NCBI GenBank assembly: GCA_038231455.1 | Contig: JBBRLI010000003.1 | Location: 32,001 to 96,000, forward strand | Reading direction: 5' to 3' | From: Vulcanimicrobiales bacterium | GTDB lineage: Bacteria; Vulcanimicrobiota; Vulcanimicrobiia; Vulcanimicrobiales; Vulcanimicrobiaceae | Length of the DNA: 64,000 nucleotides | In this document: positions 1 through 64,000 of the stretch, piece after piece | Layout: every line of letters begins with the position of its first letter | Position numbering within the stretch: position 1 is the stretch's first letter | Notes under the pieces: generated by a model | Told to the model about the DNA's origin: nothing | Seen by the model: only the letters and a program-made list of their open reading frames with translations | Database searches by the model: none | Program-made: the position numbers and the translations under genes

Positions 1-1372
1 CAAGCGCGAACGCGCGGCCGTCCTTCCCGAGCAAACGGGTTTGCGGCAGATCGGAAAGTAAATCGGCAATCGCAGTCCCCAAACGTTCGGGACGTTTGGG
101 CGGAACGACGGCGCCATAGCGGTCGACCGCCTCGCGAATGCCGCCGACGTCGGTTGCGACCACGGGTTTCGCGCACATGAGCGCCTCGATGATCGAGAAC
201 GGAAAGCCCTCGGAGATACTCGAGAGCGCGCACACGTGCGCATCGGAATACGCAGAAGCCGGGTCGCGCGTCGGTCCCATCAAGTGGACGGTCGCACTGA
301 GGTCCAGGTCGGTGATGAGTTTCTCGCAGAGCGCGAGATAGTCGGCGTCGGGCGCGGGTCCCCAGATTTTATATTGGACGTTCGGAATGCGCGCGCGCAC
401 GGTCGCTGCCGACGCAATCATAGTCGGCACGTCTTTGAGGGGGTCGATGCGTAAGACCGCGCTTACGGTCGGTACGTCGGGTGAGAGATCGCGGTCGGAG
501 AAACGCGTTTCATCGACCCCGTTGTAAATCACGCGCACGCGATCTTCCGGGACGCCGTAGTAACGCTCCCACGTCGTATTGTAGTTGCAGACCGGGGCGA
601 CCACATCGGAGACCGCGTACGTCGCGCGCGCGATCGCCGAGAACAGGTTCTTTTTGATGATGCGGTCGGAGAACGGAAAACCGGCGCGCGCGAGGGCGAG
701 CACGCGCTCGCGCAAGTACACCCCGTGCTCGGTCAGCAAAACGGGCGTGTCGTTTACTTCCTTTGCCGCGATTGCCGCGATGCCGGTCAAGCCGGCAACC
801 GAGGTATGATACACATCGCACACCGGGAGTTCGATTGCAAGTGGAATGAGATAGCGGTAGAGCGAGCGCACGAGTTCGATCGCTTCGAGCGAACTCATGA
901 ATCGTGCGTGGAACGCCTGCGCGGCAAAAAGCTCCATTGCCATCTCCCAGGTCTCGGAGCGGCGCATCGTCCAATCGTAATCGTGCTCGCGAAAATAGCG
1001 GTAGAGATCACCAATCGTCGTGGTGAGAAGCTTGGGTTCGGCATGTTCGATGCCGCGCAGCATCTGTTCGAGAAACGTGCGGAAGAGCGGCACGAACGTT
1101 TTTCGGAGATCGCCGATGGAACGCGCGCGACGGCTGCCGCCAATGTCGCCCGCGTTGTATTCGGTAAGCCGCTCGTGTCCCCACAATGGTACGGCGAGCA
1201 GTCGCGAGACGTTTTTCGGCAACTGGTATTCGAGATGGCCGGTCGGATTGCCGACGATCGCGTAAATGACGAACTCCACGTCGGGCAAGCCGCGAACCAG
1301 ATCGTCGCACCACGTCGAGACACCGCCGCGCACGTACGGATACGTGCCTTCGGTGAGCAGACAGACGCGCAT
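1..1372 (-). CDS. pelF: PelF-like GT4 glycosyltransferase (DUF3492 N-terminus); 3' end runs off the window
   Basis: Read manually from ATG at 1372 (TGATG overlap with upstream gene): MRVCLLTEGTYPYVRGGVSTW, typical of PelF; later LLTEHGVY and GT4 signature SISEGFPFSIIEA. Confidence 0.8.
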   Translation of the reverse strand, partial: MRVCLLTEGTYPYVRGGVSTWCDDLVRGLPDVEFVIYAIVGNPTGHLEYQLPKNVSRLLAVPLWGHERLTEYNAGDIGGSRRARSIGDLRKTFVPLFRTFLEQMLRGIEHAEPKLLTTTIGDLYRYFREHDYDWTMRRSETWEMAMELFAAQAFHARFMSSLEAIELVRSLYRYLIPLAIELPVCDVYHTSVAGLTGIAAIAAKEVNDTPVLLTEHGVYLRERVLALARAGFPFSDRIIKKNLFSAIARATYAVSDVVAPVCNYNTTWERYYGVPEDRVRVIYNGVDETRFSDRDLSPDVPTVSAVLRIDPLKDVPTMIASAATVRARIPNVQYKIWGPAPDADYLALCEKLITDLDLSATVHLMGPTRDPASAYSDAHVCALSSISEGFPFSIIEALMCAKPVVATDVGGIREAVDRYGAVVPPKRPERLGTAIADLLSDLPQTRLLGKDGRAFAL

Positions 1373-2685
1373 CAGGCGAGCGAGGGCGGACGGTCATCGG
1401 CAATCACCGACTCGTAACTATGGGCAAAGTCCGTCGCCTTTTTCGCGAGTTTTAAGTTGCCCGCGGTAAGGAAGCACCGTGCAGCGCCAAGGTAGCCGTC
1501 TTGAATGCCGCGTGTGTCGTTCGCGGTCTCCGCCCACGACAGATACATTTTCCCAGCCAACCGCAAGAGCTTATTCGACAGATCGAGATGTTGCATCTGG
1601 CCAGCGGCGATCGATGCGCTGCGATAGGCAATCGCCGCGCGCGGAAAGAGCTTCTGCGCATCGCAGCGTTCGGCTTCGTGTAGATAGAGAGCGAGCGCCT
1701 CGCGATGTTTGCCAAGTTGCGAGGCCTCCACGGCTTTCGACCAGACGTCTCCGGTGAAGAGGTCGCTTGGGAGGGGGGCGTCGTTCTTTGGCGTCGTCGC
1801 CTGGGCGGCGGGCGTCACGGTGGATGTCGCGGTCGTCGCGCCGACCGCGACATCTGCGACCGAAGCAGCAACTGGTTCGACGTCGGCGAGGAGTCTGCGC
1901 CAGCGCATTTGCTGTTCGACGCGCGCGACGAGTTCGCGGCTCTCGAACGGTTTGGTCAGAAAGTCTTGTGCGCCCGCTTCGAGTGCGGCGACTTTGTCAT
2001 CGACTTGTGATTGACTCGTGAGCATGACGACGGGGATATTGCGTGTGATCGGATCGGCTTTGAGTTTCGTGATGGTCTCGCGGCCGTCCATGATCGGCAT
2101 GACCCAATCGATGAGAATCAAATCGGGGGGCTGACGTTTCGCGCTCTCGAGCGCGAGTAAGCCGTTGGAAACGTCGTCGACATCGAAGCCGCGACGCGTG
2201 AGCAATAAGCGCAGTAGCGAGCGAATACCGGAGTCGTCGTCGGCGACGAGAATGCGGCCTTTGCTCGGACTCTCGAGTTCCGCAGTCGACCGCGTGAGCG
2301 CGAGCATGGTGGCGAACGCGACCGTATTGGTTTCCAGTTGTGCTGCAAGACCCGGCGAGAGTGCGCCGCTGCCGTACGTTTCGATGAAGCCGTAGCAAAC
2401 GCCATCGGCAAGAATCGGAAGACCGATGAACGCGCCGCCCGGCCGATCGCCTTCAAATCGCTGATCGCCCGCCGTCGCCGCGAGCATCAGTGCCCCCGGA
2501 TCGTTTGCCGCAAGACATTCCGCGACGGCGGCCTGGCGCATTCCGCCTGACTCCGGCGCGTTGCTTTGCGATGCAACGAGTGCCAGTCGGGCACCCGGCG
2601 GTTCGAAGAGCCAAATGCGAACGGCCGCAAGGCCGAAGCTGCGGACTAATTCACGTGCATGCTCGTTTACCGGCGTGTCGATCAT
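1372..2685 (-). CDS. GAF-like + response regulator receiver + C-terminal TPR-like helical protein
   Basis: Receiver motifs ILVADDD, DLILIDWVMP, MLT, DFLTKPF; N-terminal GAF-like segment (LPILADGVCYGFIE); A/T/P-rich linker, then helical repeats. Confidence 0.8.
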   Translation of the reverse strand: MIDTPVNEHARELVRSFGLAAVRIWLFEPPGARLALVASQSNAPESGGMRQAAVAECLAANDPGALMLAATAGDQRFEGDRPGGAFIGLPILADGVCYGFIETYGSGALSPGLAAQLETNTVAFATMLALTRSTAELESPSKGRILVADDDSGIRSLLRLLLTRRGFDVDDVSNGLLALESAKRQPPDLILIDWVMPIMDGRETITKLKADPITRNIPVVMLTSQSQVDDKVAALEAGAQDFLTKPFESRELVARVEQQMRWRRLLADVEPVAASVADVAVGATTATSTVTPAAQATTPKNDAPLPSDLFTGDVWSKAVEASQLGKHREALALYLHEAERCDAQKLFPRAAIAYRSASIAAGQMQHLDLSNKLLRLAGKMYLSWAETANDTRGIQDGYLGAARCFLTAGNLKLAKKATDFAHSYESVIADDRPPSLA

Positions 2686-3635
2686 AAACTGAATCCGATG
2701 CTGATGGTCGGACGGAAGTCCGCATAGGTGGACGTCACGCCAAGTGGAAGCGGCGAACGTTTGATGTACGCACCTTTGAGGGCTTCGACAGAGATAATCG
2801 GCCCGGCTGTACCGAGCGGATGCGCGCGCACGCCGACGGTGAGTTCGACCAGATTGGAGTAGTAGAACGAGCGGGTATCCAGCGTTAGAACGCCGCGCGC
2901 GAACGGTTCGATCGGCCGCGCAAACGTGCCGATGTTGCGCGCCGTTTCAGCCTGGAGATAAGCGACCGTATCGGAGTAGCGGCTGTAGTAGGTGGTGCTT
3001 CCGTAGAAATTGCCGTAGTCGCGTTTACGCTGTGAGGTTGGGCCCCATTCGCGGTAGAGTTGCGCGCCAGCGCGCAGGTCACTGCCGGATGACTGGGCGG
3101 CGAGGGGACCGACGGTAAACGAACGGCCGCCTTGCGCGAAGAGCCGCAGGCCGCTGTGGTTCGTATATTGGAGACCGGCGCTCACAAGACCGTAGTTGTC
3201 GCTGAGCACGAGCGGCGTCGGCGGTTTGCCGTCGGTGCCGTTTCCGGGTGACGTGCGCGAATCTTTTACCAGCGCACCGTCGATGAATGGCCGGATGGTC
3301 GCGTTCGGACTGCCGAGCGGTTTATATGCATCGATCGAGACGATGAGATCGTTGTAACGCGTATCTTGCAACGCATAATTATACGAGTAGCCCGAACGAT
3401 CCGGGACGCGCGAGTGTGGCGATTCCGAGGCGACCGCTGCGGTTGGTGCGGGATCGGGCGATGCGGGAGCGTCCGTCGCGCTCGGACTAGGCGTTGCTTT
3501 CGGCGACGCCGTCGGCTCGACCGGAACGCTTGCGACGACGTCCCCCGTTTCGGTGTCGTCGGCGCGCGCGTAAAGAGACGGCGCAAATGCAAGACCCGCG
3601 ATGAAGACAAAGGCGATGATTTGGCGGAGCGTTAT
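2682..3635 (-). CDS. Secreted protein, probable outer-membrane beta-barrel; predicted ATA start
   Basis: Frame is open upstream of the TTG at 3371 through a P/S/T-rich linker to a signal peptide (ITLRQIIAFVFIAGLAFAPSLYARA-DD); beta-strand-like aromatic-rich C-terminus ending ISIGFSL. Confidence 0.6.
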   Translation of the reverse strand: MTLRQIIAFVFIAGLAFAPSLYARADDTETGDVVASVPVEPTASPKATPSPSATDAPASPDPAPTAAVASESPHSRVPDRSGYSYNYALQDTRYNDLIVSIDAYKPLGSPNATIRPFIDGALVKDSRTSPGNGTDGKPPTPLVLSDNYGLVSAGLQYTNHSGLRLFAQGGRSFTVGPLAAQSSGSDLRAGAQLYREWGPTSQRKRDYGNFYGSTTYYSRYSDTVAYLQAETARNIGTFARPIEPFARGVLTLDTRSFYYSNLVELTVGVRAHPLGTAGPIISVEALKGAYIKRSPLPLGVTSTYADFRPTISIGFSL

Positions 3636-5311
3636 GATGGCGGGTTCACCCGAAAGCGCTGGAGGATGTGCCGCGTTTGTTGGTAGTCGACCGCGACGAG
3701 ACGGTCGCCGCTGGCCGCAAGCGTACGCAGGTTACCCGCGAGCGGAAGACTGGCACCCGTGACGCCCGATTCGCTCGTTGCGATCAAGGCGTGTGCGATC
3801 CGGTCGAACGCGTAGAGCGTACCGTCGATGACGACCGGCCCTGCGAAGCGATTCTGGCGAACGGCATTCCGTTCGGCAAGGACGATTTGGCCGAGCGGCT
3901 CGGCGCGTTCGACATCGATGAGCGTGCCCTCGTCCGTCATGCCGATCGTCTTGCCGTGGTATGACGCCGTTCCGACGAGCCAGTTGAGGACGGGCGGCAA
4001 CGCGCGGCGCGAGACAACGGTTGCCGTCGCACCGGTGAGATGCACGTGGGTAAGATGGGGCGTCGCATGCGGCCACCAACCCGCTTGCTGCACGATCGTG
4101 ACGTCATCACCGCGAACGCTGATCGCGCTGATGAGCGCCGGATATCCGCGCCGATCCGACATGAGTTCATCGATTCGCCACGTACCGAGCACGCGGCCGT
4201 CGGCGTCCAGGTGGTAAAGTTCGGGTTGCACGGACGAGGCGAGATACATCGTCTCTCCGCTGATCGTAATCGGCCCGGGGTCGGCAAAACGGTCGTTTGC
4301 GATCTCGGGTAAAATCGTTCCCGTCGTCTGCAACGCATCGATCGATGCGAACCGGAAATTTGCGCCGACGCCGAGGCGGGGGATTGCGAGGAGATCGTTC
4401 GCGCGCTCGGCCGGAGCGGTGTCGCCCGGGATCGACACCACAAACGCGGCGCTATAGCCTTCCTTGCGCAGCGCATCGAACAGCCGCGACTTGAGATCAG
4501 GTGCGTTCGAGTGACCCGCCTCGAGCTTGGTGAGTGGATCGCCGCCGGCAAGCAATGCGCCATTTTGCCCGAACTCGCCGCTCGGATACGCGAAGAGCGA
4601 GATCGTTGTTTTCAGTTTGGGTTCAAACGTCTGGCGGAAGCGGCGCAGATCCATACGAATGCGCGTTTCGAATTCATCCCCGGTTTCGAGGCGGCGCTGA
4701 TCGGCGAGCCACATTTTGTTGGCGTACCAGTACGGATTTTTCGTGCCGCTCGCATCGACGATGATATTACTGTGGCCCATCCAGCCATGCGACTGAAGCG
4801 TCCACACATCGCCGGTTTGCATCTCTTGCAATTGTGCCGTCGTCAGTCGGCCGGGTTTCACATCCGTGAGGATGCCTTCAAAAAACATCGTCGCCGTCGC
4901 ATGATGTTTTTTCAAGACCGGTGTGCCCTCGGTATACGCGCTTGCATATCCGTCATCGAAGGTGAGGAGCAGGGGCTTTGCAGGCAACGCCGCGGCGTTC
5001 GTCCGATGCGATAAGTATGCCATTGCCGTCTCGAGTGAGATGACGTGATAGCCGTGGGCTTCGGCGTCCGCGAGCACCGCGTCAAATTCGGTCGGCGAAA
5101 TCCACGGCTTTTTAACCTGGTCTTCTCCACCGTTCGCACTGACGATCGGATCGCTCGAAATTTGATGGAACAGCAGTGTCGTGATGGCGATGTCCGGTAC
5201 CGGCACGATCGTCGGTGCGGCCGCCGCCACTTCAAACGGGAGCGCAGCAAGAAGAACGCCCGCAGCAAGCGAGCGCACGAGATGGAGGCTGCGGTCGAGT
5301 CTCACGATCAT
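3632..5311 (-). CDS. Secreted polysaccharide deacetylase (CE4/NodB, PgaB/IcaB-like) with C-terminal beta-rich domain
   Basis: Signal peptide; LLLTFDDGY, QSHGWMGH and FAYPSG CE4 motifs. Confidence 0.85.
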   Translation of the reverse strand: MIVRLDRSLHLVRSLAAGVLLAALPFEVAAAAPTIVPVPDIAITTLLFHQISSDPIVSANGGEDQVKKPWISPTEFDAVLADAEAHGYHVISLETAMAYLSHRTNAAALPAKPLLLTFDDGYASAYTEGTPVLKKHHATATMFFEGILTDVKPGRLTTAQLQEMQTGDVWTLQSHGWMGHSNIIVDASGTKNPYWYANKMWLADQRRLETGDEFETRIRMDLRRFRQTFEPKLKTTISLFAYPSGEFGQNGALLAGGDPLTKLEAGHSNAPDLKSRLFDALRKEGYSAAFVVSIPGDTAPAERANDLLAIPRLGVGANFRFASIDALQTTGTILPEIANDRFADPGPITISGETMYLASSVQPELYHLDADGRVLGTWRIDELMSDRRGYPALISAISVRGDDVTIVQQAGWWPHATPHLTHVHLTGATATVVSRRALPPVLNWLVGTASYHGKTIGMTDEGTLIDVERAEPLGQIVLAERNAVRQNRFAGPVVIDGTLYAFDRIAHALIATSESGVTGASLPLAGNLRTLAASGDRLVAVDYQQTRHILQRFRVNPPS

Positions 5312-5375
5312 ACGAACGGTAACATTGGAAGGCTAGATGGCGCTTCCCGCACGCTTTGCAAAAACTAAACCTCGG

Positions 5376-6716
5376 CTATGCCGCGAGCGGACGTCGCTCC
5401 CAGTCTCCGCTTCGGAGACGCAGCGAGGTGATGAGTGCCCGCGTCCCCCACGCCGCGAACCACGAGATCGGGACTGCCCAAAGGCCCAAATGGGCGACCG
5501 CGATCAAAATGTAGAGCAGCGCAAACACGACGGCGCTCGCGCCGATCCCGACCCACATCGAAAACGTCGTATCGCCCGCGGCGCGGATCGGCGCAAGCAT
5601 CGTCATCCCGTAGCCTTTGAGCGGGAGCGAGATCATGTGGAGCGCGAGCGGTCCGGCGGCCATCGTTGCGAGGGCTCCGTTAAGTGTGAAAAGTGCCGCG
5701 ATCGGCCACGCTCCGGCGGCGACGACAAGTGCGACGCTCCCGCAGACGATGACCGAGAGGCGCGTCGCGCTGCGCCGGAATGCTTTGGCCCCGGCAAGGT
5801 CGCGCGCGCCAAGGCGCTGGCCGATGACGATCTGCGTTGCATCACCAAGGGACCCCGGGAGCGCCCAGGTCATGTCGGAGACGATCGTAAGTGCGCGAAA
5901 TGCGGCAATCGTTTCGGCGCCGTACGGTGCGAGCAGATAGATCGTGACCGCGTCCGGTGCGACGATCAGGGTCAGAAAAACAAACTCCGGAAAACTCAAT
6001 TTTGCGCTCGCGCGTACGAGCGACCAATCGATGCTCCAACTCGCGAAGAGCCGGTATTGCGGACGCCGCGCGGCTTGCCATAAACTGTATCCGAGTCCCG
6101 CGAACTCGGCGACGAGCGAGGAAATGCCCGCGCCGACGATGCCGAGCGGATGGTGCGAACCCAGGCCCAGCGCGAGTACCGCCAGGAGCGGCAAATGGAC
6201 GGCGTTGATCACCAGCAGCGCGCGAATCGACATACGCGCCTCGCCGACCGTTCCAAAGGCAACGATCACCATACCGGTGATCACCATCGGCACGAGTGAG
6301 AACGCGCGCAGCGTGAGGTAGGCCGCGGCGTCGCTGCTCGTCGCGAGTCCGCCGAGCATGAACGACATAAGCGCTTTTCCGAAAAAGAGCGCCGCCAGCG
6401 CCGCGACGAGCGCAATCGAGAGTGGCACGACCACGCCCGCGCGCACGATGCGTCCGAAGCGATCGGGATCGCCTGCGCCGATTGCCTGCGCGCCCAAAAT
6501 GCGCACGCCGCTGCCAAAGGCGAAAAGCCCGATGCCAAGGGTGATGAAGACGCTCGTCGAGGCGCTGATCGCCGCAAGCGCTCCCGCGCCAAACGTGCCG
6601 ATCACGATCGTATCGGCGATGCCGAGAAGCTGATCCGCGCCGATGGCGAGACCGTCGGGCACGGCAAGTCGCCGCAACGCCGCCGCGACGTTGCGGTGAT
6701 CGACGATCATTGACAT
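5376..6716 (-). CDS. MATE family efflux transporter
   Basis: Multiple TM segments; ADTIVIGTFGAGALAA, IGQRLGARD and IRAAGDT MATE motifs. Confidence 0.85.
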   Translation of the reverse strand: MSMIVDHRNVAAALRRLAVPDGLAIGADQLLGIADTIVIGTFGAGALAAISASTSVFITLGIGLFAFGSGVRILGAQAIGAGDPDRFGRIVRAGVVVPLSIALVAALAALFFGKALMSFMLGGLATSSDAAAYLTLRAFSLVPMVITGMVIVAFGTVGEARMSIRALLVINAVHLPLLAVLALGLGSHHPLGIVGAGISSLVAEFAGLGYSLWQAARRPQYRLFASWSIDWSLVRASAKLSFPEFVFLTLIVAPDAVTIYLLAPYGAETIAAFRALTIVSDMTWALPGSLGDATQIVIGQRLGARDLAGAKAFRRSATRLSVIVCGSVALVVAAGAWPIAALFTLNGALATMAAGPLALHMISLPLKGYGMTMLAPIRAAGDTTFSMWVGIGASAVVFALLYILIAVAHLGLWAVPISWFAAWGTRALITSLRLRSGDWERRPLAA

Positions 6717-6718
6717 CG

Positions 6719-7870
6719 CTAGCGCATCAGCTCGTCGAGCGCGCGGAAGAGCGCGTAAATTTCATCGGCGGTCGAATAAAAATGCGGTCCGACGCGAATA
6801 CCGCAGCCCGGCCGGTAATCGACGAAGATACGCCGCTCGATCAGCGCGTGCGTAATACGGGCGCCATCAGAAACGTCGAGGCCGACCCAACCGGAACGTT
6901 TACTCGGATCGCGCGGCGTCGGCGTGCGAATATCACGCGCGTCGGCTTCGGCGAGGAGCAGCGTCGTGAGCGCAATGTTATGCGCGCGAATCGCCGGTAG
7001 TCCGACCGATGCGATCAGCTCGTGTCCCGGCGCTGCAACCAGATACGCGAGCATCGATGGTGTTCCGTTCGTGTAGCGCATCATCGAGTCGGCGTATCGC
7101 ATCGGCGCGGGTTCGAATGCGAATGGCGCCGCGTGGGCCATCCAGCCCGTCGCCGTCGGCGCGAACTGCAGACGACGGTCGGCGCGGACATAGAGAAACC
7201 CGCAACCCGGTCCGCCGCAGAGCCACTTGTGACTCCCGCCGACGGCAAAATCCACATCGAGTGCGACGAGATCGATGGGAATTGCGCCGGCGGTCTGATA
7301 CACGTCGAGCATGACGAGTGCACCGACTTCGCGTGCGCGCTTGACGATGGCGGCCACATCGACGAGCGCACCCGAGACGTAATACGCGTGCGAAAGCACG
7401 ACGAGAGCCGTGCGCTCGGTGATTGCCGCAGCGATGCGTTCGGTTGGGATTGTCATGCCGTCATCGGAGGGCACACACCGGACACGCGCGCCGTGCCGTT
7501 GCCACGCATCCCACACATACGCGAGGGTTGGAAACTGCAAGGCTTCGTAGACGACTTCATTGCGCTCGCCGGAAAAATCCATCGCCGATGCGATCGTCTC
7601 TTGAAATGCTGAGACGTTGGGCCCGAGCGCCATCGTATCGCTCGGCGCACCGAGCAACGATCCAATGCCCGCAGCGATCGTCTCGATCTGCGGCAGCCAA
7701 CGTTCCCACGCTTCGGGACCGTCGTACGACCAATCACTCCAGTACGCCACGAGCGCATCGCGCGCCGCGAGCGGAGCGGCACCCATCGAATGCGAGATCA
7801 GATACGTTGAGCCATCGAGATTGGCAAAGCGGTCGCGCAGAACGGGGGCGGATGGCTCGGTACGGATCAT
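6719..7870 (-). CDS. kynU: Kynureninase (PLP-dependent, class V aminotransferase fold)
   Basis: YLISHSMG, LDVYQTAG, GGSHKWLCGGPG motifs; coupled to tryptophan dioxygenase. Confidence 0.75.
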   Translation of the reverse strand: MIRTEPSAPVLRDRFANLDGSTYLISHSMGAAPLAARDALVAYWSDWSYDGPEAWERWLPQIETIAAGIGSLLGAPSDTMALGPNVSAFQETIASAMDFSGERNEVVYEALQFPTLAYVWDAWQRHGARVRCVPSDDGMTIPTERIAAAITERTALVVLSHAYYVSGALVDVAAIVKRAREVGALVMLDVYQTAGAIPIDLVALDVDFAVGGSHKWLCGGPGCGFLYVRADRRLQFAPTATGWMAHAAPFAFEPAPMRYADSMMRYTNGTPSMLAYLVAAPGHELIASVGLPAIRAHNIALTTLLLAEADARDIRTPTPRDPSKRSGWVGLDVSDGARITHALIERRIFVDYRPGCGIRVGPHFYSTADEIYALFRALDELMR

Positions 7871-8646
7871 ACGTGCGGTATTCGCCCGAGGACGGTCCGA
7901 ACTTCCCAGAGTTCGGGAAAGAATTTCTTATCGAGAGTGGTGTGCAGGTAGCGCGCTCCAAGGGAACCGCCCGTTCCGGGCTTGTCGCCGATCATGCGCT
8001 CGACCATGCGAACGTGCCGTCCGCGCCAAAGCAAGAATCGTTCGTCGAATTCAATGAACGATTCGAGCAAGAGATAGAGATCGTAGTGTTGCGGAGCGTG
8101 CTCGTAAATAATGCGATAGCTCTCGATGAGCGCGTCGTGTTCGGCGCTTGGAAAACCGCGCCGCGCGAGCACCGCTTTTAGTGCGTCGTAAAGTGTCGGT
8201 TGAACGAGGCGTGCCTCGAGTCGCACGCGCTCGTCGCTCGTCGGTTCGAGGAATTTGAGATAGCCCGTTTTTTGTGCACCGCAGAGAAATTCGATCTCAC
8301 GGAATTGCGCGGATTGGAAGCCGCTGGCGGGATTGAGCAACTCGCGAAAAGCGTTGAACTCTTGCGGCGTCATCGTCTCGAGCACATCGACCTGCGTCTC
8401 GAGGATGCGCTGAATCGTGTGAATCCGCTTGAAGTGTTTGCCCGCGACGAGCAGCTCGTCTGCATCGAGGGCGCGCATCGCCGCTTCGATTTCGTGCAGC
8501 GTTTGCCGGAACCACAGTTCGTAGACCTGATGGATGATGATAAAGAGCAACTCGTCGTGATGTGGCGGATTGCTCTGTGTGACTTGCAGCGATAGCAGCT
8601 CGTCGATTTTCAGGTAGGACCCGTAGGTTAGGCGTAAATCATCCAC
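7867..8646 (-). CDS. kynA: Tryptophan 2,3-dioxygenase
   Basis: YGSYLKIDELLSLQ, HDELLFIIIHQVYELWF, ASGFQS, RMIGDKPGTGGS, FPELW. Confidence 0.95.
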   Translation of the reverse strand: MDDLRLTYGSYLKIDELLSLQVTQSNPPHHDELLFIIIHQVYELWFRQTLHEIEAAMRALDADELLVAGKHFKRIHTIQRILETQVDVLETMTPQEFNAFRELLNPASGFQSAQFREIEFLCGAQKTGYLKFLEPTSDERVRLEARLVQPTLYDALKAVLARRGFPSAEHDALIESYRIIYEHAPQHYDLYLLLESFIEFDERFLLWRGRHVRMVERMIGDKPGTGGSLGARYLHTTLDKKFFPELWEVRTVLGRIPHV

Positions 8647-8726
8647 ACGCCGAGGTACGCCGCTGGCGCACGCGATCTCTTGAAATCGCGTGAAACCTCG
8701 TTCCGCAATAACGGCGCGGGTGCGGG

Positions 8727-8957
8727 TTAGCCCTTGGCGGAGAGCGCTTCGAGGGCCGCGAGCCGGAGGCTGAGGCGGTCGGCGTCGAGGGACTCTTTGC
8801 GTTCGGCAAGTCCTTCGCGGATCTCGAGGGCTTCGATGCGTTCTTCGAGCTGGGTGATTACCAGACGCAGAACCGCAACTTCCCCAGGGGTATCATCGAG
8901 CGGAATGCTCGGAATTTGGCGGGCCATAGCGTGCATGGGAACCTGTGGAATCGGCAT
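8727..8957 (-). CDS. Small hypothetical coiled-coil protein
   Basis: 76 aa with heptad pattern (LEERIEALE, LRLAALEAL); fills the gap; TATAAC -10-like hexamer upstream. Confidence 0.5.
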   Translation of the reverse strand: MPIPQVPMHAMARQIPSIPLDDTPGEVAVLRLVITQLEERIEALEIREGLAERKESLDADRLSLRLAALEALSAKG

Positions 8958-9105
8958 TTCGGGCCGCTCAGGCGGCTGCCGGTTCGTCTTTCTTCTGTTA
9001 TACTACCCGCTTTATGACCAACGTGTCGGTGACCTAAGGCGTTCCCAAGCGGTTTTGGGCGCAGGGTAGGGCCAAACTTCGGTAAAGATGGCTTCGCGCC
9101 GGCCC

Positions 9106-9195
9106 GGAGAGATGGCAGAGCGGTTTAATGCAGCAGTCTTGAAAACTGCAGAGCCTTCACGGGCTCCGAGGGTTCGAATCCCTCTCTCTCCTCCA
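9106..9195 (+). tRNA. tRNA-Ser (anticodon UGA)
   Basis: Acceptor stem GGAGAGA/TCTCTCC; anticodon arm GCAGT-CT-TGA-AA-ACTGC; long variable arm; GGTTCGAATCC T-arm; encoded CCA. Confidence 0.95.
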
Positions 9196-9218
9196 TATTC
9201 GCCTCGATTGGAAGCCGC

Positions 9219-9602
9219 TTGGCTGACCGCTACACGTCCGATCAACGCTATCTGCTGGACCACATCCAGTTAGCAATGCCCTCGGGCGAGGAGGATCGCG
9301 CTCGGGCGTTCTTTGTCCAGGCGCTCGGATTCGAAGAGATCCCGAAGCCCGATGAACTTGCAAAACGCGGCGGCGCCTGGTTTCGAAGCGGCGCCGTCAG
9401 CATCCACTACGGTGTTGATCCCGCTTTCGTCCCGGCGAAGAAGGCGCATCCGGCGCTGCGCTGCGTAAACTACGAGGTTCTCACGGTGCATCTCCGGGGG
9501 CTTGGCGTGCGAATCACGCCCGATTCAATGCCGCTCGATGGTAAGGCGCATTGCTACATTGAGGATCCCTTCGGGAATCGCATCGAACTGATCGCAATTT
9601 AG
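9219..9602 (+). CDS. VOC/glyoxalase family protein
   Basis: LDHIQLAMP, GGAWF, HPAL and EDPFGNRIEL motifs. Confidence 0.85.
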   Translation: MADRYTSDQRYLLDHIQLAMPSGEEDRARAFFVQALGFEEIPKPDELAKRGGAWFRSGAVSIHYGVDPAFVPAKKAHPALRCVNYEVLTVHLRGLGVRITPDSMPLDGKAHCYIEDPFGNRIELIAI

Positions 9603-9644
9603 CCGACCAGGGATGAGCGATTCTGAGGAGCTACTGAGTCGCGT

Positions 9645-12083
9645 ATGATTCGGCGCCTCGTCTTCGTCTTGGTTTTCTTTGCTTTTGCAACTCCCGCTAC
9701 GCGCTTAGTCGCGCAAACCGCGTTGCCCACGATCGCGGAAAAGACGGCGGGCCTCGAGCACAAAGACGGGTTCATCCCCGAATACTGGGATGTGCGGACT
9801 GGGAAACTCTGGCTTGAGATTCCGCAGTTCGATGCGGATCTGATCTACGCGGTCTCGCTGCCGACGGGTATTGGCAGCAACGACATCGGCCTCGATCGCG
9901 GACAGCGCGGCGAGACGCGGATCGTGCGGTTCGAGCGTGTCGGACCAAAAGTGTTGCTCGTCCAGCCCAACCTCGATTTTCGCGCGAACAGCAGCAATCC
10001 CGATGAAGTGAAAGCCGTCGCTGAATCGTTCGCGCAGTCGGTGCTCTACGGATTTACGGTGAGCGCCGAGAGCGGCGGCCACGTGCTCGTCGATGCGACC
10101 GATTTTGCGCTGCGCGACGCACATGGCGTGATTGCGTCGCTCAAACAAACGCAACAGGGCGATTTTCGTCTCGATCAGACACGCAGCGCGCTGTATCTGC
10201 CGAACCTCAAGGCGTTCCCACGCAATAGCGAGATTGAAGCGACGCTAACGTTTGCAAGTGAGAATCCCGGCCGCTACGTGCGCGATGTAGCGCCGACGGC
10301 AACTGCCGTGACCGTGCGCGAACGCCAGTCGTTCATTCAAGCACCCGAACCGGGTTTTGTGCCCCGTCAGAACGACCCGCGTTCCGGATTCTTCGGCATT
10401 TCGTACGTCGATGAAGCCGTGCCGCTGGGCGCACCGATTCAGCAGCGTTTCATCGCCCGTCATCGTCTGGAGAAAAAAGACCCGAGCGCAGCGATCTCCG
10501 ATCCGGTCAACCCGATCGTGTATTATGTCGATCGCGGAGCACCGGAGAATATTCGCACGGCGCTCATCGCCGGCGCAAGTTGGTGGAACGCAGCGTTCGA
10601 GTCGGCAGGCTACCGCAACGCGTTTCGCGTCGAGTTGATGCCGGTCGGCGCCGATCCCGAAGACGTTCGCTATAATACGATTCAATGGGTCCATCGCATC
10701 ACCCGCGGTTATAGCTACGGGGCGTCGGTCATCGATCCGCGTACGGGCGAAATCATCAAAGGCAACGTGACGCTCGGCTCGCTGCGCGGCCGCCAAGATT
10801 ATCTGATCGGTGAGGGCATGCTCGCACCGTATCAGCGGGGCACAGAACACGCAGATGAGGTCGAGCGATTCGTGCTCGCGCGCATTCGCCAACTGGCCGC
10901 GCACGAAGTCGGCCATACGCTCGGTTTAGTGCACAACTATATTTCAAGCGCCCAGGGACGTTCGTCGGTCATGGACTATCCGCAGCCGGCGATTACGCTG
11001 ACCGTGAACGGTGTGCTCGATCTGCACGCGCCGTATCCCGAGGGGATCGGCGCGTGGGATAAAGTCGCGATCACCTATGGGTACGCCACATTTCCTACGG
11101 GCACCGGCGAGCGCAGCGGACTGAACCGCGTGCTGAGCGATGCGCGCGCGCGCGGCCTCTATCTGCTCACGGACCAAGACGCGCGTCCGCCCGGTAGCGC
11201 GCACCCGCAGACCCATCTGTGGGACAACGGCACCGATGCGACGCGCGAGCTTGCTCGCGTGATGACGGTGCGACGAGCCGCGCTCGACCGTTTCGGCGAG
11301 CACGCGATTCCGCTTGGCATGCCGATGGCGACGATTGAAGACGTGCTCGTCCCCGTGTATCTTTATCATCGCTATCAAGTTGAGGCGGCAACCAAAGTCG
11401 TGGGTGGTCAGTGGTACAACTACGCGATGCGCGGCGATGGCGTCGAGCCGCTTCGCCCGGTTGCCGCTGCGGATCAGCGCCGCGCGCTTGCGGGCATCCT
11501 CGCTACGATCGCCCCGCGCGAACTCACCTTACCGCGCTCGGTGATCGCGAGCATTCCGCCGCGACCCTTGGGCTACGATTCGCATCGCGAGTTGTTTGCC
11601 CGATCGACGGGCTTGGTATTCGATACGGTCTCGCCGGCCGCTGCTGCGGCGGATCTGACATTCGCGCTCCTCTTCAATCCCCAGCGCGCAGCGCGCCTCC
11701 TCGAACAGCATGCGCTCGATGCGCGACTGCCCGACCTTGCCGAAATTCTCGACGCAAGCGAACGCGCCGTTTTCGCCGCGCGCATTTCATCGCCGTATGA
11801 GGCGGAGATCGGGCGCGCGGTCGAGCGCGCGATGACCGAACGCCTGATGGAACTCGCCCGAACCGCTCCCCTCTCGCAGGTGCGAGCGGTAGCGAATCGC
11901 GAGCTCGAAACGCTTCGCGCGCGCCTTGCGGCGCGACGTTCGCGCGATGCTGCAACGCGCGCAAGCGATACGTTGTTGGTCGGTGACATTGGCCGTTTCT
12001 TCGCCCGACCGTGGCAGCAAAAGGACATCATCCCGGTGCCCGAGCCTCCGCCCGGCGCACCAATTGGAGAGGACGAGGAGTGA
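9645..12083 (+). CDS. Secreted zinc metalloprotease (EcxA-like, DUF5117/DUF4953 type)
   Basis: Signal peptide; HEVGHTLGLVHN zinc motif and SVMDY Met-turn. Confidence 0.9.
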   Translation: MIRRLVFVLVFFAFATPATRLVAQTALPTIAEKTAGLEHKDGFIPEYWDVRTGKLWLEIPQFDADLIYAVSLPTGIGSNDIGLDRGQRGETRIVRFERVGPKVLLVQPNLDFRANSSNPDEVKAVAESFAQSVLYGFTVSAESGGHVLVDATDFALRDAHGVIASLKQTQQGDFRLDQTRSALYLPNLKAFPRNSEIEATLTFASENPGRYVRDVAPTATAVTVRERQSFIQAPEPGFVPRQNDPRSGFFGISYVDEAVPLGAPIQQRFIARHRLEKKDPSAAISDPVNPIVYYVDRGAPENIRTALIAGASWWNAAFESAGYRNAFRVELMPVGADPEDVRYNTIQWVHRITRGYSYGASVIDPRTGEIIKGNVTLGSLRGRQDYLIGEGMLAPYQRGTEHADEVERFVLARIRQLAAHEVGHTLGLVHNYISSAQGRSSVMDYPQPAITLTVNGVLDLHAPYPEGIGAWDKVAITYGYATFPTGTGERSGLNRVLSDARARGLYLLTDQDARPPGSAHPQTHLWDNGTDATRELARVMTVRRAALDRFGEHAIPLGMPMATIEDVLVPVYLYHRYQVEAATKVVGGQWYNYAMRGDGVEPLRPVAAADQRRALAGILATIAPRELTLPRSVIASIPPRPLGYDSHRELFARSTGLVFDTVSPAAAAADLTFALLFNPQRAARLLEQHALDARLPDLAEILDASERAVFAARISSPYEAEIGRAVERAMTERLMELARTAPLSQVRAVANRELETLRARLAARRSRDAATRASDTLLVGDIGRFFARPWQQKDIIPVPEPPPGAPIGEDEE

Positions 12084-13081
12084 CCGACACGATTCGATGG
12101 GGCATCTTGAGCACGGCGAACATCGCCCTCAAGCGCTTTATCCCGGGTGTGAAATTGTCGCGGAACGGAACCCTTGCGGCAATTGCCAGCCGCGATCTTA
12201 AGCGCGCGCAGTCTGCCGCAGGCGAACACGGGATTCCAAAAGCATACGGGTCGTACGAAGAACTGCTCGCCGATCCCGAGATCGACGCCATCTACAATCC
12301 GCTTCCCAATGCGCTGCACGCGGAGTGGACGATCAAAGCGGCCGCAGCCGGCAAGCCGATCCTCTGCGAGAAGCCGATCTCGATCAATACGGCTGATGCT
12401 CTGCGGATGATCGAGGCTTGCAAATACAACGACGTGCTGCTTATGGAAGCGTTTATGTATCGCTTCCACCCGCAGCACGCGCGCGTGCGCGAACTCATCG
12501 CCGCTGGCGCGATCGGCGAATTGCGGTCGGTCCGCGCCTCGTTTTCGTTCTTGCTCGAACCGTTTTCACGGAAGAACGTGCGTTTACAGCACGATCTTGG
12601 GGGCGGTGCGCTTGCCGATGTTGGTTGTTACGCCGTCAATGCCGCGCGCATGCTCTTCGGTGAGGAACCGCTCTGGGCGTCGGCGCAGTGGGATGTGCGC
12701 GAACAATTCGGCGTCGACGTTGCGACCTCCGGCGTCTTGTGTTTCTCCGATCGACGATTTGCCAGTATCGACTGCGGCTTTCGCGCGTCAACGTACGGCA
12801 CGTACACGGCGATCGGAACGAAGGGCCATATCGACGTGCCTGAAGCATTCGTCCCCGACGATGATGTCGTGCTCGTGATTACCGAAGGCCGCGAGCGGCG
12901 CGAAGAGCGGCTACCGAAGGTGCATCAATTCGCGCTCGAAGCCGAAGAGTTCGCGGATGCCCTCCTGACCGGCCGGCCGCTAACCATGGGTCCGCTCGAT
13001 GGCGTCGCCAACCTGCACGTCGTCGATGCGCTCGCACGTTCGGCGACGGCGCTTGGCTTGCGGCAAGACGTGCGCCGCTAA
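12080..13081 (+). CDS. Gfo/Idh/MocA oxidoreductase
   Basis: GTG start in GTGA overlap; IRWGILSTANIA, ILCEKP, GGGALADVGCY. Confidence 0.9.
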   Translation: MTDTIRWGILSTANIALKRFIPGVKLSRNGTLAAIASRDLKRAQSAAGEHGIPKAYGSYEELLADPEIDAIYNPLPNALHAEWTIKAAAAGKPILCEKPISINTADALRMIEACKYNDVLLMEAFMYRFHPQHARVRELIAAGAIGELRSVRASFSFLLEPFSRKNVRLQHDLGGGALADVGCYAVNAARMLFGEEPLWASAQWDVREQFGVDVATSGVLCFSDRRFASIDCGFRASTYGTYTAIGTKGHIDVPEAFVPDDDVVLVITEGRERREERLPKVHQFALEAEEFADALLTGRPLTMGPLDGVANLHVVDALARSATALGLRQDVRR

Positions 13082-13084
13082 GGT

Positions 13085-13744
13085 ATGCGCCCCGTCGTCA
13101 CTCAGGCGGCTGGGAAAACGTACGCGAGCGGTGTCGTCGCGCTGCGCGGGGTCTCGTTTGCGATCGGCGCGGGCGAGATGGTGGCGATCTGTGGCCCCAG
13201 TGGCTGCGGAAAGAGTACGTTGCTCGCGCTGCTGGGGTGCGTCGATGTTCCGAGCACGGGGACGATATCAATCGACGGCGCGATAACTTCGCGACTGAAC
13301 GATCGCGCGCTCACGCGTCTCCGGCGCCAGCGGATCGGCACCGTTTTTCAATCATTCAATTTGTTGCAAACGCTGACGATCGCCGAAAACATTGCCGTGC
13401 CGCTGGTTTTAGCCGGCTGGAAACTCGCAGCGGTGGAGCGCCGCACGATCGACGTTCTGGAGCGCGTTGGGATTCGCGAGCAAGCCGATCGTTTGCCGTC
13501 GCAAATCTCCGGAGGACAGGCACAGCGAGCGGCGATCGCGCGGGCGATCGTCCACGAACCCGCGATCCTTCTCGCCGATGAACCGACCGGAAATCTCGAT
13601 TCGAAAACCGGCGCTGAAATTTTGTCGCTGCTTCGCGAGCTCGCGCGGGGCGGTCAGACGATTGCGATGGCAACGCATGACATGCGGGCGGCGGATAGCT
13701 GCGATCGGACGCTGGTTTTGCGCGATGGAGCGCTTATCGCATGA
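13085..13744 (+). CDS. ABC transporter ATP-binding protein (LolD/MacB type)
   Basis: Walker [29 protein letters not shown]. Confidence 0.95.
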
Positions 13745-16188
13745 TCTTCGATGCGCTCTTTTTCCGTCAATTTCGGCGCAACGCGCTGCTCTCACTCGTG
13801 ACGATTGCAGCGATTGCTCTCGCCGTTGCGGTACTTACGGCAATCGAACTTGCGAACGCATCTGCAGCACGCGCATTTGCCGATGCCGATTCACACCTTC
13901 ACGACCGCATCGGCATCCAGATCGTCGGCAGCGCTCCGTTTGACGAACGGGGAATCGCGCGAATCGCTACGCAGCCCGGCGTGGTTGCCGCATTGCCGAT
14001 CACCGAGGATCAACTATTAATCGAGGGGCCGGAGCCCGAAATCGTGCGTGCGGTTGGCGTCGATTCCCTTGCACGTCTGCCCATCGATGCGGAATTCCGC
14101 AACGAACGCCCGGGCCCGTTTTCGGACGGCGGGCGCGTGCAGTCGGCGTTATTCGCCGGCGGCGCCATCGTTTCGGCGCGACTCGCCGCGCACGCGGGTG
14201 CCTCGCTCTTGGTCCGCGCGCGCGGCGCTCGCATACGTGTTCAGATTGCCGGCGTACTTCCGGCGGGTCGAGCCGGTGCCGATTCGAGTACGGTGTTTTT
14301 CGATATCGCTTCCGCGCAGCGGCTCTTCGGTAAACGTGGCGTGCTCGATCGGATCGATTTAATCGTCGATGCGGGCGAGCGTCGCGCGCTCGTCGCGCGG
14401 CTTCCCCCGCTCGTGCCGCGCGGAACGCAGGCGATCGACACCGTCGATCAACGCGCGGCGGTGGGGACGCTGCGCGATGCTTTTACACACGATCTCGATG
14501 CGCTCGCCGCGGTCGCTCTTCTCGTTGCAGCATTGCTCGTGGCCAATGCCGGCGCGATTGGCGTCGTGCAACGTCGACCGGAAATCGGTATCTTACGCGC
14601 GCTCGGCGCAGAGCGCGGTCAAATATTTCGCGCATTCCTCGCCGAGGGGATGACCTTTGGCGCGTTCGGCGCGCTCTTTGGGGTGATCGCCGGTGTAGCG
14701 CTTGCGGGCTTGGCCGCGCGTGCGCTCGGTATTGCCGTCGACCCCTCGCCGGATCCCCTGCTCTTGATCTTGTGTTGGACGATCGGCGTGGTGCTGGCCA
14801 TGCTGGCAGCCGTCTACCCGGCGCTCATCGCGGCGCGGACGCCTCCGGCGATTGCCATGCGTTCGACCGGCTTTGAGGGTTCGAGCAGTAGTCGCGCAAA
14901 GGTGTTCGGCACGATCGGCGGTGTGTTGCTTCTTGCCGGAGCGACGTTCGCTGCATTCAGTAATCCGACTGCCGGTGGGTTCGCGGCGATCGCCGTCATC
15001 ATCGGGAGTGTTTGCCTTGTGCCGTCGATCGTCGATGGATCTTCGCGGGCGTTCGGACAGGTCGCGGACCGACGTTCCGCGGCGGCGCGATTGGCCGCGG
15101 CGAATCTCGGGGTGACGCCCGCCCGTATTGGCGTTGCCGTCGCGTCGCTGGCGATTGCGATTGCACTCGGAGCGAGCGTGGCGATTGTGATCGCATCGTT
15201 CCAATCGACCATGCTCGCGTGGGCGAATGCAACATTGCGCGCCGATATCGTGGTCTCGGTGCCGCCGGGTACCGGGCTTTCATCCGCGCTGCTCGGACGA
15301 TTGCGTGCGCTTCGCGAAGTTGCGCACGTCGATAGCAAACGCACCACGAACGTCCCGTTTCGCGGTTCGCTGGTCCGGCTTGACGCCCAGAATCTCGAAC
15401 GTGGCGCGTCCGGACTGCGCATTGTCTCCGGCGGTATTCCAAGCGATCGTGAGGCGATCGTTGTCAGCGAACGGTTTGTCGCGCAGTTTCACGTCGGCTT
15501 GGGCGAGCGAATCTCGCTCGTGACGTCGCGCGGGCCGGTACCGCTGCGCATTGCCGCAATCGCCGCCGACTATGAAAACGCGATCGGCGTCATCACACTC
15601 GATACGAAAACCGACCGCTTTCTCTTTGGCGAGCGTGAGGCAACATCGGCGTCTGTCGTCATGCGCAGCGGCGCGAATCCGATTGTCGTGCGCACGCAAC
15701 TCGCGCACGCTGCCGGCGAGCTTCCGATTCGCTTGGAGACGACGGCCGAACTCCGGGCATCGATCGTCGCGCTGTTTAACGGCGTGTTTGTCGCTGCTGC
15801 GGGCCTTGGATTCGTTGCAATCGCGATCGCCATTCTTGGGGTGACGAGCACGCTATACGCTCTCATCGCCGAACGTCGCACCGAGATCGAACTCTTGCGC
15901 GTTCTTGGCTTACGCGTGCGCGGCGTACGCAGCATGGTTCTCTATGAAGCGGGCATGATCGGTATCGTTGGAGCCGCGATCGGAATGACGCTTGGCCTTT
16001 GCCTTGCGCTCATCGTGCTCTTTGCGATCGACCGACCGTTGTTCGGCTGGACCATCGGCTTGCACGTACCGCTCGGGACCCTTGCTGCGATTGCCGGTGC
16101 GGTCATCGCAGCGGCGCTTGCGGCCGGATTGTATCCGGCGCACGTTGCAGCACGTTTGCTCGTGCGTGACGCGGTGCGTTCGGAATGA
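13741..16188 (+). CDS. FtsX/MacB-type ABC permease with two repeats (AttF/G-like)
   Basis: RRPEIGILRALGA and ERRTEIELLRVLG motifs, two periplasmic domains. Confidence 0.9.
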   Translation: MIFDALFFRQFRRNALLSLVTIAAIALAVAVLTAIELANASAARAFADADSHLHDRIGIQIVGSAPFDERGIARIATQPGVVAALPITEDQLLIEGPEPEIVRAVGVDSLARLPIDAEFRNERPGPFSDGGRVQSALFAGGAIVSARLAAHAGASLLVRARGARIRVQIAGVLPAGRAGADSSTVFFDIASAQRLFGKRGVLDRIDLIVDAGERRALVARLPPLVPRGTQAIDTVDQRAAVGTLRDAFTHDLDALAAVALLVAALLVANAGAIGVVQRRPEIGILRALGAERGQIFRAFLAEGMTFGAFGALFGVIAGVALAGLAARALGIAVDPSPDPLLLILCWTIGVVLAMLAAVYPALIAARTPPAIAMRSTGFEGSSSSRAKVFGTIGGVLLLAGATFAAFSNPTAGGFAAIAVIIGSVCLVPSIVDGSSRAFGQVADRRSAAARLAAANLGVTPARIGVAVASLAIAIALGASVAIVIASFQSTMLAWANATLRADIVVSVPPGTGLSSALLGRLRALREVAHVDSKRTTNVPFRGSLVRLDAQNLERGASGLRIVSGGIPSDREAIVVSERFVAQFHVGLGERISLVTSRGPVPLRIAAIAADYENAIGVITLDTKTDRFLFGEREATSASVVMRSGANPIVVRTQLAHAAGELPIRLETTAELRASIVALFNGVFVAAAGLGFVAIAIAILGVTSTLYALIAERRTEIELLRVLGLRVRGVRSMVLYEAGMIGIVGAAIGMTLGLCLALIVLFAIDRPLFGWTIGLHVPLGTLAAIAGAVIAAALAAGLYPAHVAARLLVRDAVRSE

Positions 16189-17171
16189 GAAGCCTGGCTC
16201 TTGCGCTGGCTCTTGCGATTTTTTTCCCCTCGGCAGATGTGTTGGCGTCGACTTCCGTTCCGCGGAAGCGCGAGGTTTGGCGTTCACTCATTCACGTGAG
16301 GACGGATCGCGGACGAAACATCGATCTTGCCGCGATATTTTTTCGCTACGCCGTTTCCGCAAGCCGGGACGGCAGCGCATGGTCGACGACCGCGATCGAT
16401 CCCGCCAGCGTTGCGATCGTCGACGAAGACAACCACCAGATGTATGCTGCAAGCGCGGTACAGCGCGAAGCACTCGGCCTAGCACACGCGCGATCGGACC
16501 GTCTCGATGTTGCGGTGGGACGCCTCTGGATGCGAATGGCGAACCACGATCCTCGCGCGCATGTCGCCCTCCACCTCGAAGCCGGAGCTGCAATCGCCGA
16601 TCTCGACGAACGCGTGGAGCTTCCGCTGATCGCCCTTGGGAACGGTGCGAGTGCCTACCCCCGACTCGCGGTACGGGGCACGGTTCGGATCGGCAACGAG
16701 TCGCTCGCCGTCCGCGGAACGGGATGGATCGACCATGTGCTCGGCGATACAGCCGCAGGTGAAGATGGTTGGGACCGGTTCGTCGTTGCCTTTGATGACG
16801 GTCGCGTACTGCTCGTCGAACGTCGCCGGAATGCAAGCGGTGTCCGCACGAATGTGGACGGCGGTATCTTTGTCGATCGGAGCGGCGCCGTTCATCGACT
16901 GAGCGCCGGCGATTTTACCGTTGAAAACCCGCTTTCAACGAATTGGCTGAGCGTTCGAACGCACGCGCGCTATCCATCGCTTTGGGAAATCTCGGTTCCC
17001 AGTGCCGGATTGGATCTTGCGTTGATTCCCCCGATCCAAAATCAAGAGATCGTTGGTGAGGGCCAAGGCCAATCATTTTACGATGGCGCCCTCACGGTCG
17101 AACGATTCCCGCCGCCCGAGCATACGGATCGCGGGCGCGGCTTCGTCGAGCTTACCGGCTACGTGCCTTAA
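16185..17171 (+). CDS. AttH-like lipocalin-fold secreted protein
   Basis: Signal peptide; GTGWIDH, GWDRF, RYPSLW, GRGFVELTGY; follows an AttEFG-type ABC pair. Confidence 0.7.
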   Translation: MRSLALALALAIFFPSADVLASTSVPRKREVWRSLIHVRTDRGRNIDLAAIFFRYAVSASRDGSAWSTTAIDPASVAIVDEDNHQMYAASAVQREALGLAHARSDRLDVAVGRLWMRMANHDPRAHVALHLEAGAAIADLDERVELPLIALGNGASAYPRLAVRGTVRIGNESLAVRGTGWIDHVLGDTAAGEDGWDRFVVAFDDGRVLLVERRRNASGVRTNVDGGIFVDRSGAVHRLSAGDFTVENPLSTNWLSVRTHARYPSLWEISVPSAGLDLALIPPIQNQEIVGEGQGQSFYDGALTVERFPPPEHTDRGRGFVELTGYVP

Positions 17172-17779
17172 GGCGCGTTCGGCGCGACGTTGGTGTAGGC
17201 GATGGTTTTTACGAGGTCGTTGCCGATGAAGCGCTGCACGCGCACGGGCAGCCCGGTTGCTATCGAGCAGTCAATGAGATCGCGCGTGTAGCCACCGGAT
17301 TTTGCGGGATCGGCAATCGCAAGCGTGAGTTCGTTTGTAGCCGTGCCATCGATCGTTGGCCCCGGCTTTTGCGTAAGAGTGCCGTCATTTTGCAAATGCG
17401 CGAGCACCCAGCCAAACGATGCCATCGCGACGGTGTCGCCGCGTAGCGTCACGACGCGCGGATCGGTGAGCGCGACTTTGATGTGCATGTGCGAGAAGAT
17501 GCCGGGCGGCGAAGCGACAACGGTCGAGCCGCCGTCCCATTCTTCGCGTCCGCCGCGCCCGGGGCCGGCGGCGACGGCGATCGTCGCGTGATGCGGTTTA
17601 CTGAAGGTGAAATCGTACGTGCGGTCCTGGACGTTGCTCCCGGCCGTCTCGTGCATGACGAGCGTGGCGTGATAGGCGGGGATCGCTGCCCACGACTGCG
17701 CGAAGCGGTCAAGCGCCGCGTTCTGCGGCGCGAGTGCCATACCGGCGGCTAGGAGAGGCAAGATCAGCAAACGTTTCAT
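17168..17779 (-). CDS. LolA-like periplasmic protein
   Basis: ATG at 17779, signal peptide MKRLLILPLLAAGMALA; FTFSKPHH and TGLPVRV...TIAYTNV LolA-superfamily pattern. Confidence 0.6.
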   Translation of the reverse strand: MKRLLILPLLAAGMALAPQNAALDRFAQSWAAIPAYHATLVMHETAGSNVQDRTYDFTFSKPHHATIAVAAGPGRGGREEWDGGSTVVASPPGIFSHMHIKVALTDPRVVTLRGDTVAMASFGWVLAHLQNDGTLTQKPGPTIDGTATNELTLAIADPAKSGGYTRDLIDCSIATGLPVRVQRFIGNDLVKTIAYTNVAPNAP

Positions 17780-17863
17780 ACGGCCGTGTAACGCGAAGGA
17801 CGCCGGAGAAGTTACGGATCGACGCTCGGTTGGTTTCGGGTCCAAAGTTGGGTAGAAGAACGT

Positions 17864-18292
17864 ATGAGCCGCGCGTTTATGAAAGAGCGGGACGACGTTC
17901 CCGAGTTACCGATCCTCCTGCGTGATCCGGCGGAGCCGCAACTGATGACGGCCTCGGGTCTCGAGCGGCTGCACGCGAAGCGTGCTACGGCCATGACGCC
18001 GATGGAGCGCCTGCGGATCGACAATGCCATAGCGGCTGCCGTTGTTGTCGAGCCGCCACTCGATACGAGCGTTGTCGCATTCGGTGCAACGGTCCGCGTG
18101 AGTGGAGCTGCTGCGCTGGAACGCACGTATACCATTGTTGGAACCGATGATGCCGATGTCGGCGCGGGCCGCATCAGCGTGCATTCACCGCTCGCCGACG
18201 CACTGATGGGCGGACGTGTGGGCGATCGCGTGACATGGAGTCGGCCAGCAGGGGACCGGACGCTAACGATTCTTGAGGTTGGCTACCGCTAA
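17864..18292 (+). CDS. GreA/GreB family transcription elongation factor (short form)
   Basis: MSRAFMKE start; VAFGATV, YTIVGTDDAD, ISVHSPLADAL. Confidence 0.85.
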   Translation: MSRAFMKERDDVPELPILLRDPAEPQLMTASGLERLHAKRATAMTPMERLRIDNAIAAAVVVEPPLDTSVVAFGATVRVSGAAALERTYTIVGTDDADVGAGRISVHSPLADALMGGRVGDRVTWSRPAGDRTLTILEVGYR

Positions 18293-18336
18293 GCACCGGG
18301 CAAGGCCGGTCCACGCGCCGCGCGCAACTCGCTTGC

Positions 18337-18801
18337 ATGGATGAACGAGAGATCGCTGGCGTTTTCGCGCCGCCGCCGTTGATTTTTGGAACGGCACTCC
18401 TGGGTGGACTTGCACTTGGCGCGCTCACCGACCGCAACGATCGCGGCCGTGCGGTGGTGCGCGGCATCGGCGTGCTTGCCCTCATCGGCGGCGCGGTCAT
18501 CGGGGCAGCCGCGATCGCCGAACTCAAACGCGTCGGGACGAACTTGAGCCCCTTCGAGCCAACCACCGCGCTCTGCACGTCTGGCATTTTTGCACGGACG
18601 CGGAATCCCGCCTACGTCGGCGCGACCTCGATCTACATCGGCATCGCATTACTCGCGCGCTCGATCCCAGCGTTCGTGTTACTCCCCGTCGCGCTGGCGA
18701 TGATGGATAGCGGCGTTGTCGATCGCGAAGAACGCTATTTGGAGAAAAAATTCGGCGCAACGTACAAGACCTATCGCGCCGAGGTTGCGCGCTGGTTTTA
18801 A
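18337..18801 (+). CDS. Isoprenylcysteine carboxylmethyltransferase family membrane protein
   Basis: SGIFARTRNPAY and REERYLEKKFGATY motifs. Confidence 0.85.
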   Translation: MDEREIAGVFAPPPLIFGTALLGGLALGALTDRNDRGRAVVRGIGVLALIGGAVIGAAAIAELKRVGTNLSPFEPTTALCTSGIFARTRNPAYVGATSIYIGIALLARSIPAFVLLPVALAMMDSGVVDREERYLEKKFGATYKTYRAEVARWF

Positions 18802-18847
18802 CGTTTGCGGAAGGGTCGCTTCGGTTCGCTGCGGTAGCCCGGAAGGT

Positions 18848-19219
18848 ATGGAAACGTTTTCGGTTTCTCATGCGCGCGATGGCGACTATCAAGCTGGCGG
18901 CTTACGCGATTTCTTCGAATATCGCGATCTTGGCGTTGCAGCGGCCACGGGCGGGCGCGTCGGTGCACACGTCATCCGCGCTCGCGGCGCGCACGACGAA
19001 GCGGGGACGACGCATCGTCATACACTCGACGTGCAACTCGTCTACGTGCTGCGCGGCTGGATTACGTTTGCGTATGCGGGTCAGGGCGAGGTGACGCTGC
19101 GGGCGGGCTCTTGCGTCCATCAACCGCCGGGAATCGTACACACGGAACTCGGACACTCGGCGGATTTAGAGATGCTCGAGATCACGCTGCCGGCAACGTT
19201 TGCAACCGCCCCGGCGTAG
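18848..19219 (+). CDS. Cupin domain protein
   Basis: GGAAGG RBS before ATG 18848; HRHTLDVQLVYVLRGW, QPPGIVH. Confidence 0.85.
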   Translation: METFSVSHARDGDYQAGGLRDFFEYRDLGVAAATGGRVGAHVIRARGAHDEAGTTHRHTLDVQLVYVLRGWITFAYAGQGEVTLRAGSCVHQPPGIVHTELGHSADLEMLEITLPATFATAPA

Positions 19220-19223
19220 TCGC

Positions 19224-20240
19224 GTGCAACATGTTCTTACCGCGTTCGCACTTGCGTTTGGTTGCGTCCTCGCATCGGCCGTATCCGCGCAGGCCGCTTG
19301 CCCAGGCAAGGTTCCGGCGAAGGCGCTTTACTACATCACGGATCGAGCGGCGCAGAGCGGAGACGGACTTTTTTCCGGCGAGCGCGGCTATGGTATGGGG
19401 CATTTGCCACGCGTCGTGCGCGGGACGATTGCCGCGCCGGTCGGCCATGTGAGGGCGCGCGCGTGCGCATCGGAGTCAGAATTCTACTCCTCCGTTGCTG
19501 CCACGATGGCGGCGGTAAACACGTCGACGATCATTCTCTACGTCCCGGGCTACTACACCTCGTTTGCACAGGCAACCGGCGATGCGCTCAAGTTGCAGGC
19601 GATTTCGCATGTTAGCGGGCCCGTGATCGTGTATTCGTGGCCCTCGAAAGTAACGAGCCGCCTTACCTACATCAACGACGAGAGCAACGCCACGTGGTCG
19701 ATGATCTCGTTCAAAGATACCCTTGCCGCGCTACGAAAGCGCTTCCCATCCGCCCGGTTTTCTTTTGTCGCGCACAGTCTGGGCTCGCGCTTTGCGCTGG
19801 AGGGGATGGACGCTCTGCGGTTGAGTGGCTGCACCGGCTGCGTCGGTCGTACGGCGTTTTTTGCAGCCGACGTTGATTCCGACACGATGCTTGCCGAACT
19901 TCATGCCGATGGGCTGTGCGCCGGACCGCCGAAAACGAATCCGACCGTCTCGGCCCCCGTCGTGCTCTATGCAAGCAACAAAGATGTCGCTCTGCGTCAG
20001 TCACAGCAACTTCACGGACATCAGCGTGCCGGTCAAGCGGGCAACGAACTGATCCTCTGCAGTGGCGTCGACACGATCGATGTGAGCTACTTCAAGAGTT
20101 CGGATCGCGTCGGTCACACCTACCAAGTTGACGCGAAGGTCGCAAACGACGCACGCGCGGCATTTGCGGGCGTCCCGCCGCGTAAACGCGGTCTCAAATC
20201 CGTCGAGCGCGGCGGCAAGATCTACTACGAACTTCGCTAG
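19224..20240 (+). CDS. Secreted alpha/beta hydrolase (DUF900-like)
   Basis: Signal peptide; YVPGYYTSF, YSWPS, AHSLG nucleophile elbow. Confidence 0.8.
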   Translation: MQHVLTAFALAFGCVLASAVSAQAACPGKVPAKALYYITDRAAQSGDGLFSGERGYGMGHLPRVVRGTIAAPVGHVRARACASESEFYSSVAATMAAVNTSTIILYVPGYYTSFAQATGDALKLQAISHVSGPVIVYSWPSKVTSRLTYINDESNATWSMISFKDTLAALRKRFPSARFSFVAHSLGSRFALEGMDALRLSGCTGCVGRTAFFAADVDSDTMLAELHADGLCAGPPKTNPTVSAPVVLYASNKDVALRQSQQLHGHQRAGQAGNELILCSGVDTIDVSYFKSSDRVGHTYQVDAKVANDARAAFAGVPPRKRGLKSVERGGKIYYELR

Positions 20241-21184
20241 AGCGGTGTCTCGAGCCGATCTCCACCGAGCGCGGCAACGATGTTGCGCGCGGCGAGCAGT
20301 GACATCCGCTCGCGTGTTTCGTGCGTCGCGCTACCGATGTGCGGTGTGATAATGCAGTTCTCGAGTGCCAGAAGCGGGTGACCCGGGGGGATCGGTTCGG
20401 GATCGGTCACATCGAGCGCAGCGCCCGCGATCGTGCCGTTCTGGAGTGCCGCGAGCAGTGCGTCGGTATCGACGATGCCGCCGCGCGCTCCGTTGATGAA
20501 GTACGCCGTCGGCTTCATGTGCGCGAATGCGTTTGCGTTGAATTTCTTGCGGGTCTCGGCGGTGAGCGGGACGAGGACGATCACACAGTCAGCGCTTGCG
20601 AGCAAGTCCTCGAAGGTCATGTACCAGGCCCCGATGAGCGCATCATCGCTCCGTGGCTTGCGGTTGTGATAGGCGACGTGCATGCGGCTGGCTTTCGCGC
20701 GCCGCGCCACCGCAAGTCCAATCGCTCCGAGGCCGACGATTCCAAGTCGCATTTCTTCAAGGTCGGTGCCGTACGGGATCGCGGGGATGCTCGTCCACTT
20801 GCCGTCTTTGATCCACTGCGCTCCGACGACGATCCGGCGCATGAGCGCAAGCGTCAGCCCCCACACCAAATCCGCCGTCGCTTCGACGAGGACGCCCGGC
20901 GTGTTGGTGACGGGAATGCCGCACAAGCGCGCGGCCGCAAGATCGATATTATCCGTGCCGACCGACGCCGATGCGATGATTTTTAGGCGCGGTGCGTGCG
21001 CGATCAGTTCGGCATCCACGGGCACGTTCGAGGCGCAGTAGAGCGCATCGGCATCTTCGAGTGTCTCGAGCAGCACGTCGCGCGGTTCGTCGGCATTGCA
21101 GAGCACGACGTCCGCCACGGTCTCGATCAGCGACCTCGCTGCGGGATAGATGCCGGCCGCGACGACGACTTTTGCACGTTTCAC
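20237..21184 (-). CDS. D-2-hydroxyacid dehydrogenase (glyoxylate/D-glycerate reductase type)
   Basis: GIVGLGAIG, INGARGGIVD, LDVTDPEP, TPHIGSAT. Confidence 0.9.
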   Translation of the reverse strand: MKRAKVVVAAGIYPAARSLIETVADVVLCNADEPRDVLLETLEDADALYCASNVPVDAELIAHAPRLKIIASASVGTDNIDLAAARLCGIPVTNTPGVLVEATADLVWGLTLALMRRIVVGAQWIKDGKWTSIPAIPYGTDLEEMRLGIVGLGAIGLAVARRAKASRMHVAYHNRKPRSDDALIGAWYMTFEDLLASADCVIVLVPLTAETRKKFNANAFAHMKPTAYFINGARGGIVDTDALLAALQNGTIAGAALDVTDPEPIPPGHPLLALENCIITPHIGSATHETRERMSLLAARNIVAALGGDRLETPL

Positions 21185-21245
21185 TCAAATGCGCTTCGCG
21201 TATGCCAGCGATGGACCCGTCATCCCCTCCGCGAACCCGATCGCG

Positions 21246-21794
21246 ATGACCTTAACGGACGAACTCGCGCGCTACCGTGGCGCGGATGAACGCGAGCGGG
21301 CAATGGCCGCGGAAGTGGCGGCGTTCCTGGACGAACACGACGATGCGTTCGAGCGCTCTCTGCTGCTCGGACACATCACGGCTTCGGCGTGGATCGTCGA
21401 TCGTGAACGCACGCATGCCTTACTTACCCATCATCGCAAGCTCGGGCGCTGGCTTCAACTCGGCGGGCACGTTGACGGCGAGCGTGACGTCCGTGCGGCG
21501 GCGCTGCGCGAGGCGCAAGAAGAATCGGGGCTCGCGGAGATCGTCGCGCTGGAAGAAGCGATCTACGATGTGGACGTGCACGTCATACCGGCGCGCGGCG
21601 CGGAACCCCGGCACAAGCATTACGATATCCGCTTCGCCTTTGAAGCCGATCGCAGAGCGCCACTCGTTGTGAGCGACGAATCGCACGCGCTAGCGTGGGT
21701 CGCGCTCGACGAACTCGACCGCTACGACACCGACGAGTCGGTCATGCGACTCGCGCGCAAGACCGCCCGTTTAGCGCGGAGCGGCGGCGCGTAA
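21246..21794 (+). CDS. NUDIX hydrolase
   Basis: GHITASA, Nudix box GGHVDG...ALREAQEESG. Confidence 0.9.
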   Translation: MTLTDELARYRGADERERAMAAEVAAFLDEHDDAFERSLLLGHITASAWIVDRERTHALLTHHRKLGRWLQLGGHVDGERDVRAAALREAQEESGLAEIVALEEAIYDVDVHVIPARGAEPRHKHYDIRFAFEADRRAPLVVSDESHALAWVALDELDRYDTDESVMRLARKTARLARSGGA

Positions 21795-22682
21795 GAGACG
21801 ATCGCGCACGGCGTGCGTGCGCGGCCCAAGGGGCGGCAACGTCGCAACGATGATGTCGACACCGCTTGCGTCGAGGTCGCGTAAACGCGCGTAGAGTTCG
21901 CGTCCCGCGGCGCCCGGGTCGTCGGGTAACTCCAGCAGCGCGACGCGTGCGCCGTCGGCGACATACCGCGCCGCCACATCGCGTCGCTCGGGCTCTTCGA
22001 CGAGTTCGACGCGGGCGCGTGGGGCGTAGTGCGAGGCGAGCATCCCCGGCGCACGTACAGCGCTCAAAGGATTGCGCTCGCCGATCGCGTGGCCGATGAG
22101 GTGCGCGATATCTTCGGCGGTGATCGCCCCGGTTCGCAGGATGACGGGGTCACCGGAGGTGAGGTCGACGATCGTGGACTCGAGGCCGAACTCCGCCTGC
22201 CCCCCGTCGACGATCGCATCGACTTCATCGCCGAGATCGGCGCGGACGTGCGCGGCCGTCGTTGGACTCACCGCGCCAAACCGATTGGCCGATGGTGCGA
22301 CGAGTCCGCCGCCGAATTCGCTTAGAATCGCATGCGCGAGCGGGTGTGCGGGTACGCGGATCGCGACGGTGTCTTGGCCGCCGGTGATCCGATCGCTCAC
22401 GCGTGACGAACGCTGCAGAACCATCGTGAGCGGACCCGGCCAAAAGCGTTCGGCGAGGACATGTGCGATCGGCGGGGCCATTTGCGTCCACTGCGCGATT
22501 TCCAGCGCGTCGGCGAGATGTACGATTAGGGGATGATCGGCAGGGCGATGTTTGATCGCAAATACTCGCGCGATTGCCGCGTCGTTTTCCGCATCGGCCG
22601 CAAGGCCGTAGACGGTTTCGGTCGGCAGTACGATAACGCCGCCCGCACGCAGGATGCGGACGGCATCGTCGATTTGGTTCAC
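21771..22682 (-). CDS. sua5: L-threonylcarbamoyladenylate synthase (Sua5/TsaC)
   Basis: GTG start overlapping serS stop; PTETVYGL, FWPGPLT, APSAN, APGMLASHYAP. Confidence 0.95.
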   Translation of the reverse strand: MNQIDDAVRILRAGGVIVLPTETVYGLAADAENDAAIARVFAIKHRPADHPLIVHLADALEIAQWTQMAPPIAHVLAERFWPGPLTMVLQRSSRVSDRITGGQDTVAIRVPAHPLAHAILSEFGGGLVAPSANRFGAVSPTTAAHVRADLGDEVDAIVDGGQAEFGLESTIVDLTSGDPVILRTGAITAEDIAHLIGHAIGERNPLSAVRAPGMLASHYAPRARVELVEEPERRDVAARYVADGARVALLELPDDPGAAGRELYARLRDLDASGVDIIVATLPPLGPRTHAVRDRLLRAAAPR

Positions 22683-23959
22683 ATCGCGCTTCCGTCTGCA
22701 GCGATGCGCGCGAATCCGGCAAACGGCACGAGCGCGGCGGGCAAGGTCACGCTGCCGTCGGCTTGTTGGCCGTTTTCGAGCAGCGCGAGTAGCGTGCGCC
22801 CGACGGCAAGTCCCGAACCGTTGAGCGAGTGCGCAAATTCGGGTTTTGCCGTCGCTTCGCGTCGGAAGCGGATCTCCGAGCGACGCGTTTGGAAATCGGT
22901 GCAGTTCGAACACGAACTGATTTCGCGATACGACGCACTCGATGGCACCCACACTTCAAGGTCGTACGTTTTTGCCGCGTTGAAACCGACGTCGGCCGAA
23001 CACAGGAGCAACTGGCGGTACGGCAACTCGAGTTCTTCGAGCAGCGCGGCCGCATCGCCGATGAGCGTCTCGAGATTGGCGAACGACTCTTCGGGGCGCG
23101 CGATCCAGACGAGTTCGACTTTTTCGAATTGGTGTTGGCGAATGAGGCCGCGCGTGTCTTTGCCCGCGGCTCCCGCTTCTTTACGGAAGCAGGCGGAATA
23201 CGCGGTGTACTGCGCGGGTAGCCGATCGTTTGCGAGGATTTCGTTCTTGTGATACGCGGTGAGCGGCACTTCGGCGGTGGGGATCATGAACGTATCCCCG
23301 TCCGCGAACATTGCGTCGGCAAATTTTGAGAGCTGACCGGTCGACCACATCGTCTCACGCGTTACCAAATACGGAACGGCTAGTTCGAAGTAGCCGCGCT
23401 TCGCGGCGCGATCCAAGAAAAACGAAACGATTGCCCGCGAGAGACGCGCGCCCGCGCCGCGCAGTACGGCAAACCGGCTGCCCGAAAGTTTGGCCGCGCG
23501 TTCGAAATCGATGATCCCGAGCGACTCCCCGATTTCCCAGTGAGGTTTGGGCGTGAAGTCAAACGTTCGCGGTGTGCCCCAGCTACGAACGGTTACGTTG
23601 TCTTCTTCGCCTTTGCCCTCAGGGACCGCGTCATCCAAGATATTCGGCACATCCGTGATGAGCTTGTTGATCGCTTCATCGAAGCCGGGCAAGGATTCCG
23701 AGTCACGCGCGATGCGTGCATCGACTTCGGCGATCTGTGGTTTGAGGCGCGCGGCCTCGGCGGCGCGGTCAGTCGCGATCTTAATCGCGCCGGTGAGCGC
23801 GTTCTTTTCGGCCTTGAGCGCCTCGACCTCGGTGAGGGTTTTGCGTTTGAGCGCGTCAAGCTCGAGCACCCGGTCGACGAAGCTGGGATCTTGACCGCGG
23901 CGCTGAGCGGAGCGGCGAACGCGATCGGGGTCGCGCCGGAGAAGAGCGATATCGAGCAT
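22679..23959 (-). CDS. serS: Serine--tRNA ligase
   Basis: IPTAEVPL, FRKEAG, RQHQFEKVE, EISSCSN, LNGSGLAVGR. Confidence 0.98.
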   Translation of the reverse strand: MLDIALLRRDPDRVRRSAQRRGQDPSFVDRVLELDALKRKTLTEVEALKAEKNALTGAIKIATDRAAEAARLKPQIAEVDARIARDSESLPGFDEAINKLITDVPNILDDAVPEGKGEEDNVTVRSWGTPRTFDFTPKPHWEIGESLGIIDFERAAKLSGSRFAVLRGAGARLSRAIVSFFLDRAAKRGYFELAVPYLVTRETMWSTGQLSKFADAMFADGDTFMIPTAEVPLTAYHKNEILANDRLPAQYTAYSACFRKEAGAAGKDTRGLIRQHQFEKVELVWIARPEESFANLETLIGDAAALLEELELPYRQLLLCSADVGFNAAKTYDLEVWVPSSASYREISSCSNCTDFQTRRSEIRFRREATAKPEFAHSLNGSGLAVGRTLLALLENGQQADGSVTLPAALVPFAGFARIAADGSAM

Positions 23960-24028
23960 CGAAGCGTGGGCGACCTTTAAGAAAGAAGAAGAAAGAAGGG
24001 CGTCTTGCGGGGCGAACGAGCCGCCGTT

Positions 24029-25291
24029 ATGCGGAATTCGCAGGCGCTCCTACCGGGTGCGGCATTCGAGCCTGAGCGCCTCCTCGCACCGACGCAGGCG
24101 GTTCACGTTTTTCGTGCCGCGGTCGCAATTGCGCTTCCGTCGATCGAAACGGTCTCGTTGAACGATTCCGCGGGACGCATTCTTGCACGCGATATTGTTG
24201 CTGATGCAGCCTACCCGACGCACGCGCGCTCGACGATGGATGGTTTCGCCCTCGCGAGCAGCGACGGCGCGACTGCGCGCCGGGTCGCGGGCGAAATTCG
24301 CATGGGCGCGCGGCCGCCGCACGCGCTCGGTGCCGGCGAGGCGATGCGCATTCCGACCGGCGGCGCGCTTCCCGAAGGTGCCGATGCGGTCGTTCCGTTT
24401 GAAGACGCCGACGTGATCGTCGCTCCGGGCGACCCGGCCGAAACCCTCGTTTTACGCGAAGCCCTCGCTGCCGGCGAAAACGTGACGCAAGCCGGCAGCG
24501 ACATGGCACGTGGCGCGTGCGTTCTTGCGCTTGGACGACGGATCGGCGGTCCGGAACTCGGTGTACTCGCGACGCTCGGCGTCACCGCGATCCCCGTCTA
24601 TCGTCGCCCACGAATCGCAATCGTGTCGACCGGCGATGAACTCATCGAACCGAGCGGTTCGCTTGAGATCGGGCAAGTGCGCGACTCCAACCGGTATGCC
24701 ATCGCGGGCTCGCTCATCGCACTGGGCGCGATTCCGGTTCACGTCCCGCGCGCCCCCGATACGCTCGACGGTTTGCTCGACGTCCTGCGGGCCGCACTCG
24801 CGGACGCCGACGCCGTATTGCTGACCGGCGGTTCGTCGGTCGGCGCACGCGATCTGACCCCCGACGCAATCGAAGCGCTCCGCGGAACGGTTCACGTGCA
24901 CGGTATTCGCGTAAAGCCAGGAAAACCGACGGTGTTCGCATCGATCGATGGAAAGCCGGTGATCGGACTGCCGGGCAATCCGACCTCGGCGCTCATGATT
25001 CTCGAAGCGGTGATCGCACCGATCGTTAGCGCTCTCGTCGGCGAAGTCGCGCCGCGTACGGACGGCGTGCGCGCCATCGCGGCCGAAGAATTCCAGGGTC
25101 GCGTGGGTTGGACGTGGTACGTCCCGGCCGAACTCCGGGCGGGTCGTGCGTTTCCGCTGCCGCTGCGCAGCGCGCATACGAGTTTACTTGCACGTGCGAG
25201 CGGCTACGTGATTCTCGGTGAGGACACGGCGCGGATCGCAGCCGGAACGGCGCTCGAAGTCGTCCGCTTTTCATCTGGAGGACGTACGTGA
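24029..25291 (+). CDS. moeA: Molybdopterin molybdotransferase
   Basis: STMDGFA, IPTGG, STGDEL, TGGSSVG, KPGKP, LPGNP. Confidence 0.95.
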   Translation: MRNSQALLPGAAFEPERLLAPTQAVHVFRAAVAIALPSIETVSLNDSAGRILARDIVADAAYPTHARSTMDGFALASSDGATARRVAGEIRMGARPPHALGAGEAMRIPTGGALPEGADAVVPFEDADVIVAPGDPAETLVLREALAAGENVTQAGSDMARGACVLALGRRIGGPELGVLATLGVTAIPVYRRPRIAIVSTGDELIEPSGSLEIGQVRDSNRYAIAGSLIALGAIPVHVPRAPDTLDGLLDVLRAALADADAVLLTGGSSVGARDLTPDAIEALRGTVHVHGIRVKPGKPTVFASIDGKPVIGLPGNPTSALMILEAVIAPIVSALVGEVAPRTDGVRAIAAEEFQGRVGWTWYVPAELRAGRAFPLPLRSAHTSLLARASGYVILGEDTARIAAGTALEVVRFSSGGRT

Positions 25292-25857
25292 AACGCTTGT
25301 TCCCGCTTCTGATTCTCGCGCTCTGCACGGCGTGCAGTTCGACGACCACAACAGACGAGGTCAAACGTCAGATCGATAGCGCCGCATCGAGCGCACCGGC
25401 TGCGGCATTCAAGGACGGCTTGATCGCAGCAGCCATCAAAACCAAACTCGCCTCGGATGATATCGATTCTGCGACGCGGGTCCATGTCGCGGTGAAGGCC
25501 GGCCACGTGCGCATCTCCGGCGTCACGCGCAATCCCGAGCAAGTCGAGGTTGCAACGCGCGATGCAAAAGGCATCGCCGGCGTCCTATCCGTTGAAAACG
25601 TCATGACGATCGATACCAAACTTGCGAAGACGACCGACGAGGCCTCGGATTTCGGCCTGGCAGCCAAACTCACAGCAGAACTGGCAGCCCAAACCGGCGT
25701 GAACGCGGCGGGGATCAAGATTTCCGCCCACGCCGGGGTGGTCACGCTCAGCGGCCACGCGCCGAGCGCCGCCATCAAGGCGACCATGCTTGAGACCGCT
25801 CGCAACGACCACGCCGTACGCAGCCTGGTCGATAAGATCGCGGTTGTAGGATCGTAA
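25288..25857 (+). CDS. Dual-BON domain lipoprotein
   Basis: Lipobox-like LCTAC; two BON repeats. Confidence 0.85.
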   Translation: MKRLFPLLILALCTACSSTTTTDEVKRQIDSAASSAPAAAFKDGLIAAAIKTKLASDDIDSATRVHVAVKAGHVRISGVTRNPEQVEVATRDAKGIAGVLSVENVMTIDTKLAKTTDEASDFGLAAKLTAELAAQTGVNAAGIKISAHAGVVTLSGHAPSAAIKATMLETARNDHAVRSLVDKIAVVGS

Positions 25858-26969
25858 TGATCCCCCGCCCCACCCCGCAAGTCGAGGCCGTCCCGGCGTC
25901 GACCCCCTTCGTCGCCCCCGAAGCCCTGGCTCGTCGCGTCGGGCGCGCCTCGCTCGTGCGCTTGGGCGCAAACGAAAGCGCCTTCGGCCCCTCGCCGAAG
26001 GCCATCGCCGCGATGCAAGCGGCGCTGGGCCGGACGAGCTGGTATGGCGATCCGGAGTCGCGCGAACTGCGCGAGGCACTTGCGTTACGCCACGGCTGCG
26101 CCTTCGAGAACATCGTTGTCGGGTCGGGGATCGACGATCTCCTAGGCCTTGTCGTGCGCAGCTATCTTGCGCCCGGCGCGACGGCGCTTGCGACGCGTGG
26201 GACCTACCCGACCTTCACGTACCATGTCGTCGGTTACGGTGGCGAGATTGCGACCCTCGATGCGCGGGCCGATGGGTCGGTCGATATCGACGGGATGATC
26301 GCCAGCGCGACGACCATCGCACCGGCGCTCGTCTACCTTGCCAATCCCGACAACCCCAGCGGCACGATGGCTGGGGCTGCGGATATCGAGCGGCTGCGAG
26401 CTGCACTGCCCACCGGGACGTTGTTGATCCTTGATGAGGCGTACGTCGATTTCATCGGTACTGCACGGGTCCTGGGAGATGCGATCGTCGAAAATATGAT
26501 TCGCATGCGCACGTTTTCGAAAGCTTACGGGCTAGCCGGTGCGCGCATCGCGTATGCGATCGCGGCGCCCGGGATCATCGCGACGTTCGAAAAAATCCGC
26601 CTGCACTTTGGCGTGAACCGGACCGCGCAAATCGGTGCGCTTGCCGCACTGAACGATACCGCCTATACCGCGTATGTTGCCGGAGAAGTCGCGCGTGGCC
26701 GCGACGAATACGTGGCGCTTGGGAAAACACTGGGAATTGCGACGCTCGCATCGTTTACGAATTTCGTCTGCTTTCGGCTCGAATCGCGCGCCCAGGCAGA
26801 AGCCATGGTCGCCGCACTCTTGGAACGCGGAATTTTCGTGCGTAAACCCGGGGCCGCGCCGATCGAGGACTGTATCCGTGTGACGATCGGCACGCCGGGC
26901 GAGCGCGCGGCCTTCGCCGACGCCTTTGCCGAGGCGCTCGCCGCCCTGCGCGAGAAGGCGACCCGGTGA
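25857..26969 (+). CDS. hisC: Histidinol-phosphate aminotransferase-like PLP enzyme
   Basis: LGANE, NPDNPSG, LDEAY, RTFSKAYGLAGAR. Confidence 0.7.
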   Translation: MIPRPTPQVEAVPASTPFVAPEALARRVGRASLVRLGANESAFGPSPKAIAAMQAALGRTSWYGDPESRELREALALRHGCAFENIVVGSGIDDLLGLVVRSYLAPGATALATRGTYPTFTYHVVGYGGEIATLDARADGSVDIDGMIASATTIAPALVYLANPDNPSGTMAGAADIERLRAALPTGTLLILDEAYVDFIGTARVLGDAIVENMIRMRTFSKAYGLAGARIAYAIAAPGIIATFEKIRLHFGVNRTAQIGALAALNDTAYTAYVAGEVARGRDEYVALGKTLGIATLASFTNFVCFRLESRAQAEAMVAALLERGIFVRKPGAAPIEDCIRVTIGTPGERAAFADAFAEALAALREKATR

Positions 26970-27694
26970 GGTATGCCATCCTCTCCGATATTCACAGCAA
27001 TCTCGAAGCGCTGAACGTTGCGCTCTCGTTCATCGCGCCCGGCGACGGCGTGCTGTGCCTTGGTGATATCATCGGTTACGGTCCGAATCCCAACGAGTGT
27101 ATCGAACTCTTGCGCACGCGTGCGACGGCGACCGTGCTCGGCAACCACGACCTCGCGGCGATCGAAGATTTTGGATTGTCGTTTTTCAATCCGGCTGCGC
27201 GAGCGGCGTTGATCTGGACGCAAGGGATGCTCACAGCCGGGAATCGCGATTGGCTCGATACGCTCGGCTACGAATTCCGGCATGGCGAATTTCTTCTCGT
27301 GCACGGCGCACCCGGTCCGAATTACTTCGAATATATCATGGATGAAGAGGTCGCCGCGCGCGCCTTTGCCGCAACCGACGCGCGCTTGATCTTTATCGGT
27401 CACACGCATATCGCCGAGTATTACGCGCTCGATGAATCGGGTACGGTGCGCCGCAAAGGCCTTCAGCAAGGCGGCGAATTCCAGCTCGACGAAAACACAC
27501 GCTATATCGTCAACGTGGGAAGCGTCGGACAGCCGCGCGACCTCAATCCCAATGCGTCGTTTGCGTTTTACGAACCCGACGCGCGGAAGATCACCATCCA
27601 GCGCTTCGCATATCCGATCGCGCAGGTGCAAGAAAAGATCGTGTCCGCTCACTTGCCCGACGCCCTCGCGCGTCGGCTCGTTCTCGGCCGGTAA
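26966..27694 (+). CDS. Calcineurin-like metallophosphoesterase
   Basis: SDIHSN, LGDIIGYG, GNHD, GHTH, NVGSVGQPRD. Confidence 0.9.
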   Translation: MRYAILSDIHSNLEALNVALSFIAPGDGVLCLGDIIGYGPNPNECIELLRTRATATVLGNHDLAAIEDFGLSFFNPAARAALIWTQGMLTAGNRDWLDTLGYEFRHGEFLLVHGAPGPNYFEYIMDEEVAARAFAATDARLIFIGHTHIAEYYALDESGTVRRKGLQQGGEFQLDENTRYIVNVGSVGQPRDLNPNASFAFYEPDARKITIQRFAYPIAQVQEKIVSAHLPDALARRLVLGR

Positions 27695-27712
27695 CCCGAA
27701 GGAGTCTGCCTC

Positions 27713-28666
27713 GTGCCCCAGCGTTTTTTGCGTCTACTCGCCTTTGCGGTCGCGCTTGTCCCGACGTTTGCTGTAGCGGCGCCGGCCGCCGTCCCCGCCC
27801 TTCCCATCGTGCGCAATGACTACGCCAATGCGAAATTCAGCGCGGCGCTCGCGGCCGGACTCAAGGCGTTCTACACCAAGCAGTTCGGTCAAGCGGTCGA
27901 TAGCTTCAACGACGCACTTGCGATCGTACCGGACAACACGCTTGCGATCTCGTTTCTCAACGCCGCCGCCGCGCAGAATGGGACGCTCGAGTCGCTGATT
28001 GCAAATGAAGAAGACACGCTTGGCAAAAATTCCAAGAGCTATCTTCCACACGCGCGTCTCGGTTTCTCGTATCTTTTTTCGAGCCAGCTCGGACACAATC
28101 GCGATGTTGACGCGCGTGAAGAACTCAACGCAGCAGTCGCGATCGATGCGAAGAATCCCGCGGCGCACGTCGGCCTGGGTGTGATGCGCTTCAACGAACG
28201 CAGCACCAATCGCGCGAAAACCGAGTTTCTTGCCGCGCTCGATGCGGATAAGAACAACGTGCTCGCGCGCGAGTATCTCGGCCAAATCTATCAGCTCGAT
28301 CTGAAAGATCCGCAGCGGGGCCTGGCTTATGTGATCGACGTGCCGAACGTCGTACCGGGCTACGCCGACATCGATTTCCACATCGGCTCGCTGCTCTACG
28401 ATCTCGATCAAAAATCGCAAGCCATCAAGTGGCTCCAGCAAGCAATCGATATCGACATCGGTCACGTTGGCGAGGCCGGTCAACACGGATTTACCTTGCT
28501 CGCGCAAGCGTATCTCGACGAACACAAAGTCGCCGAAGCACGCAAAGTGTTGCACGAAGCGATCATCTCGAATTCCGACGCGCCGTACGCCCAAACGATC
28601 CTTGCCAAGATCGACCGTGGCGTCTACGACGAACCCAAACCCAAGGACACCAAAAAGAAGCCGTGA
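27713..28666 (+). CDS. Secreted TPR protein
   Basis: Signal peptide followed by TPR-like repeats. Confidence 0.8.
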   Translation: MPQRFLRLLAFAVALVPTFAVAAPAAVPALPIVRNDYANAKFSAALAAGLKAFYTKQFGQAVDSFNDALAIVPDNTLAISFLNAAAAQNGTLESLIANEEDTLGKNSKSYLPHARLGFSYLFSSQLGHNRDVDAREELNAAVAIDAKNPAAHVGLGVMRFNERSTNRAKTEFLAALDADKNNVLAREYLGQIYQLDLKDPQRGLAYVIDVPNVVPGYADIDFHIGSLLYDLDQKSQAIKWLQQAIDIDIGHVGEAGQHGFTLLAQAYLDEHKVAEARKVLHEAIISNSDAPYAQTILAKIDRGVYDEPKPKDTKKKP

Positions 28667-29073
28667 GCGACCAAGACCCCGTTGATGACGGGCACTGCTT
28701 TGCCTGCGGCCAGCTCAACGAAGACGGACTGAAGATGCGCTTCGAGCAGCAGCGCGACGGATCGGTCATCTCACACGTTCGCGTCTCCGCAAAATTTCAA
28801 GGTTGGCGCGGAATCGCGCACGGCGGGATCGTCATGACGTTGCTCGATGAAGGGATGGCACACGCCGCCATCGCGCAGGGCGTGCGGGGCGTCACGGCCT
28901 CCATGACGACGCGATTCCGCGCGCCGCTCGTGCTCGATACCGACCTCGAAGTGCACGGTCGCGTGAAGTGGACGCGCCGCAATGTGCTCGCTTGCGAATC
29001 GGACGTGTACGATGCCGATGGCAACGTCATCGCAAGTGCCGAGGGCAGCTTTATCTCGCGCGGAAGCACCTAG
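28663..29073 (+). CDS. PaaI family thioesterase
   Basis: GTG start; CFACG and GIAHGG...LLDE motifs. Confidence 0.85.
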   Translation: MSDQDPVDDGHCFACGQLNEDGLKMRFEQQRDGSVISHVRVSAKFQGWRGIAHGGIVMTLLDEGMAHAAIAQGVRGVTASMTTRFRAPLVLDTDLEVHGRVKWTRRNVLACESDVYDADGNVIASAEGSFISRGST

Positions 29074-29573
29074 TGGCCAAGTCCAAGATCGCGCGTAAAG
29101 CCGAGCAGAAAGAGAACGACAAGAACAGCGCCGAGCCGACCTCCGATAATCGTCGCGCGCGGTTCGAATACGAGATCCTCGATTCGCTCGAAGTCGGCAT
29201 CGTGCTCACGGGTACGGAAATTAAAAGCGTGCGCGCGGGCGGCGTGAGTTTGAACGAGGCCTACGCGCGCGTCAAAGACGATGAAGTTTGGCTCGTCAAT
29301 ATGCACGTCGCGCCGTATAAAGAAGGCAGTTTCTCCAATCACGAGCCGCGCCGGTCGCGCAAACTCCTACTCCACAAAGCGCAAATTGCCGACCTGAAAT
29401 CGCGCTCGGCAGAAAAAGGTCTGACGCTCGTACCTCTGCGGATGTACTTTACGCGCGGCATGGTCAAAATACAAATCGGCCTTGCGCGCGGAAAGAAAAT
29501 TTGGGATAAGCGCAAGACGATCGCCGAGCGCGAAAACAAGCGCGAACTCCAGCGCGCGACGCGCGAGAACTAG
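29073..29573 (+). CDS. smpB: SsrA-binding protein
   Basis: NRRARFEY, GIVLTGTEIKSVR, RKLLLHK, RGKK. Confidence 0.97.
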   Translation: MAKSKIARKAEQKENDKNSAEPTSDNRRARFEYEILDSLEVGIVLTGTEIKSVRAGGVSLNEAYARVKDDEVWLVNMHVAPYKEGSFSNHEPRRSRKLLLHKAQIADLKSRSAEKGLTLVPLRMYFTRGMVKIQIGLARGKKIWDKRKTIAERENKRELQRATREN

Positions 29574-29577
29574 CGGG

Positions 29578-30450
29578 ATGCGCGGCGCGCGACCCGGAGC
29601 GGCACTCGACGTCGAAATCGCGCGCGTCCTGGATCTTCCGCGCGGCAGCGGCGTGGTCGTTGCGTGCAGCGGCGGCCCGGATTCGGTGGCACTCGCGGCG
29701 CTGCTCGCGCGTTGGGCTCCAACGCGTGAGGTCGCGCTCACCATCGCACACGTGAATCACGGCCTGCGCGCATCGGCCTGGCAAGACGAATGCGTCGTGC
29801 TTTCTGCGGGGGCGCGGCTTGGTCTTCCGGTCCGCATCGCAGCGCTCGAACCGCACGGCGATGATGAAGCATCGCTGCGCGATGCGCGTTACGCAGCGCT
29901 CGCTCGTTGTGCGCGCGATGCCCGGGCCGTCGCCATCGCAACGGCGCACACCGCCGAAGATCAAACGGAAACCGTGCTGCTCGCGCTCTTCCGCGGCACG
30001 GGACTCGATGGACTCGCAGGAATTCCACCCCAGCGTCCGCTCGAACCCGGCATCACGCTCGTCCGCCCGCTGCTGCGTATCCCGCGCGCGGAGCTGATCG
30101 CGGAGGTGCGCCGCGCCGCGCTTCCGGTTGCGTACGATCCGACGAACGCCGAACAGCGGTACCGTCGCAACGCCGTCCGCGCCGCGCTCGGCGAGCTACG
30201 CGCCAGCTTTCCGGGGCTCGACCGGGCCGTCGCGCGCTGCGCGGAGATCGTGCGAGACGACCTCGACGACGCGCCGATCGCCCGCCGCCGCCGCGCCCTG
30301 CGGACGGTTTTGGCCGAACGTCGGCAAGACATCCCTTTCGAGCGTATCGAAGCGCTCTTGCGAGCTCGTCCGTCGGCCCGCGTATTTCTCAAAGCGGGAT
30401 TCGACGCCGTAGCCGGAGAGCTAGATGTTGACGCACGACCCGACGATTGA
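29578..30450 (+). CDS. tilS: tRNA(Ile)-lysidine synthase (short form without the C-terminal domains)
   Basis: SGGPDS, HVNHGLR, TAHTAEDQTET, RPLL, DPTN, RNAVR; precedes hpt-ftsH. Confidence 0.93.
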   Translation: MRGARPGAALDVEIARVLDLPRGSGVVVACSGGPDSVALAALLARWAPTREVALTIAHVNHGLRASAWQDECVVLSAGARLGLPVRIAALEPHGDDEASLRDARYAALARCARDARAVAIATAHTAEDQTETVLLALFRGTGLDGLAGIPPQRPLEPGITLVRPLLRIPRAELIAEVRRAALPVAYDPTNAEQRYRRNAVRAALGELRASFPGLDRAVARCAEIVRDDLDDAPIARRRRALRTVLAERRQDIPFERIEALLRARPSARVFLKAGFDAVAGELDVDARPDD

Positions 30451-30997
30451 AGCCGTTCTCTTCTCCGCAGAAGAGATCGCCGCAGCGATCGAGTCCATGG
30501 CCGCAGAGGTTGCGCGCGATTATCGTGACGAGCCGGTGGTGCTGGTGGGTGTGCTCAAAGGCGCCCTCTTTGTGACGGCGGACCTGGCGCGGGCGCTCGC
30601 TCGCAGGCCGGATGGACCGAGCGAGATCCACCTGGACTTCATCACCGTCTCGAGCTACGGCAACGCGAATCGTTCCAGCGGCGAAGTGCGTTTATTAAAA
30701 GACACCGCTCAGAGTCTGGAAGACCGAAACGTGGTCATCGTCGAGGACATCATCGACAACGGCCTCACGCTCGATTACCTCCAGCACCTGCTCGGCGGTC
30801 GCCGGCCCCGCTCGCTTCGAACGTGCGTGCTGCTCGACAAGCCGTACCGCCGGTCGATCGAGGTCGCCGTGGACTATCGTGGGATGCTCTGTCCGGACGA
30901 ATTCATCGTAGGGTACGGTTTGGACTACCAAGAACGCTATCGGACTCTGCCCTACCTCGCCAAGCTCCGCGCGGACGCGTTTCCGACCGATTCCTAA
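30425..30997 (+). CDS. hpt: Hypoxanthine phosphoribosyltransferase
   Basis: GVLKGA, VEDIIDNGLTL, FIVGYGLDY. Confidence 0.95.
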   Translation: MLTHDPTIEAVLFSAEEIAAAIESMAAEVARDYRDEPVVLVGVLKGALFVTADLARALARRPDGPSEIHLDFITVSSYGNANRSSGEVRLLKDTAQSLEDRNVVIVEDIIDNGLTLDYLQHLLGGRRPRSLRTCVLLDKPYRRSIEVAVDYRGMLCPDEFIVGYGLDYQERYRTLPYLAKLRADAFPTDS

Positions 30998-31189
30998 TCA
31001 AAGCGTGCCACGTTAGTCCCGAACGCGGTGTCAAACGAGTAGAAACAGAAGCAAACTTCCACAGTAGTCGGTCGGTGTGACCTGCACCCTCGTGTTCCGG
31101 ACCCCTCAGCGGGGTATTGTGAACATCCACCCAGGTGGGCGTCCCCACACAAACGCCCCATCTACCCCGAGGCCAGCAAAATTACGTTT

Positions 31190-33112
31190 ATGGGCAAGCA
31201 TCTCAAGTCGATCCTGATCGTTCTCGGCATCTTCATCCTGGTGATCTTCGTTGTCGACAAGCTCGTCTTGACGCAACCGAACTCCACGAAGATTTCGTAT
31301 AGCGCCTTCCTTGGTAAAGTGACCGACGATCAAGTCAAAAAGGTCACGATCGCCGGGACGGAAGTAGCGGGCGAATATGTCGGCACAACCGCCGATAAGT
31401 TCACCACGACCCTGCCGGCGAACGATCATCAGGCGATCGACCTCATGGAGAAGCATAAGGTCGACATCACGAACGAAAGCGGCGGGTCGACGCCGCTCTT
31501 CGGCTGGCTCGTCCAGCTCGTGCCGTTCATTTTGATGGCCCTGCTGCTCGTCTTCATTTTGCGCCAAGCGCAGAGCGGCGGCAGCCAGGCGCTCTCGTTT
31601 GGCCGCTCGCGGGCCAAGTTGCTCTCGGAGAACCGTCCGAAAGTGACCTTCGCCGATGTTGCCGGTGTCGAGGAAGCAAAAGAAGAGCTGGGCGAAGTTG
31701 TCGAATTCCTGAAATACCCGAAGAAATTTCAGGCGCTCGGCGCGCGTATCCCCAAAGGCGTTCTGCTCTTGGGCCCGCCGGGATCCGGTAAAACGCTCCT
31801 CGCTCGCGCGATCGCGGGCGAAGCCGGCGTGCCGTTCTTCTCGATATCGGGTTCGGACTTCGTGGAAATGTTCGTCGGCGTCGGCGCATCGCGCGTCCGC
31901 GACCTCTTCGAACAGGCGAAGAAATCAGCGCCTTGCATCGTGTTTATCGACGAAATCGACGCGGTCGGCCGCCAGCGCGGTGCGGGCCTCGGCGGCGGTC
32001 ACGACGAGCGCGAACAGACGCTCAACCAGCTGCTCGTCGAGATGGACGGATTCGATCAGAATACCGGCGTCATCTTGATCGCCGCGACCAACCGTCCCGA
32101 TGTGCTCGATCCCGCGCTCTTACGCCCCGGCCGCTTTGACCGACAGATCGTCGTCGACCGCGCAGATGTCAAAGGCCGCTCGGCGATTCTCGCCGTGCAT
32201 TCCAAGAACAAGCCGCTCTCCAAAGACATCTCACTCGACGTCCTTGCGAAACGCACGCCGGGATTCTCGGGTGCGGACCTTGAGAACTTGCTCAACGAAG
32301 CCGCGCTTCTTGCCGCGCGACGCAACAAGTCGGTCATCGAGATGAACGATTGCGAAGAAGCGATCGACCGCGTCGTTGCAGGGCCCGAACGTCGCTCGCT
32401 TGTGATGTCGCAAAAAGAAAAAGAAAATACGGCCTATCACGAATCGGGTCACGCGATCGTCGGAGGCATGTTGCCCAACGCCGATCCGGTTCACAAGGTC
32501 ACGATTATTCCGCGCGGTATGGCGCTCGGTATTACGTGGTCGATGCCCGATGAAGATCGCCACAGCCGCACCAAGAACGAATTGCTCGCACAGATCACGA
32601 TGGCGCTCTCCGGTCGCATCGCCGAAGAGATCCAGTTCCAAGACGTGACCACGGGCGCTTCGAACGACTTCGAAAAAGCGACCGAACTGGCGCGCCGCAT
32701 GGTGACGCAGTACGGCATGTCCGAGTCCCTCGGACCGATTCAATACGGACGCGGAAGCCATCAGGTGTTTCTCGGCCGCGACATCGGCGAAGATCGCAAC
32801 TACTCCGAGGAAATCGCCTCAAAGATCGACGCCGAAGTGCGCCGCATCATCGAAGAGTGCTACGGCGACGCCAAAGCTATCCTAACCTCGAATTGGGATA
32901 AGGTCGAACGCATGGTCGCAGCGCTCCTCGAACACGAGACGGTCGACACCGAAGAAGTCGGCGCGATCATCAACAATCGCCCGTATCCGGTTCCCAAGGA
33001 CGACGTCAAACCGGATTTGCCGGCGGCCGCCAGCATCGTGCACGAACCCGAAGCTTCGCGCGTCGAGAAACCCAAACGGCTTCCGCCCACCATCACGCCC
33101 GAGCCCGCCTAG
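31190..33112 (+). CDS. ftsH: ATP-dependent zinc metalloprotease FtsH
   Basis: Two TM segments, [26 protein letters not shown]. Confidence 0.98.
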
Positions 33113-34437
33113 TGCTCTTGCGGATCACCAGGGTCGCGCTCGGCGCGGCCCTTTTTCTTTCATCGGGCCTCGGCGCCGTCGCGACCGAGCCGAACGGCGC
33201 CCAGCTCGAAGCCGGGCGACTCGGCCCACTCACCGGAAAATTGCCCGCCGGCGGCACGTACGTGGTGAGTCCGGCTCCAGCCCTACCGGTCGCGGCGATT
33301 GCGCTCTGGTTCCGCGCGCCGCAAACGGGCTTTGGGGCCACGGCGACCCCGGGCATCGCCAAGATCGCGGCGAGCGCGGTGACGGCTTCCATCCCAATCA
33401 CCGGATCAACGCTCGGGCAGCTGGTGAATCGCGCCGGCGGCCGAATCGGGATTGCGACGTACCCCAATAGCGTTTCGGTATCCGCCATCGTCCCTGCGGC
33501 GGCGGCGGCGCAGATCGTGCGCGCGATGACCGCGTCGTTCTTCACGCCCGTAGTCACGCAGGCGGGCTTGAAAATCGCGCAACGCGACGTATCGAACGAA
33601 GCGCGGATCCATCTCTTCGCGGTCGACGATCAGCTCCAGGATGCGCTGCAAGCGCAACTTTTCAGCGCCGGCCCCGCAAAGTATCCGGCGCTGCCTACGG
33701 CTACGGCCGTCGGCGACTTTACGCTCGAGGCGGTTAAGGCGTTTGCGACGCGCGCGTTTCGTCCGCAAAATGCCGTGCTCGTCGTGACGGGTGCCATCGA
33801 TGCGCACATCGTCGATGCCGCTGTCCCCGGACGCACCGAAGGCGCAGTGCAAGAGCCGGCGCTAACCGAAACGCTTGCAGCTACGCCCGGTCCGTTCGAG
33901 CAAGCGGCGAGTTCGGCGGGCTACGGGTATGCCTGGAGCGGTCCCGCGATCAGCGCCGACCGCGAGGCAACGGCACTTGATTTCGTGGCGGATTATCTGT
34001 TCCGGCCCGATACCGGCACGCTCGCGCGCAAATTCGCGAGCGGCCCCGCGTCGGTCAACGGAAAGTTCGTCACCTATCACGACCCCGGTGTGTTTCTCGT
34101 CACGCTGAGCGGCGGCGATATGAACGCGACGCGCGCCATCGTGAGCGACGCCATTCTCGCGCTGAAGAAGCCGCTCGATGCGTCGGCTTTCGCACGTGCT
34201 CGCGATGCGTTCGTCTATCATATACGCAGCGATCTGCAAACGCCCTCGGAACTCGCCGACACCTTTGGTTGGTACGCGGTCGAAGGCAATCCGGATTACG
34301 CTCCCGGTGCGGGCGGCTTCAACGGTACGTACTTTCGCGACGCGCGCGAACTTACGCCCGATTTCGTTGCAGCGACCGTGAGCAAGTATTTAGGCGCGAT
34401 CTCTGCGACCGTTACGTTCAGTCGGAAGAAGCCATGA
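33112..34437 (+). CDS. M16 peptidase-like exported protein lacking HXXEH
   Basis: M16 patterns (ALWFRAP, FRPQNAVLVVTG); PGIAKIAAS where GxAHxxEH is expected. Confidence 0.65.
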   Translation: MLLRITRVALGAALFLSSGLGAVATEPNGAQLEAGRLGPLTGKLPAGGTYVVSPAPALPVAAIALWFRAPQTGFGATATPGIAKIAASAVTASIPITGSTLGQLVNRAGGRIGIATYPNSVSVSAIVPAAAAAQIVRAMTASFFTPVVTQAGLKIAQRDVSNEARIHLFAVDDQLQDALQAQLFSAGPAKYPALPTATAVGDFTLEAVKAFATRAFRPQNAVLVVTGAIDAHIVDAAVPGRTEGAVQEPALTETLAATPGPFEQAASSAGYGYAWSGPAISADREATALDFVADYLFRPDTGTLARKFASGPASVNGKFVTYHDPGVFLVTLSGGDMNATRAIVSDAILALKKPLDASAFARARDAFVYHIRSDLQTPSELADTFGWYAVEGNPDYAPGAGGFNGTYFRDARELTPDFVAATVSKYLGAISATVTFSRKKP

Positions 34438-35744
34438 TGCGATTCCTTACCACTGCCGCACTCGTGCTCGCCGGGACGACGGCGCTTGCAAGCCCACTGT
34501 ACCCGACGACGCGCACGATCGATCTTGGCGCCGCGAAACTCTATAGCCAGTACGACGATGCCGTCAGCGTCGCGGGCGTGCAAGTGTTCGTACCCGCAGG
34601 ACTCGAGCGGCAGACGACCGCTCAGAACGGGATCGCCGCGCTCACAGCGCAGAGCGTGCTGCAACTTCCCGTCGACGGCGTCCCGCTTCGCGATGCGATC
34701 GCCGCGCGTGGAGGGTCGCTCACGTATGCAATCGGCATGCAGTACACGCGCTTTTATCTTGAAGCGAGTGCCGATGTGCTACCGGACGTCCTGGCACTCG
34801 TCGGAAAAGCACTCTCGATGCCGACATTCACCAATGCCGCCGTCGCGCCCGCGCGGGCGGAACTGCTCGGCCGGATCGCCGACGACGCGCGAAATCCCGT
34901 TTCCGTCGGCATCGACATGCTGCGCTCGTCGTACTACATCGGGAGCGCGAACTTGCCGACGTACGGCAATGCGGGTAACGTTGCCAACCTCACCTCGGCC
35001 GACGTCGCGGCGTTTTACGCCGCGAACTATCGTCGCACGGGAACGGTCGTCTCCGCGGTCGGCGCGCTCGGCGATGCGATAACGAATGGCACCTCGGCGA
35101 TCGTCGCTGCGTTGCCCGATGGTCCGACTCCCGCCCTCACGATCAAAACGAAGCCGCTTGCGGCGGCGCCGCGCCGCATCGTTGCACACCGCGATTTCGG
35201 CGTGCCGTGGCTCGTGCTCGGGTTTGCAGCGCCGTCGGCGGGAGATCGTGATTTTGGCGCGATGCTCGTGTTGCAAGCACTGATCGGTGACGTTTTTGAC
35301 CGTGGCTCGGCGACGACGATCCCGGCGCTCGAACGGCCGATCGGTTCGGTCTACTCGTACGATTCCAAACCCGCCACCATCTCGCTCTACATCAACGGCG
35401 CTCAGATCGATCCATCGATCGGCTTGCGCGGCGTCGATGCCATCCTCAAATCGCTCGCACAGAAGCCGCTGAACAAGACGATCGTCGCGCGCTATAAAGC
35501 AACGGCGCGTGGAGCGTTTCTCACCGATGCAATCACCCTGGACGATCGCAGCTGGCGGATCGGTAATTTCGTCGAACATGGCCTGAGCCCGGATTATGCC
35601 GAGGCAGCACTGGCAGCGCTTGCGATGACGACGCCCGGCGACGTGCAGCGCATTGCGAAAACCTACATGCAGCGCTACACGATCGCGGTGATTCTGCCGC
35701 GCGAGGCGGCGCCTGCCGCAGCCAAGCCGGCCGCCTCGCGCTGA
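34434..35744 (+). CDS. M16 peptidase-like exported protein lacking HXXEH
   Basis: NGIAALTAQ, DVAAFYAANY, DVQRIAKTY. Confidence 0.7.
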   Translation: MMRFLTTAALVLAGTTALASPLYPTTRTIDLGAAKLYSQYDDAVSVAGVQVFVPAGLERQTTAQNGIAALTAQSVLQLPVDGVPLRDAIAARGGSLTYAIGMQYTRFYLEASADVLPDVLALVGKALSMPTFTNAAVAPARAELLGRIADDARNPVSVGIDMLRSSYYIGSANLPTYGNAGNVANLTSADVAAFYAANYRRTGTVVSAVGALGDAITNGTSAIVAALPDGPTPALTIKTKPLAAAPRRIVAHRDFGVPWLVLGFAAPSAGDRDFGAMLVLQALIGDVFDRGSATTIPALERPIGSVYSYDSKPATISLYINGAQIDPSIGLRGVDAILKSLAQKPLNKTIVARYKATARGAFLTDAITLDDRSWRIGNFVEHGLSPDYAEAALAALAMTTPGDVQRIAKTYMQRYTIAVILPREAAPAAAKPAASR

Positions 35745-36820
35745 ACGTCGCGCTCGTTCACGACTACCTCAACCAGCGCGGCGGTGCGGAGCGTGTTTTT
35801 ACGCGCATCGCCGCGGCGTATCCGGACGCGCCGATCTATACCTCGCTCTTCGATTCCCGTTTGCTCGGCGATTGGTTCGACCCAGCGCGCGTCCACACGT
35901 CGTTTTTGCAGCGATTTCCCGCGGCAAATCGGTATTTTCGAGCGCTCGCTCCGCTCTATCCGCGCGCCTTTGAAGCCTTCGATTTGCGCGCCTACGATAC
36001 GATCGTGAGCTCGACGACCGCGTGGGCCAAAGGGGTCATCGTTCGGCCCGGCGCGCTGCATGTGTGTTACATCAATACCGTCAGCCGCTTTGCGTTCGAC
36101 TACGAACGCTACGTTGGGGGCTTCGGCATCGGCGCGGTCGCGCGTCCGATGATCGACGGCCTCGTGCGTTGGGACAAGCGCGCTGCCGCGCGACCGACAC
36201 TCTTCGTTGCAAACTCAAACAACGTCGCGGCGCGCGTGCGCGAATATTACGGCCGCGATTCGCGCGTGCTGCCTTGTCCCGTGGATGTCGATCGCTTCAC
36301 CGTGGGTGCCGGCGATGGTGACTACGCAATCGTGATCTCCCGACTCTTACCGTATAAAAAAATCGACCGCGCAATTGCGGGTGCGGCGCTGGCGGGAATC
36401 CCGCTGCGCGTGCTTGGTACGGGTCCGGCAGAAGCATCGCTACGCGAACTTGCGCGCGGAACGCAAACGACGTTCTACGGCTATCTGAGCGACGCCGAGC
36501 GCAATGCGATGCTCGGCGCCGCGCGCTTTGCGATTCTGCCGGGTGAAGAAGATTTCGGACTCGTGCCGCTCGAGGCCGCAGCGGCGGGGCGACCGACGGT
36601 TGCGTTCGGCCGCGGCGGGGCGCTCGAGACGATCGTTAGCGGCGTAACCGGAACGTTCTTTGCCGAACCCACCGCGGAGTCGCTTGCGGCGGTTTTGAGC
36701 GCGTTCGATCCAGCGGCGTACGATCCCCAGACGCTACGGGCGCACGCGCAAACATTTGCGCCGGACCGCTTTATCGAACGCTTACGCGCGATCGTCAGCG
36801 AGGCGCGCGAGCTCGTCTAG
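35741..36820 (+). CDS. GT4 glycosyltransferase; predicted CTG start
   Basis: Conserved N-terminus NVALVHDYLNQRGGAERV lies upstream of the first TTG (35861); EEDFGLVPLEA signature. Confidence 0.85.
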   Translation: MNVALVHDYLNQRGGAERVFTRIAAAYPDAPIYTSLFDSRLLGDWFDPARVHTSFLQRFPAANRYFRALAPLYPRAFEAFDLRAYDTIVSSTTAWAKGVIVRPGALHVCYINTVSRFAFDYERYVGGFGIGAVARPMIDGLVRWDKRAAARPTLFVANSNNVAARVREYYGRDSRVLPCPVDVDRFTVGAGDGDYAIVISRLLPYKKIDRAIAGAALAGIPLRVLGTGPAEASLRELARGTQTTFYGYLSDAERNAMLGAARFAILPGEEDFGLVPLEAAAAGRPTVAFGRGGALETIVSGVTGTFFAEPTAESLAAVLSAFDPAAYDPQTLRAHAQTFAPDRFIERLRAIVSEARELV

Positions 36821-37816
36821 GGTCGCAAGCGCCGCGCCATCTCGCGTGGAAAACCCCCATCGGTGCTCGCTTTTTGCGGCTAGCCACGAGCGCAGCGGCT
36901 CGTCTCGAACGACCGATCGTAACGCCGATGCCCACGCCGTGCGATCGGTCGGGTCGACGAGCAAACCCGCATCGCCGACGGCTTCCGGGAGGGCCGTCGT
37001 GTTCGCTGCGACCACGGCGGCGCCGCACGCCTGTGCCTCGACCGCAACGAGCCCGAAACCCTCGGCAAGCGATGGAATCGCAACCGCCGTCGCCGTGCGA
37101 TAGAGCGTCCGCAGTTCGCTATCCGTCGGTGCGATGCGCACGAGCGGCACGCGTTTGCGTTTGGCGCGCTTCTCCGCGCGCGGGTCGAGTGCACCCGCGA
37201 TGACGAGTCGCACGTCGCGTTTTGGAAACGCGCGGGCAAACGCATCGATCAACAATGGCGCGTTCTTGCGCTTTTCACCCATCCCGACTGCTAGCACGAA
37301 TGGCGGTTCGACCGGCGCGTCTTCGTAACCGGGAAAGAAGAATCGGTTTGGCGCGTGCGGGATAGCGACCACGCGCTGCGGATCGACGCGGAAGAATTCG
37401 ATGACGCGCTCGCGCGTGTACCCGGAATTTGTCGCGATGCGCGTCGCAACGCGCGCGGCCTTGCGAATGGGGCCTTGCTCGCGCCTGCGCCCGATGAATC
37501 CGCGCGCGGGATATTCGAATGCGAAGAGATCGTGGATCGTGACGAGGGTGGGCGCGCGGCTCGGGAAACGGACGCCGTTCCAGGGATACCAGACCACATC
37601 GTAACGGTTGCGACGCTTTGCGCTTGCAAGATCCGCCAGTGCGAAACGGTCGGATGCGAGTATGTCGCGATAGGCTTGCGTGCGCTCGCGCCGGACCAGC
37701 AGCGTGAGGGCGATATCATCGCGCTCGAGTGCCTGGGTAAGCACGGAGAGCGCGAAACGGCCCATACCGCGCCGGTCCGCGAGTAGATTGATGGCATCGA
37801 CGGCGAGGCGGATCAC
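36782..37816 (-). CDS. GT4 glycosyltransferase (MtfB/WbpY-like)
   Basis: TIHDL, RKN, PSLAEGFGLVAVEA. Confidence 0.9.
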   Translation of the reverse strand: MIRLAVDAINLLADRRGMGRFALSVLTQALERDDIALTLLVRRERTQAYRDILASDRFALADLASAKRRNRYDVVWYPWNGVRFPSRAPTLVTIHDLFAFEYPARGFIGRRREQGPIRKAARVATRIATNSGYTRERVIEFFRVDPQRVVAIPHAPNRFFFPGYEDAPVEPPFVLAVGMGEKRKNAPLLIDAFARAFPKRDVRLVIAGALDPRAEKRAKRKRVPLVRIAPTDSELRTLYRTATAVAIPSLAEGFGLVAVEAQACGAAVVAANTTALPEAVGDAGLLVDPTDRTAWASALRSVVRDEPLRSWLAAKSEHRWGFSTRDGAALATLDELARLADDRA

Positions 37817-38535
37817 GGATGTTTCGTAGCGGCGGTCGCAAGATAGAGCGAGAGGCTCAAGAAATTGAACGTTCCGTGGGTGAGCATCGATGTCACAAGC
37901 GATCCCGTTTGATAGTAAATCCTTGCAAGAATCACGCCGGTCACCGCAAGCGGTAAGAAGCTCGTCGGATCTTCAAAGTGGGCGGCAGCGAAGATGAGAC
38001 CGCTGATAACGATTGCGCCCCAAACCGGTACGTAGCGCAGCACCGCGTTGAAGAGAAAACCGCGAAACATGAGTTCTTCGACGACCGGCCCGTAGATGAC
38101 GGCCACGAGTGCCGTCGTGATCAACCAGCCGCGCGGTTCGGTTTTGCTAAAAAAGCTGATGACGTTTTCGTGAACGTTGAAATGAAATAGGGACTGTTCG
38201 ATCGCACCGACCACCGCCGTCGACGCCAACATCACGATCGCGCCGATTAGCGCGTAGCCGAGATCGCGAAATCGAATCGGGTGCAGACCGAGTTCGCCGA
38301 GCGTTCTGTTGGCAATGCGCGGCAGCGCGAAAAGCAGCAGCACGACTAGCGGCAATTCGATGAATACCGTTGCAATGAACGTCCACTCCGACGGCGCGGT
38401 TTTCGTCCCAAGCGGAAGATGGAGCGCACGGAAGACCGTCCCGACCCCGAAACCGGCGATCAAAAATGTCGCGACCACCGCCGCGAGAAGCGCGAGCGAC
38501 CGGGTAATGGAAAAGCTGCTAGCCGGCCAATTCGT
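37813..38535 (-). CDS. CPBP (CAAX/Abi) intramembrane metalloprotease; start uncertain
   Basis: EELMFRG, FAAAH and HGTFN motifs; candidate starts ACG 38535, ATT 38508 or TTG 38463. Confidence 0.8.
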   Translation of the reverse strand, partial: TNWPASSFSITRSLALLAAVVATFLIAGFGVGTVFRALHLPLGTKTAPSEWTFIATVFIELPLVVLLLFALPRIANRTLGELGLHPIRFRDLGYALIGAIVMLASTAVVGAIEQSLFHFNVHENVISFFSKTEPRGWLITTALVAVIYGPVVEELMFRGFLFNAVLRYVPVWGAIVISGLIFAAAHFEDPTSFLPLAVTGVILARIYYQTGSLVTSMLTHGTFNFLSLSLYLATAATKHP

Positions 38536-39343
38536 CGGCGAGAGCGGCGAAGGTGGCGAGGTCGAGGTTTTCCCCACGGATCTCCGGATCGATAGCGAGT
38601 GATGTAAGTGCGGCGACGGTGCGCTCGCGTGGAATGGCGAGCGCCAAGAGTAACGAGTTCGCCAGTGTCTTGCGGCGGTACGCGAATGCGGCGCGCACGA
38701 CCTCTTCAAAATACTTTGGATCGCGCGTCGCTACGGGCGGCGTTTCGTGTCGATGCAGCACGACGACCGCTGAGACGACACCGGGGCGCGGGTAGAACTG
38801 CGAGGGCGACACGACGAGTGCGCGTTCCACACGCGCGCGGTAGTTGACGGCAACCGAAAGGCTGCCGTAGGCGGCTGTCCCCGCTTTTGCGGTGAGGCGA
38901 TCGGCGACGTCGCGCTGGATCATCGCGATCACGCGCTCAGGCGGATGTTCGAGTGCGAGCAGTTTGAGCATCAATGGCGTTGCGATGTTGTACGGCAAAT
39001 TGCCGGCGGCGATCCACGGTCCGCGCGCACCGAACGATTCGTAGTCGTACGCGAGCGCGTCGCCTTCATCGATCCTCACGCGCGCGAGATCCTCGCGCGA
39101 ACGTAAGATTGCTACCATCTCGGGATCGACGTCGAACGCCGTTACATCGGCGCCCGTACGTTCGAGTGCAATCGTGAGCGCCCCGGTCCCGGCACCGATT
39201 TCCAAGACCCGTTCGTCACCTCGGGGCGCGGCAAGTTTAGCGATCTTCGTGGAGACCGCTCCATCCATGAGAAAATTTTGTCCGAGACGTTTCTTCGGCC
39301 GGAGGCCCGCTGCGTTGAGCAGCGCGCGCGGATGACTATCTAT
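38519..39343 (-). CDS. rsmA: 16S rRNA adenine dimethyltransferase; predicted ATA start
   Basis: PKKRLGQNFL lies upstream of the ATG at 39268; EIGAGTG, GNLPYNI, RRKTL. Confidence 0.95.
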   Translation of the reverse strand: MDSHPRALLNAAGLRPKKRLGQNFLMDGAVSTKIAKLAAPRGDERVLEIGAGTGALTIALERTGADVTAFDVDPEMVAILRSREDLARVRIDEGDALAYDYESFGARGPWIAAGNLPYNIATPLMLKLLALEHPPERVIAMIQRDVADRLTAKAGTAAYGSLSVAVNYRARVERALVVSPSQFYPRPGVVSAVVVLHRHETPPVATRDPKYFEEVVRAAFAYRRKTLANSLLLALAIPRERTVAALTSLAIDPEIRGENLDLATFAALADELAG

Positions 39344-40452
39344 TTGAGAACGTACACACGAATCGCGCGGCGCCCAAAGACGATCGCGTCGCTATTAGAT
39401 TCGAAGCCGAGGTCGATGCGGTTGCCGATGATCGCGCCGCCCGTGTCGCCGGCGATCGCGTGTCCGTAACCCGGAATATAGAGGTGCGAGCCGAGGCGAA
39501 TAACGTGCGGATCGACGGCGACGATGCCGTGTCCGGCGCGCATGCCCAGCGCCGCGCGCCCGCTGCAACCGTAGCAATTCGCCGTATACGCGGTTGCGAC
39601 CATCGAGAGTGCGGCGGTTGCCAGACGAATCGTTCCGTCCATACCGCGTTTTGCAATCGACGAGCTCGATTCGAATTCGCTAATGCCTTCGGCTACAACG
39701 CTTTCGCGCGCCGGGCGCACGATGCGCGAGGCAACGATACGTTTGTGCGGTTGCGCGGCATCGGCATCTTGCGCGAACGCATACGTCACTTCGCGCACAC
39801 CGGGAACGCCAGCTTTGATGACCTTATGTTGACCGGGTCGAATTCCAAATGCATAAACGAGTTTGGTCGTCGGCGCGAGCACCAGGCGCACGCGCTCTTG
39901 CCATGCAAGGCGACGCGTTACACGAATGAGAGCATCCTGTGCAAATGCCGTGTCGCGTGTCGGAAAAACTTTGTCGCGTGTGGAGAGCTTCACGCCCGCC
40001 TCGTCGAGAACTTCGCCAACCGTACGCGCAGCGGTACGAATCGTGCGACGTTCGTCATCGACGATGAGCGTCACCGGAACGGCTGCGCGGAACTCGACGG
40101 TCGCGCCATCACTCAGGAAGGAGGCAGCATCCGGAGTGAGGCGATCTTCGAGCGCCGGTGCGATTCCACGTTCGATCAAGAGATCGGCGATGGTCGCGGC
40201 GCGCGTTTCGACGGTAGTCGTCACGCCGTTTTCGATGAGCGTAATACGTTTTTGCTGCCGTGAGTCGTCGGCCGCTGCAGGGGCCGAGGCCACGCTTGCA
40301 ACGACCGTGTGTGCGAGAGCCGCACTGCGATCGGCAAAAAACGTGCCAGCGCCAAATGGAATGAGAAGGCCGAGTGAGAGAACGCCGGTTGCCGCAAACG
40401 GCTTACGTGAGTCGCGTCCGATAACCCAACTCCTTTCTTGACGGAACGGCAT
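39340..40452 (-). CDS. YabE/RpfB-like cell-wall protein (DUF348 repeats + G5 + 3D)
   Basis: Ubiquitin-like repeats, G5 (GVPGVRE), 3D motif ATAY...AVDPHVIRLG...DTGGAIIGNRID; precedes rsmA as yabE/rpfB do. Start ATG 40452 or ATC 40422. Confidence 0.85.
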   Translation of the reverse strand: MPFRQERSWVIGRDSRKPFAATGVLSLGLLIPFGAGTFFADRSAALAHTVVASVASAPAAADDSRQQKRITLIENGVTTTVETRAATIADLLIERGIAPALEDRLTPDAASFLSDGATVEFRAAVPVTLIVDDERRTIRTAARTVGEVLDEAGVKLSTRDKVFPTRDTAFAQDALIRVTRRLAWQERVRLVLAPTTKLVYAFGIRPGQHKVIKAGVPGVREVTYAFAQDADAAQPHKRIVASRIVRPARESVVAEGISEFESSSSIAKRGMDGTIRLATAALSMVATAYTANCYGCSGRAALGMRAGHGIVAVDPHVIRLGSHLYIPGYGHAIAGDTGGAIIGNRIDLGFESNSDAIVFGRRAIRVYVLK

Positions 40453-40523
40453 GTCGTACAGCGCGATATGCATGGCAGATCGTGTATGCGACTGACGTTC
40501 GCTAGAGGTGGTTGTGCAAGCTT

Positions 40524-40619
40524 CCTGACCAGGCAGCTCACGGGTGGACTCGCGGCACGGATGCAAGGCGAATCCGGTGGATAGAGTAGCCCACCACGCA
40601 GCTTTCGGCCGGGCGGGAC
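40524..40619 (-). ncRNA. Candidate structured 5' leader RNA (possible c-di-AMP riboswitch variant)
   Basis: Nested pairings CCCGGCC/GGTCAGG, AGCT/AGCT, GGTGGGCT/AGTCCACC, CGGAT/ATCCG directly after a sigma70-like promoter. Confidence 0.4.
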
Positions 40620-40625
40620 TGGGTG

Positions 40626-40655
40626 ACGATAGCACAGCCAAGTGATCCGCGTCAA
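40626..40655 (-). promoter_or_regulatory. Sigma70-like promoter for the yabE-like/rsmA operon
   Basis: TTGACG-18 nt-TATCGT with an extended -10 TG. Confidence 0.55.
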
Positions 40656-40693
40656 ATTCTTGTGCCGCATAGGCCCGAAAGTCCTAACCGCCA

Positions 40694-41842
40694 ATGATCC
40701 TTCACGTGCCCCCGCTTCGCGTCGGATTTTTCACGGAGTCCTACCGACCCATCGTCAACGGTATCGTTGCGAGTATCGATACATTGCGCGGCGGACTTTC
40801 GGCATGCGGTCACGATGTTTCGGTCATTGCGCCATCGTTTCCGGACTACGTCGACGACGACGAAGCGATCGTGCGGATCCCATCATTACCGTTGCCGACC
40901 CCAACGTTTTATCGCTTGTGCGTTCCCTACGTGCGCACGAGCGATCGACTACGTGTCGAGAATCTTTCGATCGTGCACACGCATTCACCATTCGTCACCG
41001 GGTGGATGGGTGCGAGCAACGCGCGTCGTCACGATATTCCACTCATCTTTACGTATCACACGCGCATCGAAGAGTACGCGCATTACGTTCCGTTCGAACG
41101 AACGACGATGCAGCGCGCCGCCGTAACACTCACGCGTACGTACGCGAATTCGGCAGACGCCGTGATCGTGCCGACGCGTGCGATGGAAGTGCATTTACGT
41201 AAGCTCGGCGTCATTTCGCGCATCGCCGTCGTCCCGAGCGCCATCGATGTGGAACGCTATGCCGGAGGCGTCCGCCGGGCCGACGTGCGTGCGCAACTCG
41301 GTGCGGTCGATGAGACCAAGCTCATCCTGTTCGTCTCTCGCCTCGCGCGGGAGAAAAATCTGGAGCTCGTCCTTGAGGCGCTCGCCCGGATCTCGGATCC
41401 GCGCATCCAGTTGGCCGTGGTCGGCGAAGGGCCCCACCGGGCCAGCCTCGAGCGCCACGCACAAGAGCTGGGCATCGCCGGCCGGGTTCGCTTTGTCGGC
41501 GGCCTGGCGCCCGAGCGGCTGCCCGATGTCTATGCCTCGGCCGACGTGTTCGTTTTTCCGAGCACGACGGAGACGCAAGGCTTGGTGCTCGCCGAAGCGC
41601 TCTGCGCCAGGCTGCCGGTGGTCGCCGTCGAGAGCGCCGCATCGCGGGAAGTGCTTGGGGGCAGCGGCGAGCTGGTGTCGGTTGACGCAAGCGCCCTTGC
41701 GGCCGGATTGATCGCTGCACTCGATCGTCCGCGGGCCTGGCAGAGTGCCGTACATTTGGCATCCTCGCGCTATACAGTCGCTGAGCAGACGGCACGCATC
41801 CTCGATCTTTACGGGGAGGTGTTGACCGTCGGAGCCGCTTGA
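40694..41842 (+). CDS. GT4 glycosyltransferase (diacylglycerol glucosyltransferase-like)
   Basis: FTESYRPIVNG, HTHSPF, TYHT, SRLAREKN, TETQGLVLAEA. Confidence 0.88.
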   Translation: MILHVPPLRVGFFTESYRPIVNGIVASIDTLRGGLSACGHDVSVIAPSFPDYVDDDEAIVRIPSLPLPTPTFYRLCVPYVRTSDRLRVENLSIVHTHSPFVTGWMGASNARRHDIPLIFTYHTRIEEYAHYVPFERTTMQRAAVTLTRTYANSADAVIVPTRAMEVHLRKLGVISRIAVVPSAIDVERYAGGVRRADVRAQLGAVDETKLILFVSRLAREKNLELVLEALARISDPRIQLAVVGEGPHRASLERHAQELGIAGRVRFVGGLAPERLPDVYASADVFVFPSTTETQGLVLAEALCARLPVVAVESAASREVLGGSGELVSVDASALAAGLIAALDRPRAWQSAVHLASSRYTVAEQTARILDLYGEVLTVGAA

Positions 41843-41867
41843 CTCGAACGTATGTTCGATGTAGGAT
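41839..41867 (+). promoter_or_regulatory. Sigma70 promoter containing a LexA (SOS) box
   Basis: -35 TTGACT (41839-44), 17 nt spacer, -10 TAGGAT (41862-67); perfect TCGAAC-GTAT-GTTCGA at 41844-41859. Confidence 0.85.
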
Positions 41868-41880
41868 ACAAATAACGATC

Positions 41881-42315
41881 ATGGCACACGCTACCAAGAC
41901 TCGCCCCGCTGCTGACATCGCCCTCGGATTTGCCGCCGACGGACGCGGCACCGGTGTGGCCTACGCGACCATCGCAACGGGAACGTCGCGGTCGACGGTG
42001 CGTTTAGGATTTCGCTTCAAACCGCTGGCCGCGCTCGACGGAAAAGAAGCCGGTTACGCAGCCGTCGCTGCTGCCGCTGCTCACGCCAAAGCGCGCGGCT
42101 TTGGCCGGATCCGGGTCCGCATCGCAGATGCGGGCCTCGCCGCTGAGCTCTCCGGCGTGCGGAACGTCGGCCCGGCGCTCGGCATGGCGTACGTCAAAAC
42201 GCGGTGTGCGCTGCACGCGTTCAGCTCGGCGCGCATCGAAGCCGGCGAGGCGGTCGAAGTCGCCGACCTCCAATCGCGCGCGCAGGCCGAAGTCTCACTC
42301 ACCGTCGCGGCCTAG
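41881..42315 (+). CDS. Hypothetical protein with a degenerate RNase H-like fold
   Basis: KEAGYAAVAAAAAHAKARGFGRIRVRIADAGLAAELSG parallels the RNase HI pattern NxAEYxAL...G...VxxDSxLVxxQxxG. Confidence 0.65.
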   Translation: MAHATKTRPAADIALGFAADGRGTGVAYATIATGTSRSTVRLGFRFKPLAALDGKEAGYAAVAAAAAHAKARGFGRIRVRIADAGLAAELSGVRNVGPALGMAYVKTRCALHAFSSARIEAGEAVEVADLQSRAQAEVSLTVAA

Positions 42316-42318
42316 CCG

Positions 42319-42909
42319 CTGGATCCGATCCCGCGCGCCGGCCTCCCCCTCGACACGTTGGGGCTTGCGCGCTTCTTGATCGGCCTGTTGCTTGTGCGCG
42401 AACGGGACGGGATCCAGCTGGTCGGCCGGATCGTCGAGACGGAGGCCTATACGCCGGGCGATCCCGCCTCGCACGCCTACCGTGGCGAGACGAAGCGCAA
42501 CGGCGCCATGTTTCTTGAACCGGGGCATGCGTACGTCTACCTCATCTACGGTACCGCGTTCTGTATGAACGTGACGACCGAAGCCGCTGGCGTGGGGGCC
42601 GCCGTGTTGATCCGAGCGCTCGAACCGGTTTCCGGACTCGATGCAATGCGTGCGAACCGCGCCGGGATCGCCGACCGCGATCTTGCGCGAGGCCCCGGAC
42701 GTTTGTGCAAAGCGCTCGACATCGGTGCCGATCAGAACGGCATTGCCCTCGATCCGGGCGGGCCGCTCTGGATCGCCCGCGATCGCGCGCCGCTCGCCGA
42801 AATCGGCGAGAGTACGCGGATCGGGCTCACGAAAGCCGCCGACATACCGCATCGTTTCTATGCTCGAGGCAGCCGCTACATCAGTGGTCCTCGTGCCCTG
42901 TCGCCGTAG
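42319..42909 (+). CDS. mpg: 3-methyladenine DNA glycosylase (AAG/MPG family); probable CTG start
   Basis: GRIVETEAY, DPASH, YVYLIYG, AVLIRA, GPGRLC, RIG. Confidence 0.93.
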   Translation: MDPIPRAGLPLDTLGLARFLIGLLLVRERDGIQLVGRIVETEAYTPGDPASHAYRGETKRNGAMFLEPGHAYVYLIYGTAFCMNVTTEAAGVGAAVLIRALEPVSGLDAMRANRAGIADRDLARGPGRLCKALDIGADQNGIALDPGGPLWIARDRAPLAEIGESTRIGLTKAADIPHRFYARGSRYISGPRALSP

Positions 42910-42986
42910 GCTCGCCCGCTTCAAAGCGGCGCTTCTATTGAAGGAGCGTTTGCGGCTAGATTAAGGAGTGTGCTAAAGTCGTCATC

Positions 42987-43742
42987 GTGAGCGAACGAAT
43001 GCGGCTTCAGCGCTACCTTGCGCAAGCCGGCGTCGCGTCACGACGCAAAGCCGAGGAGTTGATCGTCGCCGGCGCTGTGCGCGTGAACGGCAACGTCGTC
43101 AAGGAGCTGGGAACGACCGTCGGCGAGGACGATCGCGTTGAATATGCGGGTCGCGTCGTCACGCCCGCCGAGACGCTCAGTTACATCGTGCTCCACAAAC
43201 CGTACAACTGCATGACGACCATGAGCGACCCTGAAGGTCGCCGGACGGTCGCCGAGGTGTTGAAGTCGCGCGGCATCAAGCAGCGCGTGGTTCCGGTCGG
43301 CCGACTCGACTACGATACCGCTGGAGTCCTGTTGCTCACCGATGACGGCGACCTCGCCCATATCTTGACGCATCCACGCTTCGGGGTGGAAAAAACGTAT
43401 CGCGCAACGCTGCAGGGCCGGCTCGAACCCTCGGAATTCGCCCGCGTCACCGGCGGCATGAAGCTCGAAGACGGCCGTACGGCCGAGGCGGCCTTGAAGG
43501 TCGTCGCCGTTTCTCGCGGCCGCTCCGTTGTCGACCTCACGATCCACGAAGGCCGCAACCGCCAGATCCGGCGCATGTTCGAGGCGGTCGGCCACCCGGT
43601 CATTGATTTGATTCGCCTGCGCTTCGGGCCGATTTCACTCGGCGATCTTACCGCCGGGGAGATGCGTCCCGCCAACGACCGGGAGCGCAAAGCGCTTGCC
43701 GTTATCGAAAACGAAGCGCGCGCAAGCGAGGAACGCGTATGA
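42987..43742 (+). CDS. rluB: rRNA pseudouridine synthase (RluB/RsuA family)
   Basis: RLQRYLAQAGVASRR S4 domain, VGRLD, EGRNRQIRRM. Confidence 0.88.
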   Translation: MSERMRLQRYLAQAGVASRRKAEELIVAGAVRVNGNVVKELGTTVGEDDRVEYAGRVVTPAETLSYIVLHKPYNCMTTMSDPEGRRTVAEVLKSRGIKQRVVPVGRLDYDTAGVLLLTDDGDLAHILTHPRFGVEKTYRATLQGRLEPSEFARVTGGMKLEDGRTAEAALKVVAVSRGRSVVDLTIHEGRNRQIRRMFEAVGHPVIDLIRLRFGPISLGDLTAGEMRPANDRERKALAVIENEARASEERV

Positions 43743-44116
43743 GTTCGGTCGTGCGCGGGATTCGCGGCGCGATCACCGCCGATGCCGATACCACCGAGGG
43801 GATCCTCGATGCCACGCAGCGGCTCTTGGCGGCCATCGTCGAAGCAAACCATATCGCGACCGAAAATATCGCATCCGTGCTCTTTACCGTCACCCCCGAT
43901 CTCAAAGCCCAATTTCCCGCCGCCGCCGCGCGTCGCATGGGCTGGACCCTGGTGCCGCTCTTGAACTTCACCGAGATCGCGGTACCCGGGGGTCTCGAGC
44001 GCTGCATTCGCGTGCTCTTGCATCTTAATACCACCCTCGGACAATCCGAGATCGTTCACGTGTACCTCGAGGGCGCTCGCGCGCTCCGTCCCGACTTGGA
44101 GCAGAACCCGAAATGA
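43739..44116 (+). CDS. aroH: Chorismate mutase, AroH class
   Basis: VRGIRGA, FPAAAAR, HVYLEGARALRPD. Confidence 0.95.
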   Translation: MSSVVRGIRGAITADADTTEGILDATQRLLAAIVEANHIATENIASVLFTVTPDLKAQFPAAAARRMGWTLVPLLNFTEIAVPGGLERCIRVLLHLNTTLGQSEIVHVYLEGARALRPDLEQNPK

Positions 44117-45159
44117 TCGTCGTCATGCGCCCGCACGCCGCCCCCGCGAACGTGGACGCCGTTATCGCAACCGTCGAGAGCTTAGGTCTCACCGCACACG
44201 TGAGTCAAGGCGCGGAGCGCACCGTGATCGGTGTTGTCGGCATACGCGATGACAAAGAAACGCTTATCGCGCAATTTTCGCAGTTCGACGGCGTCGAAAA
44301 CGTGATGCCGATTTCGCGCTCGTATAAACTCGTCAGCGCGGAAGCTCGCACCGGACGGAGCATCATCCGTCTGAAAAACGGCGCGAGTTTCGGCGGCGAA
44401 CAGCTTGCAATTATGGCCGGCCCGTGCAGCGTCGAGAGTCGCGAACAACTCGAAGCGACGGCCCGTTCGGTCTCGCAGAGCGGTGCGAACGTCTTGCGCG
44501 GCGGGGCGTTCAAGCCGCGCACGTCGCCGTACGCATTCCAAGGCATGGGCGAGGCGGGACTACGGCTGCTGCGCGAGACCGCCGATCAGTACGGCCTTGC
44601 CGTCGTCACCGAGGTGATGGACGTACGCGATGTGGAGCTCGTGGCAAAGTACGCGGACATGCTGCAAGTCGGCGCGCGCAACATGCAGAATTTCAACTTG
44701 TTGCGCGAAGTCGGAAACGTGCGCGTCCCCGTTTTACTCAAACGCGGTCTTGCAGCAACGATCGACGAGTGGCTGATGGCTGCTGAATACATCGTCGTCA
44801 CCGGCAATCACGACGTCGTCCTCTGCGAGCGCGGAATCCGCTCGTTCGATCCAATGACGCGCAACGTGCTGGACCTCGCCGCCGTGCCGCTCGTGCAGTC
44901 GCTCTCGCATCTTCCCGTCGTGGTCGACCCCTCGCACGGCACGGGCGTGCGTATTCTGGTCGAACCGATGGCGAAAGCGGGCATCGCTTGTGGTGCCGAC
45001 GGTCTGATTATCGAAGTCCATCCCAATCCCGCCGTCGCCGTCTCGGACGGACCGCAGTCGCTCACCCTCGATGGATTCGCGCGTGTGATGGATCGGCTCC
45101 GTCCGGTGGCCGAGGCCGTCGGGCGTTCGCTCCCCGCTACGGTCAACGCCGGCGTTTAA
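44113..45159 (+). CDS. aroF: DAHP synthase (type I-beta with N-terminal regulatory domain)
   Basis: [30 protein letters not shown]. Confidence 0.95.
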
Positions 45160-46009
45160 GCGCGTCGGCGTCGCCGGCGTCGGACTCGTCGGCGGTTCGG
45201 TCGCGCTCGCTGCGCATGCAGCGAAAGCAACGGTCACCGCTTTTGAGACGAGTACGCTTGCGCTCGCGTATGCGCGCGAGAAGCGCATGGTCGATGCGAG
45301 CGTCGCGGATCTTGCCGCACTCGCTCGCGCGGTCGATGTCCTCGTCTTGGCAGCGCCGCTGCCGGCAACGCTCGACGCGCTCGCAGAACTGCAGGCGCTC
45401 GATACGACCGGACCCTGGCCGGTCCTTATCCTCGATGTCGCCTCGACCAAGCGCGCGGTCGCAAAGGCGGGGGCGCCGGTGCGTAATTTTGTCCCTTCGC
45501 ACCCAATCGCGGGTGCGGAGCGACGCGGTCCGACGGCGGCACGCGCGGATCTCTTCGTCGGCCGGACCTGGGCATTCGTCCCAACCGAACCCGGGCTTGA
45601 CCGGCTCGCGCGAGAATTCATCACCGCGATGGGTGCCGAGCCCTTACCGATCGGCGCAGACCGGCACGACGAAGTCCTCGCGCTGACCTCACATTTGCCC
45701 CAACTGGTCTCGACGGTGCTTGCCGCGACGCTCGCCGCTCACACCGCGCAAGCCGATGTTTCGACCCTCTGCGGACCGGGGATGTCATCCATGCTGCGTT
45801 TAGCTCACGCGGACTTTGCGCTCTGGGAGCCGATCCTCAGCGAAAACCGGCTCGCGGTCGCCGCGATGCTGGCAGAACTCAATTCACGTCTCGAGGCTGC
45901 TCGGTTAGCACTCGAGCGAGGAGAGGTTCCCGCCCTTGCGTCGTATTTCGGTGACGCGCATCGAGCGGTCCGCGAGCTTGAGGAACGATCCCCAAAGCCG
46001 TCCCGTTAG
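45146..46009 (+). CDS. tyrA: Prephenate dehydrogenase; start non-canonical and uncertain
   Basis: Rossmann motif [14 protein letters not shown] begins at 45158, upstream of the first ATG (45287); DVASTK, SHPIAG, HD...SHLP. Confidence 0.88.
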
Positions 46010-46038
46010 CTTTGTAATCTCACCCATTCGAGGAATCT

Positions 46039-47367
46039 ATGTCGTATAAGCGCCTTTTCGCCGTGACTCTTCCCGCACTCGCCGCCGTGGTCCTGACGCC
46101 GCAACTGCCGGTTTTTGCCCAAGCAGCCTCCGACGGGGATACGTACGTCCACGCCAAGCTCGTGACGCGCGGCAAGCACGCAACGCCGATCGCCGGCAAT
46201 GGTACCGTGGTCATCCAGGTGTTCGTCAAAGCCGACGGCTCGTTCAAAGTGCAGCGGGTGATCAAGACGACGAACAAGGCCGACGATGCAGCGGCCATGG
46301 AAATCGCAAGTTCCTCGACCTACAAACCCGCGACGCGCAATGGCAAAGCGACCGCTGAATTCTATTCGTTCACGATGAAATTTAACGGCTCGGAGATCGA
46401 CGCCGGCGATCCGCAAGTGACCAGCACCGATTTGCGTCGCATCCTCGGCATGATCAACGCGAATAACTTTCAGGGCGCGCAGCCGCTCGCAAAAGCCTAC
46501 GTCGCCGCTAATCCAACCGATCAAAGCGGACAGGCGCTGCTCGGCGTAGCGGATTCGTACCTGAAAGACTACGCAGGCGCCGTTGCCGCATTCGATGCAG
46601 CGGGGACGGTTCCGCAGAATTACAAAGCAGCTGCGCTCGAATCGTACGTCAACTACGCAAACGACGCGTACACAGCCAAAAATTACGATGCATCCATTGC
46701 CGCCGCAAAACATGCGCTTGCACTCGGCTCGGGCCCCGGGATCTATAACATTCTTGGTAACGCAGAGTACGGCAAAGGGAACATGGCCGCGGCAGTCGAG
46801 GATCTGGAAAAAGCGGTCGCCGGGATCAAGTCCGATCCGAAGGTCGACTCAAAGTCGCTCGTCCGGGTCGAAGTGAATTTGATCGGCGCGTATTCTGCAA
46901 ACGGTCAGAACGACAAGGCACAAGCGCTCGCAAAACAAGTGCTAGCAGTCGATCCCACTGCGCCGGTGCAGTCGCTCCTTGTCAATCCCGTTGCGGAGAA
47001 GGCAAAGGCTCTGGCCCGTGACAAAAAATTCGTTGAAGCAGCGAACCTTTTGGATAGCGCAGCCGCGTCGTCGCCGTCGAAGGATGCATCACTCGTGCTG
47101 TACGGGCTTGCTGCGAATTACGCCGAGTCTGGGGAAAAGCCGGATTGGAAGCTGGGTAAGTCCCTAGCTGACAAAGCCCTGGCAATCGATCCAAACGACG
47201 CTCGCGCAAACTATTACGTCGGCATCGCGATCGCAAGCGAAAAGTCGCTCGGTACGGTGAAAGATGCGCTGGTCTACCTCAATAAGGCGGATGCGTCTTC
47301 GAAGACCGGCACCGATGCGGAGTTAACCAAGCAGATCGAAGCGACGATCAAGCAATTGTCGAAATAG
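46039..47367 (+). CDS. Secreted TonB C-terminal domain + TPR repeat protein
   Basis: Signal peptide; GTVVIQVFVKADG...DDAAAME...YKPATRNGK TonB-C pattern; TPR repeats. Confidence 0.75.
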   Translation: MSYKRLFAVTLPALAAVVLTPQLPVFAQAASDGDTYVHAKLVTRGKHATPIAGNGTVVIQVFVKADGSFKVQRVIKTTNKADDAAAMEIASSSTYKPATRNGKATAEFYSFTMKFNGSEIDAGDPQVTSTDLRRILGMINANNFQGAQPLAKAYVAANPTDQSGQALLGVADSYLKDYAGAVAAFDAAGTVPQNYKAAALESYVNYANDAYTAKNYDASIAAAKHALALGSGPGIYNILGNAEYGKGNMAAAVEDLEKAVAGIKSDPKVDSKSLVRVEVNLIGAYSANGQNDKAQALAKQVLAVDPTAPVQSLLVNPVAEKAKALARDKKFVEAANLLDSAAASSPSKDASLVLYGLAANYAESGEKPDWKLGKSLADKALAIDPNDARANYYVGIAIASEKSLGTVKDALVYLNKADASSKTGTDAELTKQIEATIKQLSK

Positions 47368-47505
47368 AGTTCCCGTTCTTGCAGAAACGTTACAAGGAAT
47401 GAAACCGGATCGCGAGCAAAGGGAACGCTCGCATCCGGGACCGGTGAACCCGCTAGCTTTCTTCGTCCCAAAAGCACCCTGCTGTGGAGGCCCCAGAGAC
47501 TAATC

Positions 47506-48177
47506 GTGGATTTTTTTACGAATTTCTTCAAATCGATCGTTACGGGCGGACCGGCGATGTGGGCACTCGTGGTGCTCTCGATTATGGCCGTCGCGATCGT
47601 TTTCGAACGCCTCTTTTTCTTCTCCACGCAGCACTCGGACTCGAAGACGCTGCTCCGCGAGATCGGTCAAAAAATCGCCGTCGACGATATGTCGGGCGCG
47701 ATGCGTATCTGCAAATCCAACAAGGGTATGCTCCCGCGCATTCTTGAGTTCGGTCTTGCTCGCGGCGAAAAGAACCGCGCCGACATCACCGACGCGCTTT
47801 CGATCGCGCTTATGGAGAACCTCAACTCGCTCGAGCGAAATCTCGGGATCATCGGCACGATCGCCGTTATCGCACCGTTCGTCGGGCTCTTCGGTACCGT
47901 GCTCGGTATCATTCGTGCCTTCGACGACATCGCGCTCAAAGGCAATTCATCGCCCGCGGTCGTTGCCGCCGGCGTCGGTGAAGCGCTCTACACCACAGCC
48001 GCCGGACTGTTCGTCGCCGTCATCGCCGTTGTGTTCTTCAACTACTTCAAGACGCGTATCAAGGCATACAATCAGGACATGATCGTTTCGGCAAACCAAC
48101 TCGCTGAAATGCTGCACTTCCACAACACCGGCGCACCGATCCCGACGGATCTCTACACGCCGCGCCAGGGCGCATAA
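47506..48177 (+). CDS. exbB: MotA/TolQ/ExbB proton channel
   Basis: APFVGLFGTVLGI, EALYTTAAGL. Confidence 0.9.
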   Translation: MDFFTNFFKSIVTGGPAMWALVVLSIMAVAIVFERLFFFSTQHSDSKTLLREIGQKIAVDDMSGAMRICKSNKGMLPRILEFGLARGEKNRADITDALSIALMENLNSLERNLGIIGTIAVIAPFVGLFGTVLGIIRAFDDIALKGNSSPAVVAAGVGEALYTTAAGLFVAVIAVVFFNYFKTRIKAYNQDMIVSANQLAEMLHFHNTGAPIPTDLYTPRQGA

Positions 48178-48183
48178 GCTCGC

Positions 48184-48603
48184 ATGTCCCTGATCTCGGG
48201 CGGGCAAGACGACGAAGTGATGGCCGAGATCAACATCACGCCCTTTACGGACGTGCTGTTGGTCTTACTGATCATTTTCATGATCCTTGCGGCACTCGTC
48301 ACGCCTCCGGGCTTCGAAAAAGAGCTGCCGAATAGTTCGAGCGCTCCCTCGACGCCGCAAAACGATCAGAAGAAAAATATCGAGGTCGTCGTCACGAAGA
48401 ACAACCAGATTTTCATCGATTCCAAGCAGACGAGCTTGACTGCGATTTACGGTGATATGGCCGAAGTCGCGCGGCGCCGCGGTAATAAGACGCACGTGGC
48501 GCTAACCGGCGACTTAAAAGCCGATTACGGCATCATCATCAAAATTCTCGATGCGGCGAAGCTGAGCGGACTTGACGACGTCGGCTTTGTCACTTCAGGT
48601 TAG
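48184..48603 (+). CDS. exbD: ExbD/TolR protein
   Basis: EINITPFTDVLLVLLIIFM. Confidence 0.9.
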   Translation: MSLISGGQDDEVMAEINITPFTDVLLVLLIIFMILAALVTPPGFEKELPNSSSAPSTPQNDQKKNIEVVVTKNNQIFIDSKQTSLTAIYGDMAEVARRRGNKTHVALTGDLKADYGIIIKILDAAKLSGLDDVGFVTSG

Positions 48604-48622
48604 AAGGGCGCACTAGTACACC

Positions 48623-49033
48623 GTGGCCGTATCGACTGGACAAAACGAAGAAGAGGTCATGTCGACCATCAACATCACGCCCTTTACGGACGTCTTGCTG
48701 GTGCTCTTGATCATCTTTATCATTCTCGCCTCGGTCACCAAAGAACCGAAGCTCCCGATTGCCAAGAACGCCGATAAAGTCGTCGCCTCGGATATCGTCG
48801 TCGTGATCGATGAGAAGAATAAAATTCAAGTTGGTTCGAAAGTCATCAACGAATCGACGGCGCCTGAGACCTTCCGGGAACTCAAGGCGAATACCGGCGG
48901 AAAACTCAAGTCAATCATTATTAAAGCCGATCCGAAGGCGTCGTACGGTACGATTCTGCGCGTAATGGATGCGGCGAAGTCGGCCGATCTGATCGACTTT
49001 GGCTTAGCGAATAAGACCGAGGGCGCAAAGTAG
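48623..49033 (+). CDS. exbD: ExbD/TolR protein (second copy)
   Basis: INITPFTDVLLVLLIIF, IKAD...YG. Confidence 0.9.
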   Translation: MAVSTGQNEEEVMSTINITPFTDVLLVLLIIFIILASVTKEPKLPIAKNADKVVASDIVVVIDEKNKIQVGSKVINESTAPETFRELKANTGGKLKSIIIKADPKASYGTILRVMDAAKSADLIDFGLANKTEGAK

Positions 49034-49035
49034 CA

Positions 49036-49803
49036 ATGGCCCAACAGCAGCCGCCCAAAGCGCCGCCGACGGCCGGTGAGCGCACACGTAATTTTTTGCT
49101 CTATGGCATCGGTCTCTCGATTCTCTTGCACTTGATGCTGGGGCCGCTGGTGAAGTTCAATCGCACCGTCACCGAAGAAGCGCCGCCGCAAAAAGTCACG
49201 GTGATTAAAGCACCAACGCCGCCGCCCCCGACGCCTACACCGAAGCCCACACCTCCGCCGACACCGACTCCGCCGCCGAAATCGACGCCGCCGCCGGAGA
49301 AGCATACTCCAGAGCCGCAAACGAAAAAAGTTCAAGTCAAGACGATAAAAACGACAAACAAAGGCAACGGCCCGACGGAACACGTCAATACGCTTACCAC
49401 GGGAGACCGTGAAGCGGGTAATCCCAACGGCAACTCGCCGACCGGAGCGCCTGCGACAGCGGCTGCCGTAGCCTCGGCTGCTCCGGCAACCCCAGCTCCC
49501 ACGCCCTCGCCAACGCCGAAGCCCGCGTGCGCTGTACCGAACGATGATCCGAAGGTCGTCGATCCGTATCCGCCCGAAACGCCGGCGATCGCCCAGTCGC
49601 AGGGCATCACCGGAACGGTCGAAGTGCAAGTGGACCTCGACGTAAACAGCAAGATTCTTGCGACGCGTGCGGTCTCGGGACCATCCGTCTTACGGAGTGC
49701 CGCGATCTCGGCGACCAAAGCGAGTAAATTCAAAACGGAAGTGCGCAACTGTCTCCCGCAGGCAGCAACGTACAAGTACATCGTCGAGTTTACGAACAGC
49801 TAA
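49036..49803 (+). CDS. tonB: Energy transducer TonB
   Basis: TM segment with SxxxH (SILLH), Pro-rich linker, C-terminal YP...GTVEVQV domain. Confidence 0.88.
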   Translation: MAQQQPPKAPPTAGERTRNFLLYGIGLSILLHLMLGPLVKFNRTVTEEAPPQKVTVIKAPTPPPPTPTPKPTPPPTPTPPPKSTPPPEKHTPEPQTKKVQVKTIKTTNKGNGPTEHVNTLTTGDREAGNPNGNSPTGAPATAAAVASAAPATPAPTPSPTPKPACAVPNDDPKVVDPYPPETPAIAQSQGITGTVEVQVDLDVNSKILATRAVSGPSVLRSAAISATKASKFKTEVRNCLPQAATYKYIVEFTNS

Positions 49804-49819
49804 GGGTTTCACACCAAAG

Positions 49820-49855
49820 AAAAAACGGGTCGTGCTTCGCACGGCCCGTTTTTTT
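49820..49855. terminator. Bidirectional intrinsic terminator
   Basis: AAAAAA-CGGGTCGTGC-TTC-GCACGGCCCG-TTTTTTT between convergent genes. Confidence 0.9.
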
Positions 49856-49870
49856 CTTGTTCCTTACGTC

Positions 49871-50269
49871 CTAGAGAAATCCGAGATCGCGCAGGCGGTG
49901 AATCGTATCGATGTAGCGCAGCAGTTCGCGCTCTGTTTCTTCCGTCTGTTCGAGAAACGCGATGCCGGTGCGGTACTTACCCAGGAGCACGTCATGATGC
50001 GACCAGCGCACTTGGCCCGTGAGCCGCAGCTTCGGCCGCGCATCGCCCCGGAGTTCGAGTTCGATCGTTACGTCGTGATGCAGCGGCAGTTCGGCGATCG
50101 TGAGCATCGCAAGTCCGCCGCTTCCGATATCGTAGGCCTCCGTATATTCCGGTCGGATATCCTCGGAAATCGTATACGAAACGAGCAGCGAATCGCCGAC
50201 GCGCGGGAAAATTCGGGCGTGGGCCTCGGCGACTAGGGCATCGTCACTCACAAGTAAGCGCGTTCTCAT
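49871..50269 (-). CDS. PilZ domain protein
   Basis: RxxxR (RIFPR) and DIGSGG c-di-GMP-binding motifs; GQVRW...GIAF. Confidence 0.85.
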   Translation of the reverse strand: MRTRLLVSDDALVAEAHARIFPRVGDSLLVSYTISEDIRPEYTEAYDIGSGGLAMLTIAELPLHHDVTIELELRGDARPKLRLTGQVRWSHHDVLLGKYRTGIAFLEQTEETERELLRYIDTIHRLRDLGFL

Positions 50270-50334
50270 TGAGCGGTCGAAAACACCTGCCGTGGCAGAG
50301 GGCATCGTCCTTACACGCGCGTACCTACGCGGAC

Positions 50335-51192
50335 GTGTCGTTTGCACAAGCAATGTTCCTCGCCGTCTTGCAAGGCGTAAGCGAGCTCTTCCCGGTGAGT
50401 AGTCTCGGTCATACGGTGATCATTCCGGCATTGCTGCGCTGGAAGGTCGACCGCAGCGATCCGACGTTTCTTGCCTTCGTCGTCGTCCTGCATCTGGGTA
50501 CGGCGATCGCGCTTGTGGTTTTCTACTGGCGCGAATGGGTTGCCATCGTCGGTGCGTTCGTCCAGAGCGTCGTGCGCGGTAAGCTTTCGAACTCGCGCGA
50601 TGAAAAAGTCGCTTGGCTCCTGATCGCGGGAACGATACCCGTCGGTTTGCTTGGCGTATTCTTTCAAAAGACCGTTCAGGGACTCTTCGCCTCGCCGATG
50701 ATCGTCTCGCTCTTCCTCGTTGCGAATGCCTTCGTGATGTTCTTGGGCGAACAGCTGCGCAGCCGTCAGGCCAAGGCCGTCGATCGTCCCAATCGACCGC
50801 TCGAAGCTTTGAGCTGGCAGGATGCGGTTAAAGTCGGGTTCGCGCAGGGCCTCGCGCTCTTGCCCGGGATCTCGCGCTCGGGCTCCTCGATTGTTGCCGG
50901 ATTGTTGCTCGATCTCGATCATGAAGACGCGGCGAAATATTCGTTTTTACTTGCGACGCCCGTTATTTTGGCAGCGGCAGTGCTCGAATTGCCGGAACTC
51001 TTCGCACCCGAAGTGCATTTGGTGCTCGTGCAGTCGGTCGTTGGGGCCGTCGTTGCGGGCATCACCGCGTATGCATCGGTGGCCTTCTTGACGAAGTACT
51101 TTCAACACAACGATCTGCGGCCGTTCGGCTGGTACTGCTTGATCGTCGGTCTGATCTCGTTCACGCTCTTCGCTACGAAAGTTATCTCATGA
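50335..51192 (+). CDS. uppP: Undecaprenyl-diphosphate phosphatase
   Basis: QGVSELFPVSSLGH, LHLGT, PGISRSG. Confidence 0.95.
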   Translation: MSFAQAMFLAVLQGVSELFPVSSLGHTVIIPALLRWKVDRSDPTFLAFVVVLHLGTAIALVVFYWREWVAIVGAFVQSVVRGKLSNSRDEKVAWLLIAGTIPVGLLGVFFQKTVQGLFASPMIVSLFLVANAFVMFLGEQLRSRQAKAVDRPNRPLEALSWQDAVKVGFAQGLALLPGISRSGSSIVAGLLLDLDHEDAAKYSFLLATPVILAAAVLELPELFAPEVHLVLVQSVVGAVVAGITAYASVAFLTKYFQHNDLRPFGWYCLIVGLISFTLFATKVIS

Positions 51193-51383
51193 AATTGCTC
51201 CCGATCGTCCTCGCCGTCGTCTGCGCCGCAATCGCGGTCCTGTATTGGACCGGCCATTTTTTCCCAAGCGGCGTACACACAAAGCACGGCGTAGTCTTCG
51301 CATTTCTCGCCGTACTGTGCCTCGTTTGGTACCGCTTCTCAAGCAACAGCGACAGCAGCTCAAGCGTAGGCAAGCGAATTTAA
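51189..51383 (+). CDS. Small two-TM membrane protein
   Basis: ATGA overlap with uppP; two hydrophobic segments around an HxKH motif. Confidence 0.6.
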   Translation: MKLLPIVLAVVCAAIAVLYWTGHFFPSGVHTKHGVVFAFLAVLCLVWYRFSSNSDSSSSVGKRI

Positions 51384-51387
51384 GCAA

Positions 51388-51665
51388 AGGCAACGACGCA
51401 AGGCGCGCCCACGGGGAATCGCGCCAAAGCAACATGTCGAAGCGCGCCATGGCCCGGGGGGGCCGCGCCGAAGGCGTGGGTGCGCGGAGCGGAGCGCAGC
51501 GCCTTTCAACTAGCACGAGAATACTTCGCCCTCAGGCTAAGAACCGGCACGCCGCTATTTCGCCCTCAGGCGAACAACCGGACCGCCAAAATCAAAATCA
51601 CCATGGCGCGCTTCGACTAGCTGCTAAGGCGCGATTCCCCGTGGGCGCCCCTTGCATCGTTGCCT
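51388..51665. repeat. 278-bp element with 65-bp imperfect terminal inverted repeats and an internal 23-bp direct repeat (MITE/REP-like or structured RNA)
   Basis: 51388-51452 matches the reverse complement of 51601-51665 with 7 mismatches by eye; TTCGCCCTCAGGCnAAnAACCGG at 51525-51547 and 51559-51581. Confidence 0.8.
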
Positions 51666-51669
51666 GGAG

Positions 51670-52584
51670 CTACCGGTGGCCAACGACGTACGTCTCGTCT
51701 GCATGCGGCGAGATGATCTCGACGTTGGGGCGGAATTCGTGCATTAGCGTTTTGAGCTGCGCGGCGTTTTGTAGCGTGGTTTGTAAGATGAGGAGCGGCG
51801 CTTTTTCGGCGGCTGCGAAGACGGCACCGAGGGCGCGGTTATAGCTTGAGTCTTCGTTGGTTCGCTGCACGAAGATCGTGTCGCGGTAATAGCGCTCGAT
51901 GTTTAAATACGGGTCGCCTTGCCACCAGGCTTCCCACATCCAGATGCGGGCGTCAGCTTTTTTGTGCGCATTTTTTCCCGGTGGGGCGATAAAGACGGCG
52001 TCGGCGGTTGTTGCGCCGAGGGTTGCGTTGAAGTCGCCTCTACGTACGGTGTTCCGCAGCGCGTTTTGCGTTACGAGGTGTTCCGTTTCGCGGATATAGT
52101 GCCAGGCGAGTTCGCTTGGCGGGATGTCCGCCATGTCGTCTTGGTATTTTGATTTTTGCAGCCAGTAGCAAAGCACGTGCCAGAGGCCTGCGATCGCGAG
52201 ACCCGTTTGACCGTCGCTACGTAAGTTGTGCACGTTGCTGTGCCACACGCCAAGATAGATGCACTGTTCTTCCGTGAAGAAGACGCCGTCCCACCCTTTG
52301 AACATGTCCATTGGATAGATGCGACCCGGCAGCATCTCCACGATCTCGGCGACTTCACTGTCGCGCAGGATCGTGAGGTCGTTGACGACGAGGCCTTCGC
52401 CTGCGCGCACGAACCAATCCACCAGATCCCCGCCGTGCACGGAGATGCCGTGTCGTTTGAGAAAATTTAAATGGGCGGGATAGCCCATGAACGGATCGAT
52501 GACGCTCTTCGCATCGTACTGCTGGAGGATCTCGAGTAAGCGCGAGCCGGAGATGCGGCGCGTGCGTTCGCTCAGGTCGATCAT
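51670..52584 (-). CDS. Degenerate DNA adenine methyltransferase-like protein (D12 class fold)
   Basis: Motif I region VIDPFMGYP; motif IV region DAVFIAPPG in place of DPPY; FFTEE segment as in FokI-type MTases. Confidence 0.55.
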   Translation of the reverse strand: MIDLSERTRRISGSRLLEILQQYDAKSVIDPFMGYPAHLNFLKRHGISVHGGDLVDWFVRAGEGLVVNDLTILRDSEVAEIVEMLPGRIYPMDMFKGWDGVFFTEEQCIYLGVWHSNVHNLRSDGQTGLAIAGLWHVLCYWLQKSKYQDDMADIPPSELAWHYIRETEHLVTQNALRNTVRRGDFNATLGATTADAVFIAPPGKNAHKKADARIWMWEAWWQGDPYLNIERYYRDTIFVQRTNEDSSYNRALGAVFAAAEKAPLLILQTTLQNAAQLKTLMHEFRPNVEIISPHADETYVVGHR

Positions 52585-53783
52585 GCGCTAACCCCTTGCG
52601 CCTTGAGAAACGCGCTGACCGTGGTTGGATCGAATTGCGTGCCCGAGGCGGCCATGATTCGTGTCGCCGCGGTCGGTCCGTTTGAAGGCGTGAGCCCGTA
52701 CGGACCGGAGACCAGCGATTCGTATGCCGTCGCAATGGCGAGGACGCGCGCGATCGGATCGATATCGTTTGCACGTTTGCGATCCGGTAACCCCGTTCCG
52801 TCGAACCATTCCGACGATCCGCGCAGCGGCCCAGCGAGGCGCGCGTAACTCGGCGCGATGCCGACGATTGATGCAGCGGCGCTGCCTTCGACTGAACGTA
52901 CGTCGCGACCGAGCCGCGAGAGCGGATCGAATTCATCGCGAATGCCGCGCGCGTGCAATCGACCGAAGGCCGTAAGCTCCGCAGCGAGGATCCCATCGGC
53001 GCGCACGTTCGCGGCCCAGCCGAGTTCGGCGGCCGTCGTATCGACGAAGCCGGCGATGCGTTCGCCGCGGCCCGCGCTGCGTTCGTCTCGCTTGTCTGCA
53101 TCGCGCGCGACGGCGATGACCGCCGCGTCCGGGTTGGCGAGCGCGCGATCGATCGCAAGCGGCGGCTCGATTATCTCAGCGATCGATTCGCGGTTCGTCA
53201 TGAAGAAATCGCGAAATTCGCGCACGAGCGGAACGGAAAACGCCTTGCCGCTGCGCCCGAGGATTTCGTACATCGCTTCATCAGCGCCGCGTGGTTCGCT
53301 TGGATCGTTGCCGAGTTCGATGAACGTCATCGCGATATTCACGATCATCGCAAGCGACGGGATGCCGTGCCAACGGAGGCGGTCGGGATAGCCCGTTCCA
53401 TCCCACGATTCACAGTGCCAGCGAATCATGTCGGCGGTCGCCGAGGGCAGCCCGCCGATGTTTGCGACGATTTTTGCGCCGTGGAGCGGGATGTCCCAAC
53501 GTGCGATCTCTCGCGCGCGGTCGCTCGCGCCGTCATGGTGCGATTTGAGGCGCACGCCGCCGATGCCATGCAGCAGGCCGGCATAATAGGCCGCGGTGAT
53601 CCCCGCCGCGTCGACGCCGTGGCGCTCGGCGAGGCGGGCTGCGAGACTCGCGACCCCGGCGCTCGCGCCGAGCGCGCGGCCGGAAACAGCATCGCTAACC
53701 GCACCAAGCAGCCGCATTGCATCAAGAAATACGCGGTCGGCCGCAGGAACGGGATCGCCGACGAGACCTGGCAACAGTGTCAT
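52581..53783 (-). CDS. Tandem degenerate HD-GYP domain protein
   Basis: HCESWDGTGYP and SSEWFDGTGLP...SGTQFDP; HD dyads replaced (LHGIG, LTAFG). Confidence 0.8.
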   Translation of the reverse strand: MTLLPGLVGDPVPAADRVFLDAMRLLGAVSDAVSGRALGASAGVASLAARLAERHGVDAAGITAAYYAGLLHGIGGVRLKSHHDGASDRAREIARWDIPLHGAKIVANIGGLPSATADMIRWHCESWDGTGYPDRLRWHGIPSLAMIVNIAMTFIELGNDPSEPRGADEAMYEILGRSGKAFSVPLVREFRDFFMTNRESIAEIIEPPLAIDRALANPDAAVIAVARDADKRDERSAGRGERIAGFVDTTAAELGWAANVRADGILAAELTAFGRLHARGIRDEFDPLSRLGRDVRSVEGSAAASIVGIAPSYARLAGPLRGSSEWFDGTGLPDRKRANDIDPIARVLAIATAYESLVSGPYGLTPSNGPTAATRIMAASGTQFDPTTVSAFLKAQGVSA

Positions 53784-53810
53784 CCGTACAAACGGCGAAT
53801 TCTTTGCAGC

Positions 53811-54284
53811 GTGCCGAAACCCTCACATATCTCTGCCGATGGTTCGATTACGATGGTCGACGTCGGTGGCAAAGAGCAAACCTCCCGCGAGGCACGTGCC
53901 GAAGCGCACGTCCGACTCCAGCCCGATACGGCAGTTGCACTCCGTTCGCTCACACGTACAAAAGGCGATGCGTTCGTGACGGCTCAAGTGGCCGGCATCC
54001 TTGCGGCAAAGCAAACCGGAACGCTTATTCCGCTCTGTCATCCGCTCGGACTCGATGCGGTCGACGTTCGATTTGATTGGCCGGAGCCAACGCTCTTACG
54101 CATCGAGACACGCGCCGCGACGACTGGCCCGACGGGCGTCGAAATGGAAGCGCTCGTTGCCGCGACGGTTGCGGCGCTGACGATTTACGACATGTGCAAA
54201 GCAATGGAGAAGGGGATCGAGATCGAATCGGTGCGCCTGCTCTCGAAATCCGGCGGCAAAAGCGGCACCTGGACGCGCTCGTGA
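53811..54284 (+). CDS. moaC: Cyclic pyranopterin monophosphate synthase
   Basis: MVDV, LIPLCHP, TGVEMEAL, YDMCKA, KSGGKSG. Confidence 0.97.
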   Translation: MPKPSHISADGSITMVDVGGKEQTSREARAEAHVRLQPDTAVALRSLTRTKGDAFVTAQVAGILAAKQTGTLIPLCHPLGLDAVDVRFDWPEPTLLRIETRAATTGPTGVEMEALVAATVAALTIYDMCKAMEKGIEIESVRLLSKSGGKSGTWTRS

Positions 54285-54763
54285 GCTATCGAACGGCCGT
54301 CGTGATCCTCTCCGACCGGGCCGCCGCGGGGACGCGGCCGGATGGCTGCATCCCGGTCGTGCGCGAGCTTTTAGGCGCGGAGTTCTCGCTCGATGACGAG
54401 CGCGTGCTGCCGGATGACCCGGCGGCTCTCGCCGCTGCGCTCATCTCGCTTGCCGACGTGCACGACTTCGCCTTGATCCTCACGAGCGGCGGGACGGGCC
54501 TCGGGCCCCGCGACCGCACGCCCCAGACGACCGCCTCGATCCTGGACTACGAGGTCCCGGGAATCGGCGAGGCGATGCGGGCGGCCTCGGCGACCTTCAT
54601 CAAAACGGCGATGCTCTCGCGCGCGATTGCGGGGGTTCGCGGGCGCTCCCTGATCGTGAACCTCCCCGGCAGTCCAAAAGCCGTCCGGGAGACGCTCGGG
54701 ATTCTGCTCCCCGCTCTCCCGCACGCGCTCGACCTGCTGGCCGGAGGGGTCACGGACGGCTAG
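54281..54763 (+). CDS. mog: Molybdopterin adenylyltransferase (MogA/MoaB)
   Basis: TSGGTG...RDRTP, NLPGSPKA. Confidence 0.9.
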   Translation: MSYRTAVVILSDRAAAGTRPDGCIPVVRELLGAEFSLDDERVLPDDPAALAAALISLADVHDFALILTSGGTGLGPRDRTPQTTASILDYEVPGIGEAMRAASATFIKTAMLSRAIAGVRGRSLIVNLPGSPKAVRETLGILLPALPHALDLLAGGVTDG

Positions 54764-54849
54764 GCTCGGGCCCCCGTGCGGGGTCACGTCCAAAATCGCA
54801 GGCGTCGGAAACGATGTCGGGTATACTTTACGGTAATGGTGAGCGACCG

Positions 54850-56172
54850 GTGACCTTCGCATCCGCGACGTCGTATTTACTTGGAACGATCAACGAGACG
54901 GTCTCGCGGCGGATGCCGAATCGGCTCGACCGCATGCGTGCGTTTTTAGCCGCGCTCGGCGATCCGCAAGAGCGCTATCCCATCGTGCACGTTGGCGGCA
55001 CGAGCGGTAAAGGCTCGACCTCGACGATGATCGCTGCGGCACTCACGCAAGCCGGCCACCGCACGGGCTTGCACACGAAGCCCCATCTCGCATCCGTAAC
55101 GGAACGCTCGCGGATCGACGGCGTTGCGATCGATGAAGACCGGTTTGCCGATGTGATGAGTACGCTCATCGAAGCGGTCGACAAGATTGCTGCCGAACAC
55201 GGTCGCCCGTCATACTACGAGACGCTCCTCGCGATTGCGTTTGTGTACTTCGAGCAAGAGAACGTGGACGTCGCCGTGATCGAAGTCGGCATCGGCGGTG
55301 CGCTCGACGGAACCAACGTCATTGTCGCGCCGCGCGCGAGCGTGATTACGAACATCGGACTCGATCACACCGAGACGCTCGGCGATACACTCGAGCTGAT
55401 CGCCCGCGATAAATCCGGGATCGCGCGCGCGGGCGTTCCGCTCGTCTCTGACGTCGCGGACCCCGGTCCGCGTGCGGTGATCGAAGCCACGTGCGCCGCG
55501 GTTGGCGCGCCGTTTATCTCCGTGCGCGATAGCGTGCAGATCGAAGAGCGCGATGGCGAGCTGTACGGCCAGTCGTTCGGCATCGTGACGCCAGTCGACC
55601 GCTACGACCTTTCGCTTCCGATTCTGGGCGGGTTCCAGCGCCGCAACGCCGCGACCGCGATTCGCGCGCTCGAATGTTTGGGCACGGATCTACGGCCCTC
55701 GCGCGCCGATATCGAGAATGCTTTTGCGAACTTGATGATACCCGGGCGCATGGAGTACTTTCCCTCGCATCCGGCAGTCGTCTTCGACATCGCGCACAAT
55801 CCGGATAAAGCGCAGAGCCTTGCCGACGCTCTTGCCGCGACGTTCCCCGACCGCCGTTTCACCTTCATCATGGCCGTTGCCGATAGCAAAGATGCAGGCG
55901 CCGTGATCGCGCCGTTTGCCGCGCTGCGTGGCAATTTTATTTTTACGTCGTTCGAAGCGGCCGGTCGGACCGCAACGCGCCCGCAGCGCCTGGCAAGTCT
56001 GGCCGGTGATTACGGCGTTTGGGGTCGCGCGATCAACGACGCGGTCGAAGCGTTCTCGATCGCGCGACGCAATGCCGACGCCTCGGACATTATCGTCGTT
56101 ACGGGCTCGACGTTTGTGGTCGCGGAACTCCGCCAGTGGTGGTTTGCGAACGTTGCCAAAGCAAACAACTAG
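54850..56172 (+). CDS. folC: Folylpolyglutamate/dihydrofolate synthase
   Basis: HVGGTSGKGS, EVGIGG..DGTN, PGRME, DIAHNP; alternative ATG at 54814. Confidence 0.95.
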   Translation: MTFASATSYLLGTINETVSRRMPNRLDRMRAFLAALGDPQERYPIVHVGGTSGKGSTSTMIAAALTQAGHRTGLHTKPHLASVTERSRIDGVAIDEDRFADVMSTLIEAVDKIAAEHGRPSYYETLLAIAFVYFEQENVDVAVIEVGIGGALDGTNVIVAPRASVITNIGLDHTETLGDTLELIARDKSGIARAGVPLVSDVADPGPRAVIEATCAAVGAPFISVRDSVQIEERDGELYGQSFGIVTPVDRYDLSLPILGGFQRRNAATAIRALECLGTDLRPSRADIENAFANLMIPGRMEYFPSHPAVVFDIAHNPDKAQSLADALAATFPDRRFTFIMAVADSKDAGAVIAPFAALRGNFIFTSFEAAGRTATRPQRLASLAGDYGVWGRAINDAVEAFSIARRNADASDIIVVTGSTFVVAELRQWWFANVAKANN

Positions 56173-57019
56173 CCGCGGCGCGCTCGTCCTGCGCGGCGGC
56201 GTGCTGAAGTGGGGCGTGCGTACGTACGTGATGGGGATCGTGAACGTCACGCCCGATTCGTTTTCTGGTGATGGCATGGTCGATGCGGATACCGCAATCG
56301 CGCATGCACTCGCACAGCGTGACCGCGGCGCGGATATCCTCGATATCGGCGCGGAGTCAACCCGCCCCGGCTTCGCGCCAATCGACGATGCGACCGAACG
56401 CGGACGTCTTTTGCCCGTGATCGCACGGCTGCGGGCGGCGGCTCCGGATGCGATTCTCTCCGTCGATACGTTCAAGGCGCCCGTGTACCTCGAGGCGCAC
56501 GCCGCCGGCGGCGATCTACTCAATTCGATTTGGGGTCTGGACGATGCACTGCTCGCGGCGTGCGTGCAGACGCAGTCGCCCGCGATCATCATGCACAACA
56601 AACGCGTCGCCATGTACGAGCGCGACGTCGTCGACGAAGTGCTGGCCTCGCTCGAAGCGCAAGCCGAACGCGCCGTGACCGCGGGGCTACCTCCGGAGCA
56701 CGTGATCCTCGATCCGGGGATCGGGTTTGGCAAATTACCCGAGCATAATCTTGCCCTGCTCGCGCAACTCGACCGGCTTGTCGCGCTCGGCTTCCCGACG
56801 CTGATCGGGACGTCGCGCAAATCGACGATTGGGAAACTCACCGACCGCCGCGTCGACGAGCGTTCGTACGGCACCGCCGCGACGATCGCGCTTGCAATCG
56901 CGGCGGGGATCGACATCGTGCGCGTGCATGACGTCCAAGAGATGAGCGACGTGGTTCACGTTACCGATGCGATCACCCGCGGCTGGCGCCCGGAAAGCTG
57001 GAACGAAACTTTACCGTGA
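56153..57019 (+). CDS. folP: Dihydropteroate synthase
   Basis: TTG start; MGIVNVTPDSFS, ESTRPG, DPGIGFGK, SRK, RVHDV. Confidence 0.97.
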   Translation: MPKQTTSRGALVLRGGVLKWGVRTYVMGIVNVTPDSFSGDGMVDADTAIAHALAQRDRGADILDIGAESTRPGFAPIDDATERGRLLPVIARLRAAAPDAILSVDTFKAPVYLEAHAAGGDLLNSIWGLDDALLAACVQTQSPAIIMHNKRVAMYERDVVDEVLASLEAQAERAVTAGLPPEHVILDPGIGFGKLPEHNLALLAQLDRLVALGFPTLIGTSRKSTIGKLTDRRVDERSYGTAATIALAIAAGIDIVRVHDVQEMSDVVHVTDAITRGWRPESWNETLP

Positions 57020-57375
57020 GCGATACGATCGAACTGCGCGGTATGCGCATCATCGCGCGCCACGGCGCCAATCTTGGTGAGCAGGATGTCCCGCAACCCT
57101 TCGACGTTGACGTCTTGCTCGAAGTCGATTTCGAACGCGCAAAAACCAGCGATGAGCTTGGCGACACCTACGACTACGCCGCGCTCCATCGGGACATCAC
57201 GCTCATCGTGACGAGTCGCCGCTATAAGTTGCTCGAACGGCTCGGCACCGATATCCTCATGAAGATATTTGAAGACAAGCGCGTACACGCCGCTACGCTG
57301 AGTATCGGGAAGCCGAACTTGCTCGCCGGTGCAACGCCGGTCGTGACGCAGCGCGCGACCAACCCGAACCGTTAG
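57016..57375 (+). CDS. folB: Dihydroneopterin aldolase
   Basis: HG...EQ...QPF, YDY, LLE, KP. Confidence 0.92.
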   Translation: MSDTIELRGMRIIARHGANLGEQDVPQPFDVDVLLEVDFERAKTSDELGDTYDYAALHRDITLIVTSRRYKLLERLGTDILMKIFEDKRVHAATLSIGKPNLLAGATPVVTQRATNPNR

Positions 57376-57857
57376 TGGCGTTGGTCGCGATCGGCATCGG
57401 TTCAAACGATGGTGACGCTCAAAAAAACGTCCTCGATGCATTCGTCCAGCTCCAGCAACTCGGCACGCTAACCGCGCGCTCGTCGATCTATCGTACCAAA
57501 GCCTGGGGTGTAACCGATCAAGCCGATTTCTATAATGCTGCCGCGATACTGGAGACCAATCTCGAGCCGTACGATCTTCTGCGCGAGCTCAAACGCATCG
57601 AGCGCGAAATGGGTCGCACGACGACCTTCCGCTGGGGACCGCGCATCATCGACCTCGATATTCTCACCTTCGACGATCGAACGATCGACGATGTCGATCT
57701 GCAGGTACCGCACGTGCTCATGAACGAGCGTGCGTTCGTCTTGGTACCGCTCGCCGAGATCGATCCGTCGTTCCTCGTCGCACGCGATCGCCTCGATCCC
57801 GCTCAACTCAGCGAAATTCGCGTGGTCATAACCGGGGCAGAGCGCCCTAAATCATGA
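57375..57857 (+). CDS. folK: 2-amino-4-hydroxy-6-hydroxymethyldihydropteridine pyrophosphokinase
   Basis: IGIGSN, RWGPRIIDLDIL, ERAFVLVPL. Confidence 0.96.
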   Translation: MALVAIGIGSNDGDAQKNVLDAFVQLQQLGTLTARSSIYRTKAWGVTDQADFYNAAAILETNLEPYDLLRELKRIEREMGRTTTFRWGPRIIDLDILTFDDRTIDDVDLQVPHVLMNERAFVLVPLAEIDPSFLVARDRLDPAQLSEIRVVITGAERPKS

Positions 57858-58416
57858 TCAGGCCGAGCCGGACGCCGATCGTCACCGCTTCGGCTCGTGT
57901 CGATGCGCCAAGTTTGTTGAGGATCGAGCCGACGTGGAATTTGACGGTGTGATCGCTGATGTGCAGCTTTACAGCGATGACCTTGTTCGATGCGCCGGAT
58001 GAGAGCAAGTTCAAGACTTCCCGTTCGCGTTCGGTCAGATCCGTGACGCTCGGCGTCGTGGTCCGGGCTGTTTCGCGGAGCACGCTACGCGCGTCACTTC
58101 CGAGAAGCGTTAGACCGAGTTCCGCGGCGTCGATTGCGACGCTCAGTTCGGCACTCGTAGCATCGCGCGAGATGATCGCCCGTGCGCCTGCGCCAAGAGC
58201 GCGGCGAAGAAAGCCTTCGCGTGGTTCGTCGGCGAGAACGATCAGCGCGAGCGCGTGATCGAGTCGTTCGAGATCGGCAAGCCCGTCGAGGTCGTTCGGT
58301 ACGTCGAGAATGATGACGTCGGGATCATCCTCGACGATGTGATGGCGCGGTTCGAGCCGCGAGCGTAGCGCGACCCGGATCGCCGGCGATCCCGTTTGGA
58401 TCGCGACGCGTGACAT
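57847..58416 (-). CDS. NarL/LuxR family response regulator
   Basis: LTEREREVL...SNKVIA...TVKFH HTH; shortened receiver domain. Confidence 0.9.
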   Translation of the reverse strand: MSRVAIQTGSPAIRVALRSRLEPRHHIVEDDPDVIILDVPNDLDGLADLERLDHALALIVLADEPREGFLRRALGAGARAIISRDATSAELSVAIDAAELGLTLLGSDARSVLRETARTTTPSVTDLTEREREVLNLLSSGASNKVIAVKLHISDHTVKFHVGSILNKLGASTRAEAVTIGVRLGLIMI

Positions 58417-58419
58417 ACC

Positions 58420-59226
58420 TTAGGCAGCGTTCGAGAGAGAGACGGGGGGCACGACAATCGTGAGCGGTTTGCCGCCGCGTTCGATCGAGAGCGCACGAGC
58501 CGAGACAAGGCGCATCTCACCGCGGATCGGTCGTCCGTCAATTTCAAGAATGACATCGCCGACGATCAGGCCGGCGGCTTCTGCGCGGCTCTCTTGGGTG
58601 ATGCCGAGGACGGCGAGTCCGATCCGATCGTTGAGGCGCACGGGTGCGTAGCGGATGCCCAGAAGGGGTGCGGGTGCGGTGAGGCCGAGGAATTGTTGCA
58701 CGGTATCACTTGGAACAGCAATCGCTAAGTCTCCGTTTGCAACCATACTGTTGACGCCCACGACGCGGCCGGAGCTGTCCGCCAGCGGACCGCCGGAGTT
58801 GCCCGGCGCCAGGCGCAAATCGGCGGTGACAAATCTTCCGCCCCGCCGCGCGTGGGCGATGCCGAGCGTGAGTGCTCCGAGGATCCCGTGCGGATTTCCC
58901 ATTGCGACGAGCAGCTCGCCGACGCGCAGATCTTTGGGATCGCGAATCGTTGCTGCGGGCAGTCCGGTGGCATCGATCCGTAACTTGGCAAGATCCCGGT
59001 CGACGTCGCGCGCTTCGATGCGCGCCGGGAAGCGCCGACCGTCGCTGAGTTCGACTTCGATCGCGCGCTCGCGTACGACGTGGGCGTTGGTGACGATCGT
59101 TCCGTCGGCGGACCAGATGACGCCCGAACCGGCGCCGCTCCCGCGTTGACCGCGTACCGCGACCGTGGAGGCACGCAGCGTAGCTGCTAAGGTCGCGAGT
59201 TCGTCCGAATAGGTGCTAGCGATCAT
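58420..59226 (-). CDS. HtrA-like serine protease with PDZ domain (no signal peptide)
   Basis: TNAHVV, DLA, PGNSGGPL. Confidence 0.9.
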   Translation of the reverse strand: MIASTYSDELATLAATLRASTVAVRGQRGSGAGSGVIWSADGTIVTNAHVVRERAIEVELSDGRRFPARIEARDVDRDLAKLRIDATGLPAATIRDPKDLRVGELLVAMGNPHGILGALTLGIAHARRGGRFVTADLRLAPGNSGGPLADSSGRVVGVNSMVANGDLAIAVPSDTVQQFLGLTAPAPLLGIRYAPVRLNDRIGLAVLGITQESRAEAAGLIVGDVILEIDGRPIRGEMRLVSARALSIERGGKPLTIVVPPVSLSNAA

Positions 59227-60145
59227 GGTGCGGACGCTCGCCCACGGTTACGTGAAGTTCGTGCGCGCCGCCGCCGCGGATAATCGTCAGCGCGACATCG
59301 CGTCCGACCGATCCCGTCCCGAGCAAGCTCGTCACGTCGTCGCCCTCGTTGACTCGCTTGCCGTCGAGCGCAACGATGATGTCGCCGACAATGAGTCCGC
59401 CGCGATGCGCGGGACCACCCGACTCAACGCCGAGTGCGATCACGCCGCCGCCGGGTTCGACCTTCGCGGTATTGGCGAGCGCTTCAGGCAGTTCGAGGGA
59501 CTGCATTGCGATACCCAAGTAGCCACGCGCAACGCGTTTGCCGCTAGCGAGACTCGCGACGACGCGGGCGATCGAGCTTGTCGGAACCGTCAGCGCATTG
59601 CGGCGCGAGAGCCCCCATGTGTTCATCCCAACGATGCGGCCATGCACGTCGATGAGCGGCCCGCCCGAGAAGCGTGGGCTGATCGCAAGATCCGGGCGGA
59701 TGAAGCGGTCGAGTTCGCCTCCGCGCCACGTGCGCCACGCCGCACCAAGCGCGCTGATCACGCCCATGGTCGCGGCGAGGTCGCCGTCGTCGTCACGTGC
59801 GAGCGCAAGGGCAAGCGAGCCAACGCGCAGATCGTCGCCCGGTGCGTGGTCGAGCACGACCGAGGCTGCCCGGTTGGAGCGTAAGAGGGCAATGTCGGTC
59901 GAGCCATCGTGACCGACGATTTTGGCTTGCTCGCTCATCCCATCGGCGTGGACGATCTCGACCGTCTCATCATCGTCGTCGATCGCATGATCGGACGTTA
60001 CGATATGGTTACTATCGATATAAAAACCCGAAGTCGAGAAGCGGCCCCCGCCTTCGACGGCCACGACGGCGCCGCTCGCGCGTTCGATCGTTCCCGCGAT
60101 GTCATTGGAGAGCGCGACGAGCGCGCTTGCTGTGCCTAATTCCAT
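59216..60145 (-). CDS. HtrA-like serine protease with PDZ domain (no signal peptide)
   Basis: TSDHA, TDIALL, PRFSGGPL, RGYLGI. Confidence 0.88.
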   Translation of the reverse strand: MELGTASALVALSNDIAGTIERASGAVVAVEGGGRFSTSGFYIDSNHIVTSDHAIDDDDETVEIVHADGMSEQAKIVGHDGSTDIALLRSNRAASVVLDHAPGDDLRVGSLALALARDDDGDLAATMGVISALGAAWRTWRGGELDRFIRPDLAISPRFSGGPLIDVHGRIVGMNTWGLSRRNALTVPTSSIARVVASLASGKRVARGYLGIAMQSLELPEALANTAKVEPGGGVIALGVESGGPAHRGGLIVGDIIVALDGKRVNEGDDVTSLLGTGSVGRDVALTIIRGGGAHELHVTVGERPHHDR

Positions 60146-60225
60146 AGACGGATTCTACGCTTGGGGCGCCCGAGCCGCATCGCCCGAATGGCTAGCGAAC
60201 CGGGAAAATGGTATACTAGGCCCCG

Positions 60226-60528
60226 ATGCCGAGCGTAACCGAGCTTCTCGAACCAACCCGCATTCAACAGCCGTTGCCGCTGTTCAATGTCATCGTGCAC
60301 AATTGCAATTGCCACACGTTCGATGACGTGATCGTCGCGTTCGTGCGGATCATCAACATGGCTCCCGGCGAGGCATCGCAGAAAGCGTTCGAGATCGACT
60401 ACCACGGCCGCGCGATCGTCGCGACCGTGCACGAAGAACTCGCCGAACTCTACGCCGACCGCCTCAAATCCGAGACGGTCAACCGTCTGGGGACGGCGCT
60501 ACGCGTAAGTATCGTCCCCGCACGCTAG
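60226..60528 (+). CDS. clpS: Clp protease adaptor ClpS (variant pocket)
   Basis: VIVHNCNCHTFDDV, GRAIV, ELAE; TGGTATACT extended -10 ends 8 nt upstream. Confidence 0.8.
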   Translation: MPSVTELLEPTRIQQPLPLFNVIVHNCNCHTFDDVIVAFVRIINMAPGEASQKAFEIDYHGRAIVATVHEELAELYADRLKSETVNRLGTALRVSIVPAR

Positions 60529-60534
60529 TCGGTT

Positions 60535-62547
60535 TTAGCCCGCTTTCGCCGCCATGATCGGCTCGTAGACTTTCTTTGTAATAAAGAGGTCGAGCAGATT
60601 CGCATCGACTTTCCCGCGACCGGCGAATTCCTTGACGAGAATGTCGAGCGCGCGATCGATCGGCATCGCAGCTTTATACGGTCGGTCGTTTGCGGTGAGC
60701 GCATCAAAGACATCGGAAATCGTCATCATGCGTACTTGCGGTGCGATCTCGAGGCCCTTGAGGCCGCGCGGATATCCGGTTCCATCGAGGTGCTCGTGAT
60801 GACCGTACGCGTAATCCGCAACGTTCTGCCACGGCGTTTTCTTCCACGGAATCTCGCGTAGGAAGAGAAACGACTGGGTGACGTGCTGTTCCATTTTGCT
60901 GCGCTCGTCGCTCGAGAGCGAACCGCGCGGAATGCGCAGGTATTGATATTCTTCCTCGGAGAGCAGCGGCTTTTCATCGGCGCCATCCAGATAGTATTTT
61001 TTAAGCAGCGATTCCATCTGTTCGCCGACACCTTCGGCGACGACGCGCGGTTCGTTTGCGCCCTCGACGCTCTCCATGAGCGCGCGCAGCTCGGTCGATG
61101 CATGCAGATGCTCGGACTCGACGTCTTTAAAACGTCGATCGTCGGGCGTGATCCCCGCTTGGAATAGCACGAACTTCTGATGGGCGGCGCGCGTTTCGAG
61201 CTGTTCGATTGCAAGGAGAAACCGGAGGCGGATCGCATCGAGCCGGCCATCGGGCAGCTTTTTTGCTTTGCCGAAAATGTACTCGGGGACCGCGACTTTG
61301 CCAAAGTCATGGAGCAGCGAGGCGTAGCGCATTTCGCGCATCTGATCGGCATCGAAATACATGTTCGCAAACTCGCCGCTCTCGACGTCGTTTGCCGCCT
61401 GCGCCTGAGCGACGGTCAGCTCGGCGACACGCGATGAGTGGCCTTGCGTCGCACGGTCGCGAACTTCGATCGCTTTGACCGAAGCGCGCACGAACTGCTC
61501 GAAGAGATCCTGAATCGATTCGAGCAGACTCTTATTTTCCAGGGCCACGCCGGCTTGCGAAGCGAGCGACGAGAGCACGGCTTCATCGTGAACGCTGAAC
61601 TCTTCGACAACTTGCTCGGTGTGCTCGGGCGATTGCAATTGCAGCGCAAAATCGGGTTTGCGATTGATCAGCATGATCGAACCGACAACCACGTTCTCGT
61701 GGTCGCGCATCGGTACGCACAGCACGGATTTGGTCCGGTAATTGTTCTTGAGGTCGAAGCTGTTATTGAACTTTACTTCGCCCTCGGGATTGAGGTGGTA
61801 GGCATCTTTGACGCGTAGGACGTTGCCGGTGTCGGCGACATAACCCGAGATCGAGGCCCGCGAGAGTGGTAGCATCGCACCCAGATACGCACCGGAGTCC
61901 GTCGGGCCGGTCTGCGCGACGGCAAAACGCAGCTTGCGTTCCCCGTCGGCCTCGGCGATGAGAAAGAGGCTGCCGGAATCGGCGTTCGTGAGTTCGCGCG
62001 CGCTACGCACGATTAGCTGCTGGAGTTTGGTAATATCGCGTTCGGCACTGAGCGAGAGCCCGATCTGCAGCAGCTGTTCGGATTCGCGTGTTTGCCGCTC
62101 GCCGCGCTTGCGTAAGCGGTGCGCTTCCTCGCGGTAGTCCAGGGCCTGCGCAGCGGTCCGCACGGTCGCGAGCAAGGCGCTGGGATCGAGCGGCGCGGTC
62201 AGCCATCCGCCGACGTGCGGGTTCGTTGCAAGATAGGCCGCCGCGGGTTCGCCGGGCTGCGCGACGATAATCGTGCTCGCGCCCTGCGCGACGTCGATGA
62301 CCATGAGCGCCTGCTCGACGGTTTCGCGCGGCCCGAGCGTCGCAAGGCGTTCGTAGTCGATCAGGTAGAGGATGCGCTGTCCGGGATTCACGGTCGTGCT
62401 AAAGGGCACACTCGCAGCGGCGTGCACGATCCCGGCGGCATCGAGGGCGCCTGCAGCGGGCCCCAGTTCGAAACCGTGAGGATAGACGAGCACGAGTGTA
62501 GGCCGCGGGACGACGGATTCGACCGAGGTCGACTCGGAAATGGACAT
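60535..62547 (-). CDS. GAF + HD-GYP cyclic-di-GMP phosphodiesterase
   Basis: GAF (YRTKSVLCVPM, LINRK); LLHDFGK, HHEHLDGTGYP, DVFDALTANDRPYK. Confidence 0.92.
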   Translation of the reverse strand: MSISESTSVESVVPRPTLVLVYPHGFELGPAAGALDAAGIVHAAASVPFSTTVNPGQRILYLIDYERLATLGPRETVEQALMVIDVAQGASTIIVAQPGEPAAAYLATNPHVGGWLTAPLDPSALLATVRTAAQALDYREEAHRLRKRGERQTRESEQLLQIGLSLSAERDITKLQQLIVRSARELTNADSGSLFLIAEADGERKLRFAVAQTGPTDSGAYLGAMLPLSRASISGYVADTGNVLRVKDAYHLNPEGEVKFNNSFDLKNNYRTKSVLCVPMRDHENVVVGSIMLINRKPDFALQLQSPEHTEQVVEEFSVHDEAVLSSLASQAGVALENKSLLESIQDLFEQFVRASVKAIEVRDRATQGHSSRVAELTVAQAQAANDVESGEFANMYFDADQMREMRYASLLHDFGKVAVPEYIFGKAKKLPDGRLDAIRLRFLLAIEQLETRAAHQKFVLFQAGITPDDRRFKDVESEHLHASTELRALMESVEGANEPRVVAEGVGEQMESLLKKYYLDGADEKPLLSEEEYQYLRIPRGSLSSDERSKMEQHVTQSFLFLREIPWKKTPWQNVADYAYGHHEHLDGTGYPRGLKGLEIAPQVRMMTISDVFDALTANDRPYKAAMPIDRALDILVKEFAGRGKVDANLLDLFITKKVYEPIMAAKAG

Positions 62548-62614
62548 CCTGTTGCTTATAACTATCGGTTAGCTGGTCTGTTTCCTATAGGTCCAAGGGC
62601 GGGACCGCCCGTTA

Positions 62615-63049
62615 GTGACGCGAACCATTCGGTCTGTGTTTGAAGAGACGATCGCGAGCCGCATCCGGCCGCTAGCCGAAGCGATGCAAGCGAGTGACCT
62701 CATTCGTGTGAGCGTCGCCGAAACTGACCTTGAAATCGAACTGATACGTCACCCGCGTCCGGCGGCAACGCCGGCAGCGGCGGTCGTCGATCCGTCCGCG
62801 GCTGCGGCCTCCGAGGCGACCTACGAGATCGTCGCGGCGGACCAAGTGGGGATCGTGCGGTTCACGCGCCCGATCGCCGTCGAGGGGACCGTGCTCGAGA
62901 ACGACCGCGAGATCGCTTACGTCGAAGCGCTTGGAATTCGCAATCCGGTCCGCTCCAAAGGCAAAGGGCGGATCGCATCCGTCTTCGTCATCGACGGGCA
63001 GGCGGTCGAATACGGCCAGCCGCTCTTCGCACTCGATCGGGGCGCATAA
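62615..63049 (+). CDS. Biotin carboxyl carrier protein homologue lacking the biotinylated Lys
   Basis: C-terminus DGQAVEYGQPLF is BCCP-like and sits directly before accC, but YVEALGIRN replaces IEAMKxxN. Confidence 0.8.
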   Translation: MTRTIRSVFEETIASRIRPLAEAMQASDLIRVSVAETDLEIELIRHPRPAATPAAAVVDPSAAAASEATYEIVAADQVGIVRFTRPIAVEGTVLENDREIAYVEALGIRNPVRSKGKGRIASVFVIDGQAVEYGQPLFALDRGA

Positions 63050-63054
63050 TCGCT

Positions 63055-64000
63055 ATGTTTCGGAAAGTCCTCATCGCCAACCGTGGCGAGATCGCTCTGC
63101 GTATCAACCGGGCATGCCAAGAACTCGGCGTTCCGACGGTGGCGATTTTCAGTGAAGCCGACCGGCAATCGCTGCACGTCCGCCACGCCGATGAAGCCTT
63201 CTGCGTCGGGCCTGGCCCCGTGGCCCGCTCGTACCTCAATATCCCGAACATCATTTCTGCGGCGTTGATCTCCGGCGCCGACGCGATCCATCCGGGCTAC
63301 GGATTTCTCGCTGAGAACGCGCGCTTTGCGGAAATCTGCAACGACCACGGCTTGCGTTTCATCGGTCCCAAACCGTCGGTGATCGCGACGATGGGCGACA
63401 AGGCGACTGCGCGGCGCGTCATGGCCGAAGCCGGCGTTGCGACGACCCCGGGCAGCGGGATTGTCGATTCGATCGACGAGGCGCGCCTGGAAATCGAAAA
63501 AGTCGGCTATCCGGTGCTGCTCAAAGCGTCGGCTGGCGGCGGCGGCAAAGGCATGCGCGAAGTGCATGCGCCCGAGGATCTCGAGCGCATGTTTACGACG
63601 GCGCGCGCTGAGGCGGAAGCCTCGTTCAACGACGGCCGTTTGTACGTCGAAAAGCTCATCCTTAAGCCGCGCCACATCGAAGTGCAACTGCTCGGAGACG
63701 AGCAGGGCAATCTCGTGCACTTAGGCGAGCGCGACTGCTCGATTCAAAAGCCGTCGCACCAGAAACTCATCGAAGAATCGCCCGCGTTCGAACTGCCGGT
63801 GCACGTGCGCGACCGACTCTACGAAATGGCACTTGCCGCCGGGCGCGCGGTCAATTACACCAACGCCGGAACGCTCGAATTTCTCGTCAGCGGCGAGCAG
63901 ATCTACTTCATGGAAATGAACACGCGCATTCAAGTCGAGCATCCCGTCACCGAGATGGTGTACGGCGTCGACTTGGTCAAAGAACAGATCCGCATCGCAG
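63055..64000 (+). CDS. accC: Acetyl-CoA carboxylase biotin carboxylase subunit (3' end off window)
   Basis: Read manually from ATG 63055: MFRKVLIANRGEIA, IHPGYGFLAEN, GGGGKGM, ERDCSIQ, EMNTRIQVEH. Confidence 0.95.
   Translation, partial: MFRKVLIANRGEIALRINRACQELGVPTVAIFSEADRQSLHVRHADEAFCVGPGPVARSYLNIPNIISAALISGADAIHPGYGFLAENARFAEICNDHGLRFIGPKPSVIATMGDKATARRVMAEAGVATTPGSGIVDSIDEARLEIEKVGYPVLLKASAGGGGKGMREVHAPEDLERMFTTARAEAEASFNDGRLYVEKLILKPRHIEVQLLGDEQGNLVHLGERDCSIQKPSHQKLIEESPAFELPVHVRDRLYEMALAAGRAVNYTNAGTLEFLVSGEQIYFMEMNTRIQVEHPVTEMVYGVDLVKEQIRIA

Follow-up and report, generated by a model that had tools for sequence, protein, structure and literature searches.

Introduction

In Escherichia coli, near-cognate starts are confirmed in two cases, the AUU codons of infC and pcnB. 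Haggerty and Lovett are said to have found in 1997 that E. coli infC alleles suppress a GUA start of the translationally coupled recJ gene. The AUU start of infC is given in the accessible part of 10.1101/063800. In Caulobacter crescentus, ribosome profiling and LC-MS assigned CTG to 0.7% and other near-cognate codons to 0.25% of the starts, and non-canonical codons account for 0.95% of the starts in the ribosome profiles, according to the available text of PMC4117421. Huber et al. described in 2019 (PMC6728339, available part) and in 2023 (PMC10666635) how genes are coupled by termination-reinitiation where stop and start overlap as ATGA or TGATG. In the accessible sections of the latter, -4 overlaps consist of NTG plus A, and the sole non-canonical option mentioned is ATT, for -5 overlaps. 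Reinitiation in E. coli uses fMet-tRNA, IF2 and IF3, as stated in the available part of Yoo and RajBhandary 2008 (PMC2268962).

We analysed a stretch of 64,000 nucleotides (the window) from an uncultured soil bacterium of the Eremiobacterota, in which several ordinary genes really lack a normal start codon. Most likely, they start with CTG, ATA, ATC or ATT beside the stop of the preceding gene. This is a real, lineage-wide instance of an already known kind of initiation. As in the known near-cognate starts, the codons (CTG, ATA, ATC, ATT) are one mismatch away from AUG and belong to otherwise ordinary genes. The frequency is similar to that in Caulobacter, with at least approximately 0.7% of the genes, as deduced here from sequence and comparison only, versus 0.95%. 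Unlike the near-cognate starts of E. coli and Caulobacter, the cases described here cluster at genes abutting an upstream stop, and at single junctions non-canonical codons are as frequent as, or more frequent than, any canonical one, e.g., CTG at 26 of 78 loci of a GT4-family glycosyltransferase and non-canonical codons at 22 of 30 loci of PriA. The arrangement resembles termination-reinitiation: the genes are co-oriented, stop and putative start are separated by a 4-nt overlap or a very short distance, and a Shine-Dalgarno sequence is often lacking. Junctions of the type CTGA and ATAA/ATAG differ from the scheme given in the accessible sections of PMC10666635. Non-canonical starts are common to the relatives, so that gene finders trim these proteins at the N-terminus.

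Start codons at gene junctions of the window

The first-pass annotation had claimed that several genes have N-terminal sequence beyond the reach of canonical start codons, and that near-cognate codons within the overlaps ATAA, CTGA and ATAG are used instead. All three tetranucleotides were found where they had been placed (Table 1; ATAA at 3632-3635, i.e., TTAT on the forward strand), and at none of these three junctions does an in-frame ATG, GTG or TTG occur between the opening of the ORF and the conserved N-terminus. ORF reading and Pfam matches bear out the claim for the GT4, ksgA, secreted-protein and tyrA genes, where the conserved N-terminus lies upstream of every in-frame ATG, GTG or TTG. 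Usable codons are indeed located at or adjoining the upstream stop, and gene callers restricted to ATG, GTG and TTG must shorten these genes.

Table 1. Junctions and genes of the window with non-canonical start candidates.
Feature	Position	Strand	Evidence or remark
CTGA junction	35741..35744	+	upstream TGA and CTG 35741, probable GT4 start
GT4-family glycosyltransferase gene, probable CTG start	35741..36820	+	Pfam Glyco_transf_4
Upstream M16-like peptidase gene, TGA overlapping CTG	34269..35744	+	weak Pfam Peptidase_M16_C, Peptidase_M16; ORF list
ATAG junction (forward strand CTAT)	39340..39343	-	TAG stop and ATA 39343..39341, probable ksgA start
ksgA, 16S rRNA adenine dimethyltransferase, probable ATA start	38519..39343	-	Pfam RrnaAD
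Upstream DUF348/3D-domain gene, ends ...RVYVLK-TAG	39340..40641	-	Pfam DUF348 and 3D
CPBP (Rce1-like) protease, ambiguous; probable ATH start at 38508, 11 nt past ksgA stop	37813..38508	-	Rce1-like domain
ATCATAA junction	3632..3638	-	TAA stop and ATA 3635 or ATC 3638, probable secreted-protein start
Secreted protein with N-terminal signal peptide	2682..3638	-	sequence reading
TAAG junction	45157..45160	+	TAA of DAHP synthase gene and AAG
tyrA, prephenate dehydrogenase; start candidates AAG or ACG	45158..46009	+	Pfam PDH_N
mpg, methylpurine DNA glycosylase, ambiguous	42316..42909	+	ORF opens directly after TAG 42313-42315

In the stop-to-stop ORF of the GT4 gene, which opens at 35567, the CTG is residue 59, the Glyco_transf_4 domain begins at residue 72 and the first TTG is residue 99. 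A start at this TTG (35861), the first canonical codon, would lead to the loss of the N-terminal strand and glycine loop VALVHDYLNQRGGAER. The start column of the aligned orthologues is occupied by ATG, GTG, TTG or CTG. Among 30 orthologue loci we counted 13 canonical starts, 8 CTG, 7 GTA, 1 ATA and 1 ACG; the larger species set (80 loci fetched, of which 78 with the motif were counted) comprises 41 canonical starts, 26 CTG, 4 ATT and 7 others. Several species carry an in-frame stop 0-5 codons upstream of the CTG: at one locus (L099) the stop directly precedes it, as TAG-CTG-A, and at six further loci it lies 3 to 5 codons before the CTG with no intervening near-cognate codon.

In case of ksgA, position 4 of the RrnaAD profile corresponds to residue 16 of the ORF, while the only ATG (39268) is residue 26 and lies behind the KKRLGQNFL motif. 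The C-terminal motif of the upstream DUF348/3D-domain gene is kept in relatives. The ksgA start is canonical at 17 of 30 loci; 7 loci from 6 genera have ATA-G at the aligned position, and the others have ATT (2), ATC (1), CTGA or ATT (1), no candidate (1) or a masked start (1). No near-cognate codon was found in the orthologue alignment at the ksgA start of relative G009. For the CPBP protease gene downstream, TTG 38709 and GTG 38577 are located inside the ksgA coding region, where the CPBP frame scores negative. The first transmembrane helix lies behind the ATH codon at 38508 and contains GTG 38478, the first canonical codon past the ksgA stop.

The ATA of the secreted protein (3635..3633) overlaps the TAA stop of the upstream gene at 3632..5311 (minus strand), which encodes a polysaccharide-deacetylase domain. 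A clean signal peptide, TLRQIIAFVFIAGLAFAPSLYA, begins at this ATA, as read directly from the sequence, and the first canonical codon, TTG 3371, follows 88 codons downstream. One codon upstream of the ATA, ATC 3638..3636 is an equally possible start. A Pfam search assigned the protein to no family; homologues occur in 5 of 40 relatives. In a MAG of the same genus (G001) the signal peptide is conserved, and an ATG is located just upstream of the position of ATC 3638 and two codons upstream of that of ATA 3635.

The Rossmann motif of tyrA begins with AAG 45158, a codon overlapping the DAHP synthase stop. PDH_N extends from residue 39 of the stop-to-stop ORF, and the first ATG (45287; residue 67) lies 43 codons downstream of the AAG and behind the Rossmann GxGxxG motif. 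The AAG matches the position at which tyrA orthologues start with GTG or ATG; the same-genus MAG has an identical TAAG junction and hence AAG at this position too. The sole usual near-cognate codon close to the tyrA start, ACG 45146, is not kept in that MAG. For mpg, there are two near-cognate candidates (CTG 42319 and ATC 42328) and a canonical one (TTG 42358). Position 6 of the Pur_DNA_glyco profile corresponds to ORF residue 13 and the TTG to residue 15, and a start there would cost only some 7 of the profile's 181 positions. The CTG or the ATC is the better fit, and the case is ambiguous.

In total, the window holds four solid cases (GT4, ksgA, secreted protein, tyrA) and two ambiguous ones (mpg, CPBP protease) among approximately 65 genes. 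Of the three genes listed earlier as related, tyrA proved solid, and the evidence for mpg and the CPBP protease is less strong. Such cases are denser in the window than in the genome, where about 0.7% of the genes are supported.

Genome-wide scan

A genome-wide comparison of N-termini with the available start codons was run with a home-made gene finder and yielded 59 candidates, 41 of which were sent to Pfam. The Pfam domain begins before the first canonical codon in 20 of these 41 further candidates. At least 24 of approximately 3,240 genes (about 0.7%) are supported as genes with a non-canonical start. The suggestion that this is far more than in model bacteria holds against E. coli with its two confirmed cases. 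It does not hold against the 0.95% of Caulobacter in the available text of PMC4117421. Of the 59 candidates, no fewer than 9 proved false: S16, HisF, PanD, MQO, a kinase and two more with low scores as judged by eye, to which the Pfam results added an ADH and a frameshift gene of the IS3 type.

The 59 candidates lie in the -4 frame (42) or the -2 frame (17) relative to the upstream gene. The -4 overlaps are CTGA (11), CTAG (7), ATAG (6), CTAA (5), GTAG (4), GTAA (4), ATAA (2), TTAG (2) and TTAA (1). Of the 705 genes that directly adjoin an upstream stop, 36 are strong candidates, versus 6 of 889 and 7 of 849 elsewhere, an approximately seven-fold enrichment, in which genes fragmented by the home-made calls could inflate the upstream-stop class. 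A Shine-Dalgarno sequence precedes 6 of 23 supported candidates, compared to 61 of 1000 intragenic control positions and 126 of 489 canonical overlaps. Its frequency does not set these genes apart from canonical ones and hence gives no sign of a dependence on reinitiation.

Probable translational coupling at the junctions

With a probability of roughly 0.7, we interpret these cases as genuine genes that would initiate at near-cognate codons, few nucleotides from the stop of a preceding co-oriented gene, via translational coupling. Ribosomes that finish the preceding gene or unfold the junction could provide a high local supply of 30S or 70S, and a codon poorly accepted by conventional fMet-tRNA and IF3 might still yield enough product. 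The products are presumably low-abundance enzymes such as KsgA, PriA, RecG, HisB, CoaE, DapB, TyrA and glycosyltransferases. Over evolution, the junction codon may drift among ATG, GTG, TTG and CTG (NTGA) or to ATA (ATAA/ATAG); none of these changes disrupts the upstream stop. In the alignments of up to 78 related species, as non-independent samples, CTG, ATA, ATT or ATC occupies the very position that holds ATG, GTG or TTG in other orthologues.

CTG and ATA/ATC/ATT are well supported as starts, and individual genes may use AAG, ACG or GTA. We infer both the initiation by reinitiation or coupling and the exact codon of each gene. Of the earlier proposal, coupling or reinitiation fits the approximately seven-fold enrichment at junctions; the attribution to IF3 is not supported.

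Start-codon selection

Alternatively, post-termination ribosomes in Eremiobacterota, and perhaps in other slow-growing soil lineages, could restart almost without start-codon selection, at any stop-overlapping NTR (CTG, ATA, GTA, CTA, TTA) or even at AAG or TTT. Operon-internal start codons would then be evolutionarily almost free, and this mode of initiation would be distinct from IF3-proofread de novo initiation. We consider this unlikely. It would accommodate the varied tetranucleotides of the 42 genes in the -4 frame and the AAG of tyrA in both genomes of its genus. In E. coli, inactivation of RRF leads to non-canonical initiation downstream of stops (PMC2268962, accessible part); RRF is, however, present here. 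The GT4 gene has GGGAGGGG-N5-GTA-G/A, without a conserved alternative, in 5 of 5 genomes of family f2, which, however, represent a single genus. The aligned start of glycerate kinase is CTA-A in relative G038 and TTA-G in relative G014, and in two others (G037, G009) the alignment shows no near-cognate codon at this start.

Against such a restart, C, G and T occur before TAA/TAG in the junction cases at background frequency, and A is weakly enriched (8 of 31 versus 12.8% background, p = 0.05). Where starts could be resolved, they fall on nearby codons: in glycerate kinase (17 of 29 orthologue loci canonical, 12 not) and PriA (8 of 30 canonical), it is a CTG or ATT two codons off, and not the overlapping GTA or CTA, that matches the orthologous start. 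The CTG of glycerate kinase in our genome aligns with GTG, ATG or TTG of the orthologues, and the CTA-G of PriA is accompanied by an ATT two codons upstream at 10 of 10 loci. By the alignments and the background frequencies, the claim that the codon within the exact 4-nt overlap serves as start goes too far for all NTA codons except ATA.

Initiation machinery

A cell-wide relaxation of proofreading by an altered IF3 or initiator tRNA, by which near-cognate codons would be accepted everywhere, is improbable in our judgement. It is true that non-canonical starts occur often throughout the class, that IF3 ends in an unusual acidic tail, 22-91 residues long in those relatives in which it could be measured, and that E. 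coli IF3 mutants raise non-canonical initiation (PMC2268962, in the part available). The initiator tRNA (C3:180887-180963), however, is canonical with C1xA72 and three G-C pairs (GGG/CCC), and no other tRNA with initiator features was found among 46 tRNAs of the 94% complete genome. IF3 is unchanged at the residues aligned to E. coli Y75, R99, D106, R131 and E134, which we take to be the fidelity residues. In 30 of 30 genomes of the relatives, infC has a Shine-Dalgarno sequence ahead of an ATA, ATC or ATT start, comparable to the AUU of E. coli. In E. coli, such an infC start relies on IF3 discriminating against these codons, and its retention thus implies that the discrimination is still in use.

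The cases resemble IF3-fidelity mutants in their AUA-, CUG- or GUA-type initiation, including a coupled gene without Shine-Dalgarno sequence, but differ from them in the conserved IF3 residues and the autoregulatory infC starts. Furthermore, the candidates are enriched at junctions rather than evenly spread, and rpsL (GTG) and dnaA (ATG) have canonical starts. Inspection of infC and of the initiator tRNA thus revealed no defect of the kind suspected earlier, and altered IF3 proofreading is not supported as the cause.

Downstream starts and sequence artefacts

It is very unlikely that the real starts are the downstream canonical codons and that the upstream in-frame sequence is untranslated. 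For mpg and the CPBP protease a canonical codon is close enough to make a slightly shorter protein conceivable, whereas GT4, ksgA, tyrA and 20 further genes would lose the beginning of their Pfam domain, including Rossmann or P-loop motifs, or signal peptides. The upstream amino acids are conserved in relatives whose canonical start heads them, and coding potential is positive in the upstream frame.

The junctions can hardly be explained by errors of sequencing or assembly, by pseudogenes with frameshifts or by -1 frameshift fusions. In favour of such origins, the assembly is a MAG in 106 contigs, the candidates include an IS3 transposase, which is a textbook frameshift gene, and one that resembles a split KaiC, and four were set aside with a downstream frame that is also coding-like upstream of the junction. 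Against them, the same codons occur in the same-genus MAG (ksgA, GT4, tyrA, PriA and glycerate kinase; 3 of 4 window junctions) and in many assemblies of independent origin, complete chromosomes among them, upstream and downstream genes belong to unrelated families with the downstream domain running from about profile position 1, and fusion is ruled out where a stop directly precedes the CTG in the downstream frame. Read-level errors, named earlier as a possible refutation, are unlikely for the same reason. A separate assembly of the reads agrees: in Logan contigs of run X1, probably the source sample and thus not independent, the junction codons show no differences. Programmed -1 frameshift fusion of the IS3 type was rejected; the bases before the stop vary between relatives, the downstream frame is negative upstream of most junctions, and some species have in-frame stops before the CTG.

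Distribution and codon usage

With this pipeline, 800 kb of a member of the same family (G005) contained 0 Pfam-supported cases and 800 kb of another relative (G032) contained 8; the use of non-canonical starts is thus patchy. A stands before only 12.8% of the TAA/TAG stops, and ATA is a very rare sense codon in this genome, with 1.1 per 1000 codons; yet it recurs at aligned start positions.

Probable near-cognate starts at the junctions of the window

The first-pass annotation had proposed that several downstream genes begin at a near-cognate codon within a 4-nt stop/start overlap. All three junction tetranucleotides were recovered at exactly the positions it had assigned to them, and in none of the three downstream ORFs does a canonical codon (ATG, GTG or TTG) occur in frame before well into conserved sequence. 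In the stop-to-stop ORF of the glycosyltransferase (GT4), the CTG is residue 59, the Pfam domain Glyco_transf_4 starts at residue 72, and a TTG does not occur until residue 99. The sole ATG of ksgA comes after the KKRLGQNFL motif. The secreted protein exhibits a textbook signal peptide when read from ATA, with the first canonical codon 88 codons downstream. A related situation was found in tyrA, where the Rossmann motif is read from an AAG sharing bases with the TAA stop of the DAHP synthase gene; the first ATG follows 43 codons later. The further cases of mpg and the CPBP protease are weaker, as a canonical codon is close by. Upstream of GT4, the longest canonical ORFs of two neighbouring M16-like peptidase genes overlap by 169 nt, so where the second begins is likewise uncertain.

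Features in the genome under study (C, contig; positions without contig label are those of the window)
Feature	Position	Strand	Remark
ATAA junction, secreted protein	3632-3635	-	ATC one codon upstream is an equally good start candidate
M16-like peptidase gene, first	33112..34437
M16-like peptidase gene, second	34269..35744
CTGA junction, GT4	35741-35744	+
ATAG junction, ksgA	39340-39343	-
Candidate AAG start of tyrA (TAAG)	45158
Initiator tRNA	C3:180887-180963
infC (IF3)	C7:133400-134269
KaiC-like gene	C10 near 9659	-	seemingly split into 111- and 375-residue pieces
Coding stretch past a TAA	C10:13947-14960		138 codons, strongly coding
IS3-family transposase	C12 near 15338	+	usual orfA/orfB frame change

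Errors at these codons are unlikely. The same junction codons are present in a second, independent MAG of the genus (G001) for ksgA, GT4, tyrA, PriA and glycerate kinase, and many of the relatives used below are represented by complete chromosomes. Among sequencing runs, the stretch was found in one DNA run, probably its source sample, and in no listed RNA run. Logan contigs of this DNA run were compared as contigs rather than raw reads over 35500-45400; they differ solely at 38938, 38939 and 40351, none of which belongs to a junction codon.

Genome-wide scan

The genome is a 3.71-Mb MAG of 106 contigs with 62% G+C, in which the window corresponds to C3:32001-96000. Genes were called with a home-made dicodon model, chosen after GC3 alone and a codon-only gene finder had discriminated poorly. 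Among the 3,243 genes called, canonical -4 overlaps comprise 268 ATGA, 178 GTGA and 43 TTGA. We then searched for genes with a coding signal extending upstream of the first canonical codon; a gene counted as a candidate if its ORF lacked a canonical start or if the closest one upstream was at least 15 codons away. This yielded 59 candidates, 42 with the downstream gene in the -4 frame relative to the upstream stop; in the other 17 it is in the -2 frame. Another four, which include the true GT4 case, were excluded as possible frameshifts.

Of the candidates, 41 were tested against Pfam, and in 20 a domain starts before the first canonical codon: ABC ATPase, MGDG synthase, HD, Secretin_N, HisB, glycerate kinase, PriA, EamA, GT2, RecG, YmdB, LivH, two hydrolases, ArsB-like, CoaE, FAD/NAD oxidoreductase, ParA, SelA and DapB. 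Together with four genes of the window, at least 24 cases are supported. In the -2 frame (CoaE, the oxidoreductase, ParA, DapB, SelA) the probable start is a CTG, ATC or ATT that follows the stop by one to three codons. At least nine of the 59 candidates are false: S16, HisF, PanD, MQO, a kinase and two low-scoring ones as judged by eye, and the IS3 frameshift gene and an ADH after the Pfam search.

Strong candidates (score above 10) account for 36 of the 705 genes that directly adjoin an upstream stop, as against 6 of 889 that share the strand but are separated by a gap and 7 of 849 in divergent orientation. The coupling context is supported statistically, and the probable mechanism is translational coupling or reinitiation. 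An SD-like motif is found ahead of 26% of the canonical overlaps and 19-26% of the candidates, compared with 6% of intragenic control positions, such that non-canonical and canonical genes are not separable by SD frequency. Genome-wide, just one canonical start in roughly four has GGAG, GAGG or AGGA at -18 to -5; hence, the lineage seems to lean little on Shine-Dalgarno pairing.

When the same pipeline was applied to 800 kb each of three genomes, it returned 13 candidates in the genome under study, 10 in a member of a third family of the class (G032), eight of them Pfam-supported and three of these CTGA, and five in a member of the same family (G005). The latter five all appear spurious, and a Pfam family was found in none of them. 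With eight supported cases on the one hand and none on the other, the near-cognate habit spans the class but is patchy.

Start columns among orthologues

Orthologues were searched in 40 relatives of the same class. A single one belongs to the genus and a further 23 to the family of the genome under study; five and 11 come from a second and the third family, respectively. The counts include rows from the unpublished genomes G009, G020, G022 and G036 (ksgA L010, L018, L024; GT4 L039, L048, L059; glycerate kinase L237, L242; PriA L270, L275; tyrA L291; IF3 L326, L328, L331, L347), and no conclusion hangs on these alone.

In ksgA (30 loci), ATG, GTG or TTG heads the conserved HPRALL segment in 17 loci, and ATA within ATAG occupies the aligned position in seven, from six genera. 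The remaining loci carry ATT (2), ATC (1) and either CTGA or ATT (1); one is masked by N (G020), and in G009 no start candidate was found. The 30 GT4 loci divide into 13 canonical, eight CTG, seven GTA, one ATA and one ACG; GTG is used in all five loci of the third family, and the junction of the second family reads GGGAGGGG-N5-GTAG.

A wider set of 80 GT4 species loci was fetched, 78 of which contain the ALVHDY motif. Here, 41 starts are canonical, 26 CTG, four ATT and seven other. A single alignment column holds ATG in 16, GTG in nine, TTG in nine and CTG in 24 loci, with seven more canonical codons nearby. These one-column counts show the first base of NTGA to be nearly free to vary at orthologous junctions. 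In L099 an in-frame TAG immediately precedes the CTG, and in six further loci (L096, L100, L112, L130, L132, L135) an in-frame stop lies three to five codons upstream with no near-cognate codon between. With no alternative available, CTG must be the start in these seven loci, if the gene is expressed.

PriA is canonical in only eight of 30 loci. CTA-G occurs in ten, every one of which also has an ATT two codons upstream; the others show CTG-A (4), CTG (5, second family), ATA (2) and ATT (1). Across loci L251-L278, the 13-base CGAATTCCGCTAG that ends the upstream gene is near-identical in ten genomes from nine genera, a conservation exceeding the need of its three C-terminal residues (EFR). Glycerate kinase has 17 canonical and 12 non-canonical starts in 29 loci. 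Its overlap codon in the genome under study is GTA, and the canonical starts of the relatives align to a CTG two codons further on. For tyrA (30 loci), the N-terminus could be aligned in 22, with 15 canonical starts; the own genus has AAG in the column where others have GTG or ATG. In G001, the secreted protein has an ATG two codons upstream of the position of our ATA.

A rule by which the overlap codon is always the start is rejected by the glycerate kinase and PriA alignments as well as by the base frequencies before the stop. In 31 -4 cases with a TAA or TAG stop, A precedes the stop in eight, versus a background of 12.8% (p = 0.05), so that ATA is weakly favoured, while C, G and T occur at background frequency. 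GTA, CTA and TTA may do no more than mark the frame, with a nearby near-cognate codon as the true start.

The first-pass observation is real and extends across the lineage.

Initiation machinery

Altered IF3 had been suggested as the cause, and this part of the proposal finds no support. A single initiator tRNA with C1xA72 and three G-C pairs is present, and no second tRNA with initiator features was detected among 46 tRNAs. RRF is present as well. IF3 is identical to its E. coli counterpart at Y75, R99, D106, R131 and E134, which we take to be the fidelity residues. The infC start follows a GGAG-type motif in all 30 loci (ATA 23, ATC 5, ATT 2), in several of them with an in-frame stop just upstream, and rpsL and dnaA start with GTG and ATG, respectively. 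Taken together, these findings speak against proofreading having been lost in general.

IF3 itself (loci L318-L347) carries an acidic, low-complexity C-terminal tail past the conserved LAP motif. It comprises 75 residues here and 22-91 among relatives where measurable; a comparable tail is absent from the E. coli, Bacillus and Thermus IF3 structures in the PDB.

Comparison with other bacteria and consequences for annotation

Baselines for other bacteria are literature figures only. Across 34 well-annotated genomes, ATG, GTG and TTG account for 81.8, 13.8 and 4.35% of starts, and infC and pcnB are named as the only confirmed non-canonical starts of E. coli in the available part of the preprint (Hecht et al., 10.1101/063800). 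Of 3,235 CDSs mapped in Caulobacter, 0.7% start with CTG and 0.25% with other near-cognates (Schrader et al. 2014, PMC4117421). The expectation that such starts are far more frequent than in model bacteria therefore holds against E. coli, where our frequency is high, but not against Caulobacter, where it is similar to the experimentally mapped value and thus ordinary. This match suggests that the phenomenon may be general in high-GC bacteria and under-annotated, rather than a peculiarity of the lineage. A literature search for 'Eremiobacterota' and 'start codon' gave nothing on the subject, as judged by the listings. Within Eremiobacterota, Vulcanimicrobium alpinus has been cultured.

Reinitiation requires a formylated initiator tRNA with three G-C pairs, is reduced by excess IF3 and becomes inaccurate once RRF is inactivated; the same text cites recJ, a coupled gene with GUA as its start (Yoo and RajBhandary 2008, PMC2268962). 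Huber et al. 2023 (PMC10666635) take -4 overlaps as NTGA, and the sole non-canonical partner mentioned in the accessible portion of that article is ATT, rare and at -5 overlaps. The ksgA ATAG, GT4 CTGA, PriA and tyrA TAAG junctions offer concrete sites at which reinitiation at weak codons could be tested, and the orthologous junctions form a natural data set on the strength of start-codon selection at coupled genes.

Judging from their start-codon sets, gene callers restricted to ATG, GTG and TTG would truncate or misplace about 1% of genes in these uncultured soil bacteria. Truncation would hit housekeeping enzymes, with loss of signal peptides and cofactor-binding motifs; orthologue-aware start calling is the remedy.

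Stop codons

Some candidate ORFs open immediately behind the upstream gene's own stop, in the same frame (TAG 11, TAA 4, TGA 0), an example being the coding stretch on C10. Gene breakage, read-through, or initiation shortly past the stop could account for them. In high-GC genomes TGA is usually the dominant stop. According to our own gene calls, stop codons in the genome under study are near-even (TAA 1110, TAG 1109, TGA 1024) despite 62% G+C, and TGA is commoner in the 800-kb samples of G005 and G032, in which TAG is still plentiful.

What the first reader, a model, noticed from the sequence alone, without database searches (positions are those of the whole stretch)
62615..63049. Non-biotinylatable BCCP in the accB position: a bacterial analogue of plant BADC proteins?
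Seen: the gene 5 nt before accC has BCCP architecture (N-terminal segment, Ala/Pro linker, biotinyl domain ending DGQAVEYGQPLF). The codons GAA GCG CTT GGA give EALG instead of EAMK, and SPMVGTFY has become ADQVGIVRF, so this is not a single-base error. Known: BirA biotinylates the MK lysine; plant BADC proteins are BCCP paralogues lacking that lysine that bind and modulate heteromeric ACCase. Inference: a bacterial pseudo-carrier acting as a regulatory or assembly subunit, with the true accB elsewhere.
Basis: partly seen in the sequence, partly recalled or inferred. Interest (0 to 1): 0.78.

Follow-up and report, generated by a model that had tools for sequence, protein, structure and literature searches.

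The report
Lysine-less biotin carrier look-alike beside accC
The gene in front of the biotin carboxylase gene encodes a conserved copy of the biotin carrier protein that has no lysine to hold biotin, while the working carrier gene lies elsewhere, so these bacteria probably have a dummy-carrier subunit like those described so far only for plant acetyl-CoA carboxylase.

Summary
Window 62615-63049 (+) is a 144-aa ORF ending 5 nt before accC. It has BCCP architecture, but Gly107 (E-A-L-G) sits where the biotinyl-lysine should be, and the 'thumb' loop is deleted.

- **Not decay.** All 120 listed homologues carry Gly there, down to 41% identity. LGIRNPVR is the best-conserved stretch. 49 of the 120 have no lysine anywhere. 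dN/dS against the sister species is 0.14.
- **Real carrier elsewhere.** A canonical EAMK accB (TIGR00531 127 bits) lies next to hisS on another contig. The genome also has accA, accD, birA and a single stand-alone accC.
- **Lineage-wide.** The Gly form fills one whole order of Eremiobacterota/Vulcanimicrobiota. The sister order has Lys or Arg at that site. In 10 of 15 genomes from other families of the phylum, the accC-adjacent copy has Asn, Ser, Arg or Gly. Ktedonobacterales and Armatimonadota-labelled MAGs also have lysine-less copies.
- **Ancient paralogues.** Both copies track the species tree.

Best reading: a non-catalytic, BADC-like subunit that binds AccC and the true carrier through its conserved N-terminal domain. 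Binding and any effect on activity are untested, because the complex predictor was unavailable. I found no bacterial case in print.

The parts
62615..63049 (+). ORF of the lysine-less BCCP paralogue (144 aa from GTG 62615, stop TAA 63047-63049)
   Evidence: Pfam Biotin_lipoyl 26.5 bits. TIGR00531 41 bits, far below the 115.2 cut-off.
62636..62638 (+). Alternative GTG start (codon 8), which would give a 137-aa product beginning MFEETIA
   Evidence: In alignment A1, 17 of 22 family members begin at this aligned position. A 137-aa database entry is 99% identical.
62621..62749 (+). N-terminal domain: helix (residues 3-26) plus beta-hairpin (30-45), the part of BCCP that contacts biotin carboxylase and other BCCP chains
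   Evidence: AF2 secondary structure. It aligns to residues 24 onward of E. coli BCCP in the BC-BCCP complex 4hr7_B. It is the only part BLASTP detects between the two paralogues of this genome (39% over 44 aa). R16, R31 and R45 are invariant in the family.
62759..62806 (+). Ala/Pro-rich flexible linker (residues 49-64)
   Evidence: pLDDT below 50 for residues 49-64. Length and sequence vary in alignment A1.
62822..63037 (+). Biotinyl-domain-like beta barrel (residues 70-141), about 5 residues shorter than in canonical BCCP because the 'thumb' loop is missing
   Evidence: pLDDT 91-96. Foldseek 1bdo TM 0.83, Pyrococcus BCCP 0.89. A 5-residue gap lies opposite the thumb of the canonical copy. 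Domain length is 73 aa against 78 aa.
62924..62935 (+). Hairpin-tip codons GAA GCG CTT GGA = E104 A105 L106 G107, with Gly in the place of the biotinyl-lysine
   Evidence: sequence. (aligned to the Lys of E. coli EAMKM). (Gly in 120 of 120 homologues).
63050..63054 (+). 5-nt spacer between the stop codon and the accC ATG, consistent with one operon and probably coupled translation
   Evidence: The median spacer across 92 related loci is 5 nt, and 79 of the 92 are 30 nt or less.
63055..64000 (+). accC (biotin carboxylase), 5' part. The gene runs past the window end and is 457 aa in full (G000:C3:95055-96428)
   Evidence: Full length scores TIGR00514 634.9 bits, above the 626.5 cut-off, and it is the only stand-alone biotin carboxylase in the genome. 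Three Pfam BC domains are present.

Best explanation
The ORF encodes a non-catalytic paralogue of the biotin carboxyl carrier protein that sits in the ancestral accB slot of the accBC operon.

Shown:
- It folds like BCCP: N-terminal helix-hairpin, flexible Ala/Pro linker, C-terminal biotinyl-type barrel.
- It cannot be biotinylated. The acceptor lysine is a conserved glycine, and many orthologues contain no lysine at all.
- It is kept under purifying selection.
- It is almost always encoded directly upstream of accC.
- It coexists with a canonical, biotinylatable AccB encoded next to hisS.

Inferred:
- It is made together with AccC and binds it through the conserved N-terminal domain, the region BCCP uses to join biotin carboxylase and other BCCP chains.
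- It forms mixed AccC / AccB / pseudo-AccB sub-complexes, in which it organises or tunes the biotin carboxylase half of acetyl-CoA carboxylase.
- It therefore works as plant BADC proteins do.

The invariant, positively charged hairpin LGIRNPVR (canonical hairpins are acidic) suggests that the barrel has gained a docking role of its own. It may dock at an active site or on a partner surface without carrying a carboxyl group.
For: **Cannot carry biotin.**
- Gly107 aligns with the biotinyl-Lys of E. coli BCCP and lies at the hairpin tip of a confident model.
- 120 of 120 listed homologues have Gly there, and 49 of the 120 have no Lys anywhere.
- No alignment column has Lys in more than 13 of 29 Gly-type rows.

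**Selected, not decaying.**
- L106, G107, I108, R109, N110, V112 and R113 are invariant across 22 members down to 42% identity.
- dN/dS is 0.144 against the sister species. The canonical accB gives 0.120 and accC 0.029 in the same genome pair.
- The DNA motif is present in 264 of 296 genomes of the window's own family and 5 of 5 of the neighbouring family in the same order.

**ACC context.**
- accC follows on the same strand in 94 of 95 loci, with a median gap of 5 nt.
- The genome has one stand-alone accC, accD-accA, birA and a canonical EAMK accB.
- Downstream genes are nusB, a PBP and xseA. By recall these are neighbours of accBC in Firmicutes, which points to the ancestral slot.

**N-terminal domain retained.**
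- The profile aligns to full-length BCCP of the BC-BCCP crystal complex 4hr7_B from residue 24.
- It is the only region BLASTP finds between the two paralogues of this genome.

**Old, vertically inherited pair.**
- accC-adjacent copies of the class form a clade (SH-aLRT 81, 97).
- Canonical copies form their own clade (SH-aLRT 95 for 27 of the 29 rows; 94 for 14 of 16) and mirror the same species split. The other two rows in each tree are extra EVMK copies that fall outside.
- hisS-accB linkage is kept in 25 of 29 class loci and 8 of 12 loci from other families of the phylum.

**Precedent.** Plant BADC proteins are non-biotinylated BCCP paralogues that bind BC and BCCP. They are described as unique to the plant enzyme (PMC11926652 abstract and passages; PMC12706156 passages).
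Against: - No physical or predicted interaction was obtained, because the complex predictor was unavailable.
- In Ktedonobacterales MAGs a lysine-less copy sits between efp and xseA with no accC within about 2.5 kb. Adjacency to accC is therefore not required for such proteins to persist.
- The barrel has diverged so far from the canonical copy of the same genome that BLASTP no longer aligns it. The thumb loop is also gone. This could mean a role unrelated to ACC active sites.
- In the sister order the same position is Lys in 7 genomes and Arg in 4. Some members may still be biotinylated, so the family is not uniformly 'dead'.
- dN/dS rests on one independent genome pair.
- One Gly-type copy (G006) is split by a frameshift.
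Confidence: 0.5

Rival explanations
1. Pure decoy or negative regulator. The protein occupies the BCCP site(s) on AccC but cannot be carboxylated, so it lowers ACC flux in proportion to its abundance. It would not be needed for assembly.
For: The architecture and accC linkage are the same as for the best explanation. The hairpin keeps its shape and the flanking Asn while losing only the acceptor, so it could still dock at the BC active site. BADCs were first described as negative regulators (passages of PMC12706156).
Against: An inhibitor that is co-translated with its target in nearly every genome of a phylum-level lineage would throttle an essential enzyme all the time. Such tight linkage (median 5 nt) fits a stoichiometric subunit better. 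The plant literature has moved towards an assembly role. Nothing here tells the two models apart.
Confidence: 0.2
2. A role outside catalysis by ACC. The retained N-terminal domain might act in autoregulating the operon, as E. coli AccB does for accBC (recalled). Alternatively, the Arg-rich hairpin might bind another partner such as PII, an RNA or another enzyme. In either case accC adjacency would be historical only.
For: Lysine-less copies persist without a neighbouring accC in Ktedonobacterales. The hairpin's charge is reversed: net +1.4 over 17 residues against -2.0 in canonical copies. That implies a changed binding surface. PII is known to bind BCCP and BADC (passages of PMC12706156).
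Against: In the window's phylum, adjacency to accC is kept in 94 of 95 loci of the order and in all 10 lysine-less copies found in other families. No DNA- or RNA-binding domain was found; the only Pfam hits are Biotin_lipoyl-type barrels.
Confidence: 0.2
3. A decaying relic of accB that was made redundant by the hisS-linked copy and has no function.
For: It lost the acceptor lysine and the thumb loop, and it scores far below the BCCP cut-off. One genome (G006) has a frameshifted copy.
Against: dN/dS is 0.14. The hairpin motif is invariant down to about 41% identity. An intact ORF is present in 41 of 41 relatives, and the motif is present in 269 of 301 genomes of the order. The fold is predicted with confidence. 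The paralogue clade co-diverges with the species.
Confidence: 0.03
4. It is still a carboxyl carrier, modified at another residue or carrying a different cofactor.
For: The window's own protein has two lysines (K115, K117) seven to ten residues after the hairpin tip.
Against: Those lysines are Arg, Leu, His, Ala or Pro in homologues. 49 of 120 homologues have no lysine at all. No column is Lys in more than 13 of 29 rows. A canonical AccB is present to do the job in 39 of 41 genomes.
Confidence: 0.02

Closest known systems
[quoted passage not shown]
   Same: Both are BCCP paralogues with a biotinyl-type barrel that lacks the acceptor lysine. Both coexist with true BCCP and with separate BC and CT subunits. 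Non-catalytic by sequence.
   Different: This one is bacterial, encoded in the accBC operon slot and translationally linked to accC. The trees place its origin inside a bacterial lineage, so it probably arose independently; no BADC sequence was in the tree. It has an Arg-rich LGIRNPVR hairpin and lacks the thumb loop. Binding to BC and BCCP and any effect on activity are shown for BADC but not here.
Canonical bacterial AccB/BCCP (E. coli AccB; NCBIfam TIGR00531)
   Same: Three-part architecture, N-terminal domain similarity, barrel fold, and position directly upstream of accC.
   Different: There is no (A/V)MKM lysine, and the thumb is deleted. It scores 41 bits against the 115.2 cut-off. The hairpin charge is reversed. 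The genome's real AccB is a different gene next to hisS.
Actinobacterial epsilon subunits (AccE/PccE) of acyl-CoA carboxylases
   Same: They are small non-catalytic subunits that glue a bacterial biotin carboxylase complex together. PMC11926652 cites them as a functional parallel.
   Different: By recall they are unrelated in sequence and fold and bind the carboxyltransferase side. They are not BCCP paralogues.
Lysine-less BCCP paralogues between accA and accC in Chloroflexota, noted earlier in this scan (e1-1480750, e1-1498737)
   Same: The same kind of object: a conserved BCCP copy without the acceptor lysine inside an ACC gene cluster, read as BADC-like (unchecked AI notes).
   Different: They come from a different phylum and gene order. 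Here the copy precedes accC alone, and accD-accA lie about 100 kb away on the same contig. My trees neither show nor reject common ancestry with other lysine-less copies.

Membership tests
AccB/BCCP equivalog (NCBIfam TIGR00531) | Whole-protein score at or above the curated cut-off (115.2 bits) | tested here: not met
   41 bits and 32.2 bits in the genome scan. The hisS-linked copy scores 126.6-127.1 bits.
AccB/BCCP equivalog (NCBIfam TIGR00531) | Biotin-acceptor lysine in the (A/V)-M-K-(M/L) hairpin | tested here: not met
   E-A-L-G; Gly107 aligns to the Lys of E. coli BCCP. Gly in 120 of 120 homologues.
AccB/BCCP equivalog (NCBIfam TIGR00531) | Biotinyl-domain barrel fold | tested here: met
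   AF2 pLDDT above 90 for residues 70-141. Foldseek 1bdo TM 0.83, 5gua 0.89, probability 1.00.
AccB/BCCP equivalog (NCBIfam TIGR00531) | N-terminal BC-interaction/oligomerisation domain plus Ala/Pro linker | tested here: met
   The profile alignment to 4hr7_B covers query positions 8-134. Helix 3-26, hairpin 30-45, disordered 49-64. 39% identity to the N-terminus of the canonical copy.
AccB/BCCP equivalog (NCBIfam TIGR00531) | 'Thumb' loop between the second and third strands of the barrel (typical of ACC-type BCCPs; recalled) | tested here: not met
   A 5-residue gap opposite YRSPSPGSDPF of the canonical copy and opposite the E. coli thumb region. Domain length 73 aa against 78 aa.
AccB/BCCP equivalog (NCBIfam TIGR00531) | Gene directly upstream of accC | tested here: met
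   5-nt spacer. accC follows in 94 of 95 related loci.
Pfam Biotin_lipoyl (PF00364) | Score above the gathering threshold (22.1 bits) | tested here: met
   26.5 bits, residues 83-140. All 23 members of the wider lysine-less set match.
BADC-type non-catalytic ACC subunit (functional class) | BCCP-like barrel without the acceptor lysine, conserved as such | tested here: met
BADC-type non-catalytic ACC subunit (functional class) | Coexists with a canonical BCCP and with the other subunits of heteromeric ACC | tested here: met
   Canonical accB, accC, accA, accD and birA in G000. A canonical copy of 99.8 bits or more in 39 of 41 relatives.
BADC-type non-catalytic ACC subunit (functional class) | Binds biotin carboxylase and/or BCCP | not testable with these tools
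   Complex prediction was queue-full repeatedly and then declared unavailable.
BADC-type non-catalytic ACC subunit (functional class) | Alters ACC assembly or activity | not testable with these tools
   Needs biochemical reconstitution.
Plant BADC family (descent) | Shares ancestry with BADC1-3 to the exclusion of canonical BCCPs | not tested
The trees show the paralogue arising among bacterial BCCPs, which makes independent origin the likelier reading.

The most novel reading that the evidence does not exclude
Lysine-less 'AccB*' proteins are one ancient paralogue family of Terrabacteria. Members occur throughout Eremiobacterota/Vulcanimicrobiota, in Armatimonadota-labelled MAGs and in Ktedonobacterales/Chloroflexota. 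In these lineages the operonic accB became an obligatory fifth, non-catalytic subunit that organises biotin carboxylase, while the catalytic carrier is a separate hisS-linked gene. If so, dummy-carrier subunits are not a plant invention but a recurrent or ancestral design of multi-subunit ACC. The invariant Arg-rich hairpin would mark a new docking function for the biotinyl barrel. A tree that holds all 46 accC-adjacent or lysine-less rows together (7 sister-order rows still carry Lys) is slightly better than the free tree and is not rejected (p-AU 0.67).
Probability: 0.3. Interest if true: 0.85.

Novelty: new variant of a known kind. Interest (0 to 1): 0.72.

Why it matters
Recent literature describes non-catalytic BCCP look-alikes (BADC) as unique to plant plastid ACCase (PMC11926652, abstract), and whether they inhibit the enzyme or help assemble it is disputed. 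A bacterial counterpart would offer three things.

- It is fixed across hundreds of species and translationally linked to accC, so it comes as a simple, operon-encoded system.
- It can be reconstituted in E. coli, which would let the decoy and scaffold models be tested directly.
- It would show that the five-subunit design evolved more than once.

It also matters for annotation. These genes are currently named 'acetyl-CoA carboxylase biotin carboxyl carrier protein' in public records, although they cannot carry biotin, and the real accB of these genomes is a different gene. Metabolic reconstructions of Eremiobacterota would otherwise pick the wrong carrier.

Tried and rejected
**Complex prediction.** I handed AccC (alignment A4) plus the pseudo-carrier (A1) to complex prediction. 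The queue was full each time. At the tool was declared unavailable, so nothing was folded and there is no verdict.

**Expression.** The look-up of sequencing runs listed no RNA holder. It found one DNA run holding 0.94 of the sampled words and many runs with small shares.

**Promoter and terminator scan.** The scan of 62300-63300 found nothing. The tool covers sigma-70 consensus sites only, so this is uninformative.

**Literature.**
- One search failed because a term was too long; one search replaced it.
- Salie et al. 2016 (PMC5059801) and Shivaiah et al. 2020 (PMC6997691) are not held. What I say about them comes from passages in later papers or from recall.
- Searches for a bacterial lysine-less BCCP returned only plant BADC papers or unrelated biotin-ligase papers. 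One search (Eremiobacterota plus acetyl-CoA carboxylase) returned nothing relevant.
- The Chloroflexus ACC paper (PMC11077971) concerns a fused BC-BCCP that has the lysine, not a lysine-less copy.

**Cultured host.** I looked for one. Only MAGs appeared for the Ktedonobacterales Asn-type, and no Vulcanimicrobium isolate record was listed.

**Representative search.** The profile search does not separate lysine-less from canonical BCCPs. Among the top 150, 125 have Lys and 25 do not, so it gives no census.

**Rejected readings.**
- Sequencing error: two base changes would be needed, and the Gly is conserved.
- Pseudogene: contradicted by the conservation data.
- Alternative lysine acceptor: no conserved lysine exists.

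Full report
**1. The observation**

The ORF at 62615-63049 (+) is real: 144 aa, GTG start, TAA stop, with the accC ATG five bases later at 63055. The in-frame codons GAA GCG CTT GGA at 62924-62935 read E104-A105-L106-G107.

- Pfam finds a Biotin_lipoyl domain just above threshold (26.5 bits against 22.1). The BCCP equivalog TIGR00531 scores 41 bits against a cut-off of 115.2.
- A profile of the family finds, as its best solved relative, full-length E. coli BCCP from the BC-BCCP complex (4hr7_B, E 2.1e-11). The match covers the N-terminal domain as well as the barrel. The Gly lies opposite the biotinyl-lysine, and there is a gap where E. coli has its thumb loop.
- AlphaFold2 with 22 family sequences gives a helix (3-26), a hairpin (30-45), a disordered Ala/Pro linker (49-64) and a barrel (70-141) at pLDDT above 90. 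G107 is in the turn between strands 99-105 and 108-113.
- Foldseek's top hits are biotinyl domains: 1bdo at TM 0.83 and Pyrococcus BCCP at 0.89.
- Most homologues begin at the position of codon 8, also a GTG, so the product may be 137 aa.

**2. The genome has a complete ordinary ACC with its carrier encoded elsewhere**

- TIGR00531 finds one gene above its cut-off, at G000:C30:21419-21853 (126.6 bits). It is a 163-aa ORF with APVVGVFYRSPSPG and LEAMKLMNEI.
- Its start overlaps the end of hisS (TIGR00442, 464 bits). A gmhA-like gene and a further ORF that I labelled hldE follow; neither name is confirmed here, since gmhA scores 186.6 bits against a 209.45 cut-off and hldE was never scanned against a family library.
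- The accC next to the window ORF is the only stand-alone biotin carboxylase: 634.9 bits against a cut-off of 626.5. The three other BC matches lie in long fused frames of 642, 906 and 1174 aa.
- accD-accA sit about 100 kb further along the same contig, and birA is present.
- Downstream of accC come nusB, a class A PBP, xseA, a TlyA-like methyltransferase and NAD kinase. By recall this resembles the accBC-nusB-xseA neighbourhood of Firmicutes. The lysine-less gene therefore appears to occupy the ancestral accB position.

**3. The change is conserved, not decay**

- The large protein search returned 249 hits at E of 0.001 or better among 525 candidates. The 120 listed are 41-99% identical. Sources name them as BCCP of Candidatus Velthaea, Elarobacter and Baltobacteraceae, that is Eremiobacterota, which NCBI calls Vulcanimicrobiota.
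- All 120 have Gly at the acceptor position, and 49 of them contain no lysine anywhere.
- In a 22-sequence alignment the invariant residues include L106, G107, I108, R109, N110, V112 and R113. No lysine is conserved.
- Against the sister species, dN/dS is 0.144 (dN 0.093, dS 0.644). The canonical accB gives 0.120 and accC 0.029 in the same pair. This is one independent pair only.
- All 41 related genomes searched have a homologue.
- In the 30 genomes of the two nearest families, the residue is Gly in 30 of 30. One copy, in G006, is split by a frameshift.
- A DNA pattern for E-x-L-G-I-R-(N/T/K)-x-(V/I/M) hits 264 of 296 genomes of the window's family and 5 of 5 of the second family in the same order. 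It hits 2 of 30 in the sister order and 12 of 69 in other families. The listed hits outside the order encode other peptides, and the reversed control pattern hits about 20 genomes. Misses within the order include known variants such as D-A-L-G and L-G-V-R.
- Among 95 loci with the Gly form, accC follows on the same strand in 92 by motif. It also follows in two further loci, the same contig fetched twice, by eye. One locus stops at a contig end. The median spacer is 5 nt, and 79 of 92 spacers are 30 nt or less. Some loci are the same genome fetched twice, so these are not 95 independent cases.

**4. How the barrel differs**

- The Gly-type domain is 73 residues against 78 in the canonical copy, because the thumb is deleted.
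- The 17 residues around the hairpin have a mean net charge of +1.4, against -2.0 in the canonical copies of the same genomes.
- No column has lysine in more than 13 of 29 rows.
- BLASTP between the two paralogues of this genome aligns only the N-terminal domain, at 39% over 44 aa.

**5. History**

- A canonical BCCP of 99.8 bits or more is present in 39 of 41 genomes of the class. The two exceptions are 89-90% complete. No BC motif lies beside it in 27 of 30 loci. The three exceptions are extra EVMK-type copies.
- hisS lies next to the canonical copy in 25 of 29 class loci and in 8 of 12 loci from other families of the phylum.
- In trees (IQ-TREE quick, SH-aLRT only), the accC-adjacent copies of the class form one clade (81, 97). 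Within it the Gly form is a clade (94); its rows fall into two unresolved groups inside the 97 clade.
- The canonical copies form their own clade (SH-aLRT 95 for 27 of the 29 rows; 94 for 14 of 16; the extra EVMK copies fall outside) with the same order-level split. Both genes have therefore been inherited side by side since at least the class ancestor.
- In the sister order the accC-adjacent copy reads EALK in 7 genomes and EALR in 4. Both trees need at least two Lys/Arg changes. That kind of interchange is not expected at a site that must be biotinylated.

**6. Wider spread (beyond the finding)**

- I examined 15 genomes from other families of the same GTDB phylum. In 10 of them a BCCP-like ORF lies directly upstream of accC with Asn (5), Ser (2), Gly (2) or Arg (1) at the acceptor position. 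Nine of these ten also have a separate EAMK accB-type gene with no accC beside it. In the tenth (G065) the only other hit is a short EAMKMEN-type protein. In the other 5 genomes no accC-adjacent copy was among the fetched loci.
- The genome-collection scan also found lysine-less copies in seven Ktedonobacterales, Chloroflexia or Chloroflexota-labelled MAG loci (EALN). In the one such locus whose neighbours I scanned (L178) the gene lies between efp and xseA; no accC motif was seen on the same strand in any of the seven. It found them in three Armatimonadota-labelled MAGs as well, with Gly, Thr and Arg. Source names for three representatives agree with these labels.
- Holding all 46 accC-adjacent or lysine-less rows together gives a tree 8.4 log-likelihood units better than the free search, with p-AU 0.67. 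A single origin is therefore not rejected. It is not shown either: the group was named after the first tree was seen, and long branches are involved.
- Two earlier notes of this scan report lysine-less BCCP copies between accA and accC in Chloroflexota. These are unchecked AI notes, and I treat them as leads only.

**7. Mechanism**

Shown: the protein cannot accept biotin, it is under purifying selection, it keeps BCCP's N-terminal domain and barrel fold, it is co-encoded with accC, and it coexists with a true AccB.

Inferred: it binds AccC, and probably AccB, through the N-terminal domain. It would then be a stoichiometric non-catalytic subunit of the biotin carboxylase sub-complex, acting either as an organiser or as a brake. 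The invariant basic hairpin suggests a specific docking function.

I could not test binding because complex prediction never accepted the job and was finally unavailable. No RNA run holds the locus.

**8. Comparison with what is known, and novelty**

- The closest known systems are the plant BADC proteins. Papers I read in part describe them as non-biotinylated BCCP-like subunits that bind BC and BCCP, and as 'unique to the plant htACCase' (PMC11926652 abstract and passages; PMC12706156 passages; PMC11889953 passages).
- Five full-text searches found no bacterial lysine-less BCCP in print. The library lacks most subscription papers, and I could not read the two key BADC papers.
- The protein fails the tests for membership of the AccB equivalog: score, lysine and thumb.
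- It meets the sequence-level features of the BADC functional class. The two defining functional features, binding and effect on ACC, are untestable here.
- I rate it a new variant of a known kind.

**9. Claims that include unpublished genomes**

The tools flag G009, G020, G022 and G036 as unpublished, and also G192, G225, G243, G256, G272, G284 and G371 in the tally. They are included in these counts: 41/41, 39/41, 30/30, the 11 sister-order genomes, 264/296 and 94/95. They also contribute rows to the two trees and to the charge statistics. No claim depends on them alone.

Noticed in passing
L175, L178-L181, L183, L184 (Ktedonobacterales/Chloroflexia MAG contigs); L218-L226: BCCP-like ORFs with Asn in place of the biotinyl-lysine (A-V-E-A-L-N-V-Y-N-E-V-E-A). 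In the one locus whose neighbours were scanned (L178) the ORF lies between efp and xseA; no accC motif was seen on the same strand in any of these loci. They form their own clade, so this may be an independent loss of the lysine. Only MAGs were found, no isolates.
   Followed up: partly
L203-L211, L214 (genomes G044, G046, G047, G049, G054, G065, G074, G078, G086, G122 of other families of the same GTDB phylum): The BCCP-like ORF directly upstream of accC has Asn, Ser, Arg or Gly at the acceptor position in 10 of the 15 genomes examined. A separate EAMK accB, often next to hisS, is present as well.
   Followed up: partly
L174, L182, L187 (MAGs labelled Armatimonadota): BCCP-like ORFs with Gly, Thr or Arg at the acceptor position. 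The L182 copy lies downstream of efp with one ORF between them. In L174, accC lies about 380 nt downstream.
   Followed up: partly
L060, L090-L099 (sister order of the same class, genomes G030-G040): The accC-adjacent paralogue reads EALK in 7 genomes and EALR in 4. It also has a C-terminal tail ending in EPPR(L/I) in the three copies I aligned (L060, L090, L096). Whether the Lys forms are biotinylated is open.
   Followed up: partly
L100 (G006:C1:553300-557500): The Gly-type gene of this genome is split between two reading frames: a 55-aa C-terminal piece, and the N-terminal part in another frame. This is either a frameshift or an assembly error.
   Followed up: no
L001 (G000:C30:19919-23353), positions 179-2531: The canonical accB start overlaps the hisS stop by 4 nt. 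A gmhA-like gene and a further ORF (labelled hldE without a family scan) follow. The hisS-accB pairing is kept in 25 of 29 class loci and in 8 of 12 loci from other families, which is an unusual home for accB.
   Followed up: partly
L061, L062, L070 (G029, G019, G014): Three genomes have an extra K-bearing BCCP next to a biotin-carboxylase-like gene. Two of the three (L061, L070) read EVMK; the hairpin of L062 was not read. This is probably a separate acyl-CoA carboxylase system.
   Followed up: no
window 60535-62547 (-): A 670-aa protein with GAF and HD-GYP-type (HD_5) domains is transcribed divergently from the pseudo-carrier gene. Only 67 nt separate the two start codons. It is possibly a cyclic-di-GMP phosphodiesterase that shares a control region with the accC operon.
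   Followed up: no
window 59216-60145 (-) and 60226-60528 (+): An HtrA/DegP-like serine protease with a PDZ region, and a small ClpS-like adaptor. Both score below their family cut-offs.
   Followed up: no
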